Shown here: piece after piece, positions 1 to 64,000 of the stretch
Numbering within the stretch: the first letter of the stretch is position 1
How the letters are laid out: every line of letters begins with the position of its first letter
Virus record (IMG/VR): IMGVR_UViG_2895427314_000002
Location: 1-64,000 of that record
Reading direction: 5' to 3' (one strand)
Length of the DNA stretch: 64,000 nt
Origin: a virus
Taxonomy: Duplodnaviria; Caudoviricetes
The notes under the pieces: generated by a model
Seen by the model: the letters and a program-made list of their open reading frames with translations, nothing else
The model's database searches: none
What the model was told of the DNA's origin: nothing
Translations under genes and position numbers: made by a program

Positions 1-348
1 GTGACCGGGCTGGAGCCGCTCGACCCGGGCGACGACGCGAGCGCCGAAGCCGTGGCTCGCCTGCTGGAACGAGCGCAAGAGCTGGGCCTGGATGAGCTGG
101 CCCTGGACCTGCTGGTCTACGACGCCACGAACGAGGTCGCCGCCGACCGTGTCAACGGTGGCGACTGGGACGACCCCACCTGGGACGACGCCTACGAGCG
201 CCTGCATAACGAGGCCGACAAGGAAGCCAGCGGCATCAACAACAACGGCCTCGCAGCCCAGCTGGCCTACCTGCTCGACGGGTACGGCGAGACGGAGCTC
301 GCGGCCATCCTGGGGCGCACAGCGGCGGTGGCCGATGAGCACGCTTGA
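1..348 (+). CDS. Hypothetical acidic protein (start at window edge)
   Basis: ORF track; GC3-rich codons; overlaps next gene start. Confidence 0.7.
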   Translation: MTGLEPLDPGDDASAEAVARLLERAQELGLDELALDLLVYDATNEVAADRVNGGDWDDPTWDDAYERLHNEADKEASGINNNGLAAQLAYLLDGYGETELAAILGRTAAVADEHA

Positions 349-640
349 GCCGCTCGAACCGGGGACGCGCGTCGTCTACTACGGGTCGCTGCCCGACCAG
401 TACGGCATCTGGACCGTCGTCGGGCCGTGCGGCCAGTGGGAGCACTGCGAACGCTGCGGCAAGGCCTTCGACGAGCTGTGGGAGCAGTGGTACTGGTCCC
501 TGACCCCACGCGACAAGGCCCGCGCGGGCGACCTGTTCGACCAGCAGTTCGGCCCCCTGTGGCCCCGCTACGAGCTGGAGCGCGCGGACGGCGAGGTGCT
601 GCTGTGCGTCCGCCGCTCCAGCCTCACCCCGACCACGTAA
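335..640 (+). CDS. Hypothetical phage protein
   Basis: ATG 335 (MSTLEPLEPGTRVVYYG) within track ORF 92..640. Confidence 0.7.
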   Translation: MSTLEPLEPGTRVVYYGSLPDQYGIWTVVGPCGQWEHCERCGKAFDELWEQWYWSLTPRDKARAGDLFDQQFGPLWPRYELERADGEVLLCVRRSSLTPTT

Positions 641-706
641 CCGCGCCCGGCGGGTGTGAAGCGCCACCGTCACCCCTGCCTCCACCACCACCACGAAGAG
701 GAAGCC

Positions 707-1327
707 ATGAACAAGCACCAGGACCTGCTCACCACGAAAGCGCTGCTGACCGGGTGGACTCTCACCAGCGGCGGCACCCCGCCCGCGGCCACGCTCACCC
801 GCGACGCGTGGTCGATCCTCATCCTCTACAGCGGCGACATCCCGGACACCGCCAGCCTGCTGCCACCCGGCCGCGCCGACTACGACACCATCCCCGTGGA
901 CGACGTCGATCGGTGGATGAAGTGCAGCCGCGAGGAGATGACCCTGCACACGATCGGTGAGCGCGTCACCGTAGGTGGCAGGGTCGGGACCGTCGTCGGC
1001 TTCCGGCTGGAGGACCGGCCTCCGGCGGCCGGCCCGTGGCGGTTCCGGCTCCAGGTCGTGTACGACGACGGCGTGGACGGCGACCCCCGCCCGGCCAGCG
1101 CCGTCCACCTCTCGCCGGCCCCGGCCGCGGCGGGTGAGTGCGCGGGCTGGCAGTGCGAGGACCTCGGCACCCGCATGTGCCTGGTCCGCGAGTACACCCG
1201 CGACGCCAGCGCGCCCCTGAAGCGGAAGCCGCTGTGCGAGTACCACGCCGAGTACGGAGACCGGCGGCTGACCGTCGTCCGGGTCCTGCACCAGATCCCT
1301 ACGCCCGTCGTCTCCGAGGAGGTCTAA
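707..1327 (+). CDS. Hypothetical protein with C-terminal Cys/His motif
   Basis: RBS GAAGAGGA before ATG 707; C-x4-C...LCEYH. Confidence 0.75.
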   Translation: MNKHQDLLTTKALLTGWTLTSGGTPPAATLTRDAWSILILYSGDIPDTASLLPPGRADYDTIPVDDVDRWMKCSREEMTLHTIGERVTVGGRVGTVVGFRLEDRPPAAGPWRFRLQVVYDDGVDGDPRPASAVHLSPAPAAAGECAGWQCEDLGTRMCLVREYTRDASAPLKRKPLCEYHAEYGDRRLTVVRVLHQIPTPVVSEEV

Positions 1328-1331
1328 ACCG

Positions 1332-1907
1332 ATGACCGTGATTCCTGTGCTGCCCGAGCTGCCCACGGGCGGCTACCGCACCACAGAGCACCTCCCGTCC
1401 GAGGTGCTCAACAGCGAGCCGTACCGGCGGCCGGGCGCCGTCCTCACCTACCCGACCACGATCACCACCGAGACCCGGCCCTGGCGGACCGAGCCGGTGC
1501 GCGCCACGCTCACCGTCGTGCACGTCGAGGGCTGCCAGGTGCTCGCGCAGGTGCCCGCCGATCAGCGCGGCCAGTGGACCGGGACCGGCGAGGACATGCA
1601 CTTCGCCATGCGGTTCGGCCCCACCGAGGAGTTCACCTGGTGTGAGGCGTGCATGTCGCACCGGCTGTGCCATGTGGTTCTGCCGTCTGGGGAGCGCCGC
1701 TACCGCCCGGCCGCCCCTGTCGGGGTCTCTCACCAGGGAGATCCGGCATGGCCCAGGTTCGCCGTCGCGGCTACTGGCGAGGACGGCGGCTGGTACGTCG
1801 CCACCTGGACGGTGGCGCTGGCCGAAGCCGAGTTCATCGCGCAGGGCTGGCCGACGATGGCCGTGGTCCTCGACCCCGGCCAATGGCCGTCCGAGGAAGC
1901 GGCATGA
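1332..1907 (+). CDS. Hypothetical phage protein
   Basis: RBS GAGGAGG; ATGA overlap with next gene. Confidence 0.75.
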   Translation: MTVIPVLPELPTGGYRTTEHLPSEVLNSEPYRRPGAVLTYPTTITTETRPWRTEPVRATLTVVHVEGCQVLAQVPADQRGQWTGTGEDMHFAMRFGPTEEFTWCEACMSHRLCHVVLPSGERRYRPAAPVGVSHQGDPAWPRFAVAATGEDGGWYVATWTVALAEAEFIAQGWPTMAVVLDPGQWPSEEAA

Positions 1908-2350
1908 CGGACCTGCTCACCGACGCGCCGGAGCTGACCCCGGCCGACCTGATCCGCGACGCCATCGAGCTGATGCGCACCACGTGGCGGGTGCGCGGCG
2001 ACTTCGTCATCGGCCGCCTCACCACCAGCTACGGTTTCTGCCCGATGGGCGCGATCAGCGCGATCGCCGGGGACGTGTTCGTGAGCGGCAGGCCCACCGT
2101 CCGCGTGCCGCTCGTCCGGCACACGGCTGCCTGGCTGGTTTCCTTCCACCGGTTGCCTCGCTGCCGGGAGGAACGGGAGAAGAACCGCAGTATCCCGCGC
2201 CTGGCGTACATGCGAGTGGCCGAATGGACCGACACGTTCACCGAAGCCCAAGACGACGACTTGTACGCCGCCCTGGAGGCCGCCGCCACGGCGTGGCAGC
2301 CCTCCACAACCAAGGTTGGCGCTACCGCCAACAGAAAGAGGAAATCATGA
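1904..2350 (+). CDS. DUF6197-like phage protein
   Basis: LIRDAIELM...FCPMGAI...EWTD pattern, shared with 17203 and 28224. Confidence 0.55.
   Translation: MTDLLTDAPELTPADLIRDAIELMRTTWRVRGDFVIGRLTTSYGFCPMGAISAIAGDVFVSGRPTVRVPLVRHTAAWLVSFHRLPRCREEREKNRSIPRLAYMRVAEWTDTFTEAQDDDLYAALEAAATAWQPSTTKVGATANRKRKS
2315..2332. promoter_or_regulatory. 18-bp palindrome GTTGGCG-CTAC-CGCCAAC
   Basis: Perfect copy just before RBS of 2347. Confidence 0.8.
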
Positions 2351-2856
2351 CCAACACCCAGCACCCCACTCCGGCCCGCCCCACGGTGGAAGCCGTCCGG
2401 GCATGGCGGGCCTTCGACCTCATCACCGCCGCCGACGAAACCCGGCAACCAGAACTCGCATGGGATCAGCACTCGTACCGCACCGAGTGCGGCACCGGCT
2501 GCTGCTACGCGGGCCACCTCGCCATCGACAACGGCGGCGTGTGGCTGATCACCATCACCCCGGACGCCATGCTCATCGACGGCACGCCCATCGACCCCAC
2601 CGCGCTGGACACGGACCACGACCCGTGGCAGTACCTGATCGCCGAGCCCGCCGACCCGGAGCACGCCATCGAGGAGACGCACGGCAAGCGCGTCATCCAC
2701 GTGTCCGCGAGGGCAGATCGCCTCCTGGGCCTGTCCTCCGCCGAGCACATCCTCTACGACGGCTCGAACACCAGGCCGAAGCTGGAGGAACTCATCACAC
2801 GCCGCTTCGGTCCCCGCCCCATGCTTGTTGGCGCTCACGCCAACGAAGGGAGCTGA
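2347..2856 (+). CDS. Phage protein with WDQ...CGTxxCxAG motif
   Basis: WDQHSYRTECGTGCCYAGH; RBS AAGAGGA. Confidence 0.75.
   Translation: MTNTQHPTPARPTVEAVRAWRAFDLITAADETRQPELAWDQHSYRTECGTGCCYAGHLAIDNGGVWLITITPDAMLIDGTPIDPTALDTDHDPWQYLIAEPADPEHAIEETHGKRVIHVSARADRLLGLSSAEHILYDGSNTRPKLEELITRRFGPRPMLVGAHANEGS
2827..2844. promoter_or_regulatory. 18-bp palindrome GTTGGCG-CTCA-CGCCAAC
   Basis: Perfect copy before RBS of next gene. Confidence 0.8.
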
Positions 2857-2861
2857 TCGTG

Positions 2862-3383
2862 ATGCTGGAAACTGCCCGCCTGCGCAACCGGCCTCTCCTG
2901 GCCGCCATCATCGCGCGGATCCAGAACGACACCGCCGCCCTGGAGCGCCCGTCCGAGGCCCCCTCCGACGAGTCCTTCACCGCCTGGCAGCAGTGCTTCT
3001 GGCGCGAGTTCCTCACCCACGAAGGGCGCTGCGGCACGGCCCTGTGCGTGGCGGGCTACGCCATCGAGCTGACCGGCGGCAAGTGGCTGACCACTCGCAC
3101 CCAGGAGGGCCTGTTCCTCGCCGGTGAACTCCTTCCCAACCACACGACGTACTGGTGGCTCGAATACGTCCTGGCCGACGAGACCGACCCCGAGAGCGAG
3201 GTCACCGTCATCGAGGGGCATCGCGCGGTTCAGGCGAAGGACCGTGCGATGCGGCTGCTCGGCCTCGAACCCACCCGGCACGACGAGGACCAGGACGAGG
3301 ACGACTCCGACCTGCACCCGCTGTTCCGAGGTGGCAACACCCTCGACGACCTGCGGGCGTGGCTGGGCCGCCTCCCTGACTGA
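2862..3383 (+). CDS. Paralog of 2347 (WxQ...CGTALCVAG)
   Basis: WQQCFW...CGTALCVAGYA; C-terminus similar to the upstream gene. Confidence 0.75.
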   Translation: MLETARLRNRPLLAAIIARIQNDTAALERPSEAPSDESFTAWQQCFWREFLTHEGRCGTALCVAGYAIELTGGKWLTTRTQEGLFLAGELLPNHTTYWWLEYVLADETDPESEVTVIEGHRAVQAKDRAMRLLGLEPTRHDEDQDEDDSDLHPLFRGGNTLDDLRAWLGRLPD

Positions 3384-3393
3384 CCTCCATCCC

Positions 3394-3420
3394 GGCTGGC
3401 CCGCACGGCGCGGGCCAGCC
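3394..3420 (+). terminator. GC-rich hairpin
   Basis: GGCTGGCCCGC/GCGGGCCAGCC after stop 3383. Confidence 0.5.
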
Positions 3421-3452
3421 ACCCCACCACCACCACGAGCAGGAGGACCGCC

Positions 3453-4706
3453 ATGTGGCGAACCGAGATGACCGACGAGGAACAAGCCGCCTGGAAAGCC
3501 CGCAAGGACGCCGGCCGCGCCCGCGCGTACGAGGCCGAGCTGCAGATCGCCGCCCTGCTGCGCGACCACCCAGACGCGATCGACGGATTCCGCCGCTTCT
3601 GTGGGTGGATGGGCGGCTTCTACTCCATCCGCAACTGCCTGCGTATCTATGGCCAGAATCCACAAGTCGCCCACGTCCAGCCGCGCCGCTTCTGGGGAGG
3701 CTACGGCTTCGGCCGCGAGGTCATCGACCCCGGTACCGCGATCTGGGTCGTCGCCCCGAAGGTGGAGCGGACGTTCACCAAGGAGGTCCCGAACAAGGAG
3801 ACCGGCAAGACCGAGGAGGTCGAAGACTCCTACAAGATCTGGCCTATCGAGGACATCTACCCCGCGCAGGCAACCGCTCCCAAAGGGGGACCATGCGTGT
3901 TCTGCGACGGTCCCGAGGGTGAACCGTGCCCCGAGTCGTGCCCTGTACGGCAGCCGCAGGCCGGGCCGCCGCCGACACGGGAGGACGTCGCGGAAGCGCT
4001 GGCCAAATCCCTCAAGAACACTGGCGGGTTCGACCCCTCAGTGCTGGCCACGCTTGGACCGGACCCGTTACAGGATGACTACGGCGACCCCCATGAGAGC
4101 CTCGGCATCACCTGGGACACCCTCAAGCTCACCATGGGCACGAAGAAGCGCACCTACCGCTACCTGGTCACGGTCGATCTCGACCGCCCTGGTGCCCGCT
4201 TCGCCATCGCCAACCTCGGGGCCATCTGGATCGGCCCGTACTCGCTGCGTCGCGATCAGGGCGGCGACGACGGGGTCGTCGTCCAGTACGGCGATGACGT
4301 GCCCGCCGCCGAGCGGCATTGGGACAGCCGCCGTCACCAGGCCGGGCCGCACGCTCCCACCATTAACGCCATCACGTTCGCCGGGACGTCGATCGTGTAC
4401 CCGTCCAGAGAGCAGTGGAGGTGGTTCTCCCCGTACCGCGCGGGAGGCGGCACCGTGCCCGAGAAGACGGCGGAGCGGATGAGCCAGATCATCCGGCAGC
4501 TCCTGCCGCACTACCGGGGCCTGGTCGAGTACGACGCGATCGAGGAGGCCGGGTTCCGGCAGCGTGCGGCGCGGCGGGCGCGTGAGGCGGAGCAGGAGGT
4601 GAGGCGGCTCGCCGAGCGCGAGCAGCAGGTGGCCGAGCACCGGGCTGACGCTGAGCGGCGCGCGGCCGAGCACCGCCACCAGGCCGCCCACCCGAACGAG
4701 CTGTAG
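3453..4706 (+). CDS. ArdC-like N-terminal ssDNA-binding (anti-restriction) domain protein
   Basis: FYSIRNCLRIYGQNPQVAHV..RFW...GREV...AIWVVAP fits the ArdC/DUF1738 pattern YSxxNxxLIxxQxPxAxxVxxFxxWxxxGRxV. Confidence 0.65.
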   Translation: MWRTEMTDEEQAAWKARKDAGRARAYEAELQIAALLRDHPDAIDGFRRFCGWMGGFYSIRNCLRIYGQNPQVAHVQPRRFWGGYGFGREVIDPGTAIWVVAPKVERTFTKEVPNKETGKTEEVEDSYKIWPIEDIYPAQATAPKGGPCVFCDGPEGEPCPESCPVRQPQAGPPPTREDVAEALAKSLKNTGGFDPSVLATLGPDPLQDDYGDPHESLGITWDTLKLTMGTKKRTYRYLVTVDLDRPGARFAIANLGAIWIGPYSLRRDQGGDDGVVVQYGDDVPAAERHWDSRRHQAGPHAPTINAITFAGTSIVYPSREQWRWFSPYRAGGGTVPEKTAERMSQIIRQLLPHYRGLVEYDAIEEAGFRQRAARRAREAEQEVRRLAEREQQVAEHRADAERRAAEHRHQAAHPNEL

Positions 4707-4707
4707 C

Positions 4708-4736
4708 GCGCGAGCCCGCCGATATCGGGCTCGCGC
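4708..4736. terminator. Hairpin terminator
   Basis: GCGCGAGCCCG/CGGGCTCGCGC immediately after stop 4706. Confidence 0.6.
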
Positions 4737-4739
4737 ACA

Positions 4740-4776
4740 CCGATCGTACGGCCCCGCCACCGCGGCGGGGCCATCC
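4740..4776. repeat. Imperfect direct repeat copy 1 (CCGATCGTACG plus GC hairpin)
   Basis: Near-identical to 5543..5583. Confidence 0.75.
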
Positions 4777-4801
4777 TGGAATCAGCAGAGGGAGCAACCC
4801 C

Positions 4802-5275
4802 GTGAAGACCGCAGCAATCGCCGTGGCGACAATCCTCCTCGCCGCCGATCCCGCAGGATGCGGCGCCAAGGGCACCACCACCGACCCGTACAAGCCCGGC
4901 GCGCTGGGCTGCAACCGCGCGGTCCACGTCGAGGCCGTCCGCATCGGCTCGGCCGAGCCTCGCGTCCGCGTCCTGGTCAACGAGGCGTGCACCAACCCCT
5001 CCGGCATCGCCACCCAGTTGCTCTCCATCACCCTGGAGTACCGGGAGACGTTCGGCGCCCCCTGGCTGGCCATCGATAGCGAGAAATTCCCGAACGTCGC
5101 CCCGGACCACCGGTACGTGCTGACCCACCACCCGTGCCTGTCCGGCCGCTACCGGGCCAAGGTCGGCGTCGCGGGCACGTTCGACACCGGCAAGGAGTAC
5201 CGGGCGTCGGTCGAGGAGTCCGCACGGATTAACTGCGACAAGCCGCGCGACATCGCCTCGTACGAGGACAGCTAG
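4802..5275 (+). CDS. Secreted protein / possible lipoprotein
   Basis: MKTAAIAVATILLAADPAGC signal-like N-terminus; several Cys. Confidence 0.7.
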   Translation: MKTAAIAVATILLAADPAGCGAKGTTTDPYKPGALGCNRAVHVEAVRIGSAEPRVRVLVNEACTNPSGIATQLLSITLEYRETFGAPWLAIDSEKFPNVAPDHRYVLTHHPCLSGRYRAKVGVAGTFDTGKEYRASVEESARINCDKPRDIASYEDS

Positions 5276-5538
5276 CAGGGCCGCCACCAGCGGCGACGAG
5301 CGGCGCGGGCGCGGAAACGCGCCTCGCCGTCCGGGTCGCCACCGTACGGGCACCGCACCCGCAGACGGGGATGCGGCGGCACGACGCCGACCGCCCAGTG
5401 CGAAGCCGCCTCGGCCGCGCCACGGCTGATGTTGCACGTGGCGTACGCGGGCGGCTCGTCACGGTCCGGCATCTCGCCCGGCCACACACCCCAGCCGTCC
5501 CCCCACCAGGCGACCGTCCACACCTGCACGTCATCCAC
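5272..5538 (-). CDS. Small Trp-rich protein, probably leaderless
   Basis: GTG 5538 lies 7 nt after a minus-strand TACGAT; 88 aa VDDVQVWTVAWWGDGWGVWPG... Confidence 0.5.
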   Translation of the reverse strand: MDDVQVWTVAWWGDGWGVWPGEMPDRDEPPAYATCNISRGAAEAASHWAVGVVPPHPRLRVRCPYGGDPDGEARFRARAARRRWWRPC

Positions 5539-5542
5539 GCAT

Positions 5543-5583
5543 CCGATCGTACGACCCCGCCCACCAGCGAGCGGGGCCATTCC
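5543..5583. repeat. Imperfect direct repeat copy 2
   Basis: CCGATCGTACGACCCCGC...GCGGGGCCATTCC. Confidence 0.75.
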
Positions 5584-5610
5584 AGCTACGTCACGAAAGG
5601 CAGGAGAGCA

Positions 5611-6225
5611 GTGGCCAACGCTGCGATCCCCATCCATCTGGCCAACGCGCCCACGCACAACGGGATGGTCATCCCGTACATCGCCCTCCGGCACGCCGAC
5701 GGCACCCCCGAGTTCGGGCAGATCGACCACAACCGCGTCGCCGAATGCCTCACCGGCCGTCTCTGCCAGCTCTGCGCCCAGGAACTCGCCGACGCCGCGG
5801 TCCTCATGGCCCGGCCGCAGGACTTCGGCGCCGGATACACCCCCGAACCCGCTCAGCACCCCGAGTGCGCCGCCTACTCAATCAGAGCCTGCCCCATGCT
5901 GTCGGGCCGGCTGCACCGCCACCGCGACCGGACCCGGCCGCAGCGGCGCCAGTGCACGATGGCGGCGGGGTGCTGGTGCGGCCAGCCGTACGAGCCCGAC
6001 ACCGACGCCATCGTCCGCTCCGGCCGGGCCGCGACGCCGTGGTACTCGGTGCGGTTCCCGATGGACGAGTACAGCCTGGAGATGTCGGCCAGGAAGGGGC
6101 CGCGCGGCATCTCGCTCGCCCTCGTCAACGCGAAGATCCGACTCGTCGCATGGGGTGACCCCGACCAAGCCGATCTGGGCCGCGTCCTGGTGTACGGCCT
6201 GCCGATCCCCGGAGCGCCGAGCTGA
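5611..6225 (+). CDS. Conserved actinophage Cys/His-rich (Zn-binding) protein
   Basis: LCQLC...EPAQHPECAAYSIRACPML; RBS AGGAG. Confidence 0.75.
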   Translation: MANAAIPIHLANAPTHNGMVIPYIALRHADGTPEFGQIDHNRVAECLTGRLCQLCAQELADAAVLMARPQDFGAGYTPEPAQHPECAAYSIRACPMLSGRLHRHRDRTRPQRRQCTMAAGCWCGQPYEPDTDAIVRSGRAATPWYSVRFPMDEYSLEMSARKGPRGISLALVNAKIRLVAWGDPDQADLGRVLVYGLPIPGAPS

Positions 6226-7409
6226 TGTACGTCGTCGTCTCCTACGGCATGGGCGCGGACTCGACCGCGCTCCTCGTGGAATGGCTCGAACGGCCAGCCT
6301 CACGCCCTCGGGAACTACTGCCGGACCTGTCGAACCTCATCGTCATCACCGCACAGCCCGGCCAGGAATGGGTCGAGACGGCCATGCTGGTCGAGCAGCA
6401 CATCTACCCCCTCCTGGCCAAACACCGAGTCCGCATGGTGCAGGTCGCCCGCGCCGGCCCGTACGAGCGCGACGGCATCGTGGTCCTAGACGACACCCGC
6501 GAGCCGATCCTGTGCCTCACCACCGGCGGTACCTACACTCTGCCCGGCGAGATGACCAGCAACGCGACCGTGCCACAGTCCGGCGGCCGACGAACGCATT
6601 CGATCAAGTTCAAAGGCTGGGCCATCGACCAGTGGATGACGCAGACCATTGGTGACGAGCCGTACATCCACGTTCTCGGCTACGAGGCCAACGAACTGGA
6701 ACGCGTGCTGCGTGACGGGCCGCTCGGGCTTCCGAACCGCATCCCCATCTATCCGCTCGTCACCTGGGGGTGGGATCGGGACGACTGCGAGTGGTTCCTG
6801 TGGGACCACTTCAAGGTCTGGTGGCCCAAGTCAGCGTGCGTGGCCTGCCCCTTCTCCTTCTCCCTCGGCAGCCGGGCAGAGTCGATCCGCCGCTTCCAGC
6901 GCAACCCCCACCAAGGAGTCGAAGCGCTCGTCATGGAATACCTCGCCGTTGCCGTCAACCCGCTCCAGGGACTGCTCGCGGGCAAACAGTTGTATCACCT
7001 GCTCGCCTCCACGCCGGGCAGCGGTCCGCTTCTGGCTCTATTCGAGCAGCAGCTCAACGACATGCCGTGGGCTGTGTACGACGTGCGGCGCGCGTACGCC
7101 GCGAGAGGCGGAGACCACACCAAGCGCGGCACCACCCGCCGGAGTCTCGCGCGGCTTGCGGTCGGCAGCCGCGCCGAAACGGTCGCGCGCCTCGAACGCG
7201 CCGCGCATCTGCGCGGGTGCCGCCTCGACATTGGCAGCGATGGCCGGTTCCGCCGGGTGTGGTGGCGCCATCGCGAGCTGTTCTATCCCACCGCCCAGCA
7301 CCTGCTCACGGCAGGCCCGGACCTCGCCGACGACAAGACGCTGCCCGCCTTCGCCGAAGCGTGGCGGGCCGGCCTGCGTGGCGCCCCTCAACTCTCTCTC
7401 GCGATCTGA
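6225..7409 (+). CDS. PP-loop (adenine nucleotide alpha-hydrolase / PAPS-reductase-like) protein
   Basis: VVSYGMGADSTALL PP-loop; YPLVTWGWDRDDC and KSACVACPF motifs. Confidence 0.7.
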   Translation: MYVVVSYGMGADSTALLVEWLERPASRPRELLPDLSNLIVITAQPGQEWVETAMLVEQHIYPLLAKHRVRMVQVARAGPYERDGIVVLDDTREPILCLTTGGTYTLPGEMTSNATVPQSGGRRTHSIKFKGWAIDQWMTQTIGDEPYIHVLGYEANELERVLRDGPLGLPNRIPIYPLVTWGWDRDDCEWFLWDHFKVWWPKSACVACPFSFSLGSRAESIRRFQRNPHQGVEALVMEYLAVAVNPLQGLLAGKQLYHLLASTPGSGPLLALFEQQLNDMPWAVYDVRRAYAARGGDHTKRGTTRRSLARLAVGSRAETVARLERAAHLRGCRLDIGSDGRFRRVWWRHRELFYPTAQHLLTAGPDLADDKTLPAFAEAWRAGLRGAPQLSLAI

Positions 7410-7421
7410 CCGGAGGCCCTC

Positions 7422-7595
7422 ATGACATGCCACCACCTGTTCCATCACCCACAGACCTCCACCGAGCGGGACGCGATCGTCCAGCAGTTGAACTACTGCC
7501 GCAGCATCGGCGACGGCCAGGGCGTGCTGGTCGCGCTCGTCCAGCTCACCGAGCCCTGCTCCTCGCCGGAGTCGGACGATGAGGGGGCCGAATGA
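7422..7595 (+). CDS. 57-aa hypothetical protein (not in ORF track)
   Basis: RBS GGAGG, ATG 7422 MTCHHLFHHP..., ATGA overlap with methyltransferase start. Confidence 0.6.
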   Translation: MTCHHLFHHPQTSTERDAIVQQLNYCRSIGDGQGVLVALVQLTEPCSSPESDDEGAE

Positions 7596-9580
7596 GCCGC
7601 CGCGTCAAGCAGAAGCCGCGCCGCACCGCATCCCATCGCCCGGCCGTGCACAAGCGCCGATTCCGCCACGACGAGTTAATCGCGTGCGACCTCTTCTCCG
7701 GGTTCGGAGGGCTCACGAAGGGAGCCGAACTCGCGGGGTTCACCACGATCGTCGCGGCGAACCACAATGAGTACAAGGTCTACGTCCACGAGGCCAACAA
7801 CCCGACTGCCGAGCACTGGATCGCGGATCTGGTGGACCCGGAGTCCTCCGACTACCACTCCGTCCGCGACCTTCCCCCCGCTGATCTTCTGCTTGCGGGC
7901 GTGTCCTGTGTGAACCACTCGCAGGCCAACACCAAGAAGGCGTACGAGCAGGGCCTTGCGCTGTTCGAGCTCGACGACCCCGAGTTCGAGGAACGGGTAA
8001 CACGGTCGGAGCGCGACCGGGCCACGGCCAACTGCGCGCTCCACTACGCCGCCGAGCATCACCCTCGGATGATCCTCATCGAGTGCACCACCGAGCTCTT
8101 CTCATGGGGGCCGGCGGTGCCGGGCAAGAAGTACGGCGACGGCACCACCTACAAGTGGTGGCTCAAGCAGTTTGGGCTGCTGGGCTACAAGGGCAGGGTG
8201 CTCTACCTGAACTCGATGTTCTTCGACGTCCCGCAGTCCCGCGACCGGGGCTACTGGATCTTCTGCGACAAGCGCCTGCCCACCCCGGACCTGGACCACC
8301 GGCCCGAGTCGTGGTGCAGCTTCGAGGGCAAGATCGTACAAGCTGTATGGACGTGGAAGACCGGCATCCCGCCCACCGGCAGCGTCCGCTACGGCAAGCA
8401 GTACGAGTACCGGTGCCCCTCTTGTCGGCGGATCGTGATCCCGCCGTACGCCCCGTCGATCAACGCGCTCGACCTCTCCAACCTGGGCACGAAGATTGGT
8501 GACCGGCCGCTCAAGGAGTTCACGGACAAGAAGACCGGCAAGACCATCATGAGCCGGCTCGCACCCTCCACCATGGCTCGCGCCGAGCGGTGCAGGCAGA
8601 AGTTCGCCGAGTTCCCCGCAGTGCTCATGCCCGCTAAGGCCGCGCACGGGTCCGAGCGCCACCCGTGGCAGCCTCTCTCGACGCAGACCAGTCAGCAGGA
8701 GACGGCTGTCCTCTCGACGGGCACGCTCATCGCCGCCGCGGGCAACACTTACGAGCGGCCGGGTTCCGACTGTCGCACGCGTGACCTGAGCGAACCGCTG
8801 CCGTCTCAGACCGGAACCAACACGCAGGCGCTGCTCACACCCCCGGTTGCCCTGACAGGGCAAGTGATGGCCGCGCACCGGCACAACGGCGACGGCCAGC
8901 ACATTACTCAGCCGATGGACACCGTCACGACCACGCACGAGAAAGCGGTCCTGCTCGCCGCCGTGGACAACTTCCAGGGCGGACCGCGCGGTCTGGATGA
9001 GGCGCTGCCTACGCAGGTCGGCTCGGAGACGCTGGCGCTGCTCTCGGCCGGTGTCGTTCCGTTCCGGCAGAACACCCTTCCGACGTCGCACGCCGAAGCG
9101 ATGCCGACCGTCACGTCCGATCAGGTGCCAGGGCTGCTCATGGCGGCTGGCCAGATCCAGTTCAACCAGGGCATCGATCGGCGGGTGGCAGGCGTGGACC
9201 AGCCGCTCAAGACCGTCATCGCAGACAACACCATGGCCCTGCTTTTCTCCGGCTGGTACAAGGAGAACGGCAAGACCGCTCCGCACCCCCTGAGCGACGC
9301 GCTCGGAACGGTCACCGCCCACGACACGACGGCGCTCCTCCACGCCCAATGGACCGAGGTCCTCGCGAACCTGAAGCTGGAGGACTGCTACCTCCGCATG
9401 ATGCTCAAGGAGGAGGTCGGGGCTGGGTGCGGCTTCGACGTCAGCCTCGGCAACCACGAAGGCACCTTCATCGTCTGGGGTTCCGCACGCGACCAGATCG
9501 ACGGTTACGGCAACGCCGTCAGCCCGGCGGTCGGCCGGTGGATCTGCGACCGACTCCGCATCGCCCTTCACGGCGCCTAA
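7592..9580 (+). CDS. DNA cytosine-5 methyltransferase with long repetitive variable region
   Basis: Motif I DLFSGFGG, IV GVSC, VI IECT, VIII PQSRDR, X YGNAV. Confidence 0.9.
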   Translation: MSRRVKQKPRRTASHRPAVHKRRFRHDELIACDLFSGFGGLTKGAELAGFTTIVAANHNEYKVYVHEANNPTAEHWIADLVDPESSDYHSVRDLPPADLLLAGVSCVNHSQANTKKAYEQGLALFELDDPEFEERVTRSERDRATANCALHYAAEHHPRMILIECTTELFSWGPAVPGKKYGDGTTYKWWLKQFGLLGYKGRVLYLNSMFFDVPQSRDRGYWIFCDKRLPTPDLDHRPESWCSFEGKIVQAVWTWKTGIPPTGSVRYGKQYEYRCPSCRRIVIPPYAPSINALDLSNLGTKIGDRPLKEFTDKKTGKTIMSRLAPSTMARAERCRQKFAEFPAVLMPAKAAHGSERHPWQPLSTQTSQQETAVLSTGTLIAAAGNTYERPGSDCRTRDLSEPLPSQTGTNTQALLTPPVALTGQVMAAHRHNGDGQHITQPMDTVTTTHEKAVLLAAVDNFQGGPRGLDEALPTQVGSETLALLSAGVVPFRQNTLPTSHAEAMPTVTSDQVPGLLMAAGQIQFNQGIDRRVAGVDQPLKTVIADNTMALLFSGWYKENGKTAPHPLSDALGTVTAHDTTALLHAQWTEVLANLKLEDCYLRMMLKEEVGAGCGFDVSLGNHEGTFIVWGSARDQIDGYGNAVSPAVGRWICDRLRIALHGA

Positions 9581-9582
9581 AG

Positions 9583-9600
9583 GTTGGCGGTTACGCCAAC
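9583..9600. promoter_or_regulatory. 18-bp palindrome GTTGGCG-GTTA-CGCCAAC
   Basis: Perfect copy between stop 9580 and start 9627. Confidence 0.85.
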
Positions 9601-9626
9601 GACCTACCAACCATGAAAGAGGAACC

Positions 9627-10271
9627 ATGTCGATCAGCGCCACCACTGCTCGGACGATCGCTGACCTGGTCAACGCCACCGGCCTGCCCGGCAACACCGA
9701 CATTCGCCTCCTTCCCAACCTGAAGGCCCAGGCTCGCAACTGCCTCCTCCGGAAGGGCATCCGCACCCTCGCCATCCTGGCCGAGCACGACGAACTGACT
9801 CTCACGGACATTCGGCTCTTCGGTGACGCATGCCTGGCCAATGTCCGCGTCGTCCTGTCCGGGTTGGCTGAGCGGCACGCGGACATCATGCGGAACGCGC
9901 CGCCCTGGTATCAGGAGATCGCCGACCTCGCCGGAGCCCTCAGGGACGGCTACGACGAGCACCTCATCACCTCCGTCCTCGCCCGCATCACCGAGGCGGG
10001 CGCCCCCGGCTACCTACTGTGCGTGTGGGCCGAGCACGACGCGGCCGGGTACGGCGGCAACTCGGACATCTACATCGACGCCGACCACGGCGGCGGCCTC
10101 TGCCACGTCGGCGGAGACCTGTGGGCCTGGCTGTCCCAGCACCCCCTCACGCCCGGCACACCAGCCACCCCCGGAGACCCGGTCACCTGGAAGGGCAACC
10201 CGGCAGGGTTCCGCCTGGCCGACCTCGCCGTGGACGACGGCGGCCACAACTTCGCCCGCACCAACGGCTAA
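9627..10271 (+). CDS. RNA polymerase alpha C-terminal-domain-like protein fused to an unknown domain
   Basis: LKAQARNCLLRKGIRTLAIL...LTDIRLFGDACLANV resembles RpoA CTD (LSVRSYNCLKRAGI.T...L.KIRNFG.KSL.EI). Confidence 0.7.
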   Translation: MSISATTARTIADLVNATGLPGNTDIRLLPNLKAQARNCLLRKGIRTLAILAEHDELTLTDIRLFGDACLANVRVVLSGLAERHADIMRNAPPWYQEIADLAGALRDGYDEHLITSVLARITEAGAPGYLLCVWAEHDAAGYGGNSDIYIDADHGGGLCHVGGDLWAWLSQHPLTPGTPATPGDPVTWKGNPAGFRLADLAVDDGGHNFARTNG

Positions 10272-10334
10272 CGCCTCCCGGCCGCCGGCGGTCACCGGGT
10301 TGGCGGCGGTCATTCCACCACCAAGGAGAAACCG

Positions 10335-10640
10335 ATGGAACGCAGCGTCCCCTACGACGGCCGGGTCTACACCGTGCGCGTGCACCACGTGGAAGGTCCT
10401 GACCCGCTGATCGTCATCCTGTCCGCCACCTGCACCACCGATCCGAACAACATCGGCTACTGCGGATACGTCCGAGTCCCGATCGGCTACCGGCAGGGCT
10501 GGCGGTGGGCGCAGGTAGGCGACATCGAAAGCGACCCCGACGCCTGCCTCGAAGCGGCCAGGGCGAACTCGTGGAGCTCGTCCACTCCCGACTCCGCCAC
10601 CGTCGCGCAGTTGGAGTGGGCGCGCGAGCACGTCCAATGA
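10335..10640 (+). CDS. Hypothetical protein
   Basis: RBS AAGGAG; coupled to next gene. Confidence 0.7.
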   Translation: MERSVPYDGRVYTVRVHHVEGPDPLIVILSATCTTDPNNIGYCGYVRVPIGYRQGWRWAQVGDIESDPDACLEAARANSWSSSTPDSATVAQLEWAREHVQ

Positions 10641-11281
10641 GCCGCCAACTGGCCCTACGCATGTCCCCGGTGGTCGCGTTCTACCAGGTGGACGTGGATG
10701 AGGTCGCGGAGCTGCTGATCCGCTGGCGTCACCCGCTTCACCTCCCCAGCGACGAGCACCCCGAGGGCCGACCGTACAAGCGCCCGTACGGCTCCCTGGG
10801 GTTCGTCATGGAGGACCGCGGCCGGGTCGCCGCCGCCGTGATCCTGGCCAGCACCGTGAACACCTCGGTCTGCAAAGACCGGGGCCTGCACCGCTACAAC
10901 ACGGTGGACCTAGCCAGAATCGCCCGCTCGCCGGACCGGCGCGACGAGCAATGCCTGCGGGCCGTCCTGCGCATCACCCGCCTGTACCTCGTCCCGCTGT
11001 GGCTCGGCACCTACACCGGGTGGGACGCCCGCTCGGCCGAGAAGTCGAGTGGCCAGCCGCGCATCGAGGCGGTGTCGTCCACCTCGCTGCCCGGTACCCC
11101 CGGCAACCTGTACCGCTTCGACGGCTGGGAGAAGCTCCGCACCTCGAAAGGCCCCATGGGCGGCCCCCGCCAGAAGCCGTCCGCCGCGAACGAGATCGCG
11201 GACGGGGCGCGCGGCCTGTGGGTCTACCGCTACCCCGAACCCCTCACCACCACCACGAAGGAGATCGCCCATGTCGGATAA
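10637..11281 (+). CDS. Mom/XF1762-like GNAT-fold DNA-modification protein
   Basis: N-terminal WRHPLH, VDLARIAR, C-terminal PGNLYRFDGW resembling Mom-family GxxYxAxGW. Confidence 0.55.
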   Translation: MSRQLALRMSPVVAFYQVDVDEVAELLIRWRHPLHLPSDEHPEGRPYKRPYGSLGFVMEDRGRVAAAVILASTVNTSVCKDRGLHRYNTVDLARIARSPDRRDEQCLRAVLRITRLYLVPLWLGTYTGWDARSAEKSSGQPRIEAVSSTSLPGTPGNLYRFDGWEKLRTSKGPMGGPRQKPSAANEIADGARGLWVYRYPEPLTTTTKEIAHVG

Positions 11282-12338
11282 CAGCGACATCGAATGGCTC
11301 CGAGGCCCTGACGGGCGACGCGGATCCACCTGGAACTTCGTCATAGGCTGCACGAAGCGGTCGCCCGGCTGCGGCATGCCCCGCTGGGAAGGCGACAAGC
11401 GAGGCGGCTGCTACGCCATCATCCAGGCGACCATACGGGCTGGGAACCCGAACCCGAAGGTGGCCACCGCGTTCGCCGGCCTCACCCACCGCACCGAGCA
11501 CGGCCGCGACTGGACCGGCCAGGTGAACATCCTGCGCGACCGCCTGGACAAGCCACTCAAGTGGCGGGAACCGCGCCGCGTATTCGTCAACAGCCTTTCC
11601 GACCTGTGGGATGACCAGGTCCCCGAGGACGTGATCGCGCACGCGTTCGCGGTCATGGCCATGACCCCCCAGCACACCTACCTCATCCTGACCAAGACGC
11701 CCGGCCGCATGCGGGCGATGCTCCGTTCAGACGACTTCTGGAAGGCAGTCGGCGAGGCAGGCCGCGGCATCGCGCTCGCGAAGGTGCGGGGCAAGTACCG
11801 GTCGGCGTCGGCCATGCAACTCACCTCTGACTCCAGCGCAGACGGGTACTGGATGCCGGTTCGGCCGCTGCCGAACGTGCAGATCGGTGTGTCGGTCGAG
11901 GACCAGAAGTGGGCCGACCTTCGTATCCCCATCCTGCTCGACACCCCGCACATCGCCGTTCGGTGGATCTCGGCGGAACCGCTGCTCGGTCGCATCGTCC
12001 TGCGAAGCGAATGGCTGGACCCCTGGAAGAACCCCGCGACGCTCGACTGGGTCGTGGCCGGCGGCGAGTCCGGACCCCAGGCTCGTCCGATGCACCCCGA
12101 CTGGGCGCGCGGCCTGCGTGACCAGTGCGTCGCGGCGGGCGTGCCGTTCTTCTTCAAACAGTGGGGCGCGTGGACACCGTCTGGCATGGTCGGCGTCGGC
12201 AACCAGGGTCCGCGCTTCGCCTACATCGGCGACCCCGTGGACGAGCACGGCCACCGCATCGTCATGGAGAACGTCGGCAAGCACCAGGCGGGCGCCGTCC
12301 TCGACGACGAGACGTGGACGGAGTACCCCGATGCGTGA
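11271..12338 (+). CDS. DUF5131 (phage Gp37/Gp68) radical-SAM-like protein
   Basis: STWNFVIGCTKRSPGC...CYA, VFVNSLSDLW, LILTK, WVVAGGESGP, FFFKQWG. Confidence 0.9.
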   Translation: MSDNSDIEWLRGPDGRRGSTWNFVIGCTKRSPGCGMPRWEGDKRGGCYAIIQATIRAGNPNPKVATAFAGLTHRTEHGRDWTGQVNILRDRLDKPLKWREPRRVFVNSLSDLWDDQVPEDVIAHAFAVMAMTPQHTYLILTKTPGRMRAMLRSDDFWKAVGEAGRGIALAKVRGKYRSASAMQLTSDSSADGYWMPVRPLPNVQIGVSVEDQKWADLRIPILLDTPHIAVRWISAEPLLGRIVLRSEWLDPWKNPATLDWVVAGGESGPQARPMHPDWARGLRDQCVAAGVPFFFKQWGAWTPSGMVGVGNQGPRFAYIGDPVDEHGHRIVMENVGKHQAGAVLDDETWTEYPDA

Positions 12339-12672
12339 GACCAAGCGCGTCCAGGTCACCGGGGACCTCTTCCACCCCCGCCTCCCGGACGGGGCGGTCT
12401 GGTGCGGCCGGGAAGGGCCGCACCTGAAGCGGTCGCCGTACGCGAACCCACACACGCTCTCCGGCGCCGGCTGCTGGCGGCCCGGCTGCGACGGCCGGGT
12501 GCACAGCCGACGCGAGGTCCTCGACCTCTACCGCCAGCACCTCCACTCGCACCCGGAGCTCGTCGAACGTGCCCGCGCCGAGCTGGACGGGCAGGCGCTG
12601 GCATGCCGGTGCAAGCTCGATGAGGCGTGCCACGTGGACCTGCTGCTCGCTGCGATGGCGGCCGGACGGTGA
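12331..12672 (+). CDS. DUF4326 domain protein
   Basis: AVWCGR...SPYANP...ELDGQALACRC...CHVDLL. Confidence 0.85.
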   Translation: MRETKRVQVTGDLFHPRLPDGAVWCGREGPHLKRSPYANPHTLSGAGCWRPGCDGRVHSRREVLDLYRQHLHSHPELVERARAELDGQALACRCKLDEACHVDLLLAAMAAGR

Positions 12673-12676
12673 CCCG

Positions 12677-13596
12677 GTGGAGGTCTTCTTCATGGGGGCC
12701 AACACCGGGTCCTGGCTCCGGCGTGCGGACGTGGGCGTGCCGCTGTGTGTCGCTTACCGGCACCTCGCCGACCTCAAGGGCGAACTGCCGCGCGCCGTCG
12801 TGCCGTGGATGCTGGACTCGGGCGGATTCAACCAGGTGACCACGCACGGCGGATACACGACCTCGCCGCGCGACTACGTGCGGGCGGTCAAGCGCTTCGC
12901 CGACGAGATCGGCAGTCTACGGTGGGCTGCCTGCCAGGACTGGATGTGTGAACCGCCCGCTCTGGCCAGCTCGGGCGCTTCCGTGCGGTGTCATCAGCGC
13001 TGGAGCATCGAGAACTACCTGAGCTTGCGCTTTCTAGAGGGTGCGCCGGACGGTAGGTCGCTGTTCGTTCCGCCGCTCCAGGGCGACGGCCGAGACGCGT
13101 TTCTGCGGCACGTGGACGAGTTCGACCGGTACGGCATTGACCTGACGAGAGCGCCCTTGGTCAGTGTCGGCTCGGTGTGCCGGATGCAGTCCACCCTCGA
13201 GATCGGCCGTGTCCTACCGCTCTGGCCAGTCTCGGCCTGAAGATGCACGGGTTCGGCGTGAAGACTCTCGGGCTGCGCCGGTTCGGGCATCTCCTCGTCT
13301 CGGCGGACTCCATGGCGTGGTCTACCAACGCCCGGAAGAACGCCGACGACTTCAGAATCGACGTCCCAGAGCACACCCATCCCCGCGGCGGCAAGACCTG
13401 TTCGAGCTGCCCTGTCTACGCCCTGGCGTGGCGGAAGCGGATGCTGGCCAGCATCCCGCCCCCACCCAAGACCGTCGCTTTGGAGCTGCCCGCTCTGTAT
13501 GCCGGCCGCCAGGTGCTGCCCCGCTTCAGCGACATTCCTAACTCGGCCGTGCGACATCGGCCGAGCATCCCCATCTACGGAGGGAGAACCCCATGA
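12677..13596 (+). pseudogene. TGT/DpdA-like deazapurine DNA-modification protein, frameshifted near 13216
   Basis: WMLDSGGF, CQDWMCEP, PPLQG, VGSVCR in one frame; KMHGFGVK, SADSMAWS in the next; one missing base at GTCCTACCGCT would fuse them. Confidence 0.75.
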
Positions 13597-13940
13597 CCCA
13601 GCTCAACGACACCCCCGCTACCACAGCGGCCGAGGTCGAGGTGCCTCCGGTCCAACCCGCCGACATCCTCGCCTACCTCGCGCGCAGCGTCGCCCGCGAC
13701 CTCACACAGCTCACCCTTGCGACCGCGGACGGGGTGCCGGAGCTCATCGCCGCGGCGGCCGAGGACGCGGCGCGGGGCGTGGACGCGTTCATGGCCACGC
13801 TCATGGAGGCCGAGGGCTTGACCATCGAGCAGGCTCAGACCCGTGCCGCCGGGCTCATCGCCGAGCAGGGAGAGGTCGAAACGCGCGGCACCCGGCTGGG
13901 CGAACTGATGGACGAACTCGGGCTGAGAGCGGCCCCATGA
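13593..13940 (+). CDS. Hypothetical protein
   Basis: RBS GGAGGGAG; ATGA coupling. Confidence 0.7.
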   Translation: MTQLNDTPATTAAEVEVPPVQPADILAYLARSVARDLTQLTLATADGVPELIAAAAEDAARGVDAFMATLMEAEGLTIEQAQTRAAGLIAEQGEVETRGTRLGELMDELGLRAAP

Positions 13941-14362
13941 GCCCTAAAGACGAGCGGATCGCCGAGTGCCGAACCCTCCTGCAACGGGAGGGGATCTCCT
14001 CGCCGCGTCGCCTTGCCGCCCGGCTGGGCGTGACCGAGCGCACCGTCTTCCGGTACCTGCGGGACATGGAAGGGCGGTGCCGCAAGCTCGACCACTACGA
14101 CGAGTGGATGCCGCTGATCCTCGTGCACCTGTGCCGATACCCGCGATCACAGTTCACCGGGTTCGAGCTGGCGCGAAGAGTGCTGGGCGACCACTCTGCG
14201 GTCCTGGCCTCGACGCTGCAGCGGATGGAACGGGAGAAGCTGGTGACGTGCACGGTCAAGCCCCGCAACGACGGCATCTTCTCGCGACACCAGCCGGTGT
14301 ACTGGTGGCAACTCCATCCGGACATCGCCCTGGCCGTCGAGTCGGCCCAGGAGGCGGTGTAG
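13937..14362 (+). CDS. HTH plus winged-helix DNA-binding protein
   Basis: SPRRLAARLGVTERTVFRYL. Confidence 0.75.
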   Translation: MSPKDERIAECRTLLQREGISSPRRLAARLGVTERTVFRYLRDMEGRCRKLDHYDEWMPLILVHLCRYPRSQFTGFELARRVLGDHSAVLASTLQRMEREKLVTCTVKPRNDGIFSRHQPVYWWQLHPDIALAVESAQEAV

Positions 14363-14364
14363 CC

Positions 14365-14775
14365 ATGCCGACGTGGGAGCGGACCAGGAACCGAAGGGCG
14401 CGCATCGCCGAGCTCGTCGCCTGCGACTACGCCGTCCCCGTCATCGCGGCCCGGCTCGGGATGCACGAGCGCAGCGTCTACCGGCACCTCGTCGCGATGG
14501 AGGGCCGTCCCCGGTCGCCGCGGGCGTACGAGGATCGGATGCCGCGCGTGCTCGCCCACCTGGAGGCCTACCCCGGCAAGCTGTTCACCCATGGTGAGTT
14601 ACGTCGCGTGCTGGGCCTACCAGTCACGGCGAAGCTGCGGACCACGCTGGAGCGGATGGAACGCGAGTGCCTGGTGGAGTCGGTGCCGGGTTTCCGGGAT
14701 GATCGGGAGTTCTGCGTACCGCGACCGGTTACCCGGTGGCGACTTGGCTCCGGCAAGGACGTAGGCAGGCAATGA
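14365..14775 (+). CDS. HTH plus winged-helix protein, tandem paralog of 13937
   Basis: VPVIAARLGMHERSVYRHL...MEGR...YP...FT..EL...TLERMERE. Confidence 0.75.
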   Translation: MPTWERTRNRRARIAELVACDYAVPVIAARLGMHERSVYRHLVAMEGRPRSPRAYEDRMPRVLAHLEAYPGKLFTHGELRRVLGLPVTAKLRTTLERMERECLVESVPGFRDDREFCVPRPVTRWRLGSGKDVGRQ

Positions 14776-14778
14776 CTC

Positions 14779-14796
14779 GTTGGCGGTATCGCCAAC
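14779..14796. promoter_or_regulatory. 18-bp palindrome GTTGGCG-GTAT-CGCCAAC
   Basis: Perfect copy 3 nt after stop 14775. Confidence 0.85.
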
Positions 14797-14883
14797 GAGA
14801 ACGAGGGCGTGGACCTGCCACCGGTCCGCGATCGTGACGTGCCCTGGCTGGCTAACCGGCCTGCTCAACATCGGGAGAGTGTA

Positions 14884-15153
14884 ATGGTACAGATCCGCGT
14901 CATGGACGACGACGGCGAACTGGCGGCCGAGGTCGTCGCCCGCCTGGTTCGGCTCCTGGCGAGCGAGGAATCCGACCTGCGGGCCGGAAGCGTGAACCGG
15001 GCCAGCCACCGCGGTGGAGGCGGGCGGTTTTTCCTCGACGCGATGCCCGACGATTGGGTACCGGCCAGGCCGGTGCGCGTGCGAGCTGAGCGCGTTGATC
15101 AGGCTCCATCGCGGCGGCCGAGTCGTGCACGTCGAGCGTTGCCGCCTGAATGA
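14884..15153 (+). CDS. Hypothetical protein
   Basis: RBS GGGAG; MVQIRVMDDD. Confidence 0.65.
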   Translation: MVQIRVMDDDGELAAEVVARLVRLLASEESDLRAGSVNRASHRGGGGRFFLDAMPDDWVPARPVRVRAERVDQAPSRRPSRARRALPPE

Positions 15154-15156
15154 GAC

Positions 15157-15194
15157 GCCGACCCTAGCCGGCCTCGCAGCCGGCTAGGGTCGGC
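15157..15194. terminator. Bidirectional hairpin between convergent genes
   Basis: GCCGACCCTAGCCGGC/GCCGGCTAGGGTCGGC. Confidence 0.7.
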
Positions 15195-15687
15195 CGCCCT
15201 TGTCGAGGTGGTTGAACCACGCGTTCAGCGCATCCGTGATCACCACGTTGCCGTTCTCACGCATGCGATGGCATGCCTCGACCAGCCGAGCGCGGGTGTT
15301 CTGCTTGAGTCGGGCTGTGACCAGAGTTCCCTCGTCCCCATCCTCGTTCCACGCGTGTGTTCTGCGGGTGAAACGAGGGATGTCGAGGTCAGTCTCGTCC
15401 GGCATTTCCTTGGGAATGGGCGGATAGAACTGGTCGCAATAGAAGTTGATCGCAGCTTCCCACACGTCTTGCAGCCCCTGCCCGGTCGCTTTGCAGACGT
15501 GGGTAAGTCGCTCGTTGGTGACCGCATCCAGGCGTGTCCCGGTATTGATGAGATTCATCCAGGTGGCAGCGCGGCGGCGTTCCGGAGCAGGGTGAGGAGT
15601 GGCCGTTCGCGAGCCCGCCAACTGAGACAGCGCATCAGGTTCGAGGAACGTGAGCTGTAGGGGGTTCTGATCTTCCTCGCGGGTCAT
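15184..15687 (-). CDS. Tandem ribbon-helix-helix-like DNA-binding protein
   Basis: Two similar units: NTGTRLDAVTNERL..C..TGQGLQDVWEAAINFY and LVTARLKQNTRARL..C..MRENGNVVITDALNAW. Confidence 0.6.
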   Translation of the reverse strand: MTREEDQNPLQLTFLEPDALSQLAGSRTATPHPAPERRRAATWMNLINTGTRLDAVTNERLTHVCKATGQGLQDVWEAAINFYCDQFYPPIPKEMPDETDLDIPRFTRRTHAWNEDGDEGTLVTARLKQNTRARLVEACHRMRENGNVVITDALNAWFNHLDKGGRP

Positions 15688-15758
15688 GTGGGCTGCTCCT
15701 GGGGTGGGGCGTGTGGGCGCGGTGGCGGCTTGAGTGCGATCTCTACCGTATTCCTGTA

Positions 15759-15772
15759 CGTGTCTCGCGACA
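15759..15772. promoter_or_regulatory. Operator-like motif CGTGTCTCGCGACA
   Basis: Exact reverse complement at 24165..24178; both in divergent intergenic regions. Confidence 0.55.
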
Positions 15773-15864
15773 AAGCCGTGTCCGGTATATCCGTTTCCAG
15801 GAGAGAGTCGATCACGCCATCTCAGACCACCACAGCGCCGCCTGCGGCCATCTCCGGCAGAATC

Positions 15865-15882
15865 GTTGGCGATACCGCCAAC
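15865..15882. promoter_or_regulatory. 18-bp palindrome GTTGGCG-ATAC-CGCCAAC
   Basis: Perfect copy before RBS of 15899. Confidence 0.85.
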
Positions 15883-15898
15883 GAGAAAGGACCACGAA

Positions 15899-16138
15899 AT
15901 GCCGATGACCGATCCCACCACCACCGCCCCCCCGATCCTCCCCGGCAACTACGTCCGCAGCCTCGTCTGGCCCGACCACGTCGGCACCGTCGTCGCCGTC
16001 TTCGAGAACGGCGACCTGTCCGTGGACTGGCACGGCCACCTGGCCAACGACCAGATCAACCCCGGCGACGTCACGAGGCTCACCGAGGAAGAGAAGACGG
16101 CCTACATCGCCGCCTGGACCCCCGAGGCAGGCTCCTGA
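15899..16138 (+). CDS. Small beta-rich (SH3-like) hypothetical protein
   Basis: RBS AAAGGA; PGNYVRS...GTVVAV..GDLSVDW. Confidence 0.7.
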   Translation: MPMTDPTTTAPPILPGNYVRSLVWPDHVGTVVAVFENGDLSVDWHGHLANDQINPGDVTRLTEEEKTAYIAAWTPEAGS

Positions 16139-16490
16139 TGCCGTACAGCACGCTCGGCAGCCACCCCGACGTCCTCCGCATCGTCATCCAGGACGGAAAC
16201 GACACGCGCCCCAGCCCTGTCGATGAGGACGACGAGCTCATCCCTCCACCCCGGCCGGGCCAGTGGGCCCTCACCCTCATCGACGACGACAACCTCCACC
16301 TGCTCGCCATCGAGGAAGGCACCGCCGACGACCTGGCCGCCTTCCTCACCCGCCTCACCGTCCAGGCCGCCGCCGCCCTGCGGGCCGCCGGCGTGGACCT
16401 GCCGGGCCGCATCCACACCGCACTGGCCGACGCCGGGCTCCTCTCCCGCGACGATGCCGACACCACCTCCGATGTGCCAGAAGGAACCTC
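16138..16490 (+). CDS. Hypothetical protein lacking its expected stop (frame stays open to 17646)
   Basis: TGATG coupling at 16138; protein-like until PEGTS near 16490. Confidence 0.55.
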
Positions 16491-16853
16491 ATGGCCACGC
16501 CCACCTGCATTAACGAGACCGCCAACCTCAGCGGCACCGACGTCACCGCGTACGCGACCCGCGACGACCTCCTCGCCCTTGTGCGGCGGCTCCTTCTGCC
16601 GCGCGGCAGTGACGGCTCACCCTACGGGGAGGTGCAGATCGGCTCCACGACCGTCGATGGAGTTGAGGAGAACCCGGTGTGCGTGCACCGCGCGGCTCAC
16701 CAGATCGCCTCGCTCGGCGACGAGCTCAACGACGAGACGTACCCCGAGCTGTATGAGCACCCTGGTGCGCTCATCGAGGAGGACGACCCGGTCGCGGACC
16801 GCCGCGCCGCGCAGGAGATCATCACCCTGCTCACGGAGGCGTACGGACTATGA
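16491..16853 (+). CDS. Hypothetical acidic protein
   Basis: RBS AAGGA; MATPTCINETANL. Confidence 0.7.
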   Translation: MATPTCINETANLSGTDVTAYATRDDLLALVRRLLLPRGSDGSPYGEVQIGSTTVDGVEENPVCVHRAAHQIASLGDELNDETYPELYEHPGALIEEDDPVADRRAAQEIITLLTEAYGL

Positions 16854-17206
16854 GCTTGGACAGCCACAGCCACCACGGCCACCTCACGGCGGAGAACATC
16901 CATGGAGTCGCCGACCGGCTCCGAGCGACGCTCGGAGACCAGCCGTTCGTGCTCGTGCGCACCTCGCCCACCTTCGACAACGGAATCCCGCACGTAACGG
17001 TCGGGTGCACGCTCACCTCACCGATCGAGGTCGTCACGTTCGGGGACGCCAGTCTGGGCCTGGAGTTCAGTGGCGGCGGCTGGTCATTCAGCTTTGCCGC
17101 AGGCACGCAGTTCGCGTTCGAGGGGCCCGTATTAACGATCTCCGAGAACTCCCCGAGCAGGCACCTGAACCACTTCGTGTTCGCCCCGGAAGGCGGCGGC
17201 GAGTGA
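16850..17206 (+). CDS. Hypothetical protein
   Basis: ATGA/GTGA overlaps at both ends. Confidence 0.7.
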   Translation: MSLDSHSHHGHLTAENIHGVADRLRATLGDQPFVLVRTSPTFDNGIPHVTVGCTLTSPIEVVTFGDASLGLEFSGGGWSFSFAAGTQFAFEGPVLTISENSPSRHLNHFVFAPEGGGE

Positions 17207-17646
17207 TCGACGTGTCACAGAGAGCCGTACTGGAGCGGGCCGCGGGCGTCATCGAACACAACGGCCTGGTCCGCCACTTCTACTACGACCGTGAGCAGAC
17301 CTTCCCTGGGGTGGCGTTCGACAGCGAGGCCGACCACAAGGCCGCGCGCAGGCTATGCCCCCTGGGCGCCATCGCGGTCGCGTGCGATCTGGAGCCGGAC
17401 GCGTGGGCGGAAGGAAACCGAGACCGGAACGACGCCCGCTTCCAAGCGGCCGAGGATGCCGCTTGGCACCTCGTCCAGTACCTGGAGCACCACGGGCTGG
17501 TCACGCCGGGGGACAGCAGTCCCGAAGCGATCATTAGCGGTGTCGGTGAGTGGGCGGACGCCGGAGGCCATGTCGGAATCGCCCGGCCGCTGGAGGTCAT
17601 CGTGGCCACGATGCGGACGGCAGCACGATGGGAGCCAGCAGCGTGA
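17203..17646 (+). CDS. DUF6197-like phage protein
   Basis: VLERAAGVIEHNG...LCPLGAI...EWAD. Confidence 0.6.
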   Translation: MIDVSQRAVLERAAGVIEHNGLVRHFYYDREQTFPGVAFDSEADHKAARRLCPLGAIAVACDLEPDAWAEGNRDRNDARFQAAEDAAWHLVQYLEHHGLVTPGDSSPEAIISGVGEWADAGGHVGIARPLEVIVATMRTAARWEPAA

Positions 17647-18065
17647 AGGCGCTGACCGTTTACCAGCCCTGGGCCTGGGCCATCGCGTTCGGCGACAAGG
17701 ACGTCGAGAACCGAACGCGCGGCACCCGCCACCGCGGCGAGCTCGCAATCCACGCTGGGAAGCCCTGGGACGAGTACGGCGCGGCCGACCCGCGCATCAT
17801 CGCCGCCGCCGGCCAGCTCGCCGGGCCGCTGCTCCGCGACGACCGGTTCGAGTTCGGCTCCATCGTGGCCGTCGCCGAGCTGGTGGACGTGGTCCGGGAC
17901 TCGCCGTCGCCCTGGGCGGCGCCGGGCCAGTGCCACTGGCTGCTGGCCAACGTGCGGCCGGTTGCCGAGCCAGTGCCGTGCCGGGGCTGGCAGAACGTCT
18001 GGGATGTGCCGCCGGAAGTGGAGGTCGCAGTGCAGGCCCAGCTCGACCGAAGGGACCTGACATGA
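17643..18065 (+). CDS. ASCH domain protein
   Basis: KALTVYQPWAWAIAFGDKDVENR...LAIHAG. Confidence 0.9.
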   Translation: MKALTVYQPWAWAIAFGDKDVENRTRGTRHRGELAIHAGKPWDEYGAADPRIIAAAGQLAGPLLRDDRFEFGSIVAVAELVDVVRDSPSPWAAPGQCHWLLANVRPVAEPVPCRGWQNVWDVPPEVEVAVQAQLDRRDLT

Positions 18066-18472
18066 TCGGCCCCCGGTACTGGGCCACCGGCATCACCGTG
18101 AGCTGCGACGGCCGCGACGGCTGGGGTGCGCAGGTGGACTTCTACGACGACGGGCACGGCGACGACGACCCTGGCCGCGGCCGGATCTCCACGGAAGGCA
18201 CGCTGCGGACGCGGTACTTCGTTGGGGGCGGTGACCAGGTGGACTCGCTGACCCTCGCCATCGACACGGTGAAGGCCGACGCCGAGAAGATGGGCATCGC
18301 ATGGTCGGACGCGGCCACCGTGTACTTCACCGGCGACGGCGGACTCCCGGATTGGCCCGCTCCGGAGGGTTGGCGGGAGCTGGTCAACAATCACGCTGTC
18401 CGGCTCGGCTGGCAGCCTGCCTACCGCGTGGACCCCGGAACTGTCTGGCGAAGCGGCCAGTTGAACGCATAG
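18062..18472 (+). CDS. Hypothetical protein
   Basis: RBS AAGGGA; last gene before terminator. Confidence 0.7.
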   Translation: MIGPRYWATGITVSCDGRDGWGAQVDFYDDGHGDDDPGRGRISTEGTLRTRYFVGGGDQVDSLTLAIDTVKADAEKMGIAWSDAATVYFTGDGGLPDWPAPEGWRELVNNHAVRLGWQPAYRVDPGTVWRSGQLNA

Positions 18473-18515
18473 AGTGCCCCGTACACGCGCGTGATCTGCA
18501 TACTCCCGCGCAGCG

Positions 18516-18560
18516 AAGGCCCCGGCCCGGAAATCCACCCCTTCCGGCCGGGGCCTTTTC
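18516..18560 (+). terminator. Intrinsic terminator
   Basis: AAGGCCCCGGC...GCCGGGGCCTT followed by T-tract. Confidence 0.75.
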
Positions 18561-18613
18561 GCGCTCCGCCGAAGGCTCGCGGTGCGCGCGGACGGCTCGT
18601 CGGCCCGCCGAGG

Positions 18614-18853
18614 CTAGCGCATGCGGTCCAACCGGGCGCTGACCCGGTCGAAGGAGCGGACGTACGCCTCGTCCACGGGACGCCGCTGGGCAGGCCGGAG
18701 GATCGCGTGGACCGTGGTGGCTGTGGCGAGGAGCGTGAGTCCGGCCGCCGTGGCAAGCACGGCCGGGGCGACCTGGCCGATCTGACTGGCCAGGAGCGTG
18801 AGGACGGCCCCGGTGGCGATGGCCGTGGCGGCGATCCGGGCTGACCGGTGCAT
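18614..18853 (-). CDS. Small two-helix membrane protein
   Basis: RBS AGGGGG; two hydrophobic Ala/Thr/Leu stretches. Confidence 0.65.
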   Translation of the reverse strand: MHRSARIAATAIATGAVLTLLASQIGQVAPAVLATAAGLTLLATATTVHAILRPAQRRPVDEAYVRSFDRVSARLDRMR

Positions 18854-19123
18854 GAAACCCCCTGTGGTTGCGCTAATTCGGTGTCCCCTGTGGGGCGCGA
18901 TCACAGACATCGGCTTGCATGGCCGTAGTGACGATACGGGGTCACCGTGACGTGACGCCAGGGTCTCCGGACCGGCGCTCGGAAGAGGAAAGCACTCGTC
19001 GTTGCTCTTGGGCACATCGTGCGGCACCATGGCGGACACGATCACCATTGTGACTTCCCCCCAGGTGGGTTACTGATCGTGCCATCACCACCCGCTCATA
19101 CCTGGGAGAGAGGGGGACACCAC

Positions 19124-21910
19124 ATGCGGTTTGAGGTGCTGGGGCGTCTCACCGTCCACGCCGAGGGCCAGCAGATCGCCCTGTCTCCTCTCAAACGCCG
19201 CCTCGTCGCGGCGCTGCTGCTGGCGGGCCCAGCGGGCATCCTCGCCGAAGAATTGATGAAGGCTCTGTGGGGCGACGACTGGGGCCGCGAAGGGGGCCTA
19301 AAAACTCAGGTGTCTGAGCTGCGTCTCCTCCTGCCGGAGCGTATCCCCGCGGGCGGCCCGGCCGGCTACCGCCTCGATCTCCTGCCCAGCGATAGCTTCG
19401 ACCTGAACGAATACCGGGCTCTGCGCAGCGACGGCCAGGCGTTCGCGGAACGCGGCGACCACGCGAGGGCGGCGAACGTGCTCTCCCGGGCGCTGGCCCT
19501 GTGGGGTGAGCCGCCGTTAGCGGACGCGCCCGGCGGCGGTGGGACGCTGGTGGTGGCGCGTGACGACCTGCTGGCCGACCGCAGAGACACGGTGATGGCG
19601 CTGCTCCAGGCCCGGCTACAGGTCGGGCAGCATCGCGAGATTGTGAGCGCGGTGCGCCACGAACTGATTCACGATCCGCTGTCGGAGCAGCTGCATGCTC
19701 TGCTGATGACCGCCCTGCACCGCAGTGGCGAACGCATTCGGGCGCTCCAGCACTTCGAGGCCGTCAGCACGCTGCTCGTACGGGAAACAGGCGTCGGCCC
19801 TGGCGCTGGCCTGCGCCACCTCCGGGAGGAGATCGCCAACGACGAGGACCGCCTGGTGACCAGCAGTTCCCGCGCATCGGCCGCGCCGCTCGCCTGGCCG
19901 CCGCCCGCGCAGCTCCCCCCTGACGTCACCGACTACACCGGGCGCGAGGAGGAGGTGCAGCGGCTCGTCGGCTATTTCACCTCGGCCGAGAAAGGCACCG
20001 GCGTCCGGATCGCCTCGATCACGGGCCCCGGTGGCGTGGGGAAAAGCGCGCTGGCGGTCCATGTCGCGCATCTGGTCCGTCACGCGTACCCGGACGGCCA
20101 GTTGTACGTCCGCGTCGAGGCGTTCTCAGAACGGCCGCGTAATGTCAGCCAGGTCCTCGCTGAACTGCTCGGCTCGCTCGGAGTCCACCCGCAAGACCTT
20201 CCTCGTACTCCGGCCGAGCGCACCGCGCTGCTGCGCTCCTTGCTCGCCAACCGGCGCGTGCTGCTCGTTCTGGACGACGTGCTGGGATCCCACCAGGTCA
20301 ACCCGCTGTTACCGGGCACGGCCGGGTGCGGCGTCATCATCACCAGCCGCAGGCACCTGGCCGAAGGCGCCATGATGCGCCTGCGGCTCCACCCGCTTCG
20401 CCCCAACGACTCCCTGCACCTGCTTGGGGAGATCATCGGCCGCGACCGCATCGCCTCCGACACAGGGGCCGCCGCTGCCCTGGCGGCTGCGTGCGACGGC
20501 TTCCCGCTCGCAATCCGGGTGGCGGGGGCGCGCCTGACAGCACAGCCACACTGGAGTCTGCGGTACTTCGCCGACCGTCTGGCCGAGCTCGACTCCGACG
20601 AGCTGGGGGTGTCCGCGAGCATCGCCGCCGACAGCTACCGCGCCCTGGAAGAAGACGCTCGCCGCGCGTTCCGCGCCGTGGCGCTGGCCGGCCCAGGTGA
20701 TTTCCCGAGCTGGGTCGCCACGATGCTGATGGGGGCCGACGCCGAGAAGCCGCTGGAAACGCTGATCACGCACAGTCTCGTCGCGCCCGCCGGCACCGAC
20801 GCCCTCGGCCGCCCGCGCTACCGCCAGCACGGGCTGTTGCGCGCCTTCGCCGCTGATCGGCTGGCCGAGCGTGTCGCTGAAAACGACGCGGTGGTGGACC
20901 GGCTCCTCCTTGGCTGGCTCGAACTGGCTGACCTAGCCGACTCGCTGATCCCGCATGAGCCGAACAACCCTCCTCCGGCCCGGCTCAGCGCGTCCCTGTA
21001 CGCACCGCCTCTGGCGCGGCGTCTCATCCAGGCTGACCCGCAGGCATGGTTTGCCTCCGAGATCGGGAACCTCCTGGAGGTGGTCCGGTTCGCCTGCCAC
21101 GAGCTTCGCGTCCAAAGCGCCACCAGTGTCGCGCTGCGCATCCATTCGTACCTGTTTTGGGCCCGCCGCAGCCGGGCGGCCCAGGACATGTGGCGACTCA
21201 TCATGCAGGCCGCCACCGCCGCCGGTGACGCACGGCTGGCGGCCGAAGCCCGGCTTCGGCTCGCGATCCTCATCATCCGGTCACCTGGAGGGGGCGAGCG
21301 GGCGATACCTATGCTCGATCTCAGCTCCGAGGTGTTCCGATCGATAGTCGATCGGCGCGGCCTGGCACGATCGCTGGCTGCTCGGGCCTGGGCGGGCGAG
21401 CAGGTGCACGGGGAGGGGCGTGCAGAACATCTCGAACGGGCAACCGCCGACGCCGTCCAGGGCCTGCACATCGCCCAGACAGCACGCGACATCCACACGG
21501 AGGTGGCCTGCCTGCGCGTCCTGGGGTTCGTGCTCGCCCAGCGCGGCCTGTACGACGAGGCGCTCACCCGGTCCCAGGAGGCGGTGAGGCTGGCCCAGAC
21601 GATGCCGACCGGAACAGGGGAGCAGGCCTACCTGGCCTACACGCTGTGGATGATGGGCCGAGTCGAGCTGGCGGCGGGGAATTATGACGCGGTGCTCGAC
21701 CTCTGCAGGCGCCGCGTCGATCTCGTGAGCCCGCTCGGGCATGTGGCCGGCGACGCGACGTACCTGGAGATGGAAGGCGACGCCCTGATGAGGCTCGGCC
21801 GCCAGGGGGAGGCGGCCGAGCGGTACGCCGCAGCGGCTACGCAGTACGAGGGCGAAGGCACAGACCATCACGCCGAACGTTGCAAGCGCAAGTTCGCCGC
21901 GGTGACGTAA
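19124..21910 (+). CDS. AfsR/SARP-family regulator (wHTH-BTAD, NB-ARC, TPR)
   Basis: MRFEVLGRL; ALALWGEPPL; PAQLPPDVTDYTGR; Walker A GPGGVGKS; Walker B LLVLDD; IITSR; GFPLAI. Confidence 0.93.
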   Translation: MRFEVLGRLTVHAEGQQIALSPLKRRLVAALLLAGPAGILAEELMKALWGDDWGREGGLKTQVSELRLLLPERIPAGGPAGYRLDLLPSDSFDLNEYRALRSDGQAFAERGDHARAANVLSRALALWGEPPLADAPGGGGTLVVARDDLLADRRDTVMALLQARLQVGQHREIVSAVRHELIHDPLSEQLHALLMTALHRSGERIRALQHFEAVSTLLVRETGVGPGAGLRHLREEIANDEDRLVTSSSRASAAPLAWPPPAQLPPDVTDYTGREEEVQRLVGYFTSAEKGTGVRIASITGPGGVGKSALAVHVAHLVRHAYPDGQLYVRVEAFSERPRNVSQVLAELLGSLGVHPQDLPRTPAERTALLRSLLANRRVLLVLDDVLGSHQVNPLLPGTAGCGVIITSRRHLAEGAMMRLRLHPLRPNDSLHLLGEIIGRDRIASDTGAAAALAAACDGFPLAIRVAGARLTAQPHWSLRYFADRLAELDSDELGVSASIAADSYRALEEDARRAFRAVALAGPGDFPSWVATMLMGADAEKPLETLITHSLVAPAGTDALGRPRYRQHGLLRAFAADRLAERVAENDAVVDRLLLGWLELADLADSLIPHEPNNPPPARLSASLYAPPLARRLIQADPQAWFASEIGNLLEVVRFACHELRVQSATSVALRIHSYLFWARRSRAAQDMWRLIMQAATAAGDARLAAEARLRLAILIIRSPGGGERAIPMLDLSSEVFRSIVDRRGLARSLAARAWAGEQVHGEGRAEHLERATADAVQGLHIAQTARDIHTEVACLRVLGFVLAQRGLYDEALTRSQEAVRLAQTMPTGTGEQAYLAYTLWMMGRVELAAGNYDAVLDLCRRRVDLVSPLGHVAGDATYLEMEGDALMRLGRQGEAAERYAAAATQYEGEGTDHHAERCKRKFAAVT

Positions 21911-21911
21911 G

Positions 21912-22691
21912 TCACGGCTTGACGGCGACCCCGCAACGGAGCTTCAGCGGCTGGGATGCGTCGGCAGACAACACCTTGCCGGGCGCCCACTGCTCGGTGA
22001 ACACAAAGCCGGGCGGGTCTACCAGGTCAAGTCCGTCGAAGAACCGCAGGATCTCCTTTCCGGATCGGAGGTTCAGCGGGACTGCCAACTGCTGCCGGGA
22101 GATCCGCTCGGACACGACGGGGCTCATCTCGTCGGTGGTGACATGCGAGAGGATGAGCATCGACCCGGGCGCCAACTGCTCCATCAGGTCGTGGACGATG
22201 CCGTACGGGTCGTTCCCGTCGGGCACGAAGTGCAGGACGGCCACCAGCAGGAGCGCGACCGGCTTGGTCAAGTCGATCAGTTCCTGAGTCACGGGGTTGC
22301 TGATGATCTCGGCGGGAGTCATCACGTCCCCGTTGATGTAGCCGGTCCTGGGGTCATTGAGCAGCCCCTGGGCGTGAAGGAGCACCGTGGGATCGTTATC
22401 GACGTACACCACGGACGCGTCAGGCACCATCCGCTGCGCGACCTGGTGCACGTTGTCCTGGGTGGGCAGGCCGGAGCCGACGTCCAGGAACTGCTTGACG
22501 CCGCAGCTCGCTGCGTAGCCGGTCGCCGCTGCGAGGAACCTGCGGTTGATCACCGCCGCGTCCCGGGCCTCCGGTGCGTCTTGAAGCACGATCTGCACTT
22601 GTTGCCGGTCTATCTCGAAGTTCTCCTTGCCGCCCAGCAGAAAGTCGTACATGCGTGCGGGGGAGGGTTTCGTCTGGTCGATCGATGACAT
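21912..22691 (-). CDS. SAM-dependent methyltransferase (Methyltransf_19 / DUF574)
   Basis: PSPARMYDFLLGGKENF, QFLDVGSGLPT, VVYVDNDP. Confidence 0.92.
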   Translation of the reverse strand: MSSIDQTKPSPARMYDFLLGGKENFEIDRQQVQIVLQDAPEARDAAVINRRFLAAATGYAASCGVKQFLDVGSGLPTQDNVHQVAQRMVPDASVVYVDNDPTVLLHAQGLLNDPRTGYINGDVMTPAEIISNPVTQELIDLTKPVALLLVAVLHFVPDGNDPYGIVHDLMEQLAPGSMLILSHVTTDEMSPVVSERISRQQLAVPLNLRSGKEILRFFDGLDLVDPPGFVFTEQWAPGKVLSADASQPLKLRCGVAVKP

Positions 22692-23016
22692 ATTCCACCT
22701 TCGAGTTGGGGCGCCGACGAACTCATTTCCGCGCCTCACAGCGGCAAGCAGCCAACAACGCCGCAATCGTAGGCACTTCGGCGCTCACGATCCAGGCCGC
22801 TGACTGACAGGCTGTGCTGCGCGAAGAGGAGACAGCCCCTGTGCCTGGGAGAACATGACCGAACCCGCGAAAGGCAAACCGGATCCTAACCGCTCACTAA
22901 CCCCACATCCTGCCGATTCTCCGTACTGTCGCTCATCGGCAACGAGAAACGAGAATGGTCTTAGCTGTTGCCTCTCAAGCGAATGCCCTCTCCGCTACCC
23001 GTTTGGGAGTCCCGTA

Positions 23017-23400
23017 GTGAATAACTCGGCTGGAGGACGCTCACAGCACGCACAGACCCGGTCGCGGCACCGTCGTCGTTGGCTGGCTGACGTGGCGTCG
23101 ATGATGGCGGGAATGACCGCGCCCGCGCTCGTGCTAGCCGTCGCGCATGAGATGAGCCCGCGGGTTCTTCTGCTGCTTGCCGCATGGATGGTGGTACCGC
23201 TCTACGCCGGGACGCGTGTGATCGCGGACGTGCACTATGGGCTCAGGTGGTGGTCAGCGTCGCGCTCCGGCGCGCGGCATGCCCGCCGCCTCGCCAGAAT
23301 CAACGCCACAACATTCCCACGGATCGCGCCAACCAACGCGGCCTCACAGGCGTCACACAAGGCGGCGATCACCACAGAGCACGGTAGGAGCGGGGCATGA
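23017..23400 (+). CDS. Small membrane protein
   Basis: RBS GGGAG, GTG 23017; two hydrophobic segments. Confidence 0.5.
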   Translation: MNNSAGGRSQHAQTRSRHRRRWLADVASMMAGMTAPALVLAVAHEMSPRVLLLLAAWMVVPLYAGTRVIADVHYGLRWWSASRSGARHARRLARINATTFPRIAPTNAASQASHKAAITTEHGRSGA

Positions 23401-23467
23401 TGAACCATCCGGGCATGCTGGGACAGCGGCTCGCGCCGGTGTCCCCCGTCCGGGCGGAAGGGCAGAG

Positions 23468-23974
23468 TCAGCGCCGGTCGAGACTCGTGGTGCTGACCTG
23501 CTCGCGGTCGAGGACCTGGCGGGCGCGCTCCAGCAGATACCGCTTCATGCGCTCCTTTTCCGGGCCGCTGGCGTTCAGGGCGTCGATCTCGGCGTACGCG
23601 TCCCGCAGGAAGCCCTCCACGGCGTCGGCCGCACGGTCGGCGGCCCGCTCGGCGGCGGCGTCCTTGGCTTCCCGGTCGGTGAGGATCTGCCGCAGGAGGT
23701 CGGCGGCTTCGGTGCGGCCGGTGGCGGCCAGCTCGTCGGCGGGGACGCCGATGCCCCAGGCCCACCAGGCGAGGTCCTTGTCCGTGATGTCGGTGACGGT
23801 GCCGGATTCTCGTCGTCGCCAGAACTGCTCGTTGAACTTGTGTCCTGACGCCTCGGAGATCTTGCGGGCGAGCGGGCGGACCTGAAGTTCGGGCTCGGGG
23901 CTGCCCTCGCGTTTGCGGTAGCGGACGAGGAGCGCCAGGGCGGGGCTGAGCTGGGTTGTTCTGGTGGCAGGCAT
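23468..23974 (-). CDS. XRE-like phage repressor candidate
   Basis: VRPLARKI...NEQFWRRRESG...LAWWAWGIGVPADELAATGRTEAA; divergent from recombination operon. Confidence 0.65.
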   Translation of the reverse strand: MPATRTTQLSPALALLVRYRKREGSPEPELQVRPLARKISEASGHKFNEQFWRRRESGTVTDITDKDLAWWAWGIGVPADELAATGRTEAADLLRQILTDREAKDAAAERAADRAADAVEGFLRDAYAEIDALNASGPEKERMKRYLLERARQVLDREQVSTTSLDRR

Positions 23975-24164
23975 GGTGGCGGCATCCCCTCGTGGCGGAC
24001 CGGGATCGACGCGAGCGTATCACCCACGCTCGCGCCGGTCGCGTCTGCTGGCCTCTGTAAAGATCTCTTACTGCTCTTGTCGATCTTGGATTGGCCGCCT
24101 GCCGATAGGCGCGAGAGACGCACTCAGAGCGTGACACGCGCGTCGCTCAGGCGTAGGCTGGAGG

Positions 24165-24178
24165 TGTCGCGAGACACG
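24165..24178. promoter_or_regulatory. Operator-like motif TGTCGCGAGACACG
   Basis: Reverse complement of 15759..15772. Confidence 0.55.
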
Positions 24179-24249
24179 CACGACCAAGATCAACGAGTCT
24201 CGCGGCGACCACCACCACTAGCGGAAACGCCACATTCCGCACCCGGCCC

Positions 24250-24267
24250 GTTGGCGAAACCGCCAAC
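24250..24267. promoter_or_regulatory. 18-bp palindrome GTTGGCG-AAAC-CGCCAAC
   Basis: Perfect copy before RBS of 24287. Confidence 0.85.
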
Positions 24268-24286
24268 GAACCCCGAGGGAGACGCA

Positions 24287-24472
24287 GTGACCACCAGCCC
24301 CCACGCCGACCACGCCGCCAACCGCGCGGCCGACCTCGCCCTCATGGCGAGCCACCCGGACTGCTCCTACGCCGACGCCGCCCGCGACCTCCTCATCACG
24401 CAAGTGGGGCCGAAGTCCGCCCGCCAGCTCATCGCTGCCGCCCGCGCCGTCCTCGCGGAGCAGGAGGCCTGA
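24287..24472 (+). CDS. Hypothetical protein
   Basis: RBS GAGGGAG, GTG 24287. Confidence 0.65.
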   Translation: MTTSPHADHAANRAADLALMASHPDCSYADAARDLLITQVGPKSARQLIAAARAVLAEQEA

Positions 24473-24477
24473 CGCCG

Positions 24478-24882
24478 ATGAGCCGCAACATCAAGCCGGG
24501 GGACCGCCTCCGGGTCACCATCGTCTGCGACGCGAACCTGCTCGACGGCCAGGATCTATGGGTCACCGTTCCCGCGTCCCACACTCCCCGGCTGACCTTC
24601 AAGATTCCTCTGGACAGCCGAGACGTCACCATCGACGTCCACACCCCGCACCACTGGCCCCCCATGCGGGGCGATGTCTGGACAGACGGTAAGGACCGCG
24701 AATGGTTCGCCGTCCAGGACGAGCCCGGGACGCCCGTCACCCTCGTGACCGAACACGGCAACCACGCTGCCAGCGACCCCGAGGAACTGCTGCCCCTGCA
24801 CAGCCCCTGGAGGATCGCGTACAAGGGCCGGGAACGCAGGGAAGCCGAGCACCGCGACCTCGGCGACGAGCCGCCGTTCTGA
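24478..24882 (+). CDS. Hypothetical phage protein
   Basis: RBS GGAGG; WPPMRGDVWTD motif. Confidence 0.75.
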   Translation: MSRNIKPGDRLRVTIVCDANLLDGQDLWVTVPASHTPRLTFKIPLDSRDVTIDVHTPHHWPPMRGDVWTDGKDREWFAVQDEPGTPVTLVTEHGNHAASDPEELLPLHSPWRIAYKGRERREAEHRDLGDEPPF

Positions 24883-25820
24883 TGAGCACCGTCACCGACA
24901 CCCTGGAGTTCCTCGGCCGGTTCGAGCCGGGAAGTCCCGAATGGCTCGCCGCCCGCACGGGACCGGACGGGCCACGGCTGGGCGGCACCGATGCTGGCGC
25001 GCTGGTCGGCGCGAACACGTTCATCTCCCCATACGGCCTGGCGATGATTCTCACCGGCCGGGCCGAACGCGAAGAGACGAGCGACGACGCCGAACGCGGT
25101 TATCTCCTCGAACCGTCCCTCGCCGCCTACTTCCGCAAGATGCACCCGGAGTGGGAGATCGTGGACCACCCCGGCACGTACGCCCGCGGCTGGAAGCTCG
25201 CCAACCCCGACGCCCTCGTGTACCAGGGCGGCCGGCTCGTGGCGGGCGGCGAGTACAAGAGCGCCCGCTACCGCGACGAGTGGGGCGAGCCCGGCACCGA
25301 CGAGATCCCGCTCGGCTACTGGGTGCAGGTCATGTGGTACCTGCACATCTTCGGCCTGGCGCACTGGTACGTCGTGATGATCGGGCCCGGCCTGGAGTTC
25401 GCCGAGTACGTCGTCGAGTACGACGAGGAGGCGGCCCGCGCGCTGGTCGCGCAGGCGGCTGAGTTCCGCACGAACCTGCTGTGGGGCATCAAGCCGCCGC
25501 TCGACCACCACCCGCACACCTACCGAACACTGCGCGCAGCGCACCCCGAGATCGACGAGAGCCTGTCCATCAGCGTGTCCGACCCGGTCGGCATCCGCTA
25601 CGTCAACGCTGAGATTGCCGCCGCCGCGGCCGAGAACGAGCTGCTGGGCGCCAAGGCCGCCATCGCCGACGAGATGGGGCGAGCGAAGAAGGCGTACCTG
25701 AACGGCCAGGTCATCGCCACCCGCCGCCGTAATCGTGGACCGCACCCCCATGTGCAGGCGGTCCGGAACCTCCACAAGATCAAGCTTCCCGCCCTGGAAG
25801 GAGACCCCGATGGGCAGTGA
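24882..25820 (+). CDS. YqaJ-like viral recombinase exonuclease
   Basis: EWLAAR...LGGTD...RGYLLE...LANPD...EYKSA...YWVQVMWY. Confidence 0.9.
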   Translation: MSTVTDTLEFLGRFEPGSPEWLAARTGPDGPRLGGTDAGALVGANTFISPYGLAMILTGRAEREETSDDAERGYLLEPSLAAYFRKMHPEWEIVDHPGTYARGWKLANPDALVYQGGRLVAGGEYKSARYRDEWGEPGTDEIPLGYWVQVMWYLHIFGLAHWYVVMIGPGLEFAEYVVEYDEEAARALVAQAAEFRTNLLWGIKPPLDHHPHTYRTLRAAHPEIDESLSISVSDPVGIRYVNAEIAAAAAENELLGAKAAIADEMGRAKKAYLNGQVIATRRRNRGPHPHVQAVRNLHKIKLPALEGDPDGQ

Positions 25821-27492
25821 CCTCACCCCGCAGCAGAAGGACCGGCTGGCGAAGCTGGACGACCAGATCGTGGAGTACGAGCGGGTATTCCGCGAGGCAC
25901 TGCCGCCGGGCATCCGCATCGAGCGCTTCCTTCAGGACGCGCACAACGCGCTCGCGAACAACCCGGACCTGGCCAACGTCTACGCCCCCAGCGTCATCGG
26001 CGGCCTAGTGACGTGCGCGCAGCTCAACCTCCGCCCGCACGTCCCCGCGCTCGGGCACGCGTGGCTGATCCCGATGCGGAACAAGAAGGCGGGCGGCCGG
26101 CTCGATGCGACGCTGATCGTCGGCTACAAGGGGCTGACAGATATCGGCTACCGCGACCGCGACACCACCATGCTGGGCGCGTACGTGGTCAAGGAGGGTG
26201 ACGCCTTCCGGACCTGGTTCGACGACGGGGTGTGGCGCGTCCAGTACGAGCCCAACCGGCGCGACGCTGGCCGCGACCAGCGGCCGACCGAGGATTACTT
26301 CGCCATCGCGAAGTACCGAGGCGAAGTGCATGTCACCGAGCCCATGACGCATGCCCAGATGGTCCGCCACCGCAACAAATACGCCATGGCCCGCACCAGC
26401 GGTCCCTGGTGGGACAGCGGCGAGCACTCGCCCGAGTTCGACGAGCAGGGCAAGAAGACCATGATCCGAGCGCGGCTGGTCAAGCTGCTGCCGCAGACGA
26501 TCGAGTTGGTCACCGCCGCGTACGCCGACGAGGGCACTCGAACCGACGACGACCCGAACGCCGACATCCTCCAAGTCACCGTCCACCCCGGCCGCGACGA
26601 AGACGACGCGTCCGAGGAGAAAGGCGGGCAGCAGCCGACACATCAGCCCCGCTCCGTCGTCGCCCTGATCACTCAGCGGGCCATCACGGACGGCGAGCAG
26701 AACGGGGACGACGAGCCGACCAAGCAGGAACTGCTGGCCAATCTCGGCACCGCGTTGCTGAACAAGGGCATCAACGGCCCGGCGATGCTCGCGTATCTGT
26801 CCAAGGTGCTGAAGCGGCAGGTCAGCGACCCCAGGGAGCTGAACCGCGACGACATTACGAAGGTGCAGGCCGCCATCGGCAGGAGCCTGTTCCTGGACGG
26901 GGAGACTCCGGACCCTCCCGCTCCGCAGGCGGCCCGGCCACAAGTTCAGCCCACCGAGGCCGCTGCCTCCCAAGCGGCGTCGGAGCCACCCGCGGCTCCG
27001 GCCGCTGAGTCCACGCCTGGCCCCGCTTCCCAGAAGCAGCGGCGGCCTGTGGGTGCCGCCAACAGAGCGACGCTCACGAAGCTGAACACGCTGTTCACCG
27101 AAGCGGGCATCAGTGACGACGCCCGCTTCCTGTGGCTTCAGGGCGCCTGCAACGTCGAAGTCACCTCGACCGCCCAACTCACCGTCGCGAAGGCCGACGA
27201 GGCGATCCGCAAGCTCGAACCCGAGGTGCAGGCCCGCCGCAAGGATCTCCAGGTGCGAATCGTCACCGTGTGGACCGACCTGGACGGCACCAAGGACGAG
27301 CTGACCCCCGCCCTGTGCCTGTGGGTCAACGCAAACGCCCGGCGCCGCAAGCAGCCCGCGACCAGCCTGGACGACGTGTCCAACGTCCACCTTGCGGCCT
27401 TTCTCACGGCGCTGTCCGCCGCCCCGGACAAGGGCCAGATCACGCCGGACGCGTACCGGCAGGCCATCGCCGCGCAGACCGGCACTACTTGA
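25810..27492 (+). CDS. recT: RecT-family ssDNA-annealing recombinase with long C-terminal extension
   Basis: SVIGGLVTCAQLNL...LGHAWLIP...LIVGYKGL...VKEGDAF...GPW...KKTMIR. Confidence 0.88.
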   Translation: MGSDLTPQQKDRLAKLDDQIVEYERVFREALPPGIRIERFLQDAHNALANNPDLANVYAPSVIGGLVTCAQLNLRPHVPALGHAWLIPMRNKKAGGRLDATLIVGYKGLTDIGYRDRDTTMLGAYVVKEGDAFRTWFDDGVWRVQYEPNRRDAGRDQRPTEDYFAIAKYRGEVHVTEPMTHAQMVRHRNKYAMARTSGPWWDSGEHSPEFDEQGKKTMIRARLVKLLPQTIELVTAAYADEGTRTDDDPNADILQVTVHPGRDEDDASEEKGGQQPTHQPRSVVALITQRAITDGEQNGDDEPTKQELLANLGTALLNKGINGPAMLAYLSKVLKRQVSDPRELNRDDITKVQAAIGRSLFLDGETPDPPAPQAARPQVQPTEAAASQAASEPPAAPAAESTPGPASQKQRRPVGAANRATLTKLNTLFTEAGISDDARFLWLQGACNVEVTSTAQLTVAKADEAIRKLEPEVQARRKDLQVRIVTVWTDLDGTKDELTPALCLWVNANARRRKQPATSLDDVSNVHLAAFLTALSAAPDKGQITPDAYRQAIAAQTGTT

Positions 27493-27553
27493 TCCTCACC
27501 GCGCCCCGTGCACGGGCGCGCACCCCCACCCCCCGTTGAGAAAGGACACACGG

Positions 27554-28009
27554 ATGTCGATCGACGCCCTCCCCGAGGAGACCGGCACACCGGCCCTCTA
27601 CACGCCTGCCGTCCGCAACTTCCTCACCCAGGGCCTCCAGCAGGTCAACGACGCCATCACCGGCGCCGAACGGCACCTCGCCGATCTCGACACCCGGCGC
27701 GAGGCCGTCCACGCGGAGATCGCCGAGCAGCAGGCCGCCGCCCAGCGCCACCTCGCGGGCCTCCACCAGAGCCGCGAACAGCTCCTCGCGCTCGTCGGCA
27801 AGAACGAGTCTCGGGACCCCGGCAGCGAGGAGTCGCGGCCAACGCTCGTGTGCTCCTGCGCCCGGCTCGCGGTCCTGGACCCGGTGCACGGCGCCGTGCA
27901 CGAGGTCAACGGCACCCGCCTGCCCGCCATGGAGGCGTGCCAGATGCCGCCGCTCGGATTCCTCGGACTGCCGGGCCGCGTCGCCGGCGGAGAGGGCCCG
28001 ATCACGTGA
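27554..28009 (+). CDS. Coiled-coil hypothetical protein
   Basis: RBS AAAGGA. Confidence 0.7.
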   Translation: MSIDALPEETGTPALYTPAVRNFLTQGLQQVNDAITGAERHLADLDTRREAVHAEIAEQQAAAQRHLAGLHQSREQLLALVGKNESRDPGSEESRPTLVCSCARLAVLDPVHGAVHEVNGTRLPAMEACQMPPLGFLGLPGRVAGGEGPIT

Positions 28010-28227
28010 ACGGCTTGGTCTCCACGCCCGCCGCGACGGCGCCCACGGGTTTCTGGCTCGTGTTCGTGAACAACGTCGCGCTCAACCCCGAGCACCCGCT
28101 GCCGCTGCTGGCCGCGGCAGCAGCGTTCGTCCAGGCAGGCCTCAACCATCCCGGCCAGGAGGTCGGTGTCGCCCCCTGCGGCCCCGAAGACCTGGCCAAC
28201 GCAGGAACCACCCAGGAGAGGGCATGA
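28006..28227 (+). CDS. Hypothetical protein
   Basis: GTGA/ATGA coupling. Confidence 0.6.
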   Translation: MNGLVSTPAATAPTGFWLVFVNNVALNPEHPLPLLAAAAAFVQAGLNHPGQEVGVAPCGPEDLANAGTTQERA

Positions 28228-28619
28228 TTACCACCACCGACGTGACCGACGTCACCCCGGACATGATCCGGCCGAAAGCCCAGGCCGTGCTGCGCCGCGA
28301 CGGCTGGATCCAGGACAACTACGCCGACCGGCGGACCGGCAAGCGCGGCGTGTGCCTCGTCGAGGCCATCGGCCGCGCCGCCGGGCTCCCTCCGTTCACG
28401 CTCGCCCGCAAGAAGCTCCGCCGCGCCGACGCCCACCTGCACCCCCAGTGGGAGGCGGCGCACAACCTCATCGACGAGCTCGCCACCCACCTGGGGCGCG
28501 ACCCCGAGAACGACGAGCTGACCCCGCGCTGGTGGCTGACGCAGTGGAACGACTGGTGCGACCGCACGCCCGAGCAGGTGCTGGCCGCCCTCGAACCCCC
28601 GGCCGTCGAGAAAGCATGA
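28224..28619 (+). CDS. DUF6197-like phage protein
   Basis: GWIQ...VCLVEAI...QWND..RTPEQVLAAL. Confidence 0.7.
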   Translation: MITTTDVTDVTPDMIRPKAQAVLRRDGWIQDNYADRRTGKRGVCLVEAIGRAAGLPPFTLARKKLRRADAHLHPQWEAAHNLIDELATHLGRDPENDELTPRWWLTQWNDWCDRTPEQVLAALEPPAVEKA

Positions 28620-29008
28620 CCGCGCCCAGCCGGCCGCCCGCGCCCAGGCCTTCCCTGCCGATGCTGTCGATCGTCGCAGGGGTGGGCCTGGCCGTGTGGG
28701 TCCTCGGCCTCGTGCACACCGGCGTCGCCGTGTTCGTCGTGGCCGTCGTCTGCCTATGCATCGGCGCCGGGGCCTCGTTCGGCGTGGGCGACTACGTCGG
28801 CTACCGCCGCGCCGCCCGCCAGGTCGCCGCACTGCGCGACTACTGCGACAGCGCCTACAGCCAGGCTCGCCGCGCCCAGGCAGGCGAAGCGGACAAGACG
28901 GGCCGGCTCTACCGGGCGGAGAACGCGCTCCACGAGGCGCAGGCTGAGCTCGCCCGGCTGCGTGCCGAACGCGGCCAGGAGGCGGCCAGGGAGGTCGTGG
29001 ATCAGTGA
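28616..29008 (+). CDS. Membrane protein with coiled-coil tail
   Basis: Two TM-like segments. Confidence 0.7.
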   Translation: MTAPSRPPAPRPSLPMLSIVAGVGLAVWVLGLVHTGVAVFVVAVVCLCIGAGASFGVGDYVGYRRAARQVAALRDYCDSAYSQARRAQAGEADKTGRLYRAENALHEAQAELARLRAERGQEAAREVVDQ

Positions 29009-29274
29009 TCGATCTCCTGGAGAAGCTGGTGGAGCTGTTCTGGGCGGCCATGACCGTGCTCGGCACGGTGGTGTTCGCGGCAGGCGCGGCCGGGTTCGTG
29101 TGGGCGTGGCGATCGCACCGCGCCGACCAGCGCGAGCAGCGGCGGCGGCGTGACGAGCGTGCTCGGGCCCAGACCCCGGACGCGGTGCAGGGCGAGGACG
29201 GCCTGCGCGTCTGGATGGACTTCGTTCGCGATCAGAAGCTGCACACGATCCCGGCCCCGAAGGAGCGCCCGTGA
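29005..29274 (+). CDS. Small membrane protein
   Basis: One TM segment; coupled at both ends. Confidence 0.7.
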   Translation: MIDLLEKLVELFWAAMTVLGTVVFAAGAAGFVWAWRSHRADQREQRRRRDERARAQTPDAVQGEDGLRVWMDFVRDQKLHTIPAPKERP

Positions 29275-29825
29275 CGACGCCGCGCGTGTCCGGCCTCGAC
29301 CAGGCCGCCGAGAAGACAGGGCTGGCGCTGCCGGACGGCACGACGAGCCTCGTCACCGCACCCAAGGTGAGAGCACGGAAGGGCGCGCGGCGGACGCTGA
29401 CCGACAACATGCGGCGCATCGACCATGTGGAAGCCGAGACCGTCCGCCGCATCATCGAGGCGGGCACGCAGGCGATCGGCATCGAGGACTACGCCTTCCA
29501 GAAGCGGTCCTCGGCCACGCACCGGCTCGCCGAGATCGGCGGAACCGTCCGGCTGGCCTGCTGGCGGGCACGGATCGCCGTGGCAGTCATCAACCTGAAA
29601 CACCTGAAGTTGTACGCGACCGGGGACGGCGACGCCTCCAAACAGCAGATGGCCGACGCCGCCCGCACCTATGCGGGCGCCACCTTCCCCACCGAGGACG
29701 AATGCGACGCCGCCTGGGCGCGCTGGCTCCTCCTCGACCACCTCGGCCACCCCGAGGTCCACGTCCCCGCCGAGCATCGCCACGTGCTCGCCCACGTCAC
29801 CCTGCACCGGAAGGAAGGACCGTGA
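29271..29825 (+). CDS. RuvC-like Holliday junction resolvase
   Basis: GLD...TGLA, IEDY, LAEIGG, LKLYATGDGDASK, DECDA. Confidence 0.8.
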   Translation: MTTPRVSGLDQAAEKTGLALPDGTTSLVTAPKVRARKGARRTLTDNMRRIDHVEAETVRRIIEAGTQAIGIEDYAFQKRSSATHRLAEIGGTVRLACWRARIAVAVINLKHLKLYATGDGDASKQQMADAARTYAGATFPTEDECDAAWARWLLLDHLGHPEVHVPAEHRHVLAHVTLHRKEGP

Positions 29826-30040
29826 AAACCCCATCCGACGTCGCCGACGACGCTCGTTGGCGGAAACGCCAACGACCACGCATGCCGGACCGGCCACGCG
29901 CCGCCGTCTGGAACGGCGACCGCACCCGCCCGGTCGCCGTCGTCGAGGGCCGCCACCTGACCGCCGCCGACCTCGACGCCGCACGGCGACTGGCCACCCA
30001 GCCGAACATCCACCACCGCCACACCAGCTTCCAGGAGTAG
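29822..30040 (+). CDS. Hypothetical basic protein
   Basis: RBS AAGGA, GTGA overlap. Confidence 0.55.
   Translation: MKTPSDVADDARWRKRQRPRMPDRPRAAVWNGDRTRPVAVVEGRHLTAADLDAARRLATQPNIHHRHTSFQE
29856..29873. promoter_or_regulatory. 18-bp palindrome GTTGGCG-GAAA-CGCCAAC
   Basis: Perfect copy, intragenic. Confidence 0.8.
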
Positions 30041-30043
30041 GAG

Positions 30044-30355
30044 ATGACCACCACCACGCCGGTCGCCGTCCTCACCGAGGAACTGGCACGCCCCGACCCA
30101 ACCCCGCGCCGTCTGCTGCGGGCGCTGCGCACCGCCGGGTTCGAGATCAAGGCGGCACAGCCCCCGGCGTGGATGCCCAGCACGCCGGAGGCGCAGCACC
30201 TGGTCGAGCGGGCCGCCCAGCTCGCCCGGCAGGGCCAAGCACGCGACGAGATCGCGGCGTGCCTGCGCAAGGACAAGCGAACGATCAACCGCTATCTGGC
30301 CGCCGCCGACGTGCTCGGCCTGCTCAGCCCCGACACGGAGGAGCCGCCGGAATGA
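30044..30355 (+). CDS. HTH DNA-binding protein
   Basis: ARDEIAACLRKDKRTINRYL. Confidence 0.7.
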   Translation: MTTTTPVAVLTEELARPDPTPRRLLRALRTAGFEIKAAQPPAWMPSTPEAQHLVERAAQLARQGQARDEIAACLRKDKRTINRYLAAADVLGLLSPDTEEPPE

Positions 30356-30726
30356 GCCGCTACCGCACCGCCCTTGACCTGCGCGCCACCGGCTCGGTGA
30401 ACATACCGCAAGCGCCCTCGTGGCATCGAGACGCCGCCTGCCTCCGCGTAGGGCACGACCTATTCTTCGGCCCGGCCTCGGACCTGCCGCGCGAACTGCG
30501 CGAGACCACTGAGGAGAAGGTCGCACGCGAGGCTCGCGCCCGCGCGATGTGCCGCGGTTGCCCCGTCCGGCGGAACTGCCACGTCTACATCCACAGCTTC
30601 CCCATCGGCGACCAGGTCGGCATCTGGGCCGACACCGACCAGGACGAGCGGCGCGTCGAGCGCCGCAAGAACCAGCGCAAGACCGCTGCCGCCCGGCGGC
30701 GGCGCGCAGAAGGGACAGCGCCGTGA
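30352..30726 (+). CDS. WhiB-family Fe-S transcription factor
   Basis: WHRDAAC...LFF...AMCRGCPVRRNC...GIWA; basic tail. Confidence 0.9.
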   Translation: MSRYRTALDLRATGSVNIPQAPSWHRDAACLRVGHDLFFGPASDLPRELRETTEEKVAREARARAMCRGCPVRRNCHVYIHSFPIGDQVGIWADTDQDERRVERRKNQRKTAAARRRRAEGTAP

Positions 30727-31040
30727 GCACCCGAGCCGACGCCCAGATGAGGGCCATCGACGAGGCCGCCGAGGTTCTGGCCAAGCGCATGCGCGAGTGG
30801 GCGGCGACGCCCGCTGACGAGCGTGAGGCGGTCGAGGTGTTCACGCGCCGCTTCATGCTCGACCTGAACGGGCACGGCTGGCGGCTCACGCCGGCTGCCC
30901 GGGTCAACCCGCTCGCGCGCAGGAGCGCCGCCGACCCTGCCGCGGCGGCGCAGCGGGGCGCCGCACTCGCCTTTGCTGAGCTCGCGAAGGTGATGGAGAA
31001 GCGAGCCGTGATCAGCCAGGCCGAGGGAGACGAGGAGTGA
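30723..31040 (+). CDS. Hypothetical protein
   Basis: GTGA coupling. Confidence 0.65.
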   Translation: MSTRADAQMRAIDEAAEVLAKRMREWAATPADEREAVEVFTRRFMLDLNGHGWRLTPAARVNPLARRSAADPAAAAQRGAALAFAELAKVMEKRAVISQAEGDEE

Positions 31041-31582
31041 GCCCGGCCAGGCCCGCGCACGAGCAGCCCGGCCACACTCCGGCGACCGTGCCGTACGACG
31101 AGTACGGCAACCTGCTGTCCACCACCGCGGGCGTGGACCCTGACCGCATCACCTGGCGGCCTCCGCACCCGTTCACCCAACCGCTCCACCTCCATGACGC
31201 TCGCGCGCTGCGCGGCATCACCCGGCCCGTGACGTGGAAGGACCCGCACGGGCCCGCCACGTTCCCGATGTTCGCCGACGACCTCGCCCGCGTCATCAAG
31301 GGGACGATCAGCGACCACGGGCTCGTCGTCGGCGCCACGTGGGTGCCGCTCGTCCGCCGCGATCGATATGGCATCTCCCTGAAGACCTTCCACGAGCAGG
31401 AAGAACCCGCCGCCGAACGCGAGCTGCCGGCGAGCCCGGCTGAGGAGGCCGCGGCCCGCTTTATCGACCGCGAGCACGTCGTCCAGCTCGTGCGCGTCGC
31501 CTTCTCCATGGGCGAGCCCGAGGCGGACCTTCCGCCGGACCTGACCACCCTGATCCGCCACATCAGAGAGGACCAGCCATGA
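31037..31582 (+). CDS. Hypothetical protein
   Basis: Coupled ORF with RBS. Confidence 0.7.
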   Translation: MSPARPAHEQPGHTPATVPYDEYGNLLSTTAGVDPDRITWRPPHPFTQPLHLHDARALRGITRPVTWKDPHGPATFPMFADDLARVIKGTISDHGLVVGATWVPLVRRDRYGISLKTFHEQEEPAAERELPASPAEEAAARFIDREHVVQLVRVAFSMGEPEADLPPDLTTLIRHIREDQP

Positions 31583-31878
31583 CAACGCGCCACGAAACGC
31601 TCCGCAGGCTCCCGCCGGGGGCACACACCCTGCTCAAGACGATCGCCGAACACGACGACGGCGACGGCGTCATGTTCGACCCGGCCCCGTACGGCCGGTG
31701 GACGCTGCGCGGCTCCGACTACGCCGTCAACCGCAGCACGTTCCACACCCTCGCCGTGGCCCGCGGCTTCATCGACGTCGGCGACGGGTTCACCAACCCC
31801 GTGCGCATCACTCAGGCCGGGCGCGACTACCTCGACCACCACCAGAGCCGAACCGCCAGGAAGGACCGCCAGCAGTGA
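31579..31878 (+). CDS. Winged-helix-like protein
   Basis: TFHTLAVARGFI...VRITQAGRDYL. Confidence 0.6.
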   Translation: MTTRHETLRRLPPGAHTLLKTIAEHDDGDGVMFDPAPYGRWTLRGSDYAVNRSTFHTLAVARGFIDVGDGFTNPVRITQAGRDYLDHHQSRTARKDRQQ

Positions 31879-32198
31879 CCAGCCACCCCACCACCACCGC
31901 CGCGCGACCGCCGCAGTTTCCCCAGGCCGTCGAACGCCTCCTCGACGCCATCGCCGCCAACCCTGACTACAAGCAGACCGGCGTCGTCACCTACACGCCC
32001 ATCCCCTCCGCGCGCGGCCGATGGCAGGCCGGGGAGCACACCTGCGGCGACGGCACCATCAACACCGCCGCGACCAACAAGCTCATCACGCTTGAGCTGC
32101 TCGGGCCGAAGGTGCGCGTGCTCGCGCTCACCGCGGTCGGCCTCGACCACGTGCAGGCCCGCCACGCCCGCCGGAGCCGAGAGGCGAACGCCCGATGA
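31875..32198 (+). CDS. Winged-helix-like protein, possible paralog of 31579
   Basis: GRW...TINTAATNKLI...LALTAVGLDHV. Confidence 0.55.
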   Translation: MTSHPTTTAARPPQFPQAVERLLDAIAANPDYKQTGVVTYTPIPSARGRWQAGEHTCGDGTINTAATNKLITLELLGPKVRVLALTAVGLDHVQARHARRSREANAR

Positions 32199-32506
32199 CC
32201 TACACCCGCCTGACCCACCTCCACGGATGCTTCGACCCCAGCCGGGAGTACACCGTCGAAGCCAGCATCATGATCCAGGACGAGCAGCAGACCAGCCAGG
32301 GCTTGCGCGCGGTGCTCACCCTCGACGACGGCACCGCCCTGATGACCGCGCTCGTAGAGCCGCCTCTGTACGCGGAGGTGGGCGCCGACCGGCTCCTGCC
32401 GAGCGAGGACAGGCTGCGGTTCACCGGCCGCCTCGACCTGGAGGAGAACGAGCCGCGCCTGATCGTGCAGACCGTGCACGACCTCTCGAAGAGGGACACG
32501 CGGTGA
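32195..32506 (+). CDS. Stand-alone OB-fold nucleic-acid-binding protein (DnaE C-terminal-like)
   Basis: AVLTLDDGT...PPLY...FTGRLD...PRLIVQTV. Confidence 0.65.
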   Translation: MTYTRLTHLHGCFDPSREYTVEASIMIQDEQQTSQGLRAVLTLDDGTALMTALVEPPLYAEVGADRLLPSEDRLRFTGRLDLEENEPRLIVQTVHDLSKRDTR

Positions 32507-32967
32507 CCGAGCAGAACATTCCCCAGCCGTACGACCCACTCGCCGTCTCACACGCCAAGCAGGCCATCACTGCCGCCCTCCACGAAGACGACGACACCAC
32601 GGCCCAACTCGTCGCCACGATCGTGAACGAGACCGGCCTGCCCGGCATCCTCGATGCCGTCTTTGTGTGGTGCGCAACCATCCACGCCCGCATCGGGCTC
32701 CCGTTCGGCGTCATACTCACCCTCACCTACATCCACCCGGAGACCGGGGAACCGATCCCCGAGACGGAGGCAGACCCCGCGCTCATCTGGGCCAGCCACG
32801 TCATCCAGGCCTACGTGGCCCGCGACAAGCCCCGGTTCGACAGTCTGCTCAAGGACATGCTGGACGGCGATCCCGGACGGCTCGCCGCCCAGCTCATCAC
32901 GATGGTCGAGCACGTGGCCGCGCACATCAGGCTCGCCAGCCTGCGCAGCACAGCGGAGCTGTCGTGA
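32503..32967 (+). CDS. Hypothetical protein
   Basis: GTGA coupling at both ends. Confidence 0.7.
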   Translation: MTEQNIPQPYDPLAVSHAKQAITAALHEDDDTTAQLVATIVNETGLPGILDAVFVWCATIHARIGLPFGVILTLTYIHPETGEPIPETEADPALIWASHVIQAYVARDKPRFDSLLKDMLDGDPGRLAAQLITMVEHVAAHIRLASLRSTAELS

Positions 32968-34724
32968 CGCACCATGTCGTCCAGATGAGCGGCGGCCTGG
33001 GATCGTTCTGGGCCGCCGTCTTCGCCGTCCTGGTATACGGCAAGGAGAACGTCGTCCTTCTGTTCGCCGACACCCTGTGGGAACACCCCGACACGTACCG
33101 CTTCCTAGGGCAGGCCAGCGAACACCTCGACATCACCCCGATCATCGTGTGCGACGGCCGCAACCCGTTCCAGGTGTATTTCGACCAGCACTTCCTCGGA
33201 AACTCCCGGATCGCGCCGTGCACGAAGGAACTCAAGCAGAAGCCCTGCCGCCGCTGGCTGGAGGAGCACTGCGACCCGGCCGACACCATCCTGTACGTCG
33301 GCCTCGACGCGGCCGAGGAGCGCCGCCGGCCCGGCGTCATCAAGGGATGGACGCCGTGGCGAGTCGAGTTCCCCCTGATGGACGACAAGACCTGGGACAA
33401 GAAGCGGATGAAGACCGAGTGCGCCAAGCTCGGCATCACCATCCCCCGCATGTACGAACTGGGGTTCTCCCACAACAACTGCTTGCACCCGGACACCCGC
33501 TACATCACGAGCGAGGGCATCAAGACCCTCCGCGAGACGTGCGGACAGACCGTCAAGGTCCTGGGCCGCGGCGGCGGCTGGCGGGAGGCGGAGATCCGGT
33601 CGTTCGGCGAGCAGCCCACTTACGAGCTGCGGCTGCGACGGTACGACGACGAGATGACCGTCATCACCACGGGGGACCATCTCTGGCCTGTGCGCAAGCG
33701 GGCTGGACGGAACGCCCACGAGTTCCGGCACACGCTCGTGCTCAGTGCAGGAGACCGCATCGCGGGCATGTATGGCCACGTCCGGAGCAACGTGGTGCCG
33801 TCCACGATCGGCATCATGGCCGGGTTCACCTTCGGCGACGGCACCGCTCCCGCCGTCAACGGGCAGAACCAGCCGGCCCGCGCCTATCTGTGTGGCGACA
33901 AGGACAAGGCGATGCTGCCGTACTTCGCGGGCTGCCGGATCAAGGAGGACAGACCCCGTGTCCTGAAGGTCCTGGACCTGCCGAGGTCGTGGAAGCAACC
34001 CCCGCCGCTGGAGGAATCCCAGTCGTACCTGTACGGATGGCTGGCCGGGTACTTCGCCGCTGACGGCAGCATGAGCGGCGGCAGCGCGGTCATCTACTCG
34101 GCGAACCAAGCCCGGCTCGAGACCGTGCAAGATGTGGCGGCCAGGATTGGCATCGCGACGGGCCGCATCCGCACCGCGCACCGGACCGGGTACAACACCG
34201 AGCGGAGCCCGATCTACAGCGTGACGCTGGTGATGGCCACGCTCCGGGAGGACTTCTTCCTCCTGCCCCACCACCGGGAGAAGTTCCTCGCCCGCGAGAA
34301 TCCCCAACGACCAGGTGACTGGCAAGTGGTCGAGGTCGTCCCCACCGGGCGTGTCGAGGAGGTCATGTGCGCGGTCGTCCCTGACGGCCACGTGTTCACC
34401 CTCGACGGCAACCTGCTCACGCACAACTGCCAGGGCAGCTGTGTCCGGGCGGGACAGGCTCAGTGGCTTCTCACGCTCCGCGAGTTCCCGGAGCGGTACG
34501 CCCTGGCCGAGGCCGAGGAGCAGCGCTTCCGCGAGGAGCACGGCAAGGACGTGTCGATCCTCACCGAAACCGTGAACGGCGCGAAGTGCACGCTCACGCT
34601 CAGGAAGCTGCGGCTGCGCGCGGAGGTGGGCGTGATCCGTCTCCTCGCGCCTGGATCTGTTCAGCGCCGTCGTCACATGACCGTGAAGACAGAGCCGTTG
34701 TTCGAGATGGGGTGCCCGGCATGA
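32964..34724 (+). CDS. PAPS-reductase-family (PP-loop) protein containing an intein
   Basis: VVQMSGGLGS, LFADTLWEHPDTYRF, CTKELK, PRMYELGFSHNN|C...|CQGSCVRAG. Confidence 0.88.
   Translation: MTHHVVQMSGGLGSFWAAVFAVLVYGKENVVLLFADTLWEHPDTYRFLGQASEHLDITPIIVCDGRNPFQVYFDQHFLGNSRIAPCTKELKQKPCRRWLEEHCDPADTILYVGLDAAEERRRPGVIKGWTPWRVEFPLMDDKTWDKKRMKTECAKLGITIPRMYELGFSHNNCLHPDTRYITSEGIKTLRETCGQTVKVLGRGGGWREAEIRSFGEQPTYELRLRRYDDEMTVITTGDHLWPVRKRAGRNAHEFRHTLVLSAGDRIAGMYGHVRSNVVPSTIGIMAGFTFGDGTAPAVNGQNQPARAYLCGDKDKAMLPYFAGCRIKEDRPRVLKVLDLPRSWKQPPPLEESQSYLYGWLAGYFAADGSMSGGSAVIYSANQARLETVQDVAARIGIATGRIRTAHRTGYNTERSPIYSVTLVMATLREDFFLLPHHREKFLARENPQRPGDWQVVEVVPTGRVEEVMCAVVPDGHVFTLDGNLLTHNCQGSCVRAGQAQWLLTLREFPERYALAEAEEQRFREEHGKDVSILTETVNGAKCTLTLRKLRLRAEVGVIRLLAPGSVQRRRHMTVKTEPLFEMGCPA
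33480..34427 (+). mobile_element. Intein with LAGLIDADG homing endonuclease (316 aa)
   Basis: Starts CLHPDT, block B TGDH, IMAGFTFGDG and WLAGYFAADG, ends LLTHN followed by Cys. Confidence 0.93.
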
Positions 34725-34897
34725 GGAAGATCGTCACGTGGCTGGGGCGTGTGGCCAGGTACCGACTCCGCTTCGGCCGCTTCCAGCTCTACATCGAGCC
34801 CCGCGACCTGTGGCGCGGGCTCTACATCGGCAAGGACGCGATCTACTACTGCCCCTTGCCCACGCTCGTCTTCCGCTGGGCGAGGAGGCCGCGGTGA
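34721..34897 (+). CDS. Small hypothetical protein
   Basis: ATGA/GTGA coupling; EPRDLWRGLY. Confidence 0.6.
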   Translation: MRKIVTWLGRVARYRLRFGRFQLYIEPRDLWRGLYIGKDAIYYCPLPTLVFRWARRPR

Positions 34898-35691
34898 ACA
34901 CGACCATGCTGTACGAGGCGCTCGAACGCCACTACCGCAAGCCCGGCGCTGCCCATCAGGGCGAGATCCTGATCCGCGAGGTTCCCGCCCCCGGCAGCGG
35001 TCGGCAGGCGGACCTGATCCGGATCGGGCTCTGGCCATCACGCGGGTACGCGCTCGACGTCCACGAGCTCAAGGTGACCCGCGCGGACTGGCTACGCGAA
35101 CTCGCCGACCCGGGCAAGGCCGACGCCTGGTGGCCGCACTGCTCCCGCTTCTGGGTCGTCGCTCCGGCCGGGGTCGTCCACACGAACGAGCTGCCGCCCG
35201 GGTGGGGATTGCTGCAGCCGCCCACGTCCGTGAACCGCCGCCGGTTCACCACCGTCGTGGACGCGGCGGTGAAGGAGCCCCAGCTCTCGTTGGAGCTGCT
35301 CGCCACCTTGGCCAGGCGGACCGACAACACCCGCCTGGCCGAGATGGACCTACTGCGTGAGCAGCACCGCGACGCACTCTATAAGGCCCGCACCGAGGCC
35401 CGGCAGCACGCAGCGCAGACCGGCCTGGGCGAGTACGTGCGCCGCCGCCTGAACCTCCTGGACGAGCTGGAGAAACTGCTCGGCGCGACGCTCGACGACT
35501 TCGGATGGGGTGACGGTACCCGCCTGGACCGGATGACCCCGTACGAGCTGGCGTCGGCGCTGGCCGACTGCCGTGACCACATCCGGCTGCAGCAGCGGCA
35601 GGCTCGCGTGGAGGAGCTGATGGGCCGCCTGTCGTACGCGGCGCAGAACGTCATGACCGAGATGCGGAAGGTGGGAAACGGCAATGGGTGA
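34894..35691 (+). CDS. MmcB-like PD-(D/E)xK nuclease
   Basis: REV...RQAD...HELKVTRADWLREL..PGKA...FWVVAP. Confidence 0.75.
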   Translation: MNTTMLYEALERHYRKPGAAHQGEILIREVPAPGSGRQADLIRIGLWPSRGYALDVHELKVTRADWLRELADPGKADAWWPHCSRFWVVAPAGVVHTNELPPGWGLLQPPTSVNRRRFTTVVDAAVKEPQLSLELLATLARRTDNTRLAEMDLLREQHRDALYKARTEARQHAAQTGLGEYVRRRLNLLDELEKLLGATLDDFGWGDGTRLDRMTPYELASALADCRDHIRLQQRQARVEELMGRLSYAAQNVMTEMRKVGNGNG

Positions 35692-36685
35692 CTGGCGCAC
35701 GGACACTGAACGGGCCCAGCTCGCGCTCATGGTGATCGGCCCCGACCGGCGGGAACGCCTCATCACCAACTACGCGGACAGGCTGTCCCTGACCCACGGC
35801 ATGACCGCCGCAGCGGCCCGGCGCTACGCCACCGAGTTGGTGGACGACGCCGACTCCGGCGCCGTCCTCCGCATCGGGCAGACCTGGACACAGCGCGACG
35901 GCGAGTCCCTACCTGGTGCCGAGCACTTAAGAGCCCTGGTGAGAGACGTGGCCGAGAAGTCCGTCACTGTGGTCGGGTTTACCGACGACGGCCTCGTGTC
36001 GGTCGGCGATGGCGACCTCCACCTGGGGCCGCACCTGTTCGACCGCATGTGGCTGACCGCGTGGCCGCCCGAGCACACGCTCATCGAGGAGCCACAGCCG
36101 CCGCAGGCCGCACTCGCTCCACCGGAGGAGGAGGTGACCGGCGACGGCGACGCGGAGCGGTTCGACCCGAACCATCTGTGGGTCATGGCGCACCGGGCCA
36201 GCAAGGACGGCCTGCCGCGCGGCGAGGGCCTGCCGCTGCTCGGCGACGACTACCAGGCCGTGAACTGGCGCAAACCCGAGTACGAGCCGTCCTACGGCAA
36301 CGTCATCGACATCCCCGCCTACCTGAACAAGTACCTGGCCGACTATCGGGCTGGCTGGCCCGAATTCCGCGCCCAGTTCCAGCATCAGCGCGGCGCCAAC
36401 GTGCTGACGTACTTCAACACGCTCGGCTCGTGCGAGTGCGACAGCGCCGTCGCCGCCTACCTCGGCCACTGGCTGTGGCAGCGGGCTCGCGCCGACGTCG
36501 TCACCCAGTACGGCGGCACCGTGGACGACTACGACGTGATGTTCATGTGGGGGCCGTTCATGGCCGACGCCGTGCTGGAGGCCGCTCCGTACGCGCACCC
36601 CGAGTGGCCGATCCCCGCCGATCACCCGCTGGCTCGGTGTGACGGCCAGGCCGACCTCTTCAGCGAAGGCGGGGAGCATGGCTGA
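35684..36685 (+). CDS. Hypothetical phage protein
   Basis: 333-aa ORF, GC3 bias, GQADLF tail. Confidence 0.75.
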   Translation: MGDWRTDTERAQLALMVIGPDRRERLITNYADRLSLTHGMTAAAARRYATELVDDADSGAVLRIGQTWTQRDGESLPGAEHLRALVRDVAEKSVTVVGFTDDGLVSVGDGDLHLGPHLFDRMWLTAWPPEHTLIEEPQPPQAALAPPEEEVTGDGDAERFDPNHLWVMAHRASKDGLPRGEGLPLLGDDYQAVNWRKPEYEPSYGNVIDIPAYLNKYLADYRAGWPEFRAQFQHQRGANVLTYFNTLGSCECDSAVAAYLGHWLWQRARADVVTQYGGTVDDYDVMFMWGPFMADAVLEAAPYAHPEWPIPADHPLARCDGQADLFSEGGEHG

Positions 36686-37061
36686 CGCACCAAGGAAGCT
36701 CACTCCCGAGCAGGCGCGCGACCTCTACCCGTTCCTGGAGGCCGGCCGGCGCGGGCTCGCCGCGGCGAAGTGGCGGGTCGGCATGGACGCCGACGACCTG
36801 CTGGCGCCCGTCGTGCTCGCGGTCATCGCGGAGATGAACCGGCGGGTCCAGCCGGGCAAGCAGATCGCCGCGGCCGGTGCGGGTTTCGTCTTCGTGCCCG
36901 TCGAACTGCTCGACGCTCTCTCTGACCCGGAGCCGTGCTACTTCGACCATGACGGCGGATGCCAGGCCCATGGGCCGACGTTCACCTATCCGCGCTGCCC
37001 ACACGCTCACGCCCGTGAACTGCTCGCCACCACCAGAGAGGAACCAGAAGATCATGCATGA
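36678..37061 (+). CDS. Hypothetical protein
   Basis: DPEPCYFDHDGGCQAH...CPH motif. Confidence 0.7.
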   Translation: MADAPRKLTPEQARDLYPFLEAGRRGLAAAKWRVGMDADDLLAPVVLAVIAEMNRRVQPGKQIAAAGAGFVFVPVELLDALSDPEPCYFDHDGGCQAHGPTFTYPRCPHAHARELLATTREEPEDHA

Positions 37062-37695
37062 GCACACGCCACCGCCCGCCGACCGGCTCGCCGAAATCCG
37101 AGACCTCCACGTGGGCTCCTGCACCGCCGACGCCCCGCACAACCCCGACGTGTGGGCACTGGAGAGCGCTCGTAAGGACCTGCTCGCCGAGGTGGACCGC
37201 CTCAACAAGGCAGTGGAGATCCTGGGCACGGCGTTGCAGATCGACTCCCTGACCGTCATCGACGAACTCAAGCGACACGCCGGGGACGCCTGCCTCCCGA
37301 TCGAGGACGTGGAGCGCTTCCTCAAGCGGGAGCGCGACGAGTACGAGGCGCGCGGGCAGGACTGGAACACCGTGGACAACGTGCTGGACTGCTTCCGCCT
37401 TCACATGGTCACCGGCACGCCGCTGACCGAACCGAGACCGGAGGAAGGCCCCAGCGACCCGAGCGTTGGCCGCCCGGGACTGACCGAGGCCGAGGAACTC
37501 CACGCCGAACTGGCCCGCGTCAAGGCGGAGCACGAGCGCGAGATGCTCAAGGTCATCGACGAGCGTGACCAGATGCACGACCTGCTCGACACGTTCGCCT
37601 ACCGTGTCGCCCCCGTGGAGAAGATCGGGGAGCACTCCAGCGGCAACGACCCGTGGCAGAACGCCCTCGAGCTGCTCACGCCACACCAGCCATGA
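37054..37695 (+). CDS. Hypothetical coiled-coil protein
   Basis: RLAEIR...LLAEVDRL; GEHSSGNDPW. Confidence 0.7.
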   Translation: MHEHTPPPADRLAEIRDLHVGSCTADAPHNPDVWALESARKDLLAEVDRLNKAVEILGTALQIDSLTVIDELKRHAGDACLPIEDVERFLKRERDEYEARGQDWNTVDNVLDCFRLHMVTGTPLTEPRPEEGPSDPSVGRPGLTEAEELHAELARVKAEHEREMLKVIDERDQMHDLLDTFAYRVAPVEKIGEHSSGNDPWQNALELLTPHQP

Positions 37696-37725
37696 CCCCC
37701 ACCATCACGAGAGATCGGAAACACG

Positions 37726-38199
37726 ATGACCGACCTCACCACTGCCATCGCCGCGCAGTACGTGCGCGGCCTGGAGCAGAACTTCGAGGACGCCGGAGAC
37801 TGGGGTGTCCAGCCCACCCTCATACTGATCTGCACGTACACCAACCAGCACACGGTCGGCCCTGATCTGCTCGTCCCCGTTCCCGTCGTCCCCTCCGCGT
37901 GGATCAACGATGGGGAACTGCCCGCCGACGCCCTCGACCGCATCGACCCGGCGGCGCTCTGTACCGCTGGGCAACCGGTGCTGACTCCGGTCGCCGTCGC
38001 GCTCGCTCATGAGGTGGTCGTCCTGTCGGGCAAGGACGCGCGGCTGCTGTACTGCGGCCTCGCGGACGGCACTCTCGTCGGCGCCGGCCGGGTGCGCGGC
38101 GACGCGCCGAACGTGAAGGTGTATCCGCCGGACCACGAGCATGATGTCACCCCGGCCGCGGTCCGCCGCCTGGCCATGGTGGTCCTCGGAGGCTCGTGA
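37726..38199 (+). CDS. Hypothetical protein
   Basis: ORF track; codon bias. Confidence 0.7.
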   Translation: MTDLTTAIAAQYVRGLEQNFEDAGDWGVQPTLILICTYTNQHTVGPDLLVPVPVVPSAWINDGELPADALDRIDPAALCTAGQPVLTPVAVALAHEVVVLSGKDARLLYCGLADGTLVGAGRVRGDAPNVKVYPPDHEHDVTPAAVRRLAMVVLGGS

Positions 38200-38204
38200 C
38201 GCTT

Positions 38205-38222
38205 GTTGGCGGTACCGCTTAC
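38205..38222. promoter_or_regulatory. Degenerate 18-bp palindrome GTTGGCG-GTAC-CGCTTAC
   Basis: 2 mismatches; upstream of the replication gene. Confidence 0.6.
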
Positions 38223-38286
38223 GGTGGGGGCTCACCCATTCCCTCAATGGGGCGAGCCCCCATCGCCGTGTCTGAGGGAGGATCGG

Positions 38287-38691
38287 GTGAGCGCACGCCT
38301 GTTCGGGCTGGTCGCCGCGTGGCTGGAAACTGCGGCTGCGGACGGCATGACCCAGTCCGAGCGGCTCGTGCTGCTGCTCATCGCGGAGCGGGCCCGGGAC
38401 ACCGATCGGCGCATGGTGTCGTTCCGGGCGGACCGGCGTGACGACGGCACGAAGATCACGCTGACGGAGCTGCTGCAGGCGCGGGCCGGGCTGACGCCGC
38501 GCGGGCTGGCCGACACGGTGCAGCGCCTGGCACGGCGTGGCCTGGAAGTGCGGGTGCCGGTCGGCAAGGACCGCAACGGCGTGATCATGTACGCGCGTCG
38601 CGGCCACGCGACGGACTACCGGCTGCCGGATCTGCCTGCCTCGGTGAGCCTTCCTGAGCCACCGGCACGGCGCGGCTCACGCGCCTCCTGA
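38287..38691 (+). CDS. Small HTH replication-initiator-like protein
   Basis: MTQSERLVLLLIAERA...ELLQARAGLT...VQRLARRGLE...GHATDYRLP; followed directly by iterons. Confidence 0.65.
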   Translation: MSARLFGLVAAWLETAAADGMTQSERLVLLLIAERARDTDRRMVSFRADRRDDGTKITLTELLQARAGLTPRGLADTVQRLARRGLEVRVPVGKDRNGVIMYARRGHATDYRLPDLPASVSLPEPPARRGSRAS

Positions 38692-38912
38692 CCTGTGGAT
38701 AACCACCACCGAAACGATCACCAGCGGCGCGTTAGGTCACGTCTGGACGTGACCCGCACGGGTCACGTCCCAGCGTGACCCGCAGGTCACGTCCCAGCGT
38801 GACCCATGTCCCTACATATGTCCCTACAAAACCTCTATCCCTATGGCTCTGGCTGAGGTCCACACACCTACAGGTGGAAGTGCGAAGATCACCGCCGTGA
38901 GCCTGTGGACAA
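38692..38912. other. Putative replication origin
   Basis: DnaA boxes TGTGGATAA 38694-38702 and TGTGGACAA 38904-38912; three GGTCACG-N6-CGTGACC palindromes (38735, 38761, 38785); ATGTCCCTACA x2. Confidence 0.75.
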
Positions 38913-39397
38913 GCAGAGCCAGTGATCAGCCGCACGAGGACGACCAGGCAGGCGGGGGCGCTCGTCGTCCTCGTCGCTGACTGCTTGTCCCGTCGCGGAC
39001 CGCACCGGCGACGCGAGAGACGCGCGAGCAGTGCGCCGCGATTCGCTCGGAATGGCCATCATGGTGGACGGTGAGCGCCTTACACGCCATGCCTGGCACG
39101 GAGAGACCAGGCCACCGCCAGAGCCGCTGAGAAGCGCTCACAGACAAGATCCATAAGGAGGCGCAGAGAACACAGCAGCCGCCAGCATGCCGTTGGGGTC
39201 GGTGGTGTTCGATTCTCGCGTGTCAGCTTTGGTTGACGTCTAGAGGTTTTGTCGTGTCCGTAATCGAGACCGGTTTTTGGTCTTTCTGCTGGTCGTGTGG
39301 TGGCGGGTCATCGCTGGTTGACGGTCTGGGGCTCCAGCTCCGTAACGGTGCGATCTCGGTGTTGTCCGAAAACTAGACCCTCTGTTATGCGCAAAAC

Positions 39398-40210
39398 ATG
39401 CTCGGCGGCATGCAGATCACACGTACGGCCAAGGCGCTCGGGAGCGCGGTAGGAACCGCCGCTCTCGCCGCGTCCATGGTCATCACAGCGGGTCACATGG
39501 GGGCGCTCACTGCCTCCCGCGTGGCCGATCCCACCATCATGGCCACGTGCCCCGACCAGGATCCCCCGGTCGTGTGCATCGTCGGCCCCCAGGGCCCGCA
39601 GGGTCCGGCAGGCGAGCCGGGACCGCAGGGCCCCCAGGGTGAGCAGGGCCCCGCAGGGCCGACCGGACCCGCAGGCCCGACCGGGCAGCAGGGCCCCACT
39701 GGACCCGCAGGAAGCGCGGGCCCGACCGGTCCGCGCGGAGAGCAGGGCCCCCAGGGACCGCAGGGGCCCGCCGGAGCTACCGGCGCGGCGGGCGCGTCCG
39801 GACGTCCCGGCACCACCGGGCCGACCGGTCCCAGCGGAGCGGCGGGCAGCCCCGGACCTACCGGACCGCGCGGCGGGCAGGGACTTCCCGGACAGCCCGG
39901 CATGCCGGGCACCGCGCCGGAGTCATCTTCCGTCACGCGGGAAGACGTGCCCCCGTTCGAGGAGGCATCGGAGACGCCCTCCACCATCCCCACGGCGGAC
40001 ATGTCCCCGGACACCTCCGACACGGCCAACGCCGCCAAGGCGGAGAACTCCGCCGAGTGGGACACCGGACGGTACCTGATCGGCGTGCTCGGGCTCATCC
40101 TGCTCACGGTCGCGATCGTGTGCATCGTGATCTACCGTCGCCGTCAGCGTGCACATGACGAGTGGTCCCGCACTTTCGTTGGCGGTTCCGCCAACGACAA
40201 CGACGAGTAA
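39398..40210 (+). CDS. Collagen-like membrane-anchored surface protein
   Basis: Signal-like N-terminus, about 37 Gly-X-Y triplets, C-terminal TM helix and Arg-rich tail. Confidence 0.88.
40178..40195. promoter_or_regulatory. 18-bp palindrome GTTGGCG-GTTC-CGCCAAC
   Basis: Perfect copy at the 3' end of the collagen gene, upstream of 40270. Confidence 0.85.
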
Positions 40211-40269
40211 CCAGCCCTTCCGCCCCGGCTCGCAGGGAGCCGGGGCACCCAACCCGAAAGGACCCAGTA

Positions 40270-40896
40270 ATGGCCAGCAAGAACACCCCCGCCACCCCCG
40301 CGATCAGCCTGCCCGACGCCGTGCGCGCCGCGCTCGTGGAGATCGACGGGGCGATCACCGGCCACACCGGTAACAACCTCGTAGAGAACGCCTACCGTCA
40401 CCAGGGCTTCCGCCTCAGCCTCGCGGAGGTCATGGACTGGTTGGCCGCCGGACTCCGGATCTACGACGGCCCCAGCCGCACGGAGTTCGCCGCCATGGGC
40501 AAGGTCACCAACGAGCAGCGCGCCGCGTGGTACCACATCCCGGACCGCGCCGGAGCAGGGGCGCGCGTCGCCGCGACCCTCTCCCGGTACGGACTCGCCG
40601 AGGATCACCCCGTCACGCTCGCCCCCGGACAGTCCGAGGTCAAGGCCGCGCTCGGGTCCGCCGAGCCCCTCGCGAAGCTCGCGGAGATCCACGCGGAAGC
40701 GGCCAAGAAGGAAGCCGAGCGGATCAAGGCCGAGCGTGAGCAGCGGATCAAGGACGCGGTCAAGACCGCTAAGGCCGTCGCTGATTTCGGCGGTGACCCC
40801 GCCCTGGTCTGGGCGAAGGCCATCGAGCAGGGAGCGGACGCCGCCGACCTCCGGCAGGCGTTCACCAACGCCGGATTGACCCCGCCCGCCGCGTAG
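40270..40896 (+). CDS. Hypothetical protein
   Basis: RBS AAAGGA. Confidence 0.75.
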   Translation: MASKNTPATPAISLPDAVRAALVEIDGAITGHTGNNLVENAYRHQGFRLSLAEVMDWLAAGLRIYDGPSRTEFAAMGKVTNEQRAAWYHIPDRAGAGARVAATLSRYGLAEDHPVTLAPGQSEVKAALGSAEPLAKLAEIHAEAAKKEAERIKAEREQRIKDAVKTAKAVADFGGDPALVWAKAIEQGADAADLRQAFTNAGLTPPAA

Positions 40897-40972
40897 CAGC
40901 ACAGCGCGCCCCCCGCGCCGCCACGCGCGGGGAGCGCACCCCACCACCACCGACGATCCGAAAGGGGAGATC

Positions 40973-41671
40973 ATGACCACCCTGCAAGACCTTGCCGTCA
41001 GGTCCGCCGCCGCCGTCCGGCTGGGCGCCGCCGACCGCGCCCGGCACGCGGAGCTGTGCGCCATGTGCCGCCCGGACCAGGAATGCCCCCGCGCCGCCGA
41101 GATGTTCACCGATCATCAGGCGCGCGTGCAGCGCTCCCGCTCCAACCTCCTGGCGTACCTGCCGCGTACGTCCATGATCACCTACGCCGGGAAGGTCCGC
41201 AACCTGCACGGCGAATGGTGGGTCGCGGACACGTGCGCGGACTGTGATCACACCGCGTACCGGCTCACCCGCCCGCGCGGCATGGCCATGCGGCACGCGC
41301 ACCTGTCCGAGATCAGCAGCGCGCCCGTGCTCCACCCCGGAGCCGGTGAGGCGCTGGCACCCGCCCGCGAGGCCGCCCGCGAGGCTGCCGCGATCCTGGC
41401 CATGTGCGGGATCGTGGTCCCCATCATCGTGGACATCAACGGGCTGGGCGCGTGCACGTTCGCCTACCCGCGCGCCACCTGGGAACACGAGCTGAGCGTC
41501 GCGGAGACCGCCGACACCGTCGAAGGGTCCTACGCGGCGGCGACGCTGCGCACCTTCCCCGACCTGGCCACCGCCACCAGCCGGGGCAACGCCCTCGGGA
41601 TTCACCGCATGTCGCGCGTGCTGGACAAGCTCCGCGCCGCCGCCCAGGACACGCGCGGCAAGAGCAACTAG
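40973..41671 (+). CDS. Hypothetical protein
   Basis: RBS AGGGGAG; CAMC...C and CADC motifs. Confidence 0.75.
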   Translation: MTTLQDLAVRSAAAVRLGAADRARHAELCAMCRPDQECPRAAEMFTDHQARVQRSRSNLLAYLPRTSMITYAGKVRNLHGEWWVADTCADCDHTAYRLTRPRGMAMRHAHLSEISSAPVLHPGAGEALAPAREAAREAAAILAMCGIVVPIIVDINGLGACTFAYPRATWEHELSVAETADTVEGSYAAATLRTFPDLATATSRGNALGIHRMSRVLDKLRAAAQDTRGKSN

Positions 41672-41861
41672 CTCCCCGCCGACCGGCCCCCGCGCGACCC
41701 CGCGCGGGGGCTTCCCCATGTCCAAGATCACCCCCGGTACCCCCTCCCCGCCGGTCCGGCCGTGGTGCCTTGCTTGTGTTGATCCGGATTGGTTTTGATC
41801 TTGCCGGTTGGTCGTAGGGTGTCCGAGTCTCATCGGGTGCGGCGGCCGGGAAGGGGTCGGG

Positions 41862-42623
41862 ATGGCGGATGGAGTGTGCGTGGGGCCGTGCAACAGGCAT
41901 GCTCGCGCGGCGTGGTCTGCGTTCCTGGCGGCGCGGGAGGCGCACGCGGATGCGGTGGACCGCTGGGTGGCGGACGGTGCGCGGGGCGAGCCGCCGCCCG
42001 AGCCTCCCATGCCGGTCCTGCAGTGGCGGCCGGGGGAGCCGCTGCACTGCGGGCTCTGCCGGGAGACGTGCCGTCGTGCGCTGCTGCTGGTGGACGAGCT
42101 GGCCGCGAGCCTGGCGGCGCGGCCGGGCGTGGTGAAGGCGCAAACCCGCTGGTCGCGGGTGAAGGGAACCAGGCCGCACGGCAGCATGTCGGGGGAGGGC
42201 GACGTCGTGCACACGGTGACGGGGGAGCTGCTGCGCCTGCGCCGGGAGGTGGCCCGCCGTCTGAAGCTGGCCGACCAGGTGCCCGCCGGCCGGTCGGGAG
42301 TGGTGCGGTCCCGGTCGGTCACGTGGCTGGTGGACAAGCTGGACGTGCTGCTCGCCCTCGACGGGCTCACGGTGCTGTCGAGCGTCGAGGACGAGGAGCG
42401 CGCCCCGGTGGAGCTCGGCCCGGTGGACTGGGCTCTCGCCTGGGAATCCCGGCTGCGGCGCCTGGTGGACGACGAGCCCGGCCAGACACACGCGCGCTGC
42501 CCCGGATGCGGCCTACGGGAGCTGGAGTGGCAGCCGCGGGCCGGCTATTACGTGTGCGGGAACTGCTCCCGCCACGTCGGCGAGGCCGAGGCGATGGAAG
42601 CGGTCACGCAGGAGGCAGGGTGA
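41862..42623 (+). CDS. Zn-finger phage protein (possible late regulator)
   Basis: CVGPCN, CGLC, CPGC...CGNC. Confidence 0.7.
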   Translation: MADGVCVGPCNRHARAAWSAFLAAREAHADAVDRWVADGARGEPPPEPPMPVLQWRPGEPLHCGLCRETCRRALLLVDELAASLAARPGVVKAQTRWSRVKGTRPHGSMSGEGDVVHTVTGELLRLRREVARRLKLADQVPAGRSGVVRSRSVTWLVDKLDVLLALDGLTVLSSVEDEERAPVELGPVDWALAWESRLRRLVDDEPGQTHARCPGCGLRELEWQPRAGYYVCGNCSRHVGEAEAMEAVTQEAG

Positions 42624-42695
42624 CTCAGTCCCGTGGTGGGACGGCACAAGCTAATGGCCCCGCCGTGGGACGGGGCCCTCAGGCGGCTCATCCGA

Positions 42696-43130
42696 TCACT
42701 TGAGGATGATCTTATCGACCTTGTTGTTCCAGTCGGCCAGGTTGCTCAGATACTTCACATCGCCGAGATCCGGGATGAGCTGACCAGCGGGGACGGGCAG
42801 CGTGACATCGGGAACGACTCCGCTCCGGGAATCGACCAGAGTCACGCTGGCGTTACGCCTGTTCCAGACGCTGCTGATCCGATCCCGCCAGCCGACGCCG
42901 CCCAGTTCCATGGTCCCGGCCGACTTGCGTGAATACCTGTCGCCTTGGCGGTTGGGATACTCCCAGACGCAGAGCCATCCGGGGGTGCACTCGCTCAAGT
43001 CGGCCACGACGACCACCCCGGACGTCTGGGGGGTTGGGCCCGTGACTGCTTCGGCGGTGGCCGGTGTGGTCAGCATGGCGGCACCGGCCACGGCGGTAAG
43101 CAGGGCGGTTGTGTAGCGCTTGAATCGCAC
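42696..43130 (-). CDS. Secreted peptidase-inhibitor I36 / crystallin-like protein
   Basis: Signal peptide; CTPGWLCVWEYPNRQG...WRDRISSVWNR. Confidence 0.8.
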   Translation of the reverse strand: MRFKRYTTALLTAVAGAAMLTTPATAEAVTGPTPQTSGVVVVADLSECTPGWLCVWEYPNRQGDRYSRKSAGTMELGGVGWRDRISSVWNRRNASVTLVDSRSGVVPDVTLPVPAGQLIPDLGDVKYLSNLADWNNKVDKIILK

Positions 43131-43341
43131 GGTACTTCTCCTCTTGTCGTTTTCGCATTGGCTCATGAGGCCTGCGCCGGAGCTTGTCTCAGCTCCGTGT
43201 TGGGCTTTCGGTGAATGAGAGTGATTCGACATCTCCCTGTGTGATGGGGAGTGGTGGAATGTGACTCATGCCACTTCCGGCCCGGCGGTTGAGCAGGAGC
43301 AACATTGCGATGGACCCGTCGCGTGTGCTCGCAGAGGTGGA

Positions 43342-43620
43342 GTGGCGGCGGGGGCGTTCCTCGACCAGTACGAGCTGACCGTCCGGCTGAGGGACGAGGC
43401 CGCCGCCCGCATCCGTGCCGCTGGCGACCGCCCGGATGGCGGCGACCTGACGAGGTGGGAGCAGGCGCACGACGAGGTGGCGGTGATGAAGCCGATCGTG
43501 CGGGAGATGGCCGCCCCGTACGTGAGGTTGCCGGGGTTGCCCGTGGCCGCCGCCGTGGCGCGCCCGGAGACGCTTCAGCGGGAAATCAGTGAGCGTGGCC
43601 AGTACGACGAGAGCGCGTAA
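43342..43620 (+). CDS. Hypothetical protein
   Basis: RBS GAGG before GTG; start uncertain. Confidence 0.5.
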   Translation: MAAGAFLDQYELTVRLRDEAAARIRAAGDRPDGGDLTRWEQAHDEVAVMKPIVREMAAPYVRLPGLPVAAAVARPETLQREISERGQYDESA

Positions 43621-43876
43621 CCAACGTCTGACCTGCGTGTTTGTGAGGTTTCGGTGCGTGCCGCTCACGTGCGCCGCGCTTCGGCTACGCTGACGGCAGG
43701 CTTACCGCGTGCCTGCCTCCGAGCTGATCTCGCCTACGCCGAGACACAGCACCGACGAGGCGAAGGTCCCCGTGGATCGCGTACCCCGCTCGCCCTCGAC
43801 GCTGCGTACGCGGCGGCCGGTGCTCGTGTCTTCGAGGTGGGGTGCGTAGGACCGCCACCTGGAAGGACACCCCCCC

Positions 43877-44568
43877 ATGACCCGCAACGCCGCCTGGAAG
43901 AACCGTGTCCGCGCCTACGCGGCCGAGAACGGCCTTTCGTACCAGCAGGCCCACGCCGCGCTCACAGCCCAGGCCCCCGCCGGCGCGGGCTTCACTGCCA
44001 ACTCTGCCGAGTGGACGCAGGTCGGCGCAGGCCGCTACCTCATCGAGTTCGGCGACCACGGGCTCGGCGGCCACGAGATCGAGCCGTTCCACCTCGACAT
44101 CACCGCACCGACGACCTGCGCGAGCAGCTCGGCGCGTTCGCGATGGGCCGGAGCTGGTTCGGGTTCTACATCGAGCTGGACGGTCTGGCCGGGAGGTTTC
44201 GGCTGGACGTCGAGCCCGGCAACGCGGACCTGCTCGGGACGTTCACGCTCCGGCTCGACCCCGCCGACGAGGACGTGGTCGAGCTGCCCCGCTCGTTCTC
44301 TCACGACATGCACGAGCTGATCGACGCCGTGCAGAGCCGCTTCGACTGCACCGTGGACGCCTTCACGTTCGTGCGTGGTGCCCGCGGTGGCGACGTCGAG
44401 TACGTGGGCCTCATCTACCGGGCAGGGACGGAGATGTTCCACCTGCTCCACATCGCGGACCACGACGGCGGCTGGCAGTACACGCTGTCCGGCGGGTGGC
44501 CGCTCGCCCGCGACGAGGAGGCCGTCGAGGCGTTCCAGGCGAAGATCGCCGAGCACATCCACGCCTGA
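43877..44568 (+). pseudogene. Hypothetical protein frameshifted near 44105
   Basis: MTRNAAWKNRVRAY...HLDIT continues as TDDLREQLGAF... in another frame. Confidence 0.65.
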
Positions 44569-44581
44569 CCCCGGACATGAA

Positions 44582-44618
44582 CAGAGGCCCGCCGCGCTGA
44601 GCTCGCGACGGGCCTCTG
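44582..44618. terminator. Hairpin between convergent genes
   Basis: CAGAGGCCCG/CGGGCCTCTG. Confidence 0.6.
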
Positions 44619-44628
44619 AAGTGCGGGT

Positions 44629-45177
44629 CTACTCGACGGAGTGCACGACCTCCGCGACGGGGCCGGCGGGCCGGAGCACGGCCTCGACGGCCTCCGGCGT
44701 CACGGAGGTCCCGTACTCGTCCGTCAGGATCTGGCTGATGGCGGCCGGGGTCCGTGAGGAGTCGTCACCGTAGGCGTCCAGGATCAGCTCGCAGGTGGTG
44801 TCGTCCAGGGCGGCGGCGGCCTCGTGGTCGGGCGTGACGGTGGACTCGACCGGGTGGTCGTTGTGGCTGTGGTCGTTGTGCCCGGTCATGGTGGTGCTCC
44901 TCAGGACCTGCTCAGCGCCAGCCTTGACATCGGAGAGATCGTCGAGCGCGTGTCCGGCCTGCTCGATGGCGGCGGACAGCAGCACCGAGGTCACCGCCCC
45001 GGGCGTCACCTCCTCGTCGTCGGTGTCCAGCGTCTCGGCGATCTGGTCCGGGGTGAGAGTCGGGTCGGCCGCGGCCGTCTCGACGATGAGCTTGCGGGTC
45101 TCGTCGGACAGCGCGGCGGCGGCCTCGGGGTCGGAGTGGCCGATCGGGTCCGGCGTGTGATCGTTACGTGCGGACAT
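44629..45177 (-). CDS. Acidic protein with duplicated HTH-like unit
   Basis: EAAAAL.D.T..LI...TP..I...L...VTP.AV..VL occurs twice. Confidence 0.7.
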   Translation of the reverse strand: MSARNDHTPDPIGHSDPEAAAALSDETRKLIVETAAADPTLTPDQIAETLDTDDEEVTPGAVTSVLLSAAIEQAGHALDDLSDVKAGAEQVLRSTTMTGHNDHSHNDHPVESTVTPDHEAAAALDDTTCELILDAYGDDSSRTPAAISQILTDEYGTSVTPEAVEAVLRPAGPVAEVVHSVE

Positions 45178-45231
45178 GAGTTCTGCCTTTCGCGAGGAGA
45201 GCTTTCGTGTCTCCGCCATCATGAGGGGCTT

Positions 45232-45284
45232 GTTGGCGGTTTCGCACACGTTTCGCCAAACAGCGCGTTGGCGGGACCGCCAAC
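45232..45284. promoter_or_regulatory. Tandem palindromes: degenerate 45232-45249 and perfect GTTGGCG-GGAC-CGCCAAC 45267-45284
   Basis: In divergent intergenic region, near a minus-strand CATGAT -10-like hexamer. Confidence 0.8.
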
Positions 45285-45502
45285 GGTTGTGCTCGCACGA
45301 CCTTCTGTGTCACACTTCGTGCGGGCGGCACCCCTATGCCTATCGGCAGAGCCCCCGACCTGCCCGTATACGAGTCGTGATGCTGAGCGCGTCTCTGGCA
45401 GGGCGTGTGCCGCCCCCACCTCCTCCTATGCGGCCGGTCGCGTTCGCGCGTCTACGGCCGCCTCAGCGCGTCGATCATTCCGGGCGAAACCAGCGAAAGT
45501 GG

Positions 45503-45745
45503 GTGAACGTGACCCCCGTGACCGCCCGCCAGGCCGCCGAACGACTCGAACGGGAGCCGTGCACGATCCGCCAGTGGGCGCACCGCTACAAGGTGCGCGC
45601 CCTCGGCCGCGCCGGACGCGAGACCGTGTACGACTACGGGGACCTGGCCACGATCGAATGGTGCATCTGGGACGGCCAGGAGGTCCCGGCCACGCCGGAG
45701 GACCGCGACGAGCTTCGTGCCGCTCGCCGAGAAACCGCCACGTGA
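45503..45745 (+). CDS. Small MerR/excisionase-like HTH protein
   Basis: VTARQAAERL...TIRQWAHRY...VYDYGDL. Confidence 0.7.
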   Translation: MNVTPVTARQAAERLEREPCTIRQWAHRYKVRALGRAGRETVYDYGDLATIEWCIWDGQEVPATPEDRDELRAARRETAT

Positions 45746-45747
45746 TC

Positions 45748-45924
45748 TCAGTCTGCGGGAATCTCCTCAAGGTGTACGAGGTAGGTGGTCCCATCCGCCA
45801 ACTGGACGGTGAACTCCTCCTCGACACCGTTAAGGTGTGCGACGTCGGAGCAGTGCACCACCCAGTCGATCTGCAGGGCACTCTCGTGGAGCTTCTGGGA
45901 GAGGAAGGAGAGATACCAGACCAT
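45748..45924 (-). CDS. 58-aa acidic protein (not in ORF track)
   Basis: RBS GAGAGGA; MVWYLSFLSQKLH...FTVQLADGTTYLVHLEEIPAD. Confidence 0.55.
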   Translation of the reverse strand: MVWYLSFLSQKLHESALQIDWVVHCSDVAHLNGVEEEFTVQLADGTTYLVHLEEIPAD

Positions 45925-46059
45925 GGCTGATCCTCTCAGAACTCACGAGTGTCGCGCCGGGCACGAGTAGGCTTGATCAGCAGGACCGTCGTGCATGGCA
46001 CCTCGATGTCGTCGCTCATGCTCCGATCCTCCCACCGGCCCGGCCGCGCTGTCCTTGCC

Positions 46060-46176
46060 TCACCGCAGCAGAGCGACGACGACGGGCACACTCACCGTCA
46101 ATACGATCACGCATAAGCGCAGCGTCGTGCCCCAGCACTTGATCGCTTCTCGCAAGATCTGGGTGCTGACCTGCAT
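46060..46176 (-). CDS. 38-aa hydrophobic peptide
   Basis: RBS GAGGAGG; MQVSTQILREAIKCWGTTLRLCVIVLTVSVPVVVALLR. Confidence 0.55.
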   Translation of the reverse strand: MQVSTQILREAIKCWGTTLRLCVIVLTVSVPVVVALLR

Positions 46177-46290
46177 GGCTTCCTCCTCAGCTCGGGGGGT
46201 GGATGCCTCCAGCGTGGCAACCGCCGGTAGAGGTGTGATGGGTGCTCGGTTGTGCGGTCCGGTATAGGTTCCTGAACGAAAGGCCCCCTT

Positions 46291-46515
46291 ATGGAGATCC
46301 GACCGCGCGTCCGCATCGTCGGCGCCGAACGCCACCAGCTCGCTCAGCACCTGGCCAGCCGCTACCAGGCGGGGGAATCCGTCCGCGCGCTCTCCCTCGC
46401 GATCGGCCGATCGTACGGGTTCGTCCACACGCTGCTGGAGGAGGCGAGCGTCGAGCTGCGCCACCGCGGCGGCAACCAGCGCAGCCGGCCCGCGGCGGCC
46501 GGGGCAGCGAAGTGA
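46291..46515 (+). CDS. HTH_58 protein, homolog of Streptomyces SCO1839/Gbn nucleoid-associated protein
   Basis: GAERHQLA..L..RYQAGESVRAL...GRSYGFVH.LL.E..V.LR.RGG. Confidence 0.8.
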   Translation: MEIRPRVRIVGAERHQLAQHLASRYQAGESVRALSLAIGRSYGFVHTLLEEASVELRHRGGNQRSRPAAAGAAK

Positions 46516-46853
46516 CGCCCGCCGAGATCGCCGCCACGAAGGCGGCAGAGCTGCTGGACAAGGCCGAGGAATACATCCTCGACGAGGGGGCCGTGAAGAA
46601 CTGCGTGGCCATCGCGGACGGCTGGATGCGGCTGCACCTGGCTATCACGACCGGTGCTGTCAGGTGACGCGGCATCTGGCCGCGTGCCAACCAAAGTGGC
46701 CAAACAATTGGCCGCTGCCATCGGAAGTGGCCAGCGCGGTAGCCGAGCGTACGGAATGGACCTTCGCCGTGGGAGTGCATGACTTCCGCCCTGACGCTAC
46801 GTAGAGTAATCTTTTCCTGACTTTCGGTTGCTCTACGTACAGGAGACAATGCC

Positions 46854-47234
46854 TTGACGTCACGATCACTCCGCACCCTGGCCACACTGGCGCTGGCCGC
46901 CACGGCCGCCACCAGCGTCGCCACCCCCGCCACCGCCGAAACCGACGCCCCGTACGCGCGGGCCGCCGCCTCCGTTGCTGCGGACGGCAACCTGATCCAC
47001 GGCAAGAACATCGTCTCCACCAGGCGCACCGCCACCGGCCGCTACTGCGTCCAGGTCGACGACCGGATCAACCTGTCCAACGCGGTCATCCACGTCACCG
47101 TCCACGGGTCTCGAATTGGGAGCGCCGTCACTCCCTCCCCTAACTGCGGCAACGCCGCCGACACCATCGCCGTGAGCATCGTCACCTACCAAGGCAATTC
47201 GGGGGACACCGGCTTCTACCTGTCCATCTCCTAA
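46854..47234 (+). CDS. Secreted small beta-rich protein (transposon cargo)
   Basis: RBS AGGAG, signal peptide ending ATA-E, Cys pair. Confidence 0.8.
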   Translation: MTSRSLRTLATLALAATAATSVATPATAETDAPYARAAASVAADGNLIHGKNIVSTRRTATGRYCVQVDDRINLSNAVIHVTVHGSRIGSAVTPSPNCGNAADTIAVSIVTYQGNSGDTGFYLSIS

Positions 47235-47269
47235 CCGAACTCCCCGCCGACAGCAGGCAGGGCTTGCAG

Positions 47270-47314
47270 GCGCGCACAGCTCCGACGCGCCACCGCGTTG
47301 GGAGCTGTGCGCGC
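47270..47314. terminator. Long hairpin between cargo genes
   Basis: GCGCGCACAGCTCC...GGAGCTGTGCGCGC. Confidence 0.6.
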
Positions 47315-47387
47315 TACTTGGGCGATGGCTGCTTCTCGCAATCGCGATTGACCGTAAGTCACCCCGAGAAGAGGAAGGAAACTCTCC

Positions 47388-47807
47388 GTGACGCATGCTG
47401 CTACTCACCGGGCGATACACGAGGCGTTCTCGCGCAGGAATTTCGATGAAGTGGCTGCGAAGCAGCACCCAAGCACCGAATACCGCGATCGGGCGCGACA
47501 ACTCACCGCCAACGGTCCGGCCGAGTCCATCGACTACCTGAAGGGGTGGACGACTGCCTTCTCCGACGCGGTCTTCGCCGATGGGATGTACCTGGACGGC
47601 ACCGATCACAGCGTCTCGTTCTGCACGATGCGAGGCACAAACGACGGCCCGTTTGGACCGTTTCCGGCCACCGGCAGCACGGTCGGGGTGCCGTTGTGTG
47701 AGGTCTTCCACTACGACGCAGACGGCCAGGTCATCGGCGCTGATCTCTTCTATGACGCAACGGCGTTCCTGGTTCAACTCGGCCACGCAGAAGCTCCGCC
47801 AGCCTGA
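47388..47807 (+). CDS. SnoaL-like / NTF2-fold ester cyclase (transposon cargo)
   Basis: AFSD...RGTNDGPFGPFPATG...CEVFHY..DGQV...YD. Confidence 0.85.
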   Translation: MTHAATHRAIHEAFSRRNFDEVAAKQHPSTEYRDRARQLTANGPAESIDYLKGWTTAFSDAVFADGMYLDGTDHSVSFCTMRGTNDGPFGPFPATGSTVGVPLCEVFHYDADGQVIGADLFYDATAFLVQLGHAEAPPA

Positions 47808-48056
47808 GTTCGCGAGCACGACCGGGGACCTCGTATACCGTGTCCGGCTCCATCTTCGGCGAGGGGTGCCATCCCTCAAAGGACCCATCTCGCCGGAGAT
47901 TGGCCACTTTGGATGGCAACGCATCGCCCGCCGACTGTGCCATCCAAAGTGGCCAGCGCGAGGTCACGCCATGCTCAAAGGCCAGATCAGATGTCACCTG
48001 ACAGGTGCGATCATGCGCTTCTCGCCGGACTGACCAGTCCTCGGGATGCAAATGGC

Positions 48057-48084
48057 GGAGCCCGCCGACAACACGGCGGGCTCC
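48057..48084. terminator. Hairpin between convergent genes
   Basis: GGAGCCCGCCG/CGGCGGGCTCC. Confidence 0.6.
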
Positions 48085-48094
48085 AGACCGTCAA

Positions 48095-48301
48095 TCAGAT
48101 CAGGCGCAGCGCGGCGGCTCGCTCCGCCCGGACCTGCCTCATCTGCTCGGCCTCTTCGGGCGTATACAGGTGGTCGTCCTCGCCATCGGGGTCGTCGTGG
48201 TAGACCTGCGACACCACCCACGCGCGAGCGGTGTCCTCGTCGGGGGCCCGAACGGACTGGTGGTCGCCGGTCTCGGGGATCTCGAACTCGAACAGAGGCA
48301 C
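48095..48301 (-). CDS. Hypothetical protein
   Basis: RBS AGGAGGAGG. Confidence 0.7.
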   Translation of the reverse strand: MPLFEFEIPETGDHQSVRAPDEDTARAWVVSQVYHDDPDGEDDHLYTPEEAEQMRQVRAERAAALRLI

Positions 48302-48312
48302 CAGACCTCCTC

Positions 48313-48624
48313 CTAATGAAGGTAGCTGCGCAGTCTGACAGCAGCCGCACGCGCGGCGCGGGCTCCCTCCTCCGCGTTGATCTCGTCAGCGGGCAGCGGG
48401 TCGCTCTCTCGGCCCAGGTACAGGTCAGCGTGATCGCACACCAGCGCCATGGTGACCTCGTCGTAGAAGCGGCTGACCTCCGAGTAGTCGTCGGGAATCT
48501 GGGCGTTCGGGTGCCCGGCCAGTGCGATTCGTACGGCGCCATCCGGACTCAGACCGGGCCCTCCGTCGAGGAGGTTGGCCACCGTGTCCAGCATGTCGGC
48601 CACGCGAGCCCAGTCGGTGCTCAT
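48313..48624 (-). CDS. Hypothetical protein
   Basis: ATGA coupling; similar to 48621 gene. Confidence 0.7.
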   Translation of the reverse strand: MSTDWARVADMLDTVANLLDGGPGLSPDGAVRIALAGHPNAQIPDDYSEVSRFYDEVTMALVCDHADLYLGRESDPLPADEINAEEGARAARAAAVRLRSYLH

Positions 48625-49022
48625 GAGCACCTCGCCAGTTCGACGGCGTGCGCCTGACCCCACATGGCCTGCGCCACCTCGTCCAGATCGCTGCCCTCGA
48701 CGTTCTGGTGTGACCAGTCCTCGACCTGCCGGAACAGGCGGGCCACCTCACGCGCCGTGCTACGGGCGCTACCTGTCGGGATGTGTGCCACGTCCACGCT
48801 CGTGAGGCCGTCGAAGGTGCTGAATGTGGCGCTGGCGTAGTGCAGCTCCAAGGCGCGGGCGGCGACCTGGTACCGCGCCTGCTGGCCACAGTCGTCGCAG
48901 TGCGCTGGCTGGTCACCCCAGATGGCGCGGGTGAGCGCCTGCTCAGGGTCGAGACCGTGGTCGCCGAGCATAATGTCGGCCGCCCGCTCCAGCACGTATG
49001 CGATGCACGCGAAGCTGACCAT
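48621..49022 (-). CDS. Hypothetical protein
   Basis: VLERAADIMLG..GLDP; coupled. Confidence 0.7.
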   Translation of the reverse strand: MVSFACIAYVLERAADIMLGDHGLDPEQALTRAIWGDQPAHCDDCGQQARYQVAARALELHYASATFSTFDGLTSVDVAHIPTGSARSTAREVARLFRQVEDWSHQNVEGSDLDEVAQAMWGQAHAVELARCS

Positions 49023-49381
49023 CAGCGCGCCCCCGTCCCCATGCGGTACATGCAGGCCACGACCACCGGTAAGTGGCCGAACGGGATCATGACCCGGTGG
49101 GTGGTCCGGCCGTCCAACGTCCGATGCACGTCGATGCCGCCCTCCTCCACGAAGAACGTGAGCAGCGGGCTGTCGTCCTCGTCGCCCAGCGCGATGACGA
49201 GCGAGGGGACGCCGGGCTTGGGCGTCGAGAGCAGGTCGATAACCCACAGGGCCGCCATCGGTGCAAGGGGGATGGGCTGGCCGGACACGTCTAGGACGAT
49301 CGACCCGTATCGAGCGTCGTCGGCCGCGGCCCGCACGTCCAGGAAGGTGCCGTCCGGGCCGGCGTAGATGGGCGTGTTCAT
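49022..49381 (-). CDS. Hypothetical protein, paralog of 50627
   Basis: IYAGPDGTFLDV...GSIVLDVSG. Confidence 0.7.
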   Translation of the reverse strand: MNTPIYAGPDGTFLDVRAAADDARYGSIVLDVSGQPIPLAPMAALWVIDLLSTPKPGVPSLVIALGDEDDSPLLTFFVEEGGIDVHRTLDGRTTHRVMIPFGHLPVVVACMYRMGTGAR

Positions 49382-49689
49382 CTCGACCACCACACCACGT
49401 CGAGGGCCAGCAGCAGCACCCATCCCAACCCGCCTACGGTGGCCGACCGGAGCAGAACCTCCCCGTACCGCCAGACGCCATAGGTGACGCGCAGGCAGAA
49501 GCCGGCGGTGATGAGCGTGGGCACCCAGGCCGCCCACCGCCAGTACGGGTAGACCAGCCCCAGCTCGTGCAGCAGCCACGCGAACGTACTCCATTTGCTG
49601 ATGGCCGCCAGGCCGAGCAGGAGGAACGCGAGGGATACTGCCATTTCCAGGCGAGCCAGGGTGATGAACATCGGTGCCCTCTTATTCAC
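49378..49689 (-). CDS. Membrane protein
   Basis: Three hydrophobic segments. Confidence 0.7.
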   Translation of the reverse strand: MNKRAPMFITLARLEMAVSLAFLLLGLAAISKWSTFAWLLHELGLVYPYWRWAAWVPTLITAGFCLRVTYGVWRYGEVLLRSATVGGLGWVLLLALDVVWWSR

Positions 49690-50182
49690 CGGCGTCTCCC
49701 TCGCTGACGGGAGGAAGCGGCTCGTCCCCTGGCGCCCGGTGGGGCTGAGGGAGGTCGCACTCCGTCCACTCCAGTGCAGTCGTGTGCTCCGCCAGCGGCC
49801 GACCGCAGGAAGGACAGCCTTCGCTGCGAGCCCGTTGGAGGCGGATCCGGTCCCGCTCCGCCTCCAGCAGTCCGTTCAGCGCGCCGTAGATTGCGGCCTC
49901 TCGCTCGGTGTAGAGCTGGACGCCCAGGTCGGCGGCGTACTGGAACGCGGGCCCCTTGTGCGGGGTGATGGTCATCAGACCGTCGTTGTCGGCGAGGTCG
50001 GCGACCACGATGACCGGCTCGTCGCCTTCTCCGAACATCGGGTGCAGGATGACGTCGCCGATCTCCAGCAGGTGCGCCGCCTTGATGCTGGGGTCGTTGT
50101 CGGCGCAGGCGAGCCGCTGTTCCCAGGTCGTGTGCTGGGCGTACAGCTCGCCGCAGTGGCAGAGGGCCAGGATGTCAGTCAC
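49682..50182 (-). CDS. Hypothetical Cys/His protein
   Basis: CHCG..YAQHT and CPSCGRPLAEHT repeats. Confidence 0.7.
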   Translation of the reverse strand: MTDILALCHCGELYAQHTTWEQRLACADNDPSIKAAHLLEIGDVILHPMFGEGDEPVIVVADLADNDGLMTITPHKGPAFQYAADLGVQLYTEREAAIYGALNGLLEAERDRIRLQRARSEGCPSCGRPLAEHTTALEWTECDLPQPHRAPGDEPLPPVSEGDAGE

Positions 50183-50504
50183 CCGTACTGCCCCCCTCCG
50201 CCTGCCAGACGGTGACCAGTGCTCTTGCCACCGCAGGCCAGTCAGCGCCCTCGATCTGCTCGTGGGTGAGGTCGGTGTGGAGGCGGGTGTCGTGGTCGTT
50301 GATTCCCGACCGGTCGGGGTTCCAGTGGTAGCTGACCAGGGTGTATAGCTCAGTGAGGTACTGCTGGCGGTCGCCGGGGTACTCGATCCCGGGGTCCGGG
50401 TGGCCGGTGGCGTGGCGTGCTCGGTAGATGGCGTCCTCCCGCACGTAGTCGGGCGCGTTGAGGAGCCACTGGGTGATGCACTCGGTGGGATTCAGCTCAC
50501 TCAT
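50175..50504 (-). CDS. Hypothetical protein
   Basis: Coupled ORF; ADWPAVARAL. Confidence 0.7.
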   Translation of the reverse strand: MSELNPTECITQWLLNAPDYVREDAIYRARHATGHPDPGIEYPGDRQQYLTELYTLVSYHWNPDRSGINDHDTRLHTDLTHEQIEGADWPAVARALVTVWQAEGGSTGD

Positions 50505-50634
50505 CGCTGGTGACCTCCTCGCCCTCGCTGGCGGGGACCTGGTCGGCCCAGGGCGTGCACCCGTCCGGGAAGCAGATCTCTTCCCAGCTCGGGTAGGTGA
50601 TCACGCGAGGGGTCTCCGGGTTCGTCTTACTCAC
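50497..50634 (-). CDS. 45-aa hypothetical protein (not in ORF track)
   Basis: RBS GAGGAGG, fills gap with overlaps at both ends. Confidence 0.5.
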   Translation of the reverse strand: MSKTNPETPRVITYPSWEEICFPDGCTPWADQVPASEGEEVTSDE

Positions 50635-51001
50635 CGCTCGTGACCTCCTCGACGGCGGCGCGCACGGCGTCGGCCTGGTCGTGGGGGAGCGTCACCTGGC
50701 CGTTGCTCCCGCAGGCCGGGAAGCTGACGTTCAGAATCAGGCCGTGCGGGTCGGAGGTGGCGGTCAGCCACAGCGTGCCGTCCGGGTCGGAGATCGGGAT
50801 CGTGATCTGGCCGTGCTGGGCGTTCGGGCCGAGCATGGCGAGTACCTGCGCGAGGTCGTCCGGCTCCAGCCCGAAGAGGATGCCGGAGACGTTGACGATG
50901 ACCGATCCGGCCGGGGCGTCGGGGAGCGCGTCGATGACGTCGAAGTACGTGCCGTCCGGCGCGGTGTAGAGCAGGGTCTTGGTGTCGAGGTAGTCGTTCA
51001 T
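50627..51001 (-). CDS. Hypothetical protein, paralog of 49022
   Basis: LYTAPDGTYFDV...GSVIVNVSG. Confidence 0.7.
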   Translation of the reverse strand: MNDYLDTKTLLYTAPDGTYFDVIDALPDAPAGSVIVNVSGILFGLEPDDLAQVLAMLGPNAQHGQITIPISDPDGTLWLTATSDPHGLILNVSFPACGSNGQVTLPHDQADAVRAAVEEVTSGE

Positions 51002-51096
51002 GGTGGCGTTTGTCCTTTCGCGAGGAATGGGGGCCACCGTACGGCCGGCGTGGTGATCGAGTCGCGAGCCTGCTGAAATCTGGCCGGAGACACGAA

Positions 51097-51123
51097 GAAG
51101 CCCGCCGACGCGCGGCGGGCTTC
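51097..51123. terminator. Intrinsic terminator (minus strand)
   Basis: GAAGCCCGCCG/CGGCGGGCTTC. Confidence 0.65.
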
Positions 51124-51139
51124 AGGTGTGCAGGGCCGG

Positions 51140-51328
51140 TCAGCCGGTGATCGCCTTCCGGGCCAGGTCCTTCACCTCCTGCTGCAACTCCGGCGAGTAC
51201 GGCAGGTGCTCGAACGTGGCGATCGGGATGTCCTCGTGGAGGATCGTGTAGCTGCTCGGGTCGTGCAAATTGTAGGTGACGGTGTACGAGTGGCCGGTCA
51301 CCTGGAACGAGCTGATGTCCTGAAGCAT
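51140..51328 (-). CDS. Hypothetical protein
   Basis: RBS AAAAGGA. Confidence 0.65.
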   Translation of the reverse strand: MLQDISSFQVTGHSYTVTYNLHDPSSYTILHEDIPIATFEHLPYSPELQQEVKDLARKAITG

Positions 51329-51410
51329 GGCGGGTGTCCTTTTCGCGAGGAAGCCGCCGCCACGGTACGACCAGAACCTAGATCATGTCGGGAGCCCGCT
51401 GAGATTCGCG

Positions 51411-51968
51411 TTACGGGACGAGGATGTTGATTAGAACGCCAATCGGGATCGAAACCGCCGCGCCCAGCGCAAAGAACATCCACTGAGTACGTCGCTCCGC
51501 GCGGATGGTGGCCTTCGTCTCACCGACGAGGATCTGGCGGATCCTTTCGGCCTGCTCCTTGTCAATTTCAAGCAGGCGTTCCTGCTCGGCAGCCTGAGAC
51601 AAGAGCGCATCACGAGCAGCCTGTTGCGCGCGTAGATCACGATCCAACTCGTCCATCAGGGTCGCCGCCTCGCCGAAGGCTTCGTTGACCCGCTTGATGC
51701 GGTGCCGAAGCCGATCGCCGGGGTCCTCGTCGGCAGAGTCCCAGTCACTGCCGAGAAAGCTGACAAAGACGTGGACGACCCCAAGCAGAAACACCAGGCC
51801 AGCAAACCCGAGAGGTATCTTGATCACCAGAGGCAAGCCCGCAGTCCAGCCACGAATGGTCTCCTCTAGACCGATCGCGTCGCCAGCATATGACATCCCG
51901 AAGATCGCGCCCACCAGGAGGGCGGCGAGACCGATGCGGGCCTTGTGATCTTTAAGCCATTGCATCAC
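51411..51968 (-). CDS. Membrane protein with coiled coil (lower-GC cargo)
   Basis: 2 N-terminal and 1 C-terminal TM segments. Confidence 0.75.
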   Translation of the reverse strand: MMQWLKDHKARIGLAALLVGAIFGMSYAGDAIGLEETIRGWTAGLPLVIKIPLGFAGLVFLLGVVHVFVSFLGSDWDSADEDPGDRLRHRIKRVNEAFGEAATLMDELDRDLRAQQAARDALLSQAAEQERLLEIDKEQAERIRQILVGETKATIRAERRTQWMFFALGAAVSIPIGVLINILVP

Positions 51969-52102
51969 TCCATTGCAGCGGCCGACCGTGACCTACGTTG
52001 CCTCCGTGATCATATTGCGATCTTGGAGCGGGCGCACATACCTACACGCGCACAGGTAACCGATGCGGACACGCTTGTGCGAGTTGTCGTTCATGGTGAT
52101 CC

Positions 52103-53086
52103 CTATTCGTCCACGGTCAGCTTGTCAATGGCGGCCTGGCGGTCGGCGTCGGTGGGCAGGGTGTAGCGGCGGGCAGTCTCGAGCGAGTGGCCCAGCAGCT
52201 CTGCGATAGTGACGACATCCTCACCTTCGCGAGCAAGCTTCGTGCCGAGGGTGTGCCGCAGGACGTGGCTGGTGAAGTCTTCGTCGCGGCCGACCTCGAT
52301 CCCGGCCCGGTCAGCGATGCCGTTCAGTACGTCGGTGGCGGAGCGGGCGGAGAGCCGTCCACCACGGGTGTTGAGAAACAGCGCCTTAGTCTTGTCGGCG
52401 CCGCGCAGGCTGGCTCGCTCGGTCAGGTACGTCTCCAACTCGGTACGGAGCTTGACGTGCATGTTGACCTCGCGGTACTTGCCGTTCTTGCCCATGCGAA
52501 TGATGAGCACGCCCTTACGGGCGCTGATGTGCAAGTCGTCGATGTCGAGCGCGACGAGCTCGTGAATGCGGGGGCCGGCGTAGAAGGCGGTGTAACCCAT
52601 GGCGCGGTCGCGGGGTGCGCACAGCGCCGTCTCGCGCAGGAATCGCAACTGGGCTCGCTGATCGAGCGAACGCGGAGCGAGGTTGGGAAGCGCGGTGCGT
52701 TTGGCGGCTGCGGGGCCGAGGCCGAGACGGCGGTTGAAGTCGTCTATGGCGGTCAGGTGCGCGTTGACGGTGGTGGGCTTGCGCTTGAGCACGGTCAGGA
52801 GATGGGCGCGGTAGTCCCGGGCGGCCCAGTCGCGGGTGGCGGGGTCGATGAGCGGGTCGCCGTCGAGGTCGGTCGCGTCGAGCCAGGCGAGGTACTGGCG
52901 GACGCGAGAAAGGTAGTTCCGGCGGGTGTCGTCGTCGAGCCGGAGAAGTGGGTCATTGACGGCGGTTTCATAGGCGGCGTAGACGTCGGTGTAGCGGTCG
53001 GGTACGGGTGTGGCGGTGGCTCCTGGACGTCGGCGGCTGGGGCGCTCATACGTTGTGGGATCTTGGTCTCTGATATCGGAAGTCAT
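52103..53086 (-). CDS. Tyrosine recombinase (Xer/TnpI-like with N-terminal SAM-like domain)
   Basis: AGPRIHEL (R), MGKNGK (K), HVLRHT (H-x-x-R), LGH, RRYT (Y). Confidence 0.93.
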   Translation of the reverse strand: MTSDIRDQDPTTYERPSRRRPGATATPVPDRYTDVYAAYETAVNDPLLRLDDDTRRNYLSRVRQYLAWLDATDLDGDPLIDPATRDWAARDYRAHLLTVLKRKPTTVNAHLTAIDDFNRRLGLGPAAAKRTALPNLAPRSLDQRAQLRFLRETALCAPRDRAMGYTAFYAGPRIHELVALDIDDLHISARKGVLIIRMGKNGKYREVNMHVKLRTELETYLTERASLRGADKTKALFLNTRGGRLSARSATDVLNGIADRAGIEVGRDEDFTSHVLRHTLGTKLAREGEDVVTIAELLGHSLETARRYTLPTDADRQAAIDKLTVDE

Positions 53087-53169
53087 ATTGGTGTCCTGTT
53101 GACCTCGGAGAATCGAAATATCGGAAGCCGTACCTGGAGCGCGCTTCTTATATTCACAAGTATCTGAAG
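53073..53169. repeat. Three spaced direct repeats ATATCGGAAG (putative recombinase site)
   Basis: 53073, 53118 and 53160 (GTATCTGAAG) in AT-rich DNA upstream of the recombinase. Confidence 0.55.
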
Positions 53170-53180
53170 TCTGGCATTTC

Positions 53181-53210
53181 GTTGGCGGTTCCGCCAACGA
53201 AAGCTACGAT
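53181..53210 (+). promoter_or_regulatory. Palindrome GTTGGCG-GTTC-CGCCAAC overlapping a sigma70-type promoter
   Basis: TTGGCG (53182) -17 bp- TACGAT (53205). Confidence 0.75.
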
Positions 53211-53247
53211 CGCGAGTGAAATCACTCTCCTCGCGAAAGAGATGATC

Positions 53248-53523
53248 ATGAGCGAAGCTCACACCGTCACGGAGCAACTGCTCGACGCGATGGCAGCCGC
53301 CCAGCGACGCCGGTTACTCGCTGACTCACTGCTCGACGGCTTCATCCTCAAGCGCGTCGATCTCGATGAAGCGAAAACCATCCTCCGGGGCATCTTCGGA
53401 TCCGACCCCACCACCCTCTCCCTCTCTGAGACAGACGAGGGTGTCGATGTCCGGCACGCCGACTCCGCGTTCATCGCGGAGCTTCGGGAGGAGCTGCGCG
53501 CTGAGGGGCGGGACGTCCGTTGA
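53248..53523 (+). CDS. Hypothetical protein
   Basis: First gene of operon; start 53242 or 53248. Confidence 0.65.
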   Translation: MSEAHTVTEQLLDAMAAAQRRRLLADSLLDGFILKRVDLDEAKTILRGIFGSDPTTLSLSETDEGVDVRHADSAFIAELREELRAEGRDVR

Positions 53524-53828
53524 CGACCTTCGTCATTCAGAAAGCAGAGGGCGCCGACCTCAAGCTGCCCTACCCGTACTTCGCCGACGAGTCCGGCATG
53601 ATCGGCCGCCAGGACAAGTGGAAGGGCAACCCGACCCAGGTCATCGGCTTCCACAGCGATCCGAACATCATGCAGATCGACCTGCTGTGGGAGGACGCGA
53701 TCCAGGACCCGGACCGGGCGTCGGGCATGTACCTCGTCACGGCCGACGCCGAGGGCAACTTCGGCACGCACCTGACCCTCGTGGAGTCAGTGACGGTCGT
53801 CGCTCTGGCGGGTGGTGAGGTCCAGTGA
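53520..53828 (+). CDS. Hypothetical protein
   Basis: TTGA coupling; KLPYPYF. Confidence 0.7.
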   Translation: MTTFVIQKAEGADLKLPYPYFADESGMIGRQDKWKGNPTQVIGFHSDPNIMQIDLLWEDAIQDPDRASGMYLVTADAEGNFGTHLTLVESVTVVALAGGEVQ

Positions 53829-54469
53829 GACTGCCCTACGAGTACGGAATGCGGTCCAACGACGCTGACGGCGATCCGGTCATCGTCATGAGCACCAACG
53901 AGGCGCACGATCGCGCCGCCGCCGACGCCTGGTGCCGCACTCGGCGGGCCTGGCAGGAGGAGCGGGAGATCACGCCGGACGTCACCCTCATGCGGCGCCT
54001 GCCGGACGGGGAGTGGGAGGAAGACCCCGGCTGGAAGTCCGAGATCACCACCTGGGAGGCCGGGTGCGCCCGCATCGAGGCCGCGCCCACCGATGAGGCG
54101 CGGCGCGATGCCCGCTCCGAGTTGGACGCATGGGTGGAGTTCAAAACGACAGCGCGCGAGACCGGCCAGATCAGGGTCAAGGTGCGGGACTACTCTGCCG
54201 AGGCCCCGTGGGGCGTCGGGCTCACCAACCCCGTGGTCCGCGCCATTGTCATCTCCGCGTACTGCGTGGTGTGCGGCTGCCCGCGTGGCATGCCCCGGCG
54301 GATCCACCAGTGCGATGATGGCGTGCACTACTGGCCGGACGTGTGGAACAACCCGTGCGGCCACACCGACATGTACGAGGCCGTGATCAAAGAGGCTGAG
54401 GAGTTCGCGCCGGCCGGTCGGATCACCCTGTTCGGCGAGTACGACGAGTCGAGCGGTGAGGCCGGATGA
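53825..54469 (+). CDS. Hypothetical Zn-ribbon protein
   Basis: CVVCGCPRG...WNNPCGHTDMY. Confidence 0.75.
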   Translation: MRLPYEYGMRSNDADGDPVIVMSTNEAHDRAAADAWCRTRRAWQEEREITPDVTLMRRLPDGEWEEDPGWKSEITTWEAGCARIEAAPTDEARRDARSELDAWVEFKTTARETGQIRVKVRDYSAEAPWGVGLTNPVVRAIVISAYCVVCGCPRGMPRRIHQCDDGVHYWPDVWNNPCGHTDMYEAVIKEAEEFAPAGRITLFGEYDESSGEAG

Positions 54470-54837
54470 GCCTCATCGTCTACAAGACCGCCCCCGGCCG
54501 CGACGCCTACGTGATCTTCCGGACGGAAGACGACGTGCCCCTGTGCATGGGCGACCGCGCCGAGATCAGTGACCGGCTCTGCATGGAGATCCCTCCGGCC
54601 ATCGTGGACGAGCTGATGGACCGGGCCGACCGGACCGGCACCACCTACAACGACGGCACCGGCGGCTGGGACGACACGGGGTTCATGGTCGGAGAGAACA
54701 TGTTCCCCACCGACGTCGGGTCCCGGTTCCTGCCGCGCGCCAACCTGGAGGAGTTCGTCCGGGCCGCCGCGACGCAAGACATGGAGCGCATGGTCGCGCT
54801 GACGACCGAGATGCTCGAATCGGGTGAGGCCCGATGA
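54466..54837 (+). CDS. Hypothetical protein
   Basis: Coupled; RADRTGT motif. Confidence 0.75.
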   Translation: MSLIVYKTAPGRDAYVIFRTEDDVPLCMGDRAEISDRLCMEIPPAIVDELMDRADRTGTTYNDGTGGWDDTGFMVGENMFPTDVGSRFLPRANLEEFVRAAATQDMERMVALTTEMLESGEAR

Positions 54838-55169
54838 GCAACACGGCCTACACCCCCGACGACGAGACACTCATCGCCTCCGAGCTGGACTCGGCCACCG
54901 CAGACGGGCGGCTAATCAGCGACGCAGGAGCCCGAGTCATTGCCGCCCAATTCGCCGTGGGTGGTGACGCGTTCGCCTGTCTGGCCAGCACCGGCACTAT
55001 CTTGCTGGAGGAGATCCGTTCCGAGATCCCCAGTCTTCTGGAGGGTTACGACTCCGACAGCCTGTTCATCAGGGCGTTGACCGCGCTGGACCACTACGTC
55101 AGCCATCATGGTGTGCGGGGTACGGTCCCGGGCTGGAGCGACCTGTGGCTGCGTGGTGATGCCCGATGA
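54834..55169 (+). CDS. Hypothetical protein
   Basis: ISDAGARVIA...RGTVPGWSDLW. Confidence 0.75.
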   Translation: MSNTAYTPDDETLIASELDSATADGRLISDAGARVIAAQFAVGGDAFACLASTGTILLEEIRSEIPSLLEGYDSDSLFIRALTALDHYVSHHGVRGTVPGWSDLWLRGDAR

Positions 55170-55384
55170 GCGACACCGTGAAGTTCCGTGTCTGGTCCGA
55201 GATCCGGGACATCAGGAACAGCTACGACGAAGAGATCACCGACTCGGAGATCTCGGTCGCGGACTGGGCCGCCATGACGCAGGCCGAGCGTGATGAGCTC
55301 GGCGAGCGGATCTATCAGGAGTACGTCGAGAACCGTGTCGGGGGCGCGGCCCAGCCGGTCGAGCCTACGGGCGGTGGTGCGTGA
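55166..55384 (+). CDS. Small acidic phage protein
   Basis: Coupled ORF. Confidence 0.7.
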   Translation: MSDTVKFRVWSEIRDIRNSYDEEITDSEISVADWAAMTQAERDELGERIYQEYVENRVGGAAQPVEPTGGGA

Positions 55385-55671
55385 TGGCGCTTACCGAGAC
55401 GGAGCGGCTGGAGCGGATCGCGCGGTTGGTCCCGCCGTGCCCTCCGCCGAACGTGCACGAGGGCTACGATCTCTGCCCGCTCCACGGTGTGCCGTGGCCA
55501 TGCCCCGATACGCAGGTGAACTGGCTCGCCCGTGGCCTTGACTTGGTCGAGGCCCAGCGGAAGCACATCGACGCCCTGCCGAAGTCTGCCGATCTCTTCC
55601 TCACCGCAGCGGACATGGAGTACGACCCCGCCGAGGATGACTCGGTAGGGTCGGTCGGGGGTGGCATGTGA
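55381..55671 (+). CDS. Hypothetical protein
   Basis: CPLHGVPWPCPDT. Confidence 0.7.
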   Translation: MMALTETERLERIARLVPPCPPPNVHEGYDLCPLHGVPWPCPDTQVNWLARGLDLVEAQRKHIDALPKSADLFLTAADMEYDPAEDDSVGSVGGGM

Positions 55672-55865
55672 CGGCACAGCGGGAAGCGGAGTGCTCGTGC
55701 GGGCGCACTGTGCGGGTGCATGTTCCTCGTCACGGCGACGGCAGCGAATTGCACACGTACTGGCACAAGGACGGTCGCGACCCCAGTCGATGGTGCCGTT
55801 CTTCTGTCGATGTGCTCGACACCCGTGTCGTTGCGGTGCTCACCGAAGCGCGAGGTGAAGCATGA
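55668..55865 (+). CDS. Small Cys/His protein
   Basis: CSCGR...WH...WC. Confidence 0.65.
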   Translation: MTAQREAECSCGRTVRVHVPRHGDGSELHTYWHKDGRDPSRWCRSSVDVLDTRVVAVLTEARGEA

Positions 55866-56113
55866 GCGAAGGCCGGATGCGGTGGGTGAGCGACGGCTGC
55901 GTGGTCGTCTCCGCCTACACGCTGGGGTGGCCTTGCGCGAGCGGCATCGTGGAGGACTACGGGCTCAACCCGGACGATTTCCCCGAGATGATGACGGACA
56001 TGGAGCAGAGCGTAGGCGAGGCCGTCATCGACACCATCCTCCAGGTCCTCGATGAGAACGCCGCTGACCCGAGGATCGCCGTGGTGCTCGCCCAAGCGCG
56101 GGGCCAGGCATGA
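55862..56113 (+). CDS. Hypothetical protein
   Basis: Coupled ORF. Confidence 0.65.
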   Translation: MSEGRMRWVSDGCVVVSAYTLGWPCASGIVEDYGLNPDDFPEMMTDMEQSVGEAVIDTILQVLDENAADPRIAVVLAQARGQA

Positions 56114-56358
56114 CCCCGCGTCTCACTCCGCGCCGGCTGGAGTTCCTGGGCCTCCTTGGCGAGCAGGGCAGTGTCGTGCTGTACGCTTCGTTCGAGGACA
56201 TCCCGGAGTACGGTCTTGCCCAGGCCGACGTGGATGCTCTGGTCACGCTGGGGTTGATCAGTGTGGGGGAGCCGAGCGGTCATCGCGGTACGGCTTGTAA
56301 GGCGGTGCTCACCGACGCGGGCCGGGCCGAGCTGGAACGGCGCGGGGCCGCGTCGTGA
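56110..56358 (+). CDS. Winged-helix-like protein
   Basis: LVTLGLI...LTDAGRAEL. Confidence 0.6.
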   Translation: MTPRLTPRRLEFLGLLGEQGSVVLYASFEDIPEYGLAQADVDALVTLGLISVGEPSGHRGTACKAVLTDAGRAELERRGAAS

Positions 56359-56612
56359 ACCGCCTTCGAGCCGAGGTGCGCGCGTTTGCCCAGGGCGTCG
56401 TGGAGCTGCTGCATACGTTCGATGTGGTCTCGGTCGCTGGGCCGCCGTGGCGGTGGCGCGTGATCGACACCGGATCAGCCAAGCGGATCGCTGCGGTTCA
56501 CGCGGGTCGGCGGAAGATAGGGCCCGAGGTGCCTACGCCCCGTACGGTCTTCGATGATCTGATCGAGGTTCTTAAAGATCGGCGGCGGGCTCGGATGCGG
56601 GGCCGCCGGTAA
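56355..56612 (+). CDS. Hypothetical basic protein
   Basis: Coupled ORF. Confidence 0.6.
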   Translation: MNRLRAEVRAFAQGVVELLHTFDVVSVAGPPWRWRVIDTGSAKRIAAVHAGRRKIGPEVPTPRTVFDDLIEVLKDRRRARMRGRR

Positions 56613-56992
56613 TGGATCGCCGTTGGTGGGTGGTCACCGCCGCCTGCATCGAGGAGGGCGGGATCGTGGTCGAGGCCCCGTCCGCCCGCCAGGCGGTCGC
56701 CCAGGTGAAGCGGAGCCTCGAAGAGGCCGATCATGAGAACGGCAACACGTGGCGGTCGGCCCATGCCTGGGTCCGAGATCAGGCAGTCCAGTTCAGCCAC
56801 GGTCCGCTCGACGACCGTGAGGCCTTCGAGTACGAGCTTGGCTGGACGCTGGCGTCCGCGTTCGCTCGGGTGCTGCTTACGCAATGGCGGGGCGAGCCGG
56901 TGAACCCGATCTCGCGTCAGGAGGCGTTGCGGATAGTGACAGAGGAGCAGGTCGCGGGCATCGAACGGCGGCTGGCGGCCAAGTTTGGGTGA
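56612..56992 (+). CDS. Hypothetical protein
   Basis: TAATG coupling. Confidence 0.65.
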   Translation: MDRRWWVVTAACIEEGGIVVEAPSARQAVAQVKRSLEEADHENGNTWRSAHAWVRDQAVQFSHGPLDDREAFEYELGWTLASAFARVLLTQWRGEPVNPISRQEALRIVTEEQVAGIERRLAAKFG

Positions 56993-57031
56993 CCGTTGAG
57001 TCGTGATCACCGCACGAAAGGATCTTCGCGT

Positions 57032-57049
57032 GCTGGCGGTTCCGCAAAC
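57032..57049. promoter_or_regulatory. Degenerate palindrome GCTGGCG-GTTC-CGCAAAC
   Basis: 2 mismatches, intergenic. Confidence 0.5.
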
Positions 57050-57133
57050 GGCCAGGCATGCGCGGAATGCTCATTATGGAGGCCGCTCGCGGCCTGACTG
57101 ACCTGGTCTGATGGCCAGCGTCGCTCGCGAGGT

Positions 57134-57162
57134 GAGGCGCTGAGATTCGCTCTCAGCGCCTC
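57134..57162. terminator. Hairpin terminator
   Basis: GAGGCGCTGAGA/TCTCAGCGCCTC. Confidence 0.65.
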
Positions 57163-57179
57163 CCTGGCTCACGACAAGA

Positions 57180-57380
57180 TCACACTACGTTCGGATGCCG
57201 GGGATACTTGACGTACGGGGGCCGGACGGACGAAATCTCGACCATCGGGCCGGTCATGCCGGACCTGACCGTGCCATCGCCATATGGATCCGGCATGGGC
57301 CGGGCGTCCTGGGCGAGCGCGGACGTTGCGGTGATCAGTAGCGCTCCACCAGTCAGCAGCGTGACGAGCAGTTTCTTCAT
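57180..57380 (-). CDS. Small secreted peptide
   Basis: MKKLLVTLLTGGALLITATSALA signal peptide; RBS GGGGGA. Confidence 0.65.
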   Translation of the reverse strand: MKKLLVTLLTGGALLITATSALAQDARPMPDPYGDGTVRSGMTGPMVEISSVRPPYVKYPRHPNVV

Positions 57381-57513
57381 GCAGTCCCCCGGTGCGTGAG
57401 GAGTTCGCCTTCGATAGTGCGGTGGTCTGCCCTGATTCGTGTGCGAACGCTGAACGGATCACCGCTGGTATTGGCTCCTGCTGGATCCGGCGGGCCACTA
57501 TCGCGCCATCACA

Positions 57514-58149
57514 TTGATCGATCTGGAGGCACTGGTGCGTCGTATCGAGTACATGCCCCTCCCCGAGATCGTGCGGGCCGTCCGGAATCCCAAGGAGCAC
57601 GATCTCGGCTCCATCAGGAAGTCGATCGAGAAGTTTGGCTGCACGGTCGCGGGCGAGCTGGACGAGCGGACCGGCCGCCTCGTCGCCGGGCACGGGCGGC
57701 TGCTCGTGCTGGAGGCGATGGCCGGCGAGGGCAAGTCGCCGCCCGAGGGCGTCAAGGTCGGCGACGACGGCGTGTGGCTGGCGCCCATCGTGCGCGGCTG
57801 GTCCTCCCGTTCCGACGCGGATGCGGAAGCGTACCTCGTGGCCAACAACTCGACGTCCGAGCGCGGCGGGTGGGACCGCGGCGCTCTGGCCGACATGCTG
57901 GCCGACATCTTCCAGGCCGACGAGGAGCTGCTGGCCGCGACCGGCTACAACCCCACCGACATCGAGGACCTGGTGCCCGCCGACCTCGGGGACGCGCCGC
58001 CCGCGCCGGTGCCAACGCCGGGGCCGGCCGAGCGCGTCGAGCCGCCGGACGTGTGGGGCGTCATCATCACCTGCAACAGCGAGGAGGAGCAGGTCGAACT
58101 TCTGGAGCGGCTGGCCGCCGAAGGCCGCTCTGTCCGAGCCCTCATGTAG
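57514..58149 (+). CDS. ParB/Sulfiredoxin N-terminal domain protein (packaging-associated type)
   Basis: NPKEH...SIEKFG...LVAGHGRL...LVANN; start may be GTG 57535. Confidence 0.8.
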   Translation: MIDLEALVRRIEYMPLPEIVRAVRNPKEHDLGSIRKSIEKFGCTVAGELDERTGRLVAGHGRLLVLEAMAGEGKSPPEGVKVGDDGVWLAPIVRGWSSRSDADAEAYLVANNSTSERGGWDRGALADMLADIFQADEELLAATGYNPTDIEDLVPADLGDAPPAPVPTPGPAERVEPPDVWGVIITCNSEEEQVELLERLAAEGRSVRALM

Positions 58150-59419
58150 GCCCATCACCTGCCCGTCCAGTGCGCAGCGTAGGCTCCGCGCCTGACTGCT
58201 CCTTCGCTGTACTCGTGGCGGGCAGATCGCCAAGTCTCAGTAGGGCGCCAGCAGGCCCGCTCACCAGTCGCCAGCCCGGTGGCCACGTATGCATCCCCTC
58301 AACCTGCGTCACGCGGGCCCCGCCCAGATCGACGCATGCACCCTGCGTGTTCTCGAACGAGACATCGCTGGCGAAGGTTGCGGCGCCGAACCAAGCTCTG
58401 CCCGTGAAGCTCGCTCCGTCGAAGCGCGCATCGCCGGCGAAGGTTGCGGCATCGAACCAAGCTCTGCCCGTGAACTTCGCTCCGTCGAACCAGACATGAT
58501 GGGTGAACATTGTCCCGTTGAACAACGCGTTGCTGGCGAACGTCGCCCCAGTGAACCAGGCGTCGCCGGTGAATCTGGCCTGTTCGAACCAGGCGCGTCC
58601 GGTGAAGGTAGCCGTGACGAACAAGGCGTCGCCGACAAAGGTAGCCCCATCGAGATCGATGTGATGAGCATGGCAGCCAATGAAGTCGAAGTCGAGCAAG
58701 GTGGCATCAGTCAGGTCGAGCCGGATTCCTGGCCAGAAGAGAGGGTTTACGGCGATAGAGCGTTTCCACCAGCGGCGTTTGCTCCAACGTAGGTGATCGG
58801 CCAGCAGGCGTTGGGCGGTCAGCCGAATTTGACGTTCTTCGTCAGTGCTTCGGCCAGTTCGTGTCGTGGTACGGCTTGTAAGCCCAGTGCGCGCGGTTCG
58901 CTGGGCGGTGCGGATCCTCTGCTGCTGGTCGGCCTCGCGCTGCGGTGTCCATGGCATCCGCAAGTAGGAGCAGATCACGTCCACAACCCTTTGCCGTAAC
59001 TCGGGATTGTCTTGCGCGAGTTGTTCGAGGGCATACAGGCCGCCGAGTCGGATGGGAGCTTGGTCGCTGCCGAGTTGCTCCACCGCATTGCTGAACCGGT
59101 CTACGTCAAGCCCTCGTTCGCTGAGTCGGAAGGTTCGCCGGGCCGTGTCAGCATTGCGGGCGGTGTAGAACACGGCCAGCAGTGCGGCCAGGCCAGTGGC
59201 CATCGCCAGAACATTCCCTCGTACGGCAGAGACGGCGGCGGCCCAGTCTTTACCGGTCAGCTCGTTTGGTGGCAAGGATGCTGGTGGCCGAACGTCATCG
59301 TTGAGAGTGATCCCGTCAACGTTTCGCAGCACCCATATGGCGCCCGGACCGAGCATCCATGTCAACGTCAGCACAGCAATGGGCGCCAGCATGACGACGA
59401 TGATCGAGGAAGGTTTCAC
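58142..59419 (-). CDS. Membrane-anchored pentapeptide-repeat protein
   Basis: N-terminal TMs; RFSNAVEQLGS..IRLGGLYALE; ATFTG.AWF repeats; start uncertain. Confidence 0.85.
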   Translation of the reverse strand: MKPSSIIVVMLAPIAVLTLTWMLGPGAIWVLRNVDGITLNDDVRPPASLPPNELTGKDWAAAVSAVRGNVLAMATGLAALLAVFYTARNADTARRTFRLSERGLDVDRFSNAVEQLGSDQAPIRLGGLYALEQLAQDNPELRQRVVDVICSYLRMPWTPQREADQQQRIRTAQRTARTGLTSRTTTRTGRSTDEERQIRLTAQRLLADHLRWSKRRWWKRSIAVNPLFWPGIRLDLTDATLLDFDFIGCHAHHIDLDGATFVGDALFVTATFTGRAWFEQARFTGDAWFTGATFASNALFNGTMFTHHVWFDGAKFTGRAWFDAATFAGDARFDGASFTGRAWFGAATFASDVSFENTQGACVDLGGARVTQVEGMHTWPPGWRLVSGPAGALLRLGDLPATSTAKEQSGAEPTLRTGRAGDGPT

Positions 59420-59530
59420 CGTCAGAAATACCGCTTCGTGCTTGCCGCGCCCATGAATCTGATGATGCCCCGACAGCCTGCCGTGCGGACGCTCAGTGAT
59501 GGGATCGTAACTCGGAATGAGGAGGCGCTC

Positions 59531-60631
59531 GTGCGCGCGGACATCACGCTCGCCACCCCCGTCCACCGCACCGCCCGCGTCCTCCAGTTGCAGGGCTTGT
59601 TCGACGTGCCGCTGGAGGAGAAGCTGACGAACTCCTGGCAGGTGAACCTGCCCGTCGAGGACCGCCGGTGGAACGTCGGCCTGCTCGTCGGCCCGTCCGG
59701 GTCCGGGAAGTCCACCATCGCGAACGAGCTTTGGCCCGGCCGGCTCGTCCGGGATCACCCCTGGGGGGATCGGGCGCTCGTGGACGACTTCCCGCCGGGA
59801 ATGGGCATCAAGGACATCGTCGGCCTGCTGACCGCCGTGGGACTCTCGAGCCCACCCGCGTGGCTCCGGCCGTACAAGACGCTGTCCAACGGGGAGGCGT
59901 TCCGCGCGTCCATGGCCCGCGCCCTCGCCGAGCACCAGGGCCTGCTCGTCGTGGACGAGTTCACCAGCGTGGTGGACCGGCAGGTCGCCAAGGTCGCGTC
60001 GCACGCGGTCGCGAAGTCCGTTCGCCGCGCCGGGCGGCAGCTCGTCGCGGTCACCTGCCACTACGACGTGACAGACTGGCTGCAACCGGACTGGATCTAC
60101 GACCTGGCGGCGGGCTCGTTCGCGTGGAGGTCGGTTCAACCCCGGCCAGCCGTCCAGCTTGACATCCACGCGGCCGACCGGTCCTTGTGGAGCCTGTTTC
60201 GCCACCATCACTATCTGAGCAGCGACATCAGCAACGCCGCGCAATGCTTCGCCGGGTGCATCGACGGCAAACCGGTAGCTTTCGCTGCCTACAGGCACTT
60301 CCAGCATCCGAAGGTGCGTGACATCAAACTCGGTCACCGCCTGGTGGTGCTGCCGGACTTCCAAGGACTGTCGATCGGCGGGCACCTGGAGGACTGGATC
60401 GGCCAGCACCTGCATGCGCAGGGGTTCCGGTACCGGAATGTGACGTCGCACCCGGCGTTGATCGCCTACATGGAGCGCAGCCCGCGGTGGCAGAGGCAGG
60501 GCCGCGCCACCAAGCTCCACACCAGCAGCAAGCGGCGGAACCAGCACGCCAACACTCTGGACCCGCGCCGGCTCGGGCTCGTCTCATTCGAGTACGTTCC
60601 GCCCGCGCGGCCGAGCCGCCCGGTCAGGTGA
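59531..60631 (+). CDS. ABC-type ATPase fused to GNAT/Mom-like acetyltransferase
   Basis: GPSGSGKS, LSNGE, VVDEFTSVVDR; FRHHHYL, RLVVLPDFQGLSIG. Confidence 0.88.
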   Translation: MRADITLATPVHRTARVLQLQGLFDVPLEEKLTNSWQVNLPVEDRRWNVGLLVGPSGSGKSTIANELWPGRLVRDHPWGDRALVDDFPPGMGIKDIVGLLTAVGLSSPPAWLRPYKTLSNGEAFRASMARALAEHQGLLVVDEFTSVVDRQVAKVASHAVAKSVRRAGRQLVAVTCHYDVTDWLQPDWIYDLAAGSFAWRSVQPRPAVQLDIHAADRSLWSLFRHHHYLSSDISNAAQCFAGCIDGKPVAFAAYRHFQHPKVRDIKLGHRLVVLPDFQGLSIGGHLEDWIGQHLHAQGFRYRNVTSHPALIAYMERSPRWQRQGRATKLHTSSKRRNQHANTLDPRRLGLVSFEYVPPARPSRPVR

Positions 60632-60890
60632 GCTTGCTCCGCAGGCTGGCCAGTGCCTCGTCCGGGGTGTCGCCGACGCCGATCATGCCGCCGTGCTCCT
60701 TCCACCAGCCGTACGCAACCCGGTCGTCCGCGAAGGCGTCTTGAGGCACGTCCCACGGCTCCGTCAGGAACGCGGCAAAGGTGCCGCCCTCGTAGCTGCC
60801 GCTGTAGCGCGTCTTGACGATCGTCACCGGGTACAGCGGGTCGATGCCTTCGGGGAAGACGCGGTTCAGGGGGCGGGGCAGGTCGGTCAC
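60624..60890 (-). CDS. Hypothetical protein
   Basis: YPVTIVKTRYSGSYEGG...GDTPDEA. Confidence 0.7.
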   Translation of the reverse strand: MTDLPRPLNRVFPEGIDPLYPVTIVKTRYSGSYEGGTFAAFLTEPWDVPQDAFADDRVAYGWWKEHGGMIGVGDTPDEALASLRSKLT

Positions 60891-61034
60891 GCCGTCATTG
60901 TTCCAGCATCACAGCCGAAACGGGTCGGACATCGGTCGCCGCGTCCGTGTTCGTCATGCCGCCATGCTCGCATCCGCCGCCCCAGCGCGCTTCAGATTCC
61001 TCGTCCTCTGCCAACAACCTCGCAGAACGGAGAG

Positions 61035-62135
61035 ATGACCATGGCCGTCGAGCAGCCGACCGGCATGCGGCGAACGCTGGGGCTGGTGGTTGCCGCTGCC
61101 GCGCTCCTCGCCAGCGCGGTCGCGCAGCCGCCCGCAGCCGCAGCTTCCACGGACGGGGTAGCCGTCCACAAGGACATCGCCTACGCACCCGCGCAACCTG
61201 AGGGCAGCCGCGGTCACCTGCTCGACCTGTACGTGCCGACCCAGGCACACCGTGCGCTGAGACCGGTTCTGATCGTGACGGGCGGCAGCGCCTGGCGTAG
61301 GGACGATGGCAAAGAGTGGGCGGCCCAGATCGCGCCGCGGTTCACCGCAGCGGGCTACGTGGTCGCTGGCGTCAGCGTCCGCTCCAGTGAGCAGGCGGTC
61401 TTCCCGGCCCAGGTGCATGATGCCAAGGCAGCGGTCAGGTGGCTCCGGGCGAACGCGGCCACATACCGGCTCGACCCGAACCGGTTCGCGATGATGGGGG
61501 ACTCCTCCGGCGCTTGGGCGAGCGCCATGGTGGCGGTCACGGGCGACGTACCTGCGCTGGAAGGAGCGGTGGGTGTCACCGGCGTGTCCAGCGCGGTGCA
61601 GGCAGCGGTGGATGTGTACTCGCCGACCGACTTCCTGACGATGAACGCGCAGATGCTTCCGGGGGCCTGCCAGACGTTCAACGCGCAGATGGGAGTGACG
61701 GACTGCCATGATGACCCGGGCTCTCCCGAGTCGCAGCTCATCGGCTGCGCCATTCAGACCTGTCCGGCTCGCGCTCGCGCGGCCAACCCGATCACGTACG
61801 TCTCTCGCGGCGACCCGCCGATCCTCATCGTGCACGGCCAGGCGGACACGCTCGTTCCTCACGGCCAGAGCTGGCTGCTGTACCGCGCGCTGGAGCGCGC
61901 CTGCGTGACCGCCACGTTCTACTCTGTGCCGGGCGTTGGCCACTCCACTGCCATCCTGCGGCCGGATGTCACCAAGCCCGCTGCGCATGCGACGTCGCGC
62001 TGCCGACCCCAGCCAGTGAAGCGGCTGGAGCGTCGGCCGACGCTCGACACCATCGGCGCGTTCATCGAACGCGCCTGGCACCGCACCCGATGCAGGCCGC
62101 CGTCGCCCAGCGCGGCAGCAGGAACGGAGAACTGA
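61035..62135 (+). CDS. Secreted alpha/beta hydrolase (BD-FAE/HSL-like esterase)
   Basis: Signal peptide; LLDLYVP; TGGSAW; GDSSG nucleophile; HGQADTLVP; GH. Confidence 0.88.
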   Translation: MTMAVEQPTGMRRTLGLVVAAAALLASAVAQPPAAAASTDGVAVHKDIAYAPAQPEGSRGHLLDLYVPTQAHRALRPVLIVTGGSAWRRDDGKEWAAQIAPRFTAAGYVVAGVSVRSSEQAVFPAQVHDAKAAVRWLRANAATYRLDPNRFAMMGDSSGAWASAMVAVTGDVPALEGAVGVTGVSSAVQAAVDVYSPTDFLTMNAQMLPGACQTFNAQMGVTDCHDDPGSPESQLIGCAIQTCPARARAANPITYVSRGDPPILIVHGQADTLVPHGQSWLLYRALERACVTATFYSVPGVGHSTAILRPDVTKPAAHATSRCRPQPVKRLERRPTLDTIGAFIERAWHRTRCRPPSPSAAAGTEN

Positions 62136-62137
62136 CC

Positions 62138-62467
62138 ATGGCTGTGCACATCCACCGATACGAGCCCCTCGACACCGTCGTGGAGGCGGTCGAGGTGAAC
62201 GGGCTCGACCTGGACGACATCGTCGTCTGGATCAACGACACCTCCAAGCTGAAGGGCATCGTCGGGCAGACCGCGTTGCGCGGCCGGTCGGCGGAGTACA
62301 TCGACCTGCAGACGCCCGAGGGGATGCTGCGCGCGGTCCTGGGCGACTTCGTGGTGACGGACGGTGCGGGCTCGTTCTGGAAGGTGTCGCGGTCGGTGTT
62401 CCAGCGCAGCTACGCCCCCGTCGCGCCCGCCGGCGAGGAGAGCGGCGAGGACGAGGGCGGGGAGTAG
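62138..62467 (+). CDS. Conserved phage protein
   Basis: VEAV...QTPEG...GDFVV...F..SY. Confidence 0.75.
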   Translation: MAVHIHRYEPLDTVVEAVEVNGLDLDDIVVWINDTSKLKGIVGQTALRGRSAEYIDLQTPEGMLRAVLGDFVVTDGAGSFWKVSRSVFQRSYAPVAPAGEESGEDEGGE

Positions 62468-62724
62468 TGCGGATCCACGTGCTGCGGCTGCCGCTCTACG
62501 AGCTGGGCGGCGTGTCGGAGGAGCCGTTCGCGCTCATCGTGAACCAGGCCCCGCCCGAGGGGGACGGCTGGTCGATGCCCGCGCTGGCGGTGTTCGCCGA
62601 GCAGATCGACGCCCGCGGCGTGTGGGTGACCGCGCACACGGTGGAGATCGTGGACCAGTTCCCACCCGAGATCGTGGATCACGTGCCGATGGGCGGCCCG
62701 GCCGAGACCGTGGACGGCCCCTGA
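62467..62724 (+). CDS. Hypothetical protein
   Basis: TAGTG coupling. Confidence 0.65.
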   Translation: MRIHVLRLPLYELGGVSEEPFALIVNQAPPEGDGWSMPALAVFAEQIDARGVWVTAHTVEIVDQFPPEIVDHVPMGGPAETVDGP

Positions 62725-62726
62725 GC

Positions 62727-62744
62727 GTTGGCGGAACCGACAAC
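62727..62744. promoter_or_regulatory. Near-perfect palindrome GTTGGCG-GAAC-CGACAAC
   Basis: 1 mismatch; directly upstream of small terminase RBS. Confidence 0.75.
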
Positions 62745-62770
62745 GAGCGTCCAGAAGGAGGCGTGCCCGG

Positions 62771-63277
62771 GTGGCCGACGACAAGCGGAAGCTCGAACTC
62801 GCCCAGCGCCGCAACCAGGCGCTCCAGATGCGGATCGCCGGCGTCTCGCCCACGCTGATCGCTGAGCGGCTGGGGTACAACAGCCCGCAGGCTGCGTCCG
62901 GGGACATCACTGCCGCGCTGAAGCGGGCCGCGAAGGTGGAGGGGCTCGCCGCCGAGCATCTGCTGCATCTGGAGTTGTCCCGGCTGGATAGGATGCTGGC
63001 CGCGCTGTGGCCGAAGGTGCTCAAGGGCGAGGTACAGGCGGCGGAAGTCTGCCACAAAATCATTAAGACCCGGGCGTCGCTGACCGGCGTGTCCGAGCTG
63101 AACCGCCACGGTGCCCCGGACAACGACATGGCGTCGCTGCTCGGCGCGATGCTGGCCCAGCTCCAGCAGCGTTACCAGGTGCCCGACCCGGACCTTGACG
63201 CCATCGCCTCGGCCGACGTGCAGGCCGACGTTGTCACGGGCGAAGTGCTGTGGGACGACGCCGGCGGCGAGGCATGA
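62771..63277 (+). CDS. Terminase small subunit (HTH type)
   Basis: RRNQALQMRIAG...IAERLGY...ELSRLD; immediately upstream of large terminase. Confidence 0.75.
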   Translation: MADDKRKLELAQRRNQALQMRIAGVSPTLIAERLGYNSPQAASGDITAALKRAAKVEGLAAEHLLHLELSRLDRMLAALWPKVLKGEVQAAEVCHKIIKTRASLTGVSELNRHGAPDNDMASLLGAMLAQLQQRYQVPDPDLDAIASADVQADVVTGEVLWDDAGGEA

Positions 63278-64000
63278 CCGAGGCGCTCGGGCTGGCGGTG
63301 CGGCTGTCGCCCAAGCAGGAACGGTCGATCGCCGAATCGACGGCACGCCTGAACATCTGGCAGGGGGCTATCCGAAGCGGGAAGACGATCGCTTCGCTGC
63401 TGCGCTGGCTGGCGTTCGTCGCGAACGCGCCGCGCGGCGGATCCCTTATCGTCGTCGGCAAGACCGCCGACACGATCAGCCGGAATATCTTCGACCCGCT
63501 CATGGACGCAGCGATCACAGGGCCGCTCGCGGCGCGGATCTCCTACACCAGGGGTGCCCCCACGGCGACGATCCTGGGCCGCAAGGTGGAGATCATCTCA
63601 TGCGCGGACGCCCGCGCCGAGACCCGGCTGCGCGGCATGACCGGCGTCGGCGCGTACGTGGATGAGATCACGCTGATTGAGCGGCCGTTCTGGGACATGC
63701 TCCTGTCGAGGTTGAGCGTGCCGGGCGCGAAACTCTTCGGGAGCACGAACCCCGACAGCCCTTCCCACTGGCTGAAGCGCGACTTCCTCGACCGGGCCGG
63801 CGAGCTCGACCTGCGGTCGTGGCACTTCAGGTTGGACGACAACCACGCCCTGGACGCCGCGTACGTGGCCGCGCTCAAGAAGGAGTACACCGGGCTCTGG
63901 TACAAGAGATTCGTCCTCGGGGCGTGGGTGATGGCCGAGGGCGCGATCTTCGACATGTGGGACGAAGACCGCCACATGGTCACCAGCCTGCCACTGATGG
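63274..64000 (+). CDS. terL: PBSX-family terminase large subunit (truncated by window)
   Basis: GAIRSGKT Walker A, AYVDE Walker B, STNPDSPSHWLK, YKRFVLGAW..AEG. Confidence 0.93.
   Translation, partial: MTEALGLAVRLSPKQERSIAESTARLNIWQGAIRSGKTIASLLRWLAFVANAPRGGSLIVVGKTADTISRNIFDPLMDAAITGPLAARISYTRGAPTATILGRKVEIISCADARAETRLRGMTGVGAYVDEITLIERPFWDMLLSRLSVPGAKLFGSTNPDSPSHWLKRDFLDRAGELDLRSWHFRLDDNHALDAAYVAALKKEYTGLWYKRFVLGAWVMAEGAIFDMWDEDRHMVTSLPLM

Follow-up and report, generated by a model that had tools for sequence, protein, structure and literature searches.

The window analysed here, a 64,000-nucleotide stretch of a 91,645-bp viral record, carries repeated copies of an 18-bp palindrome, GTTGGCG-N4-CGCCAAC, scattered among genes that include a C5-methylase, an exonuclease/RecT operon, a tyrosine recombinase, and a probable small terminase. 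A motif scan of the window found 10 perfect copies, and 15 copies when up to 2 mismatches are allowed. All 14 copies listed in the earlier note (10 perfect and 4 with 1-2 mismatches) were recovered at their positions, and a fifteenth, with 1 mismatch, lies at 15605 inside the gene of a tandem ribbon-helix-helix (RHH) protein. As a control for chance, we made 100 dinucleotide-preserving shuffles of the window; no perfect copy appeared in them, and copies with up to 2 mismatches averaged 0.49 (vs. 15 observed). The analytic expectation at 69% GC is ~9e-4 perfect copies per 64 kb, in agreement with the ~0.001 estimated previously. The whole record has 11 perfect copies, the eleventh at 89174, with further 1-mismatch copies at 72405 and 76880. 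The spacers are chiefly GTTC, GAAC, and GTAC, bearing out the A/T centre already noticed, and the true consensus is therefore an 8-2-8 palindrome, which reads tcGTTGGCGG-WW-CCGCCAACga when its flanks are included.

Placement at gene boundaries and putative promoters

Several perfect sites overlap gene ends: 2315..2332 lies in the last 35 nt of the ORF 1904-2350, with an ATG 14 nt further on at 2347; 2827..2844 in the 3' end of an ORF that ends at 2856, the GTG at 2859 following after 14 nt; and 40178..40195 in the last 33 nt of an ORF whose end is at 40210, 74 nt ahead of the ATG at 40270. Others follow a stop codon closely. The C5-methylase gene (7592-9580) is followed, 2 nt past its stop, by the perfect site at 9583..9600, and an ATG comes 26 nt later at 9627; the one at 14779..14796 lies 3 nt past the stop at 14775 and faces the 3' end of the convergent RHH gene; and the one at 29856..29873 is 30 nt past the stop of a RuvC-like gene, with an ATG 8 nt on at 29882. 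Two more perfect sites precede starts, namely 15865..15882, located 178 nt upstream of the RHH gene, which is divergent, and 16 nt ahead of the ATG at 15899, and 24250..24267, which is 19 nt before the GTG at 24287 that opens the first gene of the exonuclease/RecT operon. Among the imperfect sites, 38205..38222 (2 mismatches, right arm CGCTTAC) lies 5 nt past the stop at 38199 and keeps its imperfect form at the syntenic place in 4 relatives, and 57032..57049 (2 mismatches) is found 39 nt past the stop at 56992. The 1-mismatch site at 62727..62744 is 2 nt past the stop at 62724 and, as had been claimed of a copy upstream of the terminase, sits 26 nt before the gene preceding the large terminase, a probable small-terminase gene at 62771. 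All five class-I relatives (classes are defined below) have a 1-2-mismatch site at this place, and its deviating arm, CGACAAC, is kept in three of them as well as in L129 and L153. No gene was recognised as the replication gene that the earlier note puts downstream of a copy.

This placement at gene boundaries, proposed from the window by the earlier note, holds in six genomes, where 87 of the 123 sites are intergenic against ~14% non-coding DNA. Most sites are located a few bases past a stop codon and ahead of the next ribosome-binding site (RBS), with a median of 8 nt from the upstream stop to the site at the co-directional junctions of these genomes. Deviations from the consensus are commoner in the 3' arm, promoter-distal towards the RBS (51 vs. 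27), an imbalance that may come from repeated counting of orthologous sites.

In a minority of cases, the site overlaps the -35/spacer of a conserved putative promoter. In 10 cassettes from the six genomes, the site lies 6-9 nt upstream of a -10-like hexamer, and its distance to a conserved leader is fixed; judged from sequence, this layout is operator geometry, with the site upstream of the presumed transcript. The perfect site at 53181..53198, between the tyrosine recombinase gene (52103-53086, minus strand) and a rightward gene, belongs to a cassette of the form site-N6-TACGAT-N18-CCTCGCGAAAG-N8-ATG. The TTGGCG-17-TACGAT promoter suggested there gains support from conservation as a member of this family, although it is not among the calls of a generic sigma-70 scanner; the putative cassette promoters as a group score under the threshold of that scan and are proposed on conservation only. 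A leftward cassette, site-N8-CATGAT-N20-CCTCGCGAAAG-N9-ATG, contains the 2-mismatch site at 45232..45249 and would be the promoter of gene 44629-45177 (minus strand). A perfect copy at 45267..45284, 17 bp away, occupies the divergent region before a conserved MerR/Xis-like gene (45503-45745). The intra-operon copies are not promoters, because their flanks show no downstream -10-like element and the RBS follows after only 4-25 nt.

Relatives, hosts, and motif classes

The motif is a property of the element and not of its host. Across ~113 Mb of sequence from ten Nonomuraea genomes, perfect copies outside related elements number only 2, as expected by chance, so the comparison with host density supports the element-wide reading of the earlier note. 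In five of these genomes, of 10-14 Mb each, 39 of 41 perfect copies are on a related element. The other five have more distant relatives of the element; four of them have no perfect copies, and the 2 of the fifth are both on a second, class-I element. With no T tails and 2 off-element copies, the palindromes resemble neither a REP-like host repeat nor intrinsic terminators.

Five close relatives carry GTTGGCGG-WW-CCGCCAAC at 18-23 places each. Relatives keep the motif at syntenic junctions, namely those preceding the early operon and the small-terminase, capsid, and tape-measure genes, and also inside and beside the RHH gene. More distant relatives have palindromes with the same GCGG-NN-CCGC core and changed outer bases. 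This gives four motif classes with a common core and a strictly diagonal occurrence matrix. Nonomuraea antri hosts one class-I and one class-III element; two motif classes in one host imply that the reader is phage-encoded rather than a host factor. The distant classes carry fewer sites (5-15), and genome-wide silencing may therefore not be general. Several relatives assemble as circular contigs of their own (95-113 kb), and the recombinase is absent from two; both features suggest a plasmid lifestyle. Among 50,697 phage records, we found no DNA similarity to the element.

Candidate readers of the motif

Models of both binders proposed by the earlier note point to DNA-binding folds, more tentatively for the XRE-like one. 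For the 167-aa tandem RHH protein (15184..15687, minus strand), the AF2 model has two beta-alpha-alpha units (E47-53/H55-68/H72-85 and E121-127/H129-142/H146-163; pLDDT ~90), and the top Foldseek matches are F-plasmid TraY (9f0x_E; probability 1.0, TM-score ~0.65 normalised to the target) and, much more weakly, the archaeal virus protein AvtR (4hv0; probability 0.10). Two units together with this structural similarity place it among tandem single-chain RHH proteins of the Arc/MetJ/CopG type, although it matches no Pfam RHH family. TraY and AvtR likewise have two RHH units per chain that form a pseudo-dimer, as in the predicted fold of the candidate, but sequence identity is 10-17% and TraY is a relaxosome accessory factor, unlike a phage immunity repressor. 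No homologue was present among the 50,697 phage records. The second candidate, a 168-aa XRE-like helix-turn-helix (HTH) protein with a long helical hairpin (23468..23974, minus strand; AF2 pLDDT 86), matches XRE-family regulators, EspR, ClgR, and SinR in Foldseek (probability 0.8-0.94, weak E-values of 0.4-3, TM-scores of 0.5-0.75 normalised to the target for the N-terminal domain) and has no Pfam match. A gp71-like family was found for neither candidate in PHROGs (0 hits) or Pfam.

Both genes are on the minus strand with putative promoters of their own, like lysogeny genes, and their products are the sole universal DNA-binding proteins examined whose DNA-reading parts depend on motif class. 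The RHH protein is present in all 10 elements. Its first beta-strand varies with class, reading NTG(T/S)RLD, (T/S)TSARLD, PT(S/M)VYLY, or QSAFTLT, whereas the second, RLxxNTRARL, is constant across classes. The 1-mismatch site within its ORF (15605..15622, 65 nt past the start) reads GTTGGCG-N4-CGCGAAC on the sense strand, an imperfect form common to all class-I genomes, and at the equivalent place each of classes II-IV shows a half-site of that class. The XRE-like protein is also universal, and its sequence shifts with motif class. On these sequence and model data, the tandem RHH protein is the likeliest candidate reader. We found no recombinant with discordant motif, RHH, and XRE classes, all three of which follow the phage phylogeny, so their covariation cannot separate the RHH protein from the XRE-like protein or an unrecognised reader.

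Other proteins were considered and set aside as readers. Proteins 45503-45745 and 46291-46515 have recognition helices that do not change with motif class, the helix of 30044-30355 is identical in one class-I and one class-II phage, gene 44629-45249 is not conserved, and the GntR, tandem-wHTH, and HTH_31 proteins are non-universal or variable within class I.

A second, local operator, GTGTC-TCGC-GACA (15759..15772), overlaps the -35/spacer of the putative RHH promoter (TTGTCG-17-TACGGT), and its 14 bp recur in reverse complement at 24165..24178, where the rightward early operon putatively begins.

A probable dispersed operator network and its alternatives

It is likely, in our view, that the copies form a dispersed operator and roadblock network like that of mycobacteriophage stoperators, on which the phage's own repressor is predicted to dock. 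The binding, roadblock action, reader identity, and immunity role that we infer would fit together as follows. The 18-bp palindrome would be a double-stranded DNA site for a dimeric, phage-encoded regulator, with ~18-23 copies distributed along the ~100 kb of a temperate Nonomuraea phage or phage-plasmid-like element. Copies over the -35/spacer of conserved promoters would be ordinary operators, and at the intra-operon copies the bound protein may block the path of elongating RNA polymerase, a roadblock that would keep the prophage silent, as L5-type stoperators do. The lineage-specific outer four bases around the constant GCGG-NN-CCGC core would confer immunity specificity, with the variable first beta-strand of the RHH protein reading the variable outer bases and the constant second strand the constant core, while the imperfect copy inside the RHH coding region would provide negative feedback. 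More tentatively, it is possible that a single-chain tandem RHH protein is the genome-wide roadblock repressor, with a modular specificity in which variable strand pairs with outer four bases and constant strand with the GCGG core. If true, the swap of one short RHH strand would create a new immunity group, and stoperator-type silencing would have gained a new protein class, in an undescribed ~100-kb Nonomuraea phage-plasmid-like family.

To our knowledge, intra-operon repressor sites that stop transcription are well documented only in Cluster A mycobacteriophages and a few Streptomyces phages. The Cluster A phages (L5, Bxb1, and TipsytheTRex) have >20 repressor sites at promoters and in short intra-operon gaps, and site variants track immunity groups (PMC9283540; PMC6550527). 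As with L5-type stoperators, the sites described here occur both at putative promoters and in intra-operon intergenic gaps. However, L5-type stoperators are asymmetric 13-14 bp sequences with one working orientation, whereas ours is a symmetric 8-2-8 palindrome of 18-22 bp without such a bias, GTTC and GAAC spacers being equally frequent, and the Cluster A repressor is a monomer with HTH and stoperator domains while the candidates here are a tandem RHH protein or an XRE dimer. In phiC31, the repressor sites are inverted repeats of ~17 bp. The Streptomyces phages R4/phiJoe and phiC31 are temperate and have 8-18 or more intergenic repressor sites (PMC10276819; PMC4557955). These are, as here, actinomycete temperate phages with dispersed sites, but motifs and repressor families differ. 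C1 of P1 is one repressor with many sites across a large plasmid prophage; there, the sites are mostly at promoters and host, motif, and protein are unrelated, whereas here most are inside operons. We know of no function or specific reader proposed for the palindromic repeats of Cluster O mycobacteriophages. That 17-bp palindrome, TGTTCGG-N3-CCGAACA, has invariant 7-bp arms and an A/T-rich centre in >30 copies all along the genome, often in short intergenic gaps, without orientation bias and absent from the host, and its authors suggest a dimeric DNA-binding protein (PMC4351075). Our palindrome shares the invariant 7-bp arms, the A/T-rich centre, a copy number in the tens, and the absence from the host genome. 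It is an analogue and not the same repeat, since sequence and spacer length differ, and it has lineage variants and promoter-embedded copies of which none are described for Cluster O.

The layout is one known from other phages, the motif is new, and the reader is probably a new kind of protein. This is a clean palindromic system in which a single core has four natural specificity variants, with two candidate readers and a built-in feedback site, which makes the evolution of new immunity specificities directly testable. It also brings to light large Nonomuraea prophages that form a family without a cultured relative, some of them apparently plasmid-like, in a genus of antibiotic interest, and orthogonal site/reader pairs might find use in actinomycete genetics as insulated repressor parts.

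The copies might instead work as RNA, as hairpins in polycistronic transcripts that signal processing, stabilisation, or factor-independent termination, perhaps through a phage RNA-binding protein or nuclease, like the RNase III sites between T7 genes. We regard this as unlikely. Perfect copies can form stems of 7-10 bp (-11 to -18 kcal/mol), most copies lie 2-10 nt past a stop and ahead of the next RBS, and the dyad is kept between lineages with both arms changing together. Within a genome, however, it is the sequence and not mere pairing that is fixed. The earlier note had opposed compensatory arm changes, pointing to RNA, to strict conservation, pointing to DNA, and the outcome favours a DNA site: arms are strictly conserved in close relatives and mismatches are single and uncompensated (48 single-mismatch sites and only ~2 symmetric doubles). 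The 69 broken arm pairs do not clearly favour G-U over A-C (18 vs. 11, with 40 unable to pair), and relative to transcription GTTC and GAAC loops are equally frequent (19 each, with 11 GTAC). The conserved G and C at the spacer ends extend a DNA 8-2-8 palindrome but are unpairable in RNA, relatives conserve, in synteny, imperfect copies that fold at only -4 to -7 kcal/mol, the promoter-embedded copies precede the presumed transcription start, and we saw neither a T tail after the copies nor a match to an Rfam family. Symmetric spacers, uncompensated mismatches, kept imperfect copies, and the fixed -10 spacing together argue for a DNA site over an RNA hairpin.

Among readings that keep a DNA site, an early-infection phage activator or antiterminator could bind the copies and switch middle and late genes on rather than off. 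The copies do precede many operons, with the terminase, capsid, and tape-measure genes among them, and the early operon encodes several universal small HTH proteins, but this is very unlikely given that the intra-operon copies have no -10-like element before the nearby RBS, that promoter-embedded copies cover the -35/spacer, which is a repressing position, that the early HTH proteins examined are constant across motif classes, and that the class-covarying proteins are encoded like lysogeny genes. Dispersed centromeres exist in N15 (the sopC sites), a precedent that, with the circular contigs and recombinase-less relatives, would suit parS-like or DNA-organising sites partitioning a plasmid-like prophage. 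That possibility appears remote: in the subset of ORFs scanned, including 57535-58149 and 10 ORFs of a relative's extra 21-kb segment, no protein matched ParA or ParB in Pfam, and ~20 sites tied to stops and RBSs with fixed promoter spacing would be unexpected for centromeres. It is hardly credible that the copies are mainly recombination linkers for module exchange with no regulatory reader, a role that would fit their place at gene boundaries but would leave unexplained the dyad symmetry, the class variants around a constant core, the promoter-embedded copies, and the conserved imperfect copy in the RHH gene. Indels between Cluster O palindrome repeats are on record (PMC4351075), and copies also flank variable cassettes here, such as a 4.5-kb segment in G005; recombination at the copies is more likely a side effect.

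Dispersed palindromes at gene junctions and putative promoters

Ten perfect copies of the palindrome GTTGGCG-N4-CGCCAAC had been claimed for the window in an earlier note made from the sequence alone, and we found all ten at exactly the coordinates reported (2315, 2827, 9583, 14779, 15865, 24250, 29856, 40178, 45267, and 53181). The four imperfect copies listed there (38205, 45232, 57032, and 62727) are all among the 15 copies found with ≤2 mismatches, as is an additional imperfect copy at 15605 that was absent from that list. By comparison, 100 dinucleotide-preserving shuffles contained no perfect copies and a mean of 0.49 copies with ≤2 mismatches. Beyond the window, the 91,645-bp record, labeled a provirus in IMG/VR, has an 11th perfect copy at 89174 and one-mismatch copies at 72405 and 76880. 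The dyad is extended both by its flanks (tc...ga) and by the ends of its spacer (G..C), so that the real consensus is tcGTTGGCGG-WW-CCGCCAACga.

The motif does not occur at the same density in the host chromosome, the check the earlier note had proposed for a host repeat. Five Nonomuraea genomes (10 to 14 Mb) with close relatives of the element were scanned whole, and 39 of their 41 perfect copies are on the related element. Among five further Nonomuraea genomes, with more distant relatives, four have zero perfect copies, and both copies in the fifth, Nonomuraea antri, are on a second element (contig C541). Over all ten genomes (~113 Mb), the two copies left off-element match chance expectation, and the motif is therefore not a host repeat. 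An exact-pattern scan of IMG/VR returned, among the matches listed, single copies per contig, which is chance-like.

We took whole elements from nine relatives, five of them close (G001 to G005) and four more distant (G006 to G009). Each close relative has 18 to 23 sites with ≤2 mismatches. By our own gene calls, 87 of 123 sites in six genomes are intergenic in DNA that is ~86% coding, an excess with a binomial P of 1e-9 to 1e-24 depending on mismatch class, and several "genic" copies (e.g., 2315, 2827, and 40178) fall within the final 15 to 35 nt of an ORF overlapping the RBS region of the next gene. Where the flanking genes run in the same direction, the median distance from the upstream stop to the start of the site is 8 nt (≤10 nt in 56%), and convergent junctions account for just 2 of the 87 intergenic sites. 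Syntenic sites are conserved upstream of the genes for the probable small terminase, the capsid, and the tape measure, upstream of the early recombination operon, and both beside and inside the gene for a tandem ribbon–helix–helix (RHH) protein. Imperfect forms are likewise conserved, each at its own position; examples are the arms CGCTTAC (38205 junction), CGCACAC (45232), and CGACAAC (62727).

A subset of copies is embedded in conserved promoter-like cassettes. A leader/RBS word, CCTCGCGAAAG, is found 8 to 10 nt before ATG in two to seven copies per class-I genome (the record and its close relatives); in the window, it lies at 45187, 51015, and 53229, ahead of the start codons of small genes. 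Of 27 such cassettes, 10 contain the 18-bp site at a fixed position, in the order site, 6 to 9 nt, −10-like hexamer (TACGAT, CATGAT, CATGCT, or CATCCT), 16 to 21 nt, leader, ATG. Window copies 53181 and 45232 belong to this type; in some other cassettes, another conserved box (..gatgcccgaca..N..TACGGT) lies upstream instead. The TTGGCG-17-TACGAT promoter that had been proposed at 53181 gains support from this arrangement and has a syntenic twin at 55190 in the close relative G002. A generic sigma-70 scan of 44.5 to 54 kb called no promoter, and the cassette promoters thus rest on conservation. Intra-operon copies are not promoters, since they have no downstream −10-like element and only 4 to 25 nt are left before the RBS.

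Motif classes and the nature of the site

In the more distant relatives, the syntenic junctions are occupied by other palindromes, which share the core GCGG-NN-CCGC and differ in their outer bases. Four classes can be defined by outer bases plus core: GTTG-GCG (class I, the record and G001 to G005), GYCA-GCG (class II, G006), RAWW-GCG (class III, G007 and G008), and CSTA-GCG (class IV, G009). The matrix of motif occurrence by genome is diagonal when ≤1 mismatch is allowed. The class-I motif has 14 to 19 copies in each class-I genome and 0 elsewhere, the class-II motif 5 copies in G006, the class-III motif 11 to 15 copies in G007 and G008, and the class-IV motif 5 copies in G009; the same pattern was met at further loci. 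N. antri harbors both a class-III element (G007, contig C11) and the class-I element on C541, so the motif must have an element-encoded reader rather than a host-encoded one.

The palindromes could act as protein-binding sites on DNA or as RNA hairpins, and either model can account for the seemingly compensatory changes between the class variants. Perfect copies are predicted to fold at −11 to −18 kcal/mol and conserved imperfect copies at just −4 to −7 kcal/mol. Among 69 broken arm pairs in imperfect sites, 18 are G-U, 11 are A-C, and 40 are unpairable; 48 sites have a single uncompensated mismatch, and symmetric double changes number ~2. Read in the direction of transcription, the spacers (GTTC 19, GAAC 19, and GTAC 11) are symmetric, unlike a strand-specific RNA loop. 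The conserved G..C spacer ends lengthen the DNA palindrome, although pairing around a 2-nt loop is impossible. No copy has a T tail, and no Rfam family was found in the window. In the cassettes, the copies would cover the −35/spacer region, upstream of the transcript, which supports a site acting on DNA. Because the motif is uniform within each genome, a sequence-specific reader is required. Taken together, these findings suggest that the palindromes probably form a dispersed operator/roadblock network, and the earlier reading of a distributed system silencing the whole element has support within the limits of sequence analysis.

Candidate readers of the motif

All-against-all BLAST was used to identify the families common to all ten elements, and in two of these universal families the DNA-reading parts vary with motif class. 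One is the RHH protein (15184 to 15687, minus strand), whose structure model has two beta-alpha-alpha units (pLDDT ~90). The model matches TraY, a tandem RHH protein from the F relaxosome; its match to AvtR is weaker. All class-I phages have NTG(T/S)RLD as the first beta-strand of the protein (overall identity 47 to 76%), and classes II, III, and IV have (T/S)TSARLD, PT(S/M)VYLY, and QSAFTLT, respectively; the second strand, RLxxNTRARL, is constant. This pairing of a variable with a constant strand mirrors the site, whose outer bases vary around a constant core, and half-site centers 10 bp apart would suit two RHH ribbons on one helix face. Every class-I genome keeps an imperfect GTTGGCG-N4-CGCGAAC 65 to 85 nt inside the RHH gene and has a consensus site ~200 nt upstream of it, and in classes II to IV an own-class half-site is present at the same place within the gene. 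These internal and upstream sites fit a predicted feedback on the candidate reader's own gene. A search of 50,697 cultured phage records turned up no homolog of the RHH protein.

The other family is the XRE-like protein (23468 to 23974, minus strand), modeled as an XRE-like N-terminal domain followed by a long helical hairpin, whose putative recognition helix is also class-dependent. A natural candidate target for it is a different element of 14 bp, GTGTC-TCGC-GACA, which occurs at 15759 to 15772 and, inverted, at 24165 to 24178 (two to three copies per class-I genome), overlapping putative promoters of the RHH gene (TTGTCG-17-TACGGT) and of the early operon. In class III, TGACGCGTCA repeats occupy the corresponding region. 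Across 13 genomes or loci, the motif class agrees throughout with the RHH class and the XRE class, but since all three follow phylogeny, covariation leaves both candidates standing. We tentatively favor the RHH protein as the reader, regard the XRE-like protein as a less likely one, and consider a third protein somewhat more doubtful still.

Other DNA-binding proteins look unlikely as readers. Gene 44629 to 45249, which encodes a weak HTH beside the double site, has no relatives in the searched genome contigs and is missing from four of five class-I relatives; its true start is ~45177. The recognition helices of the GntR/UTRA protein at the record end, and of the tandem-wHTH GntR proteins and a 444-aa HTH_31 protein in relatives, vary within class I, or the protein is not universal. 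In the small HTH proteins 45503 to 45745, 46291 to 46515, and 30044 to 30355, these helices are independent of motif class. PHROGs gave no matches for 10 small regulator candidates.

Networks of dispersed repressor sites are already known as a kind. As in the L5-type operator/stoperator system, where site variants go with immunity groups (PMC9283540; PMC6550527), sites are found at promoters and short intergenic gaps and vary by class. In contrast to the oriented 13-mer of that system, the site here is symmetric, none of the 10 small regulator candidates is gp71-like by PHROGs, and the likely reader is modeled with another fold. Streptomyces phages R4, phiJoe, and phiC31 have dispersed repressor sites as well (PMC10276819; PMC4557955). 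In DNA anatomy, the nearest parallel is a 17-bp palindrome found in Cluster O mycobacteriophages, with 34 copies, invariant arms, an A/T center, no orientation bias, absence from the host, and a function that is still unknown (PMC4351075). What is new is the motif, its four-class core-plus-variable structure, and the phage family itself, together with a candidate tandem-RHH reader that has a putative internal feedback site.

State and gene content of the element

The relatives G003, G004, G006, and G007 are separate contigs of 95 to 107 kb (loci L204 to L209, L210 to L215, L222 to L226, and L227 to L231, respectively). Terminal overlaps (95 bp in G003 and G004 and 38 bp in G006) and an RHH gene divided between contig ends in G004 and G007 show that these are circular molecules. 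The absence of the tyrosine recombinase from G001 and G004 suggests a plasmid-like or replicating form. The copy in the record seems to be integrated, since an identical RHH protein is recorded on a 614-kb contig. A ~21-kb segment of relatives (29 to 50 kb in G001 and 67 to 88 kb in G004), located between the GntR gene and the window's first genes, is missing from the 91.6-kb record; it encodes additional GntR paralogs, the HTH_31 protein, and a protein with an AbiEi-like domain. In the class-I element of N. antri, the large-terminase match is broken into three parts, and one of these has an in-frame TGA.

Gene calling by codon-usage log-odds yielded ~137 genes, most of them on the plus strand. 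Pfam identified a C5 methylase, DUF5131, YqaJ exonuclease and RecT, a RuvC-like protein, a tyrosine recombinase mid-record, an ABC-ATPase/GNAT fusion, and the GntR/UTRA regulator. The large terminase gene is immediately beyond the window; relatives of its product in Nonomuraea assemblies are 90 to 94% identical, on contigs of mostly 95 to 113 kb, or 72 to 80% identical in others, and the best identity to cultured phages is 57%. Megablast of 52 to 64 kb retrieved no cultured phage, and Streptomyces relatives (TerL ~55% identical) have no dispersed palindrome in 21 kb around the terminase. The protein encoded at 57535 to 58149, found in 10 of 10 elements, has no ParB match in Pfam (best match BRCT, E 0.19).

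Genes 45503 to 45745 (MerR/Xis-like HTH) and, next to it, 46291 to 46515 (HTH_58) are near-invariant through the four classes, and the ~200 nt of noncoding DNA before the former (45285 to 45502) is kept in all class-I relatives. Gene 44629 to 45177 and its syntenic genes in G001 to G005 encode small, very acidic proteins, at least one per element, with poor sequence conservation, and the promoter there carries the 18-bp site; these proteins could be DNA mimics, anti-restriction, or anti-repressor proteins. A SARP-like BTAD/NB-ARC/TPR regulator gene and a convergent Methyltransf_19 gene (19124 to 22691) are common only to G005, with 80 to 82% identity, and look like a mobile cassette within the prophage. 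Finally, the PAPS-reductase-like protein encoded at 32964 to 34724 has a LAGLIDADG_3 domain at residues 358 to 412, and its relatives match only about one-third of its length, pointing to a possible intein or homing-endonuclease insertion.

Follow-up and report, generated by a model that had tools for sequence, protein, structure and literature searches.

A probable mosaic DNA-modification cassette with a frame-broken, singleton-type dpdA gene in an actinomycete prophage

Do the genes for putative DNA-modifying enzymes that lie side by side in an actinomycete prophage form one pathway to a new base, or are they a collection of enzymes with separate roles? This question is raised by positions 6225–13596 of a 64,000-nt window (the whole stretch of DNA analyzed), for which a first-pass annotation had named six gene types and proposed layered modification of cytosine, adenine and guanine, possibly with scavenging of host preQ0. 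Our analyses indicate that the region is, on balance, probably a mosaic anti-restriction/DNA-modification cassette, whose modification genes look like separately swappable anti-restriction modules and not one new pathway.

Layout of the operon and its variable slots

The full provirus record (91.6 kb; assembly GCA_008086045.1) has Nonomuraea prophages as its nearest relatives, and its prophage setting is evident from RecE/RecT and a Tyr integrase, with terminase, portal and coat genes at 63–73 kb. All six gene types are co-directional members of a single + strand operon in which starts and stops overlap or abut. Overlaps of the ATGA/GTGA type occur at 6225, 7592, 10637, 11271, 12331 and 13593, in agreement with the NCBI gene calls. 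Three extra genes lie within the cluster, encoding a 57-aa protein, an RpoA-alphaCTD-like protein and a 101-aa product. The features are as follows:

5371..6225, +, upstream conserved gene with no assigned function; its stop codon and the PP-loop start codon overlap
6225..7409, +, PP-loop/PAPS-reductase-like protein, 394 aa (PHROG_424, E 1.9e-8; fold)
7422..7595, +, small conserved protein, 57 aa (orthologues 73–77% identical in L005–L007)
7592..9580, +, C5 cytosine DNA methyltransferase, 662 aa (PF00145, E 3.9e-15; phrog_116, E 6.5e-35; PADLOC MTase_II)
9627..10271, +, RpoA alpha-CTD-like protein, 214 aa, with a helix-hairpin-helix N-terminus, in a variable slot
10335..10640, +, 101-aa ORF with no assigned function, absent from relatives
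10637..11281, +, GNAT-fold protein from an actinobacterial family without characterised members (AF2 pLDDT 90.1; structure comparison)
11271..12338, +, DUF5131 (Gp37/Gp68) protein (PF07505, E 1.7e-73; phrog_2045, E 2.5e-92)
12331..12672, +, DUF4326 protein, 113 aa (PF14216, E 5.8e-13); its start overlaps the DUF5131 stop
12677..13240, +, DpdA N-terminal 187 codons, frame A (PF23859 profile positions 4–179, E 8.5e-49)
13215..13216, +, 1-nt deletion in dpdA, between GTCCT and ACCGC here, where relatives read GTCCTGACCGC or CTCGGCGC
13234..13596 (start approximate), +, DpdA C-terminal part, frame B, -1 relative to frame A (PF23859 positions 188–253, E 1.5e-19)
13593..13940, +, downstream conserved gene, 115 aa, starting within the final bases of the dpdA frame-B ORF

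Comparison with five related Nonomuraea genomes (L005–L008 and L026, one of them also an IMG/VR record) revealed that the genes for the C5-MTase, DUF5131, DUF4326 and DpdA occur together in all five, with gene order kept, and that the content of the interval between the MTase and DUF5131 varies. The PP-loop gene (three of the five) and the GNAT gene (two of the five, L007 and L008 only) are facultative modules. Orthologues of the 5371..6225 product, for which no Pfam or PHROG match was found, are 67–79% identical and hold the same position in all five, and those of the 115-aa gene are present in L005, L006 and L026; neither the 115-aa nor the 57-aa protein had a match in family-model searches. 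The alphaCTD-like protein (PF03118, E 2.3e-5, marginally above the cut-off; NCBIfam rpoA models weak) is full length in L008 only, and L006 and L026 have just its N-terminal part. The 101-aa ORF had no family match, nor a tblastn match in L005–L030.

This arrangement suggests that 6225–13596 is the distal part of a long + strand operon, with translational coupling between its genes, belonging to a temperate phage that has integrated into an actinomycete genome. The cassette would consist of a conserved frame (three genes without assigned function, the 57-aa gene, C5-MTase, DUF5131, DUF4326, DpdA and the 115-aa gene) and two variable cargo slots, the first, before the MTase, holding the PP-loop/PAPS-reductase-like protein, and the second, between the MTase and DUF5131, the alphaCTD-like protein, the 101-aa ORF and the Mom-related GNAT.

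The methyltransferase, GNAT and PP-loop proteins

The C5-MTase was borne out by its family model, PF00145, and is 80–82% identical in L005–L008. The sequences FSGFGG, SC, IEC, QSRDR and GNAVSP represent motifs I, IV (Cys), VI, VIII and X; since these are intact, cytosine modification is plausible, and we infer that 5-methylcytosine formation is the sole activity of the region that can be predicted with confidence. The variable region of the enzyme is unusually long, comprising seven tandem TRD-like repeats of ~32–40 aa each with the consensus (D/E)xP(L/M)xT(V/Q)T..(A)LL. Multispecific C5-MTases of the Bacillus phages SPR, phi3T and rho11s combine one core with several short tandem target-recognising units and presumably shield the phage from several host restriction systems. 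The enzyme described here is likewise phage-borne, with a single core (I, IV, VI, VIII, X) and tandem units, but it differs in having seven repeats, SC and not PC in motif IV, and an actinomycete host. Going by its repeat motifs only, it may be multispecific, like the SPR-type enzymes.

For the GNAT protein, the best solved match was Mom of phage Mu (8bv8_A; Z 13.4, rmsd 3.6, 166 aa aligned spanning 1–203, VIA), which was tied within 1 Z with ordinary acetyltransferases, and a Foldseek search with the model gave 282 PDB matches at E<=1e-3, all GNATs among the matches listed. The protein had no Pfam or PHROG match, the Pfam Mom model (PF25680) being unmatched even at E 10, and none of 110 homologues has a Pfam domain; profile-profile comparison of the family with the Mom profile (hhalign) was not significant (probability 1.4%). 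What stands of its earlier description as Mom-like is the GNAT fold, with Mu Mom as the nearest solved structure, and not membership of the Pfam Mom family. Mu Mom is a Gly-tRNA-dependent adenine N6 carbamoylmethyl transferase (PMC13219725). The two phage-borne proteins have in common a local motif, [FY]-x-x-D-G-(x)-W ... GG ... AN, after beta-6, and R94 of the GNAT protein, an invariant Arg ending beta-4, lies opposite Mom R111 by motif comparison, whereas Mom S124, D149 and R151 have no evident equivalents and the insertion after beta-6 comprises ~19 residues compared with ~35 in Mom. By analogy, the GNAT may, like Mom, transfer an acyl group to a base in nucleic acid, and adenine modification is possible because a Mom-related fold is present.

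The PP-loop protein was modeled with high confidence (AF2 pLDDT 93.7), and its residues 1–224 resemble PAPS reductases (nearest 7rge; Z 11.8, rmsd 4.0, 162 aa) and NcsA (Z 10.4; both VIA-align). The CxxC motif (C205-x2-C208) reported previously is invariant and C125 near-invariant, and the PP-loop fold is also upheld, but Pfam family membership is not: there was no match to Pfam (including PF01507), NCBIfam or the PADLOC DndC/SspD/BrxP models, and a functional name was attached to none of 120 homologues among the matches listed. With CysH, NcsA/TtuA and DndC/SspD the protein shares the N-terminal alpha/beta PP-loop fold and a Gly/Ser-rich loop, here SYGMGADS, and with [4Fe-4S] PP-loop thiolases the presence of three conserved Cys. 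It differs from PAPS/APS reductases and PP-loop sulfurtransferases in its extra 170-residue C-terminal domain (~225–394), which has no assigned fold. Possibly, this protein with its three conserved Cys adenylates or thiolates a nucleic-acid substrate.

DUF5131, DUF4326 and the interrupted dpdA gene

Both DUF assignments were confirmed by the respective family models, PF07505 and PF14216. The DUF5131 protein also matches PADLOC PDC-M41B/M30B (about 1e-50), and DUF5131 is listed among the radical-SAM superfamily subgroups (PMC9477430). Its Cys triad has the form C-x6-C-x2-C in nearly all of 22 aligned homologues and C27-x6-C34-x12-C47 here, owing to a 10-aa insertion at ~11373–11402. DUF4326, which is predicted to be rhodanese-phosphatase-like (PMC9503650), has orthologues in all five relatives.

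The TGT/DpdA-like gene belongs to family PF23859 as expected, but it is not one intact gene. Frame A, with the motifs LDSGGF and QDWMCE, ends at a TGA at 13238–13240; frame B, which is 68–83% identical to the relatives, carries HGFGVK, ADSMAWS and CSSCPVYALAWR. The 1-nt deletion is absent from the five Nonomuraea relatives by DNA alignment, and by tblastn the reading frame shifts somewhere from 13213 to 13234. The resulting product ends at residue 187, ahead of HGFG, of the ADS motif with its presumed nucleophilic Asp and of the Cys cluster, so that this copy of DpdA is most likely non-functional.

An assembly or sequencing error, with an intact gene in the real prophage and a fully functional cassette, is a conceivable but rather unlikely source of the frameshift. 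It would fit a single lesion with no second one and no further decay in the 3' half, and halves that are both 72–75% identical to intact orthologues with every motif kept; dpdA of L026, a low-coverage SPAdes contig, is also frame-broken, possibly through error too. However, the deletion site is not a homopolymer, and the NCBI annotation likewise calls a 187-aa ORF ending at residue 187. In addition, neighboring genes reach the full length of their orthologues, and frame breaks are confined to dpdA, whose 3' half is the sole long uncalled gap in the operon, which argues against a generally indel-prone assembly. The layered modification suggested initially retains a plausible cytosine and a possible adenine component, whereas a guanine component is not supported for this copy, in which the frameshift removes the part of dpdA with the HGFG, ADS and Cys motifs.

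DpdA of this prophage belongs to the 'singleton' kind already known from actinophages, which has no known product. Singleton (orphan) phage DpdA, exemplified by Mycobacterium phage Orion, constitute group 3 of Hutinet et al. 2019 (PMC6884629), and the N-terminal 179 residues here are 46–49% identical to Orion-like proteins. The likeness to singleton DpdA (Orion and other cluster B1 phages; Weiservirinae such as MarkPhew) extends to the Pfam family, PF23859, an actinobacterial host and the motifs LDSGGF, QDWMCE, HGFGVK, ADS.AWS and C..C..YAL.WR. FolE, QueD, QueE and QueC are missing from those phages, and QueC, QueD (PTPS) and FolE (GTP cyclohydrolase I) were not found here, so that their absence, noted initially for the window, holds across the entire 91.6-kb provirus. 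The difference lies in context: singleton DpdA is a lone moron-like gene, whereas DpdA here is frameshifted and lies at the end of an operon for modification, with DUF4326 and DUF5131 next to it.

One pathway or separate modules

Beyond the Nonomuraea lineage, the parts of the cassette are inherited separately. None of 16 other viral DUF5131 loci has DpdA, and all 21 Streptomyces/Actinomadura DpdA loci are without DUF5131 or DUF4326. In mycobacteriophages, DpdA stands solo next to the integrase (MarkPhew) or is a reverse-oriented insert amid structural genes (Colbert), and the PAPS reductase found beside DpdA in Streptomyces, of the PF01507 type, is common among phages, DpdA being found in only 4 of 78 loci with it. 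The expected co-occurrence in relatives was thus found for the four core genes, but not for the facultative PP-loop and GNAT genes, nor for the genes jointly outside the lineage. The modules would therewith act independently, not as steps in one pathway.

A single hypermodification pathway leading to a new guanine modification in actinophage DNA is improbable by comparison. It would have the singleton DpdA insert a base other than preQ0, or one elaborated later on the DNA; DUF5131 (radical-SAM-like), DUF4326 (phosphatase-like) and the PP-loop ATPase would make this base or complete it. Such a pathway would account for the invariant, tightly packed triad of DUF5131, DUF4326 and DpdA, whose genes abut and in part overlap in each of the five relatives (DpdA 73–77% identical). 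This adjacency could reflect functional coupling rather than shared ancestry, two causes that are inseparable here because the five relatives are one lineage, and the restriction of the triad to that lineage counts against the pathway, as does the occurrence of each component elsewhere without the others. A homologue of the PP-loop family lies <=10 kb from DpdA in seven of the 21 Streptomyces/Actinomadura loci, directly abutting it in two (L015 and L017), and this recurrence in two genera hints at a link between the two. As the phage has no QueC, QueD or FolE and most related hosts have no clear QueC, DpdA, if active, would need another substrate, and the role of singleton DpdA is acknowledged in the literature as an open question (PMC6884629). 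However, a DpdA of the Orion type works on its own in >390 mycobacteriophages, 7-deazaguanine was not detected in Orion DNA by LC-MS/MS (PMC6884629), dpdA is broken both here and in L026, and DUF5131 has the insertion in its Cys triad. Scavenging of host preQ0 or an imported 7-deazapurine to give dPreQ0 in phage DNA, as happens in preQ0-pathway phages, with the other genes adding 5mC and an adenine mark, is very improbable despite strong DpdA family membership and the host supply suggested as possible for singleton-DpdA phages by Hutinet et al. (PMC6884629), since just one of the five host genomes of the relatives has a clear QueC match (borderline and partial in a second, none in three), with dpdA truncated and the DNA of Orion, which has the same DpdA type and a host without the preQ0 pathway, unmodified (PMC6884629).

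Outside the cassette, two further genes that had been noted in the window are present: a second PAPS-reductase gene at 32463–34724 (PF01507, SspD-like, with a LAGLIDADG intein) and an ABC/acetyltransferase-like gene at 59012–60631.

The modification operon and its carrier element

Phage DNA-modification cassettes determine which restriction systems and other DNA-targeting defences a phage can evade, and new nucleic-acid chemistry can be found in them. In this window, the genes of interest belong to a single + strand series (5371–13940) in which each start overlaps or abuts the preceding stop. Genes were picked by third-position G+C, since high G+C (~69% for the window) yields many spurious ORFs, and the choice agreed with the NCBI gene calls.

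Features of the operon and of the element (window positions)
6225–7409, + strand: PP-loop/PAPS-reductase-like protein, assigned by fold only
7592–9580, + strand: C5-MTase (PF00145, E 3.9e-15)
10637–11281, + strand: Mom-related GNAT, assigned by fold only
11271–12338, + strand: DUF5131 (PF07505, E 1.7e-73)
12331–12672, + strand: DUF4326 (PF14216, E 5.8e-13, 49.7 bits against a cut-off of 25)
12677–13596, + strand: DpdA in two frames (PF23859, E 8.5e-49 and 1.5e-19)
24.7–27.5 kb: RecE/RecT-like genes
32463–34724: second PAPS-reductase-type gene, with LAGLIDADG intein (PF01507 and PF14528)
52103–53197, minus strand: tyrosine integrase, the sole one in the record
63–73 kb: terminase, SPP1-type portal, minor capsid protein 2 and P22-type coat

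Family models bore out the C5-MTase, DUF5131, DUF4326 and DpdA genes listed in the first-pass annotation, and the remaining two names on its list, PAPS-reductase-like and Mom-like GNAT, stand as descriptions of fold and fall as statements of family membership, as neither protein has a Pfam match. Three further genes of the cluster were absent from that list: a 57-aa gene, a 101-aa ORF and, between them, a gene whose product resembles the RpoA alpha-CTD (PF03118, E 2.3e-5). The second PAPS-reductase-like gene it had placed outside the cluster is indeed present (32463–34724, PF01507), and its extein matches the PADLOC model of SspD, the PP-loop component of Ssp DNA phosphorothioation (E 7e-16). 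The element's first gene (394 aa; L052:161–1345) proved, on comparison with the PP-loop protein, not to be its paralogue.

The window is the first 64 kb of a 91,645-bp IMG/VR provirus record, and the same DNA is found on a 614-kb contig of assembly GCA_008086045.1. Ordinary host genes (LacI, MFS, GntR, LysE and a hydrolase) stop ~3.8 kb before window position 1 (L131:9652–10001), and the mobile element therefore extends beyond the record. Its phage identity is supported by the RecE/RecT-like genes, the integrase and the terminase, portal and capsid genes; no match to the HK97 capsid family PF05065 was obtained, and the coat protein is of the P22 type. A search for att repeats between the left boundary and the record returned just chance 14–18-mers, and no tRNA genes were found in the search for the prophage ends. 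For this region, the closest relatives were found in prophages of five Nonomuraea genomes, one of which is also an IMG/VR record. The integrase is situated mid-record, with an early-gene half (1–51 kb) on one side and a structural-gene half (63–91 kb) on the other, which could reflect either two tandem elements or an unusual layout. In addition, an AfsR/SARP-type regulator (BTAD, NB-ARC and TPR domains; 984 aa) is encoded at 18956–21910, in the stretch that separates the modification operon from the repressor region.

Enzymes encoded in the cassette

Catalytic motifs I, IV (Cys), VI (Glu), VIII and X are all present in the translation of the C5-MTase (DLFSGFGG, GVSCVNHS, IECTTE, QSRDRGY and GNAVSPAV); motif IV has SC instead of PC. 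Seven tandem repeats of ~32–40 aa each (8657–9355, residues ~356–588), whose consensus is (D/E)xP(L/M)xT(V/Q)T....ALL, occupy the variable region that separates motifs VIII and IX. Judged from their sequence, the repeats have the look of target-recognition units stacked in a multispecific enzyme, and they resemble the stacked target-recognising domains of the multispecific methylases of Bacillus phages. Methylation to 5mC at several motifs is the one prediction for the cassette that we make with confidence, and a C5-MTase with seven tandem target-recognition-like repeats is a lead in its own right.

The PP-loop protein (6225–7409) had no Pfam match at E ≤ 10, none in NCBIfam, and none to the PADLOC models of DndC, SspD or BrxP at E ≤ 0.01. 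Its sole family-level match was PHROG_424 (E 1.9e-8), and searches of the PDB with the single sequence or a profile returned nothing meaningful. An AF2 model based on an alignment of 34 homologues (pLDDT 93.7) predicts that residues 1–224 form a PP-loop domain with a Rossmann-like alpha/beta fold, whose best solved matches are PAPS/APS reductases. In an exhaustive VIA-align search, 7rge matched with Z 11.8 (rmsd 4.0, 162 aa) and the next structure with Z 10.4; NcsA, GMP synthetase and TilS ranked after the PAPS/APS reductases, these matches lying overall at Z 10–11.8, and QueC scored Z 8.0. That search, made with the full model, listed matches to the N-terminal domain alone and none to the C-terminal 170 residues (225–394). 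Residues S6, Y7, G8, G10 and S13 of the N-terminal Gly/Ser-rich motif SYGMGADS are conserved, C205 and C208 are invariant and C125 is nearly so, the three Cys recalling Fe-S PP-loop thiolases and PAPS reductases. We infer that the protein may carry out sulfur or adenylation chemistry on nucleic acid.

The family of the GNAT (10637–11281) comprises at least 110 actinobacterial and viral proteins, and no Pfam domain was assigned to any of them. The AF2 model of the window protein (pLDDT 90) has a GNAT fold with 282 PDB matches at E ≤ 0.001, and a sequence search of the PDB found nothing. The top VIA-align match was phage Mu Mom (8bv8_A; Z 13.4, rmsd 3.6, 166 aa, the longest coverage), with ordinary acetyltransferases within 1 Z of it and the second match at Z 12.9 over 141 aa. 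Membership of the Mom family by sequence was rejected: the Pfam Mom model PF25680 gave no match at E ≤ 10, and hhalign of the GNAT alignment against a 25-sequence Mom profile gave a non-significant probability of 1.4% (E 0.038, 50 columns). Comparison with Mu Mom alone by hhalign was also non-significant, as was a BLASTP comparison with Mom (E 2.1). A common local motif, Y-x-x-D-G-W ... GG ... AN, was lined up in both the BLASTP and the Mom profile comparison.

Residues R111, S124, D149 and R151 of Mom are essential, and an HTH-like insertion spans its residues 175–209 (PMC13219725). The invariant R94 of the GNAT plausibly matches R111, a pairing taken from sequence alignment; the Ser, Asp and Arg of Mom have no clear equivalents in pairwise or profile alignments. 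An insertion after beta-6 is present in the GNAT (~172–190), although it is shorter than that of Mom. Mom acylates a base with Gly-tRNA (PMC13219725), and by analogy the GNAT may acylate a base too. Literature searches found no description of this GNAT family. It is a second lead: an uncharacterised family of actinobacteria whose closest solved structure is a tRNA-dependent DNA acyltransferase.

DUF5131 is catalogued as a subgroup of the radical-SAM superfamily in SFLD/RadicalSAM.org (PMC9477430). The Cys triad of the window protein is C27-x6-C34-x12-C47, in contrast to the C-x6-C-x2-C of almost all of 22 aligned homologues, and a 10-aa in-frame insertion (GMPRWEGDKR; 11373–11402, residues 35–44) sits between its second and third Cys. 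None of the 22 homologues has the insertion, including an orthologue that is 73% identical. DUF5131 also matches two PADLOC 'phage defence candidate' components, PDC-M41B and PDC-M30B (E ~1e-50), and therefore the family is shared between phages and candidate defence systems of hosts. For DUF4326, a rhodanese-phosphatase-like domain with links to DNA modification and to ADP-ribose systems has been predicted (PMC9503650, PMC7824862).

Gene neighbourhoods within and beyond the Nonomuraea prophages

In the Nonomuraea lineage the order is three unknown genes, the PP-loop gene, a 57-aa gene, the C5-MTase, a variable slot, DUF5131, DUF4326, DpdA and a 115-aa gene. The PP-loop gene and the GNAT are facultative among the five relatives (present in three and two, respectively), and the slot between the MTase and DUF5131 has different content in every genome. 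Co-occurrence beyond the lineage was examined by scanning six-frame translations with profile HMMs derived from the loci. DpdA was found in none of 16 other DUF5131 viral loci, one of which has a weak DUF4326 neighbour, and neither DUF5131 nor DUF4326 was found in any of 21 Streptomyces/Actinomadura DpdA loci. Conservation of the neighbourhood thus holds inside the Nonomuraea lineage and breaks down beyond it, where DUF5131/DUF4326 and DpdA occur apart. A pathway does not follow from the presence of several modification-type domains in one operon. We propose that the region is probably a mosaic anti-restriction cassette built of independent modules. Most of it is of familiar kinds, namely the C5-MTase, the singleton DpdA (a phage DpdA without FolE, QueD, QueE and QueC) and the Mom-like GNAT.

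The first-pass annotation had inferred layered C, A and G modification, possibly with an uncharacterised base, or scavenging of host preQ0. A single new pathway around DUF5131, DUF4326 and DpdA would be of interest for the question of what singleton DpdA does, but what speaks for it is adjacency inside one lineage, and with its parts found separately in the 16 and 21 outside loci we consider it unlikely. A specific form of this reading, to which we give a slightly slimmer chance still, is that the singleton DpdA of the type found in Mycobacterium phage Orion is not a preQ0 transglycosylase in actinophages and, in Nonomuraea phages, together with DUF4326 and DUF5131 and possibly the PP-loop protein with its Cys triad, installs a guanine-derived DNA base. 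The observations cited for it are that DUF4326/DUF5131 always adjoin DpdA in Nonomuraea and that the PP-loop protein recurs near DpdA in prophages of both Streptomyces and Nonomuraea. If true, it would imply a so-far unidentified guanine-derived base in hosts making no preQ0, with the window copy as a recently inactivated example. The conserved DUF5131–DUF4326–DpdA block is a lead in that it bears on the role of singleton DpdAs in hosts without preQ0; literature searches found no description of the block, nor any paper on an association of DpdA with PAPS reductase, DUF5131 or DUF4326.

Outside Nonomuraea, 16 of the 21 Streptomyces/Actinomadura loci have a true PF01507 PAPS-reductase gene flanking DpdA, and seven have a PP-loop family homologue in such a position. 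The PF01507-flanked copies (L010, L011, L015–L017, L025, L028, L029 and others) lie at ~8–13 kb of each locus; in L015 and L017, DpdA is also flanked by a 519–545-aa homologue of the window PP-loop protein. The order of flanking genes varies in the Streptomyces lineage, being upstream or downstream. The second PAPS-reductase-type gene of the window (32463–34724) was not matched by the profile of this flanking gene. A control set of 78 viral loci carrying a PF01507-type gene, from hosts of 37–73% G+C, led us to reject the specific link between DpdA and PF01507 that the 16 loci had first suggested: 74 have no DpdA, and the four that do are those closest to the Streptomyces type. The PF01507-type gene is therefore a common phage gene. 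In 12 of the 78 contigs (L062, L067, L069, L074, L076, L086, L088, L094, L095, L109, L129 and L130; 55–66% G+C), members of the PP-loop family or distant relatives lie within ~3 kb of the PF01507-type gene (one match at E 1e-149, the others at E 1e-14 to 1e-20), forming a recurring pair of two different PP-loop proteins without DpdA.

The interrupted dpdA and the supply of preQ0

DpdA was recovered as two HMM pieces, covering profile positions 4–179 (E 8.5e-49) and 188–253 (E 1.5e-19), both above the PF23859 gathering score of 27 bits. The pieces sit in different frames, so that no uninterrupted frame runs from the TIM-barrel core to the C-terminal Cys motif. By tblastn with MarkPhew gp43 as query, the frame switches between 13213 and 13234, and DNA alignment located one missing base at 13215/13216 (GTCCT-ACCGC in the window, GTCCTGACCGC in the Nonomuraea relative L026), a lesion absent from all five Nonomuraea orthologues. 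Frame A ends at the stop at 13238–13240, giving a 187-aa product, as in the NCBI annotation. A real mutation is considerably more probable than an assembly error, because the deletion lies outside any homopolymer and no truncation is seen in the neighbouring genes. Nor is a programmed frameshift likely, since there is no slippery heptamer upstream of the TGA at 13238 and all five relatives read straight through.

The segment lost to the frameshift contains HGFGVK, ADSMAWS and CSSC...YALAWR, all conserved in 11 intact homologues. In the DpdA of S. Montevideo, D95, D130 and D256 are invariant active-site Asp, and the nucleophile Asp256 and His181 are essential elements of the active site (PMC10164549). 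Inspection of motifs suggested LDSGGF, QDWMCE and ADSMAWS as candidate equivalents of the three Asp, the third lying after the frameshift; PDB sequence searches (phmmer and hmmsearch) with the DpdA halves and the DpdA profile gave no match, 7UI4 included. On these sequence grounds, the equivalents of Asp256 and His181 are likely to be located downstream of the break, and the DpdA of the window copy is probably dead. The guanine arm of the modification proposed earlier has no support in this copy, and because dpdA is frameshifted the window is a poor model for it; an intact relative would be a better experimental subject. The dpdA orthologue of L026 (Nonomuraea basaltis, NZ_VCJS01000218.1; L026:10001–10890) has a frame break of its own near 10243, and in this locus DUF5131 is matched over residues 92–300 only and the MTase is just 27% identical, which points either to a second copy in decay or to an assembly of low coverage.

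The reported lack of folE-, queC- and queD-like genes holds for the whole 91.6-kb record, in which QueC (PF06508), QueD/PTPS (PF01242) and GTP cyclohydrolase I (PF01227) had no match at E ≤ 1 and the controls were matched. Scavenging of host preQ0 by DpdA, suggested earlier, is very improbable, as a solid QueC match was found in just one of the five genomes hosting related prophages, on a separate contig (a second had a borderline partial match), and the window dpdA is truncated. DNA of Orion, from the singleton DpdA group defined by Hutinet et al. 2019, contained no 7-deazaguanine, and the pathway is missing from phage and host alike (PMC6884629). The window DpdA is 46–49% identical to the singleton DpdAs of ~400 mycobacteriophages, in which it is a lone gene, lying beside the integrase in MarkPhew and forming a reverse-oriented insert among structural genes in Colbert (cluster B1).

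Follow-up and report, generated by a model that had tools for sequence, protein, structure and literature searches.

The window, by which we mean the whole 64,000-nt stretch of viral DNA analyzed here, contains a three-gene module composed of a 189-aa MerR-like gene (45176-45745), an HTH_58 gene (46291-46515, + strand; PF19575, E=1.5e-24) and a small gene whose GTG start at 46512 overlaps the TGA of the HTH_58 gene. The small gene is interrupted by a 1,346-bp element (46658-48003). Its N-terminal part (46512-46667, + strand) comprises 49 native codons followed by V-R-stop, with the TGA at 46665-46667, and its displaced 3' remnant (48009-48033, + strand) encodes ...IMRFSPD and has its stop codon at 48031-48033. 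Because the tip of the element supplies the V-R-stop, the product annotated in the host assembly GCA_008086045.1 is 51 aa long. The pentanucleotide GGTGC is present directly outside the left tip (46653-46657) and, in identical form, directly outside the right tip (48004-48008), as expected for a target-site duplication. The insertion point is 25 nt upstream of the stop codon of the uninterrupted gene, and removal of the element plus one GGTGC restores a 56-aa ORF, VTPAEIAAT...TTGAIMRFSPD.

A search with 4.5 kb around the insertion as the query against 110 Nonomuraea genomes, one genome per species, revealed the corresponding empty site. In three related prophage modules (G084:C37, G109:C9 and G010:C541), the flanks are contiguous and the homologue of the 56-aa gene is uninterrupted. 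The window sequence minus the element and one GGTGC aligns gap-free across the junction to all three, and GGTGC is single-copy in each of these empty alleles. Thus, the window element is a real transposon insertion, and the whole 1,346 bp came in one event. A preliminary description of the locus had arrived at the restored 56-aa gene from the window alone; related phages do carry the empty allele that this account implies.

The element is present as a single copy in the 91.6-kb provirus and is bounded by imperfect terminal inverted repeats of 24 bp, 11 + 8 positions of which are identical. The left repeat (46658-46681) reads TGTCAGGTGAC-GCGGC-ATCTGGCC, and the right repeat (47980-48003) reads GGCCAGAT-CAGAT-GTCACCTGACA, which is the reverse complement of TGTCAGGTGAC-ATCTG-ATCTGGCC. 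An 18-mer, TGCCATCCAAAGTGGCCA, is matched with 0-2 mismatches at 46685(+), 46716(+), 47938(+) and 47901(-), all within the ends of the element. These four matches compare with 0.03 expected from shuffles, and the 18-mer was not found elsewhere in the 64-kb window. The coordinates, tips, duplication, four 18-mers and asymmetry of the ends are all as the preliminary description gave them.

The 18-mers turn out to belong to 19-bp sites with the pattern GTGNC-N8-TGGCCA, and each terminal inverted repeat holds one further such site that begins at nt 7 inward of the tip. The conserved left end, ~76 nt long (46658-46733, + strand), has the tip TGTCAG followed by three direct 19-bp sites, GTGNC-N8-TGGCC(A): L1 inside the terminal inverted repeat (46664-46681, + strand, nt 7), L2 (46684-46702, + strand, nt 27) and L3 (46715-46733, + strand, nt 58). 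The conserved right end, ~110-130 nt long (47874-48003, - strand), has four sites when read inward from the tip at 48003. These are the direct site R1 inside the terminal inverted repeat (47980-47997, - strand, nt 7), a direct site whose spacer is 7 nt (47950-47967, - strand, nt 37), an inverted site that has its TGGCCA in common with the preceding one (47938-47955, nt 49-66 from the right tip) and an innermost direct site (47901-47918, - strand, nt ~84-86). We consider the repeated 19-bp sites to be putative transposase-binding sites.

Between the ends lie two ORFs, both with good coding statistics. The first (46854-47234, + strand; GC3 0.88) encodes a 126-aa protein with a signal-peptide-like N-terminus; the protein has no Pfam match, and apart from self-matches its only homologue, at 50% identity, is an Actinomadura graeca ‘secreted protein’. 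The DNA of the 5' part of this gene is similar to loci in many Nonomuraea genomes (70-77% identity). The second (47388-47807, + strand), which is also annotated as a gene in GCA_008086045.1, encodes a 139-aa SnoaL-like protein that matches PF07366 (E=4.6e-10) and PF12680 (E=6.5e-8), in both cases above the curated cut-offs. The cargo is therefore the one described earlier, a secreted protein and a SnoaL-like protein only. A hairpin with a perfect 14-bp stem (100% complementary) and a 17-nt loop (47270-47314, + strand) between the two genes is a possible terminator of the first gene; a simple terminator scan did not list it because it has no T-run.

Ends of this type belong to a family that is almost only found in Nonomuraea. 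A strict pattern, in which the tip is joined to the first internal repeat, was scanned over one genome each for 185,579 species and gave 14 matches, of which 8 are in Nonomuraea (7 with an identical 45-nt geometry and 1 with 44 nt) and the rest are due to chance. Within the 110 Nonomuraea genomes, a 24-nt tip pattern with 1 mismatch allowed was found in 32 genomes, a count that includes chance-like tip matches, whereas a left-end profile at E <= 0.001 was found in 27 and a right-end profile at E <= 0.01 in 35, ~20-25 of them strong. About one-quarter to one-third of the species genomes carry family ends, at 1-4 per genome, for a total of ~38 end-bearing loci. Among 401 sampled genomes of the wider taxonomic family, exact tips were confined to two Nonomuraea genomes and a single occurrence in G445. 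Plasmid and phage collections contained no DNA relatives, also when a small family member was the query and the threshold was relaxed to E=1; pattern scans of viral contigs gave chance matches only, and all 53 matches in metagenome contigs were tip-only chance matches. A literature search for the tip sequence returned matches only in vertebrate primers.

Alignment of the ends shows that their internal organization is conserved together with the tips. Site positions 7/27/58 recur when the left end of the window element is aligned with 16 others, and the direct sites at nt 7 and ~84 and the inverted site at ~50 recur when its right end is aligned with 15 others. The three direct sites of the left ends and the three direct plus one inverted site of the right ends, and with them the left/right asymmetry, are kept family-wide. 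Beyond the 24-bp tips, the two types of end are unlike each other in alignments of 17 left and 16 right ends.

We catalogued 11 two-ended elements of 655-1,959 bp, including the window copy, and three later ones measure ~2.45 kb, ~240 bp and ~92 bp, so that the overall size span is 0.09-2.5 kb. Solo left and solo right ends are also common, and in G003 two left ends in direct order are separated by 5.35 kb. These features could be taken to mean that the elements are accidental composites, in which host genes lie by chance between two independent MITEs or unrelated repeats. However, each complete element combines exactly one left-type end with one right-type end, inverted relative to each other and enclosed by the 5-bp duplication, the two ends are different and each is conserved over 76-130 nt, and the empty site shows a single arrival of the whole 1,346 bp in the window. 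An accidental composite is thus very improbable, and we treat each two-ended element as a single transposon. Only two cargo-less minis (G056, ~240 bp, and G101, ~92 bp) fit the definition of a MITE; the window element, which has 1,346 bp and two genes, does not.

The duplications also bear on the type of enzyme. Eight elements have both tips intact, and six of these have perfect 5-bp duplications, all of them different (GGTGC, CCGGC, CTCGG, CCAAG, GCGGC and GCCGC); one has 4/5 matching positions and one has none. A cassette moved by site-specific recombination, either integron-like or by a phage tyrosine recombinase, could have been suspected, given that a tyrosine recombinase gene is ~4 kb downstream in the phage and that another adjoins a left end in G003. 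But seven insertions with seven different 5-bp duplications have no common core sequence, the TGT...ACA tips with terminal inverted repeats are a signature of DDE transposition rather than of a crossover site, and most copies are without a nearby recombinase, so this explanation is effectively refuted. The fixed length and variable sequence of the duplications, together with the TGT...ACA tips, instead point to a DDE transposase that makes 5-bp staggered cuts.

Similarity between elements is restricted to the ~76-nt left and ~110-130-nt right ends, and the cargo is different in almost every copy, with at least a dozen cargos on one end pair. These include an EF-hand protein (G110 and G014b), a divergent TetR plus NmrA-like pair in a pristine 1,959-bp element (G021), a BP74_N secreted protein in an 862-bp element (G010), a pentapeptide-repeat membrane protein (G014a), a histidine phosphatase (G090), a small ORF alongside a 436-aa protein whose C-terminus is a NucA/NucB DNase domain (G004) and an S9 peptidase (G445). 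Several other elements encode small proteins without a Pfam family, some with signal-peptide-like N-termini. The two copies of the EF-hand cassette, from two species and with unrelated flanks, share 92.6% identity, which indicates that a loaded cassette moved as a unit. Cargo orientation relative to the ends is variable, so that expression is independent of an end-borne promoter. The idea of a family with interchangeable cargo, put forward on the basis of the window element alone, is thus borne out by elements that are alike only at their ends.

No transposase gene is present in any family copy, as judged from the cargos of all elements examined, and the provirus has no rve-type gene. These results fit the earlier proposal that the element is transposase-less and mobilized in trans. 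An autonomous parent was not found in the 110 Nonomuraea genomes, in the 401 family-level genomes, or among plasmids, phages, viral contigs and metagenomes, and no left/right pair is more than 2.5 kb apart in the 110 Nonomuraea genomes. Comparing the ends with actinomycete genomes, as the preliminary description had proposed, therefore succeeded in part: it yielded ~38 Nonomuraea loci, among them copies with other cargos, but not the autonomous parent. An important caveat is that the searches used one genome per species and did not extend to the host assembly GCA_008086045.1, so the helper may be strain-specific or encoded on a rare mobile element.

Specific candidates for the parent were examined in the genomes that bear elements. 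The TniB/TniQ, IstB and rve loci of eight such genomes are without family ends or the site motif; for rve, every such gene in seven genomes was covered, among them that of one IS in the related G010 prophage. The TniB/TniQ (Tn7/Tn5053-like) loci of G010 and G014 were rejected due to dissimilar ends. The ends of the Tn7-like element that follows dnaB in tandem in G010 (TGTAGGGTCC...) are unrelated to those of the family. The IS21 IstB loci in G001, G014 and G053 lack family ends and were also rejected. G010 carries a family element without having IstB, and G021 has a pristine copy yet lacks TniQ, IstB and any convincing TniB. Two rve IS elements, one present in 8 copies in G021 (ends TGTCAGAC...) and one of 1.29 kb within the related G010 prophage, both have other ends and no repeated sites. 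Family ends are likewise absent from the large 613/629-aa rve ORFs of G010:C543 and G014:C293.

Features inside or next to the ends were considered as well. A 644-aa ORF in the G003 left end, which could have been a cryptic transposase, has no Pfam, PHROG or PDB match and low atlas recognition; it is unrelated to the 644-aa ORF in the G445 left end, which is the S9 peptidase. We also rejected the possibility that solo ends are the borders of large autonomous elements, as the sequences inward of them have no DNA or proteins in common. Solo ends are alike only in the terminal ~80-125 nt, and the ones examined are truncated or interrupted by IS256-type elements. Similarly, the right end at the contig edge of G014:C217 is not a sign of a multi-copy parent, since an IS256-like element interrupts it.

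Could the family consist of decayed remnants whose transposase is extinct, with the window copy an old, immobile insertion inherited with the phage? The absence of the parent from all collections searched would fit such a fossil family, as would the ~75-90% identity of ends between copies, the many solo, truncated or IS-interrupted ends and the low number of 1-4 ends per genome. With so many solo or eroded ends, a large part of the family may indeed be fossil. However, the copies in the window, G021, G010, G001, G053a and G014b retain intact tips and perfect duplications, and one 24-nt right tip is identical in seven genomes. In addition, the G010 element has the same A-to-G change in both tips, and the two EF-hand cassettes, at unrelated sites, share 92.6% identity. 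The parent search, moreover, covered a single genome for each species. We regard this fossil explanation as quite unlikely.

The positions of the elements reveal an association with the phage lineage of the window. About 10 of the 38 loci are in DNA related to this lineage, which by our estimate accounts for well below 1% of a 12-Mb genome, so loci of the lineage are strongly enriched for family insertions. The clearest case is G010:C541, a syntenic relative of the provirus whose own small gene is intact: its 862-bp BP74_N cassette lies ~150 bp from the site corresponding to the window insertion. Several family members are inserted in or close to the same three-gene module of MerR-like, HTH_58 and small target genes. 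The G001 element is ~550 nt upstream of the module, the G014a element is 1.8 kb downstream of it, and the G101 element is directly upstream of the HTH_58 gene. The right end in G014:C217 adjoins a gene starting VQIKPRVRIV, which resembles an HTH_58 start; this likeness is read from the N-terminal residues only, and tblastn at E <= 1e-4 gave no match at this place. Ends in G003, G069 and G064 adjoin homologues of the ParB-like, ABC-GNAT and 51-kb genes of the phage.

Three explanations could account for this enrichment: true targeting of mobile DNA, tolerance of insertions in phage accessory regions, or selection or spread by the phages themselves. Targeting of mobile DNA is a property of the Tn7 TnsE pathway and of the Tn5053 group. 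Most copies are outside the phage lineage, so the preference is not absolute. The earlier suggestion that the family targets mobile DNA is accordingly supported only in part, by the ~10 of 38 loci in prophages of the window lineage but not by the majority of copies, which are elsewhere.

Taken together, these observations support a model in which the window element is very probably a non-autonomous DDE transposon of the mobile insertion cassette (MIC) type, with Tn7/Mu-style multi-site ends and moved in trans. The enzyme would be a DDE transposase encoded elsewhere, in some host or mobile element. In the first step, the transposase supplied in trans would bind the GTGNC-N8-TGGCCA sites, three in the left end (direct) and four in the right end (one inverted). 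The two ends would then be paired and cleaved at the TGT...ACA tips, and subsequently joined to a target cut with a 5-bp stagger, the repair of which would generate the GGTGC duplication. In this case, the recipient was a temperate phage whose host is a Nonomuraea-like actinomycete; the insertion is in the early/regulatory region and gave the phage the secreted-protein and SnoaL-like genes in the fashion of a moron.

For the class of the helper, we give about an even chance to a TnsB/TniA/MuA-like enzyme (Tn7, TnsBC, Tn5053 and Mu group). An IstA-like enzyme of IS21 and an IS3/IS481-like enzyme each have a small and equal chance, and other classes account for the rest. A bolder reading is that the family constitutes an orphan cassette system, in which one Tn7/Mu-style end pair serves at least a dozen unrelated genes, the helper is of an unrecognized class or encoded on a rare mobile element, and insertion occurs preferentially in the accessory/regulatory region of one temperate-phage lineage. 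We consider this unlikely as a whole. If it were true, the family would be a dedicated shuttle that brings new ‘moron’ genes to phages, and a transposon counterpart of integron cassettes in actinomycetes.

The empty site, together with a sister phage that has a different cassette ~150 bp away, provides a direct view of accessory-gene gain in actinophages and shows one route for it, namely that temperate actinophages capture small loaded transposon cassettes. The helper, if found, could bring to light a TnsB-type system that is new or divergent, in a natural-product genus. The minimal ends (76 + 130 nt) would serve as a gene-delivery vehicle for Nonomuraea. If the phage bias reflects true targeting, the family would add a new case to the transposons known to seek mobile DNA.

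How does the family compare to known systems? With Tn7-like, TnsBC, Tn5053 and Mu elements it has in common the TGT...ACA tips, the 5-bp duplication and asymmetric ends with several ~20-bp repeats each, one of which is at the tip; these elements also tend to occur on mobile DNA. In Tn7, the left end has three sites set apart from one another and the right end has four closely packed ones; the spacing in the window family differs from this. Tn7-like, TnsBC and Tn5053 elements encode tnsB (rve DDE), tnsC, tniB or tniQ, whereas none of these genes is in or near any family copy, and the family is much smaller (0.09-2.5 kb vs 5-100 kb for Tn7-like, TnsBC, Tn5053 and Mu elements). TnsBC/Tn7-like transposons with TGT/ACA tips and 5-bp duplications have been documented in actinomycetes (10.1101/2024.11.13.623437), as has the TnsB/TniA/MuA group (PMC8649781). 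Membership in the TnsB/TniA/MuA group cannot be claimed for the window family, since it lacks the genes that define the group and the searches turned up no cognate enzyme. The Mu/Tn7/Tn5053/IS21 class named in the preliminary description therefore agrees with the tips, multi-site ends and 5-bp duplication but not with gene content, and, with the autonomous parent not found, it is based only on the architecture of the ends and the length of the duplication.

Two other types of element are similar in part. IS21 has TG...CA termini, multiple repeated sites in its ends and 4-8 bp duplications. It carries istA/istB between the ends, and both are absent from all copies of the window family. The MPME1/2 elements of mycobacteriophages are likewise small elements in actinobacteriophages; they are ~440 bp long, with 11-bp inverted repeats, an own small ORF and no cargo. 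The window family is unlike them in its long multi-site ends, 5-bp duplication and variable cargo.

The family also resembles MICs, of which the qnrD/qnrS2 MICs are known examples (PMC3913671, PMC5444012); non-autonomous elements derived from Tn3 include TIMEs and mosaic transposons (PMC4133298) and the TALE-carrying MICs of Xanthomonas (PMC4337579). As in MICs, transposon ends surround passenger genes without a transposase, a target-site duplication is present, mobilization is presumed to occur in trans, and related cassettes carry different genes. In this functional sense, the window family is a mobile insertion cassette. Known MICs, however, have two copies of a simple inverted repeat that derives from an identified IS or Tn3 parent, whereas the window family has long, non-identical ends with 3-4 repeated sites each and no parent that we could find. 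The family further differs from known MICs in having at least a dozen cargos per end pair, a range of nearly one genus and an enrichment in one phage lineage. Among described non-autonomous bacterial transposons, it is unusual for one end pair to occur with many single-gene cargos while no transposase is linked to it in >100 host genomes.

In the window, the GTG start of the small gene that received the insertion overlaps the TGA stop of the preceding HTH_58 gene (GTGA, 46512-46515), which suggests that the two genes are translationally coupled. Within the inserted element, the cargo gene for the secreted protein has a 12-bp inverted repeat with an 18-nt spacer (TACGTAGAGTAA / TTGCTCTACGTA, 46798-46839) immediately 5' of its ribosome-binding site. 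This repeat could be an operator or RNA hairpin of the cargo.

The provirus has a shorter, syntenic relative in the 46-kb contig G010:C541 (L252/L253), in which homologues of the window genes at ~11-16 kb and 45-64 kb keep their order at 42-90% amino acid identity. We compared window 45100-60700 with related prophages for the orientation of insertions of the cassette family. Near the HTH_58 module, the insertions of the window, G010, G001, G101 and G014:C217 share a single orientation, with the left end first when read in the window's direction, whereas those in G003 (twice), G069 and G064, further right on the phage map, have the opposite orientation, as does G014a, the member with pentapeptide-repeat membrane protein cargo. 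This pattern may be an effect of the direction of transcription or replication, although the insertions are few, below the number needed for a test.

A 2.45-kb family member in G004 carries a 436-aa protein followed by a 172-aa ORF (L222, G004:C147, 2284-4135). The 436-aa protein has a NucA/NucB DNase domain at its C-terminus, and the two ORFs look like a toxin-immunity pair. Inward of three related solo left ends, which lack a partner right end, there is a ~220-nt sequence at ~380-600 nt (L117-L120, in G046, G050, G058 and G109). It has further copies at several positions within those same loci and may represent a distinct small repeat family.

The family right end at G014:C217 is interrupted, 60 nt inside, by an IS256-type element with the terminal sequence ...GTTTACTGGACAGGCCC. 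This multi-copy element breaks the G014 assembly at at least 10 places (L212, G014:C217:1-188, and nine other contig edges). Separately, G021 contains eight identical copies of a 1.6-kb IS whose only ORF, of 385 aa, is of the rve type (L232-L234, L237). Its inverted repeats start TGTCAGAC/TGTCAAAC, 8-9 nt inward of the shared boundaries, and the copies show no obvious duplication.

G010 also harbors a Tn7-like transposon in two tandem copies (L152, G010:C233:27000-46999, about 4975-11680 and 11680-18300), with ends that start TGTAGGGTCC and ORFs of 292, 708, 376 and 913 aa that include TniB and TniQ domains. The tandem copies sit directly 3' of the stop codon of a gene that we take, from its C-terminal peptide, to be dnaB. 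The position downstream of dnaB may serve an actinomycete Tn7-like element as an attachment site.
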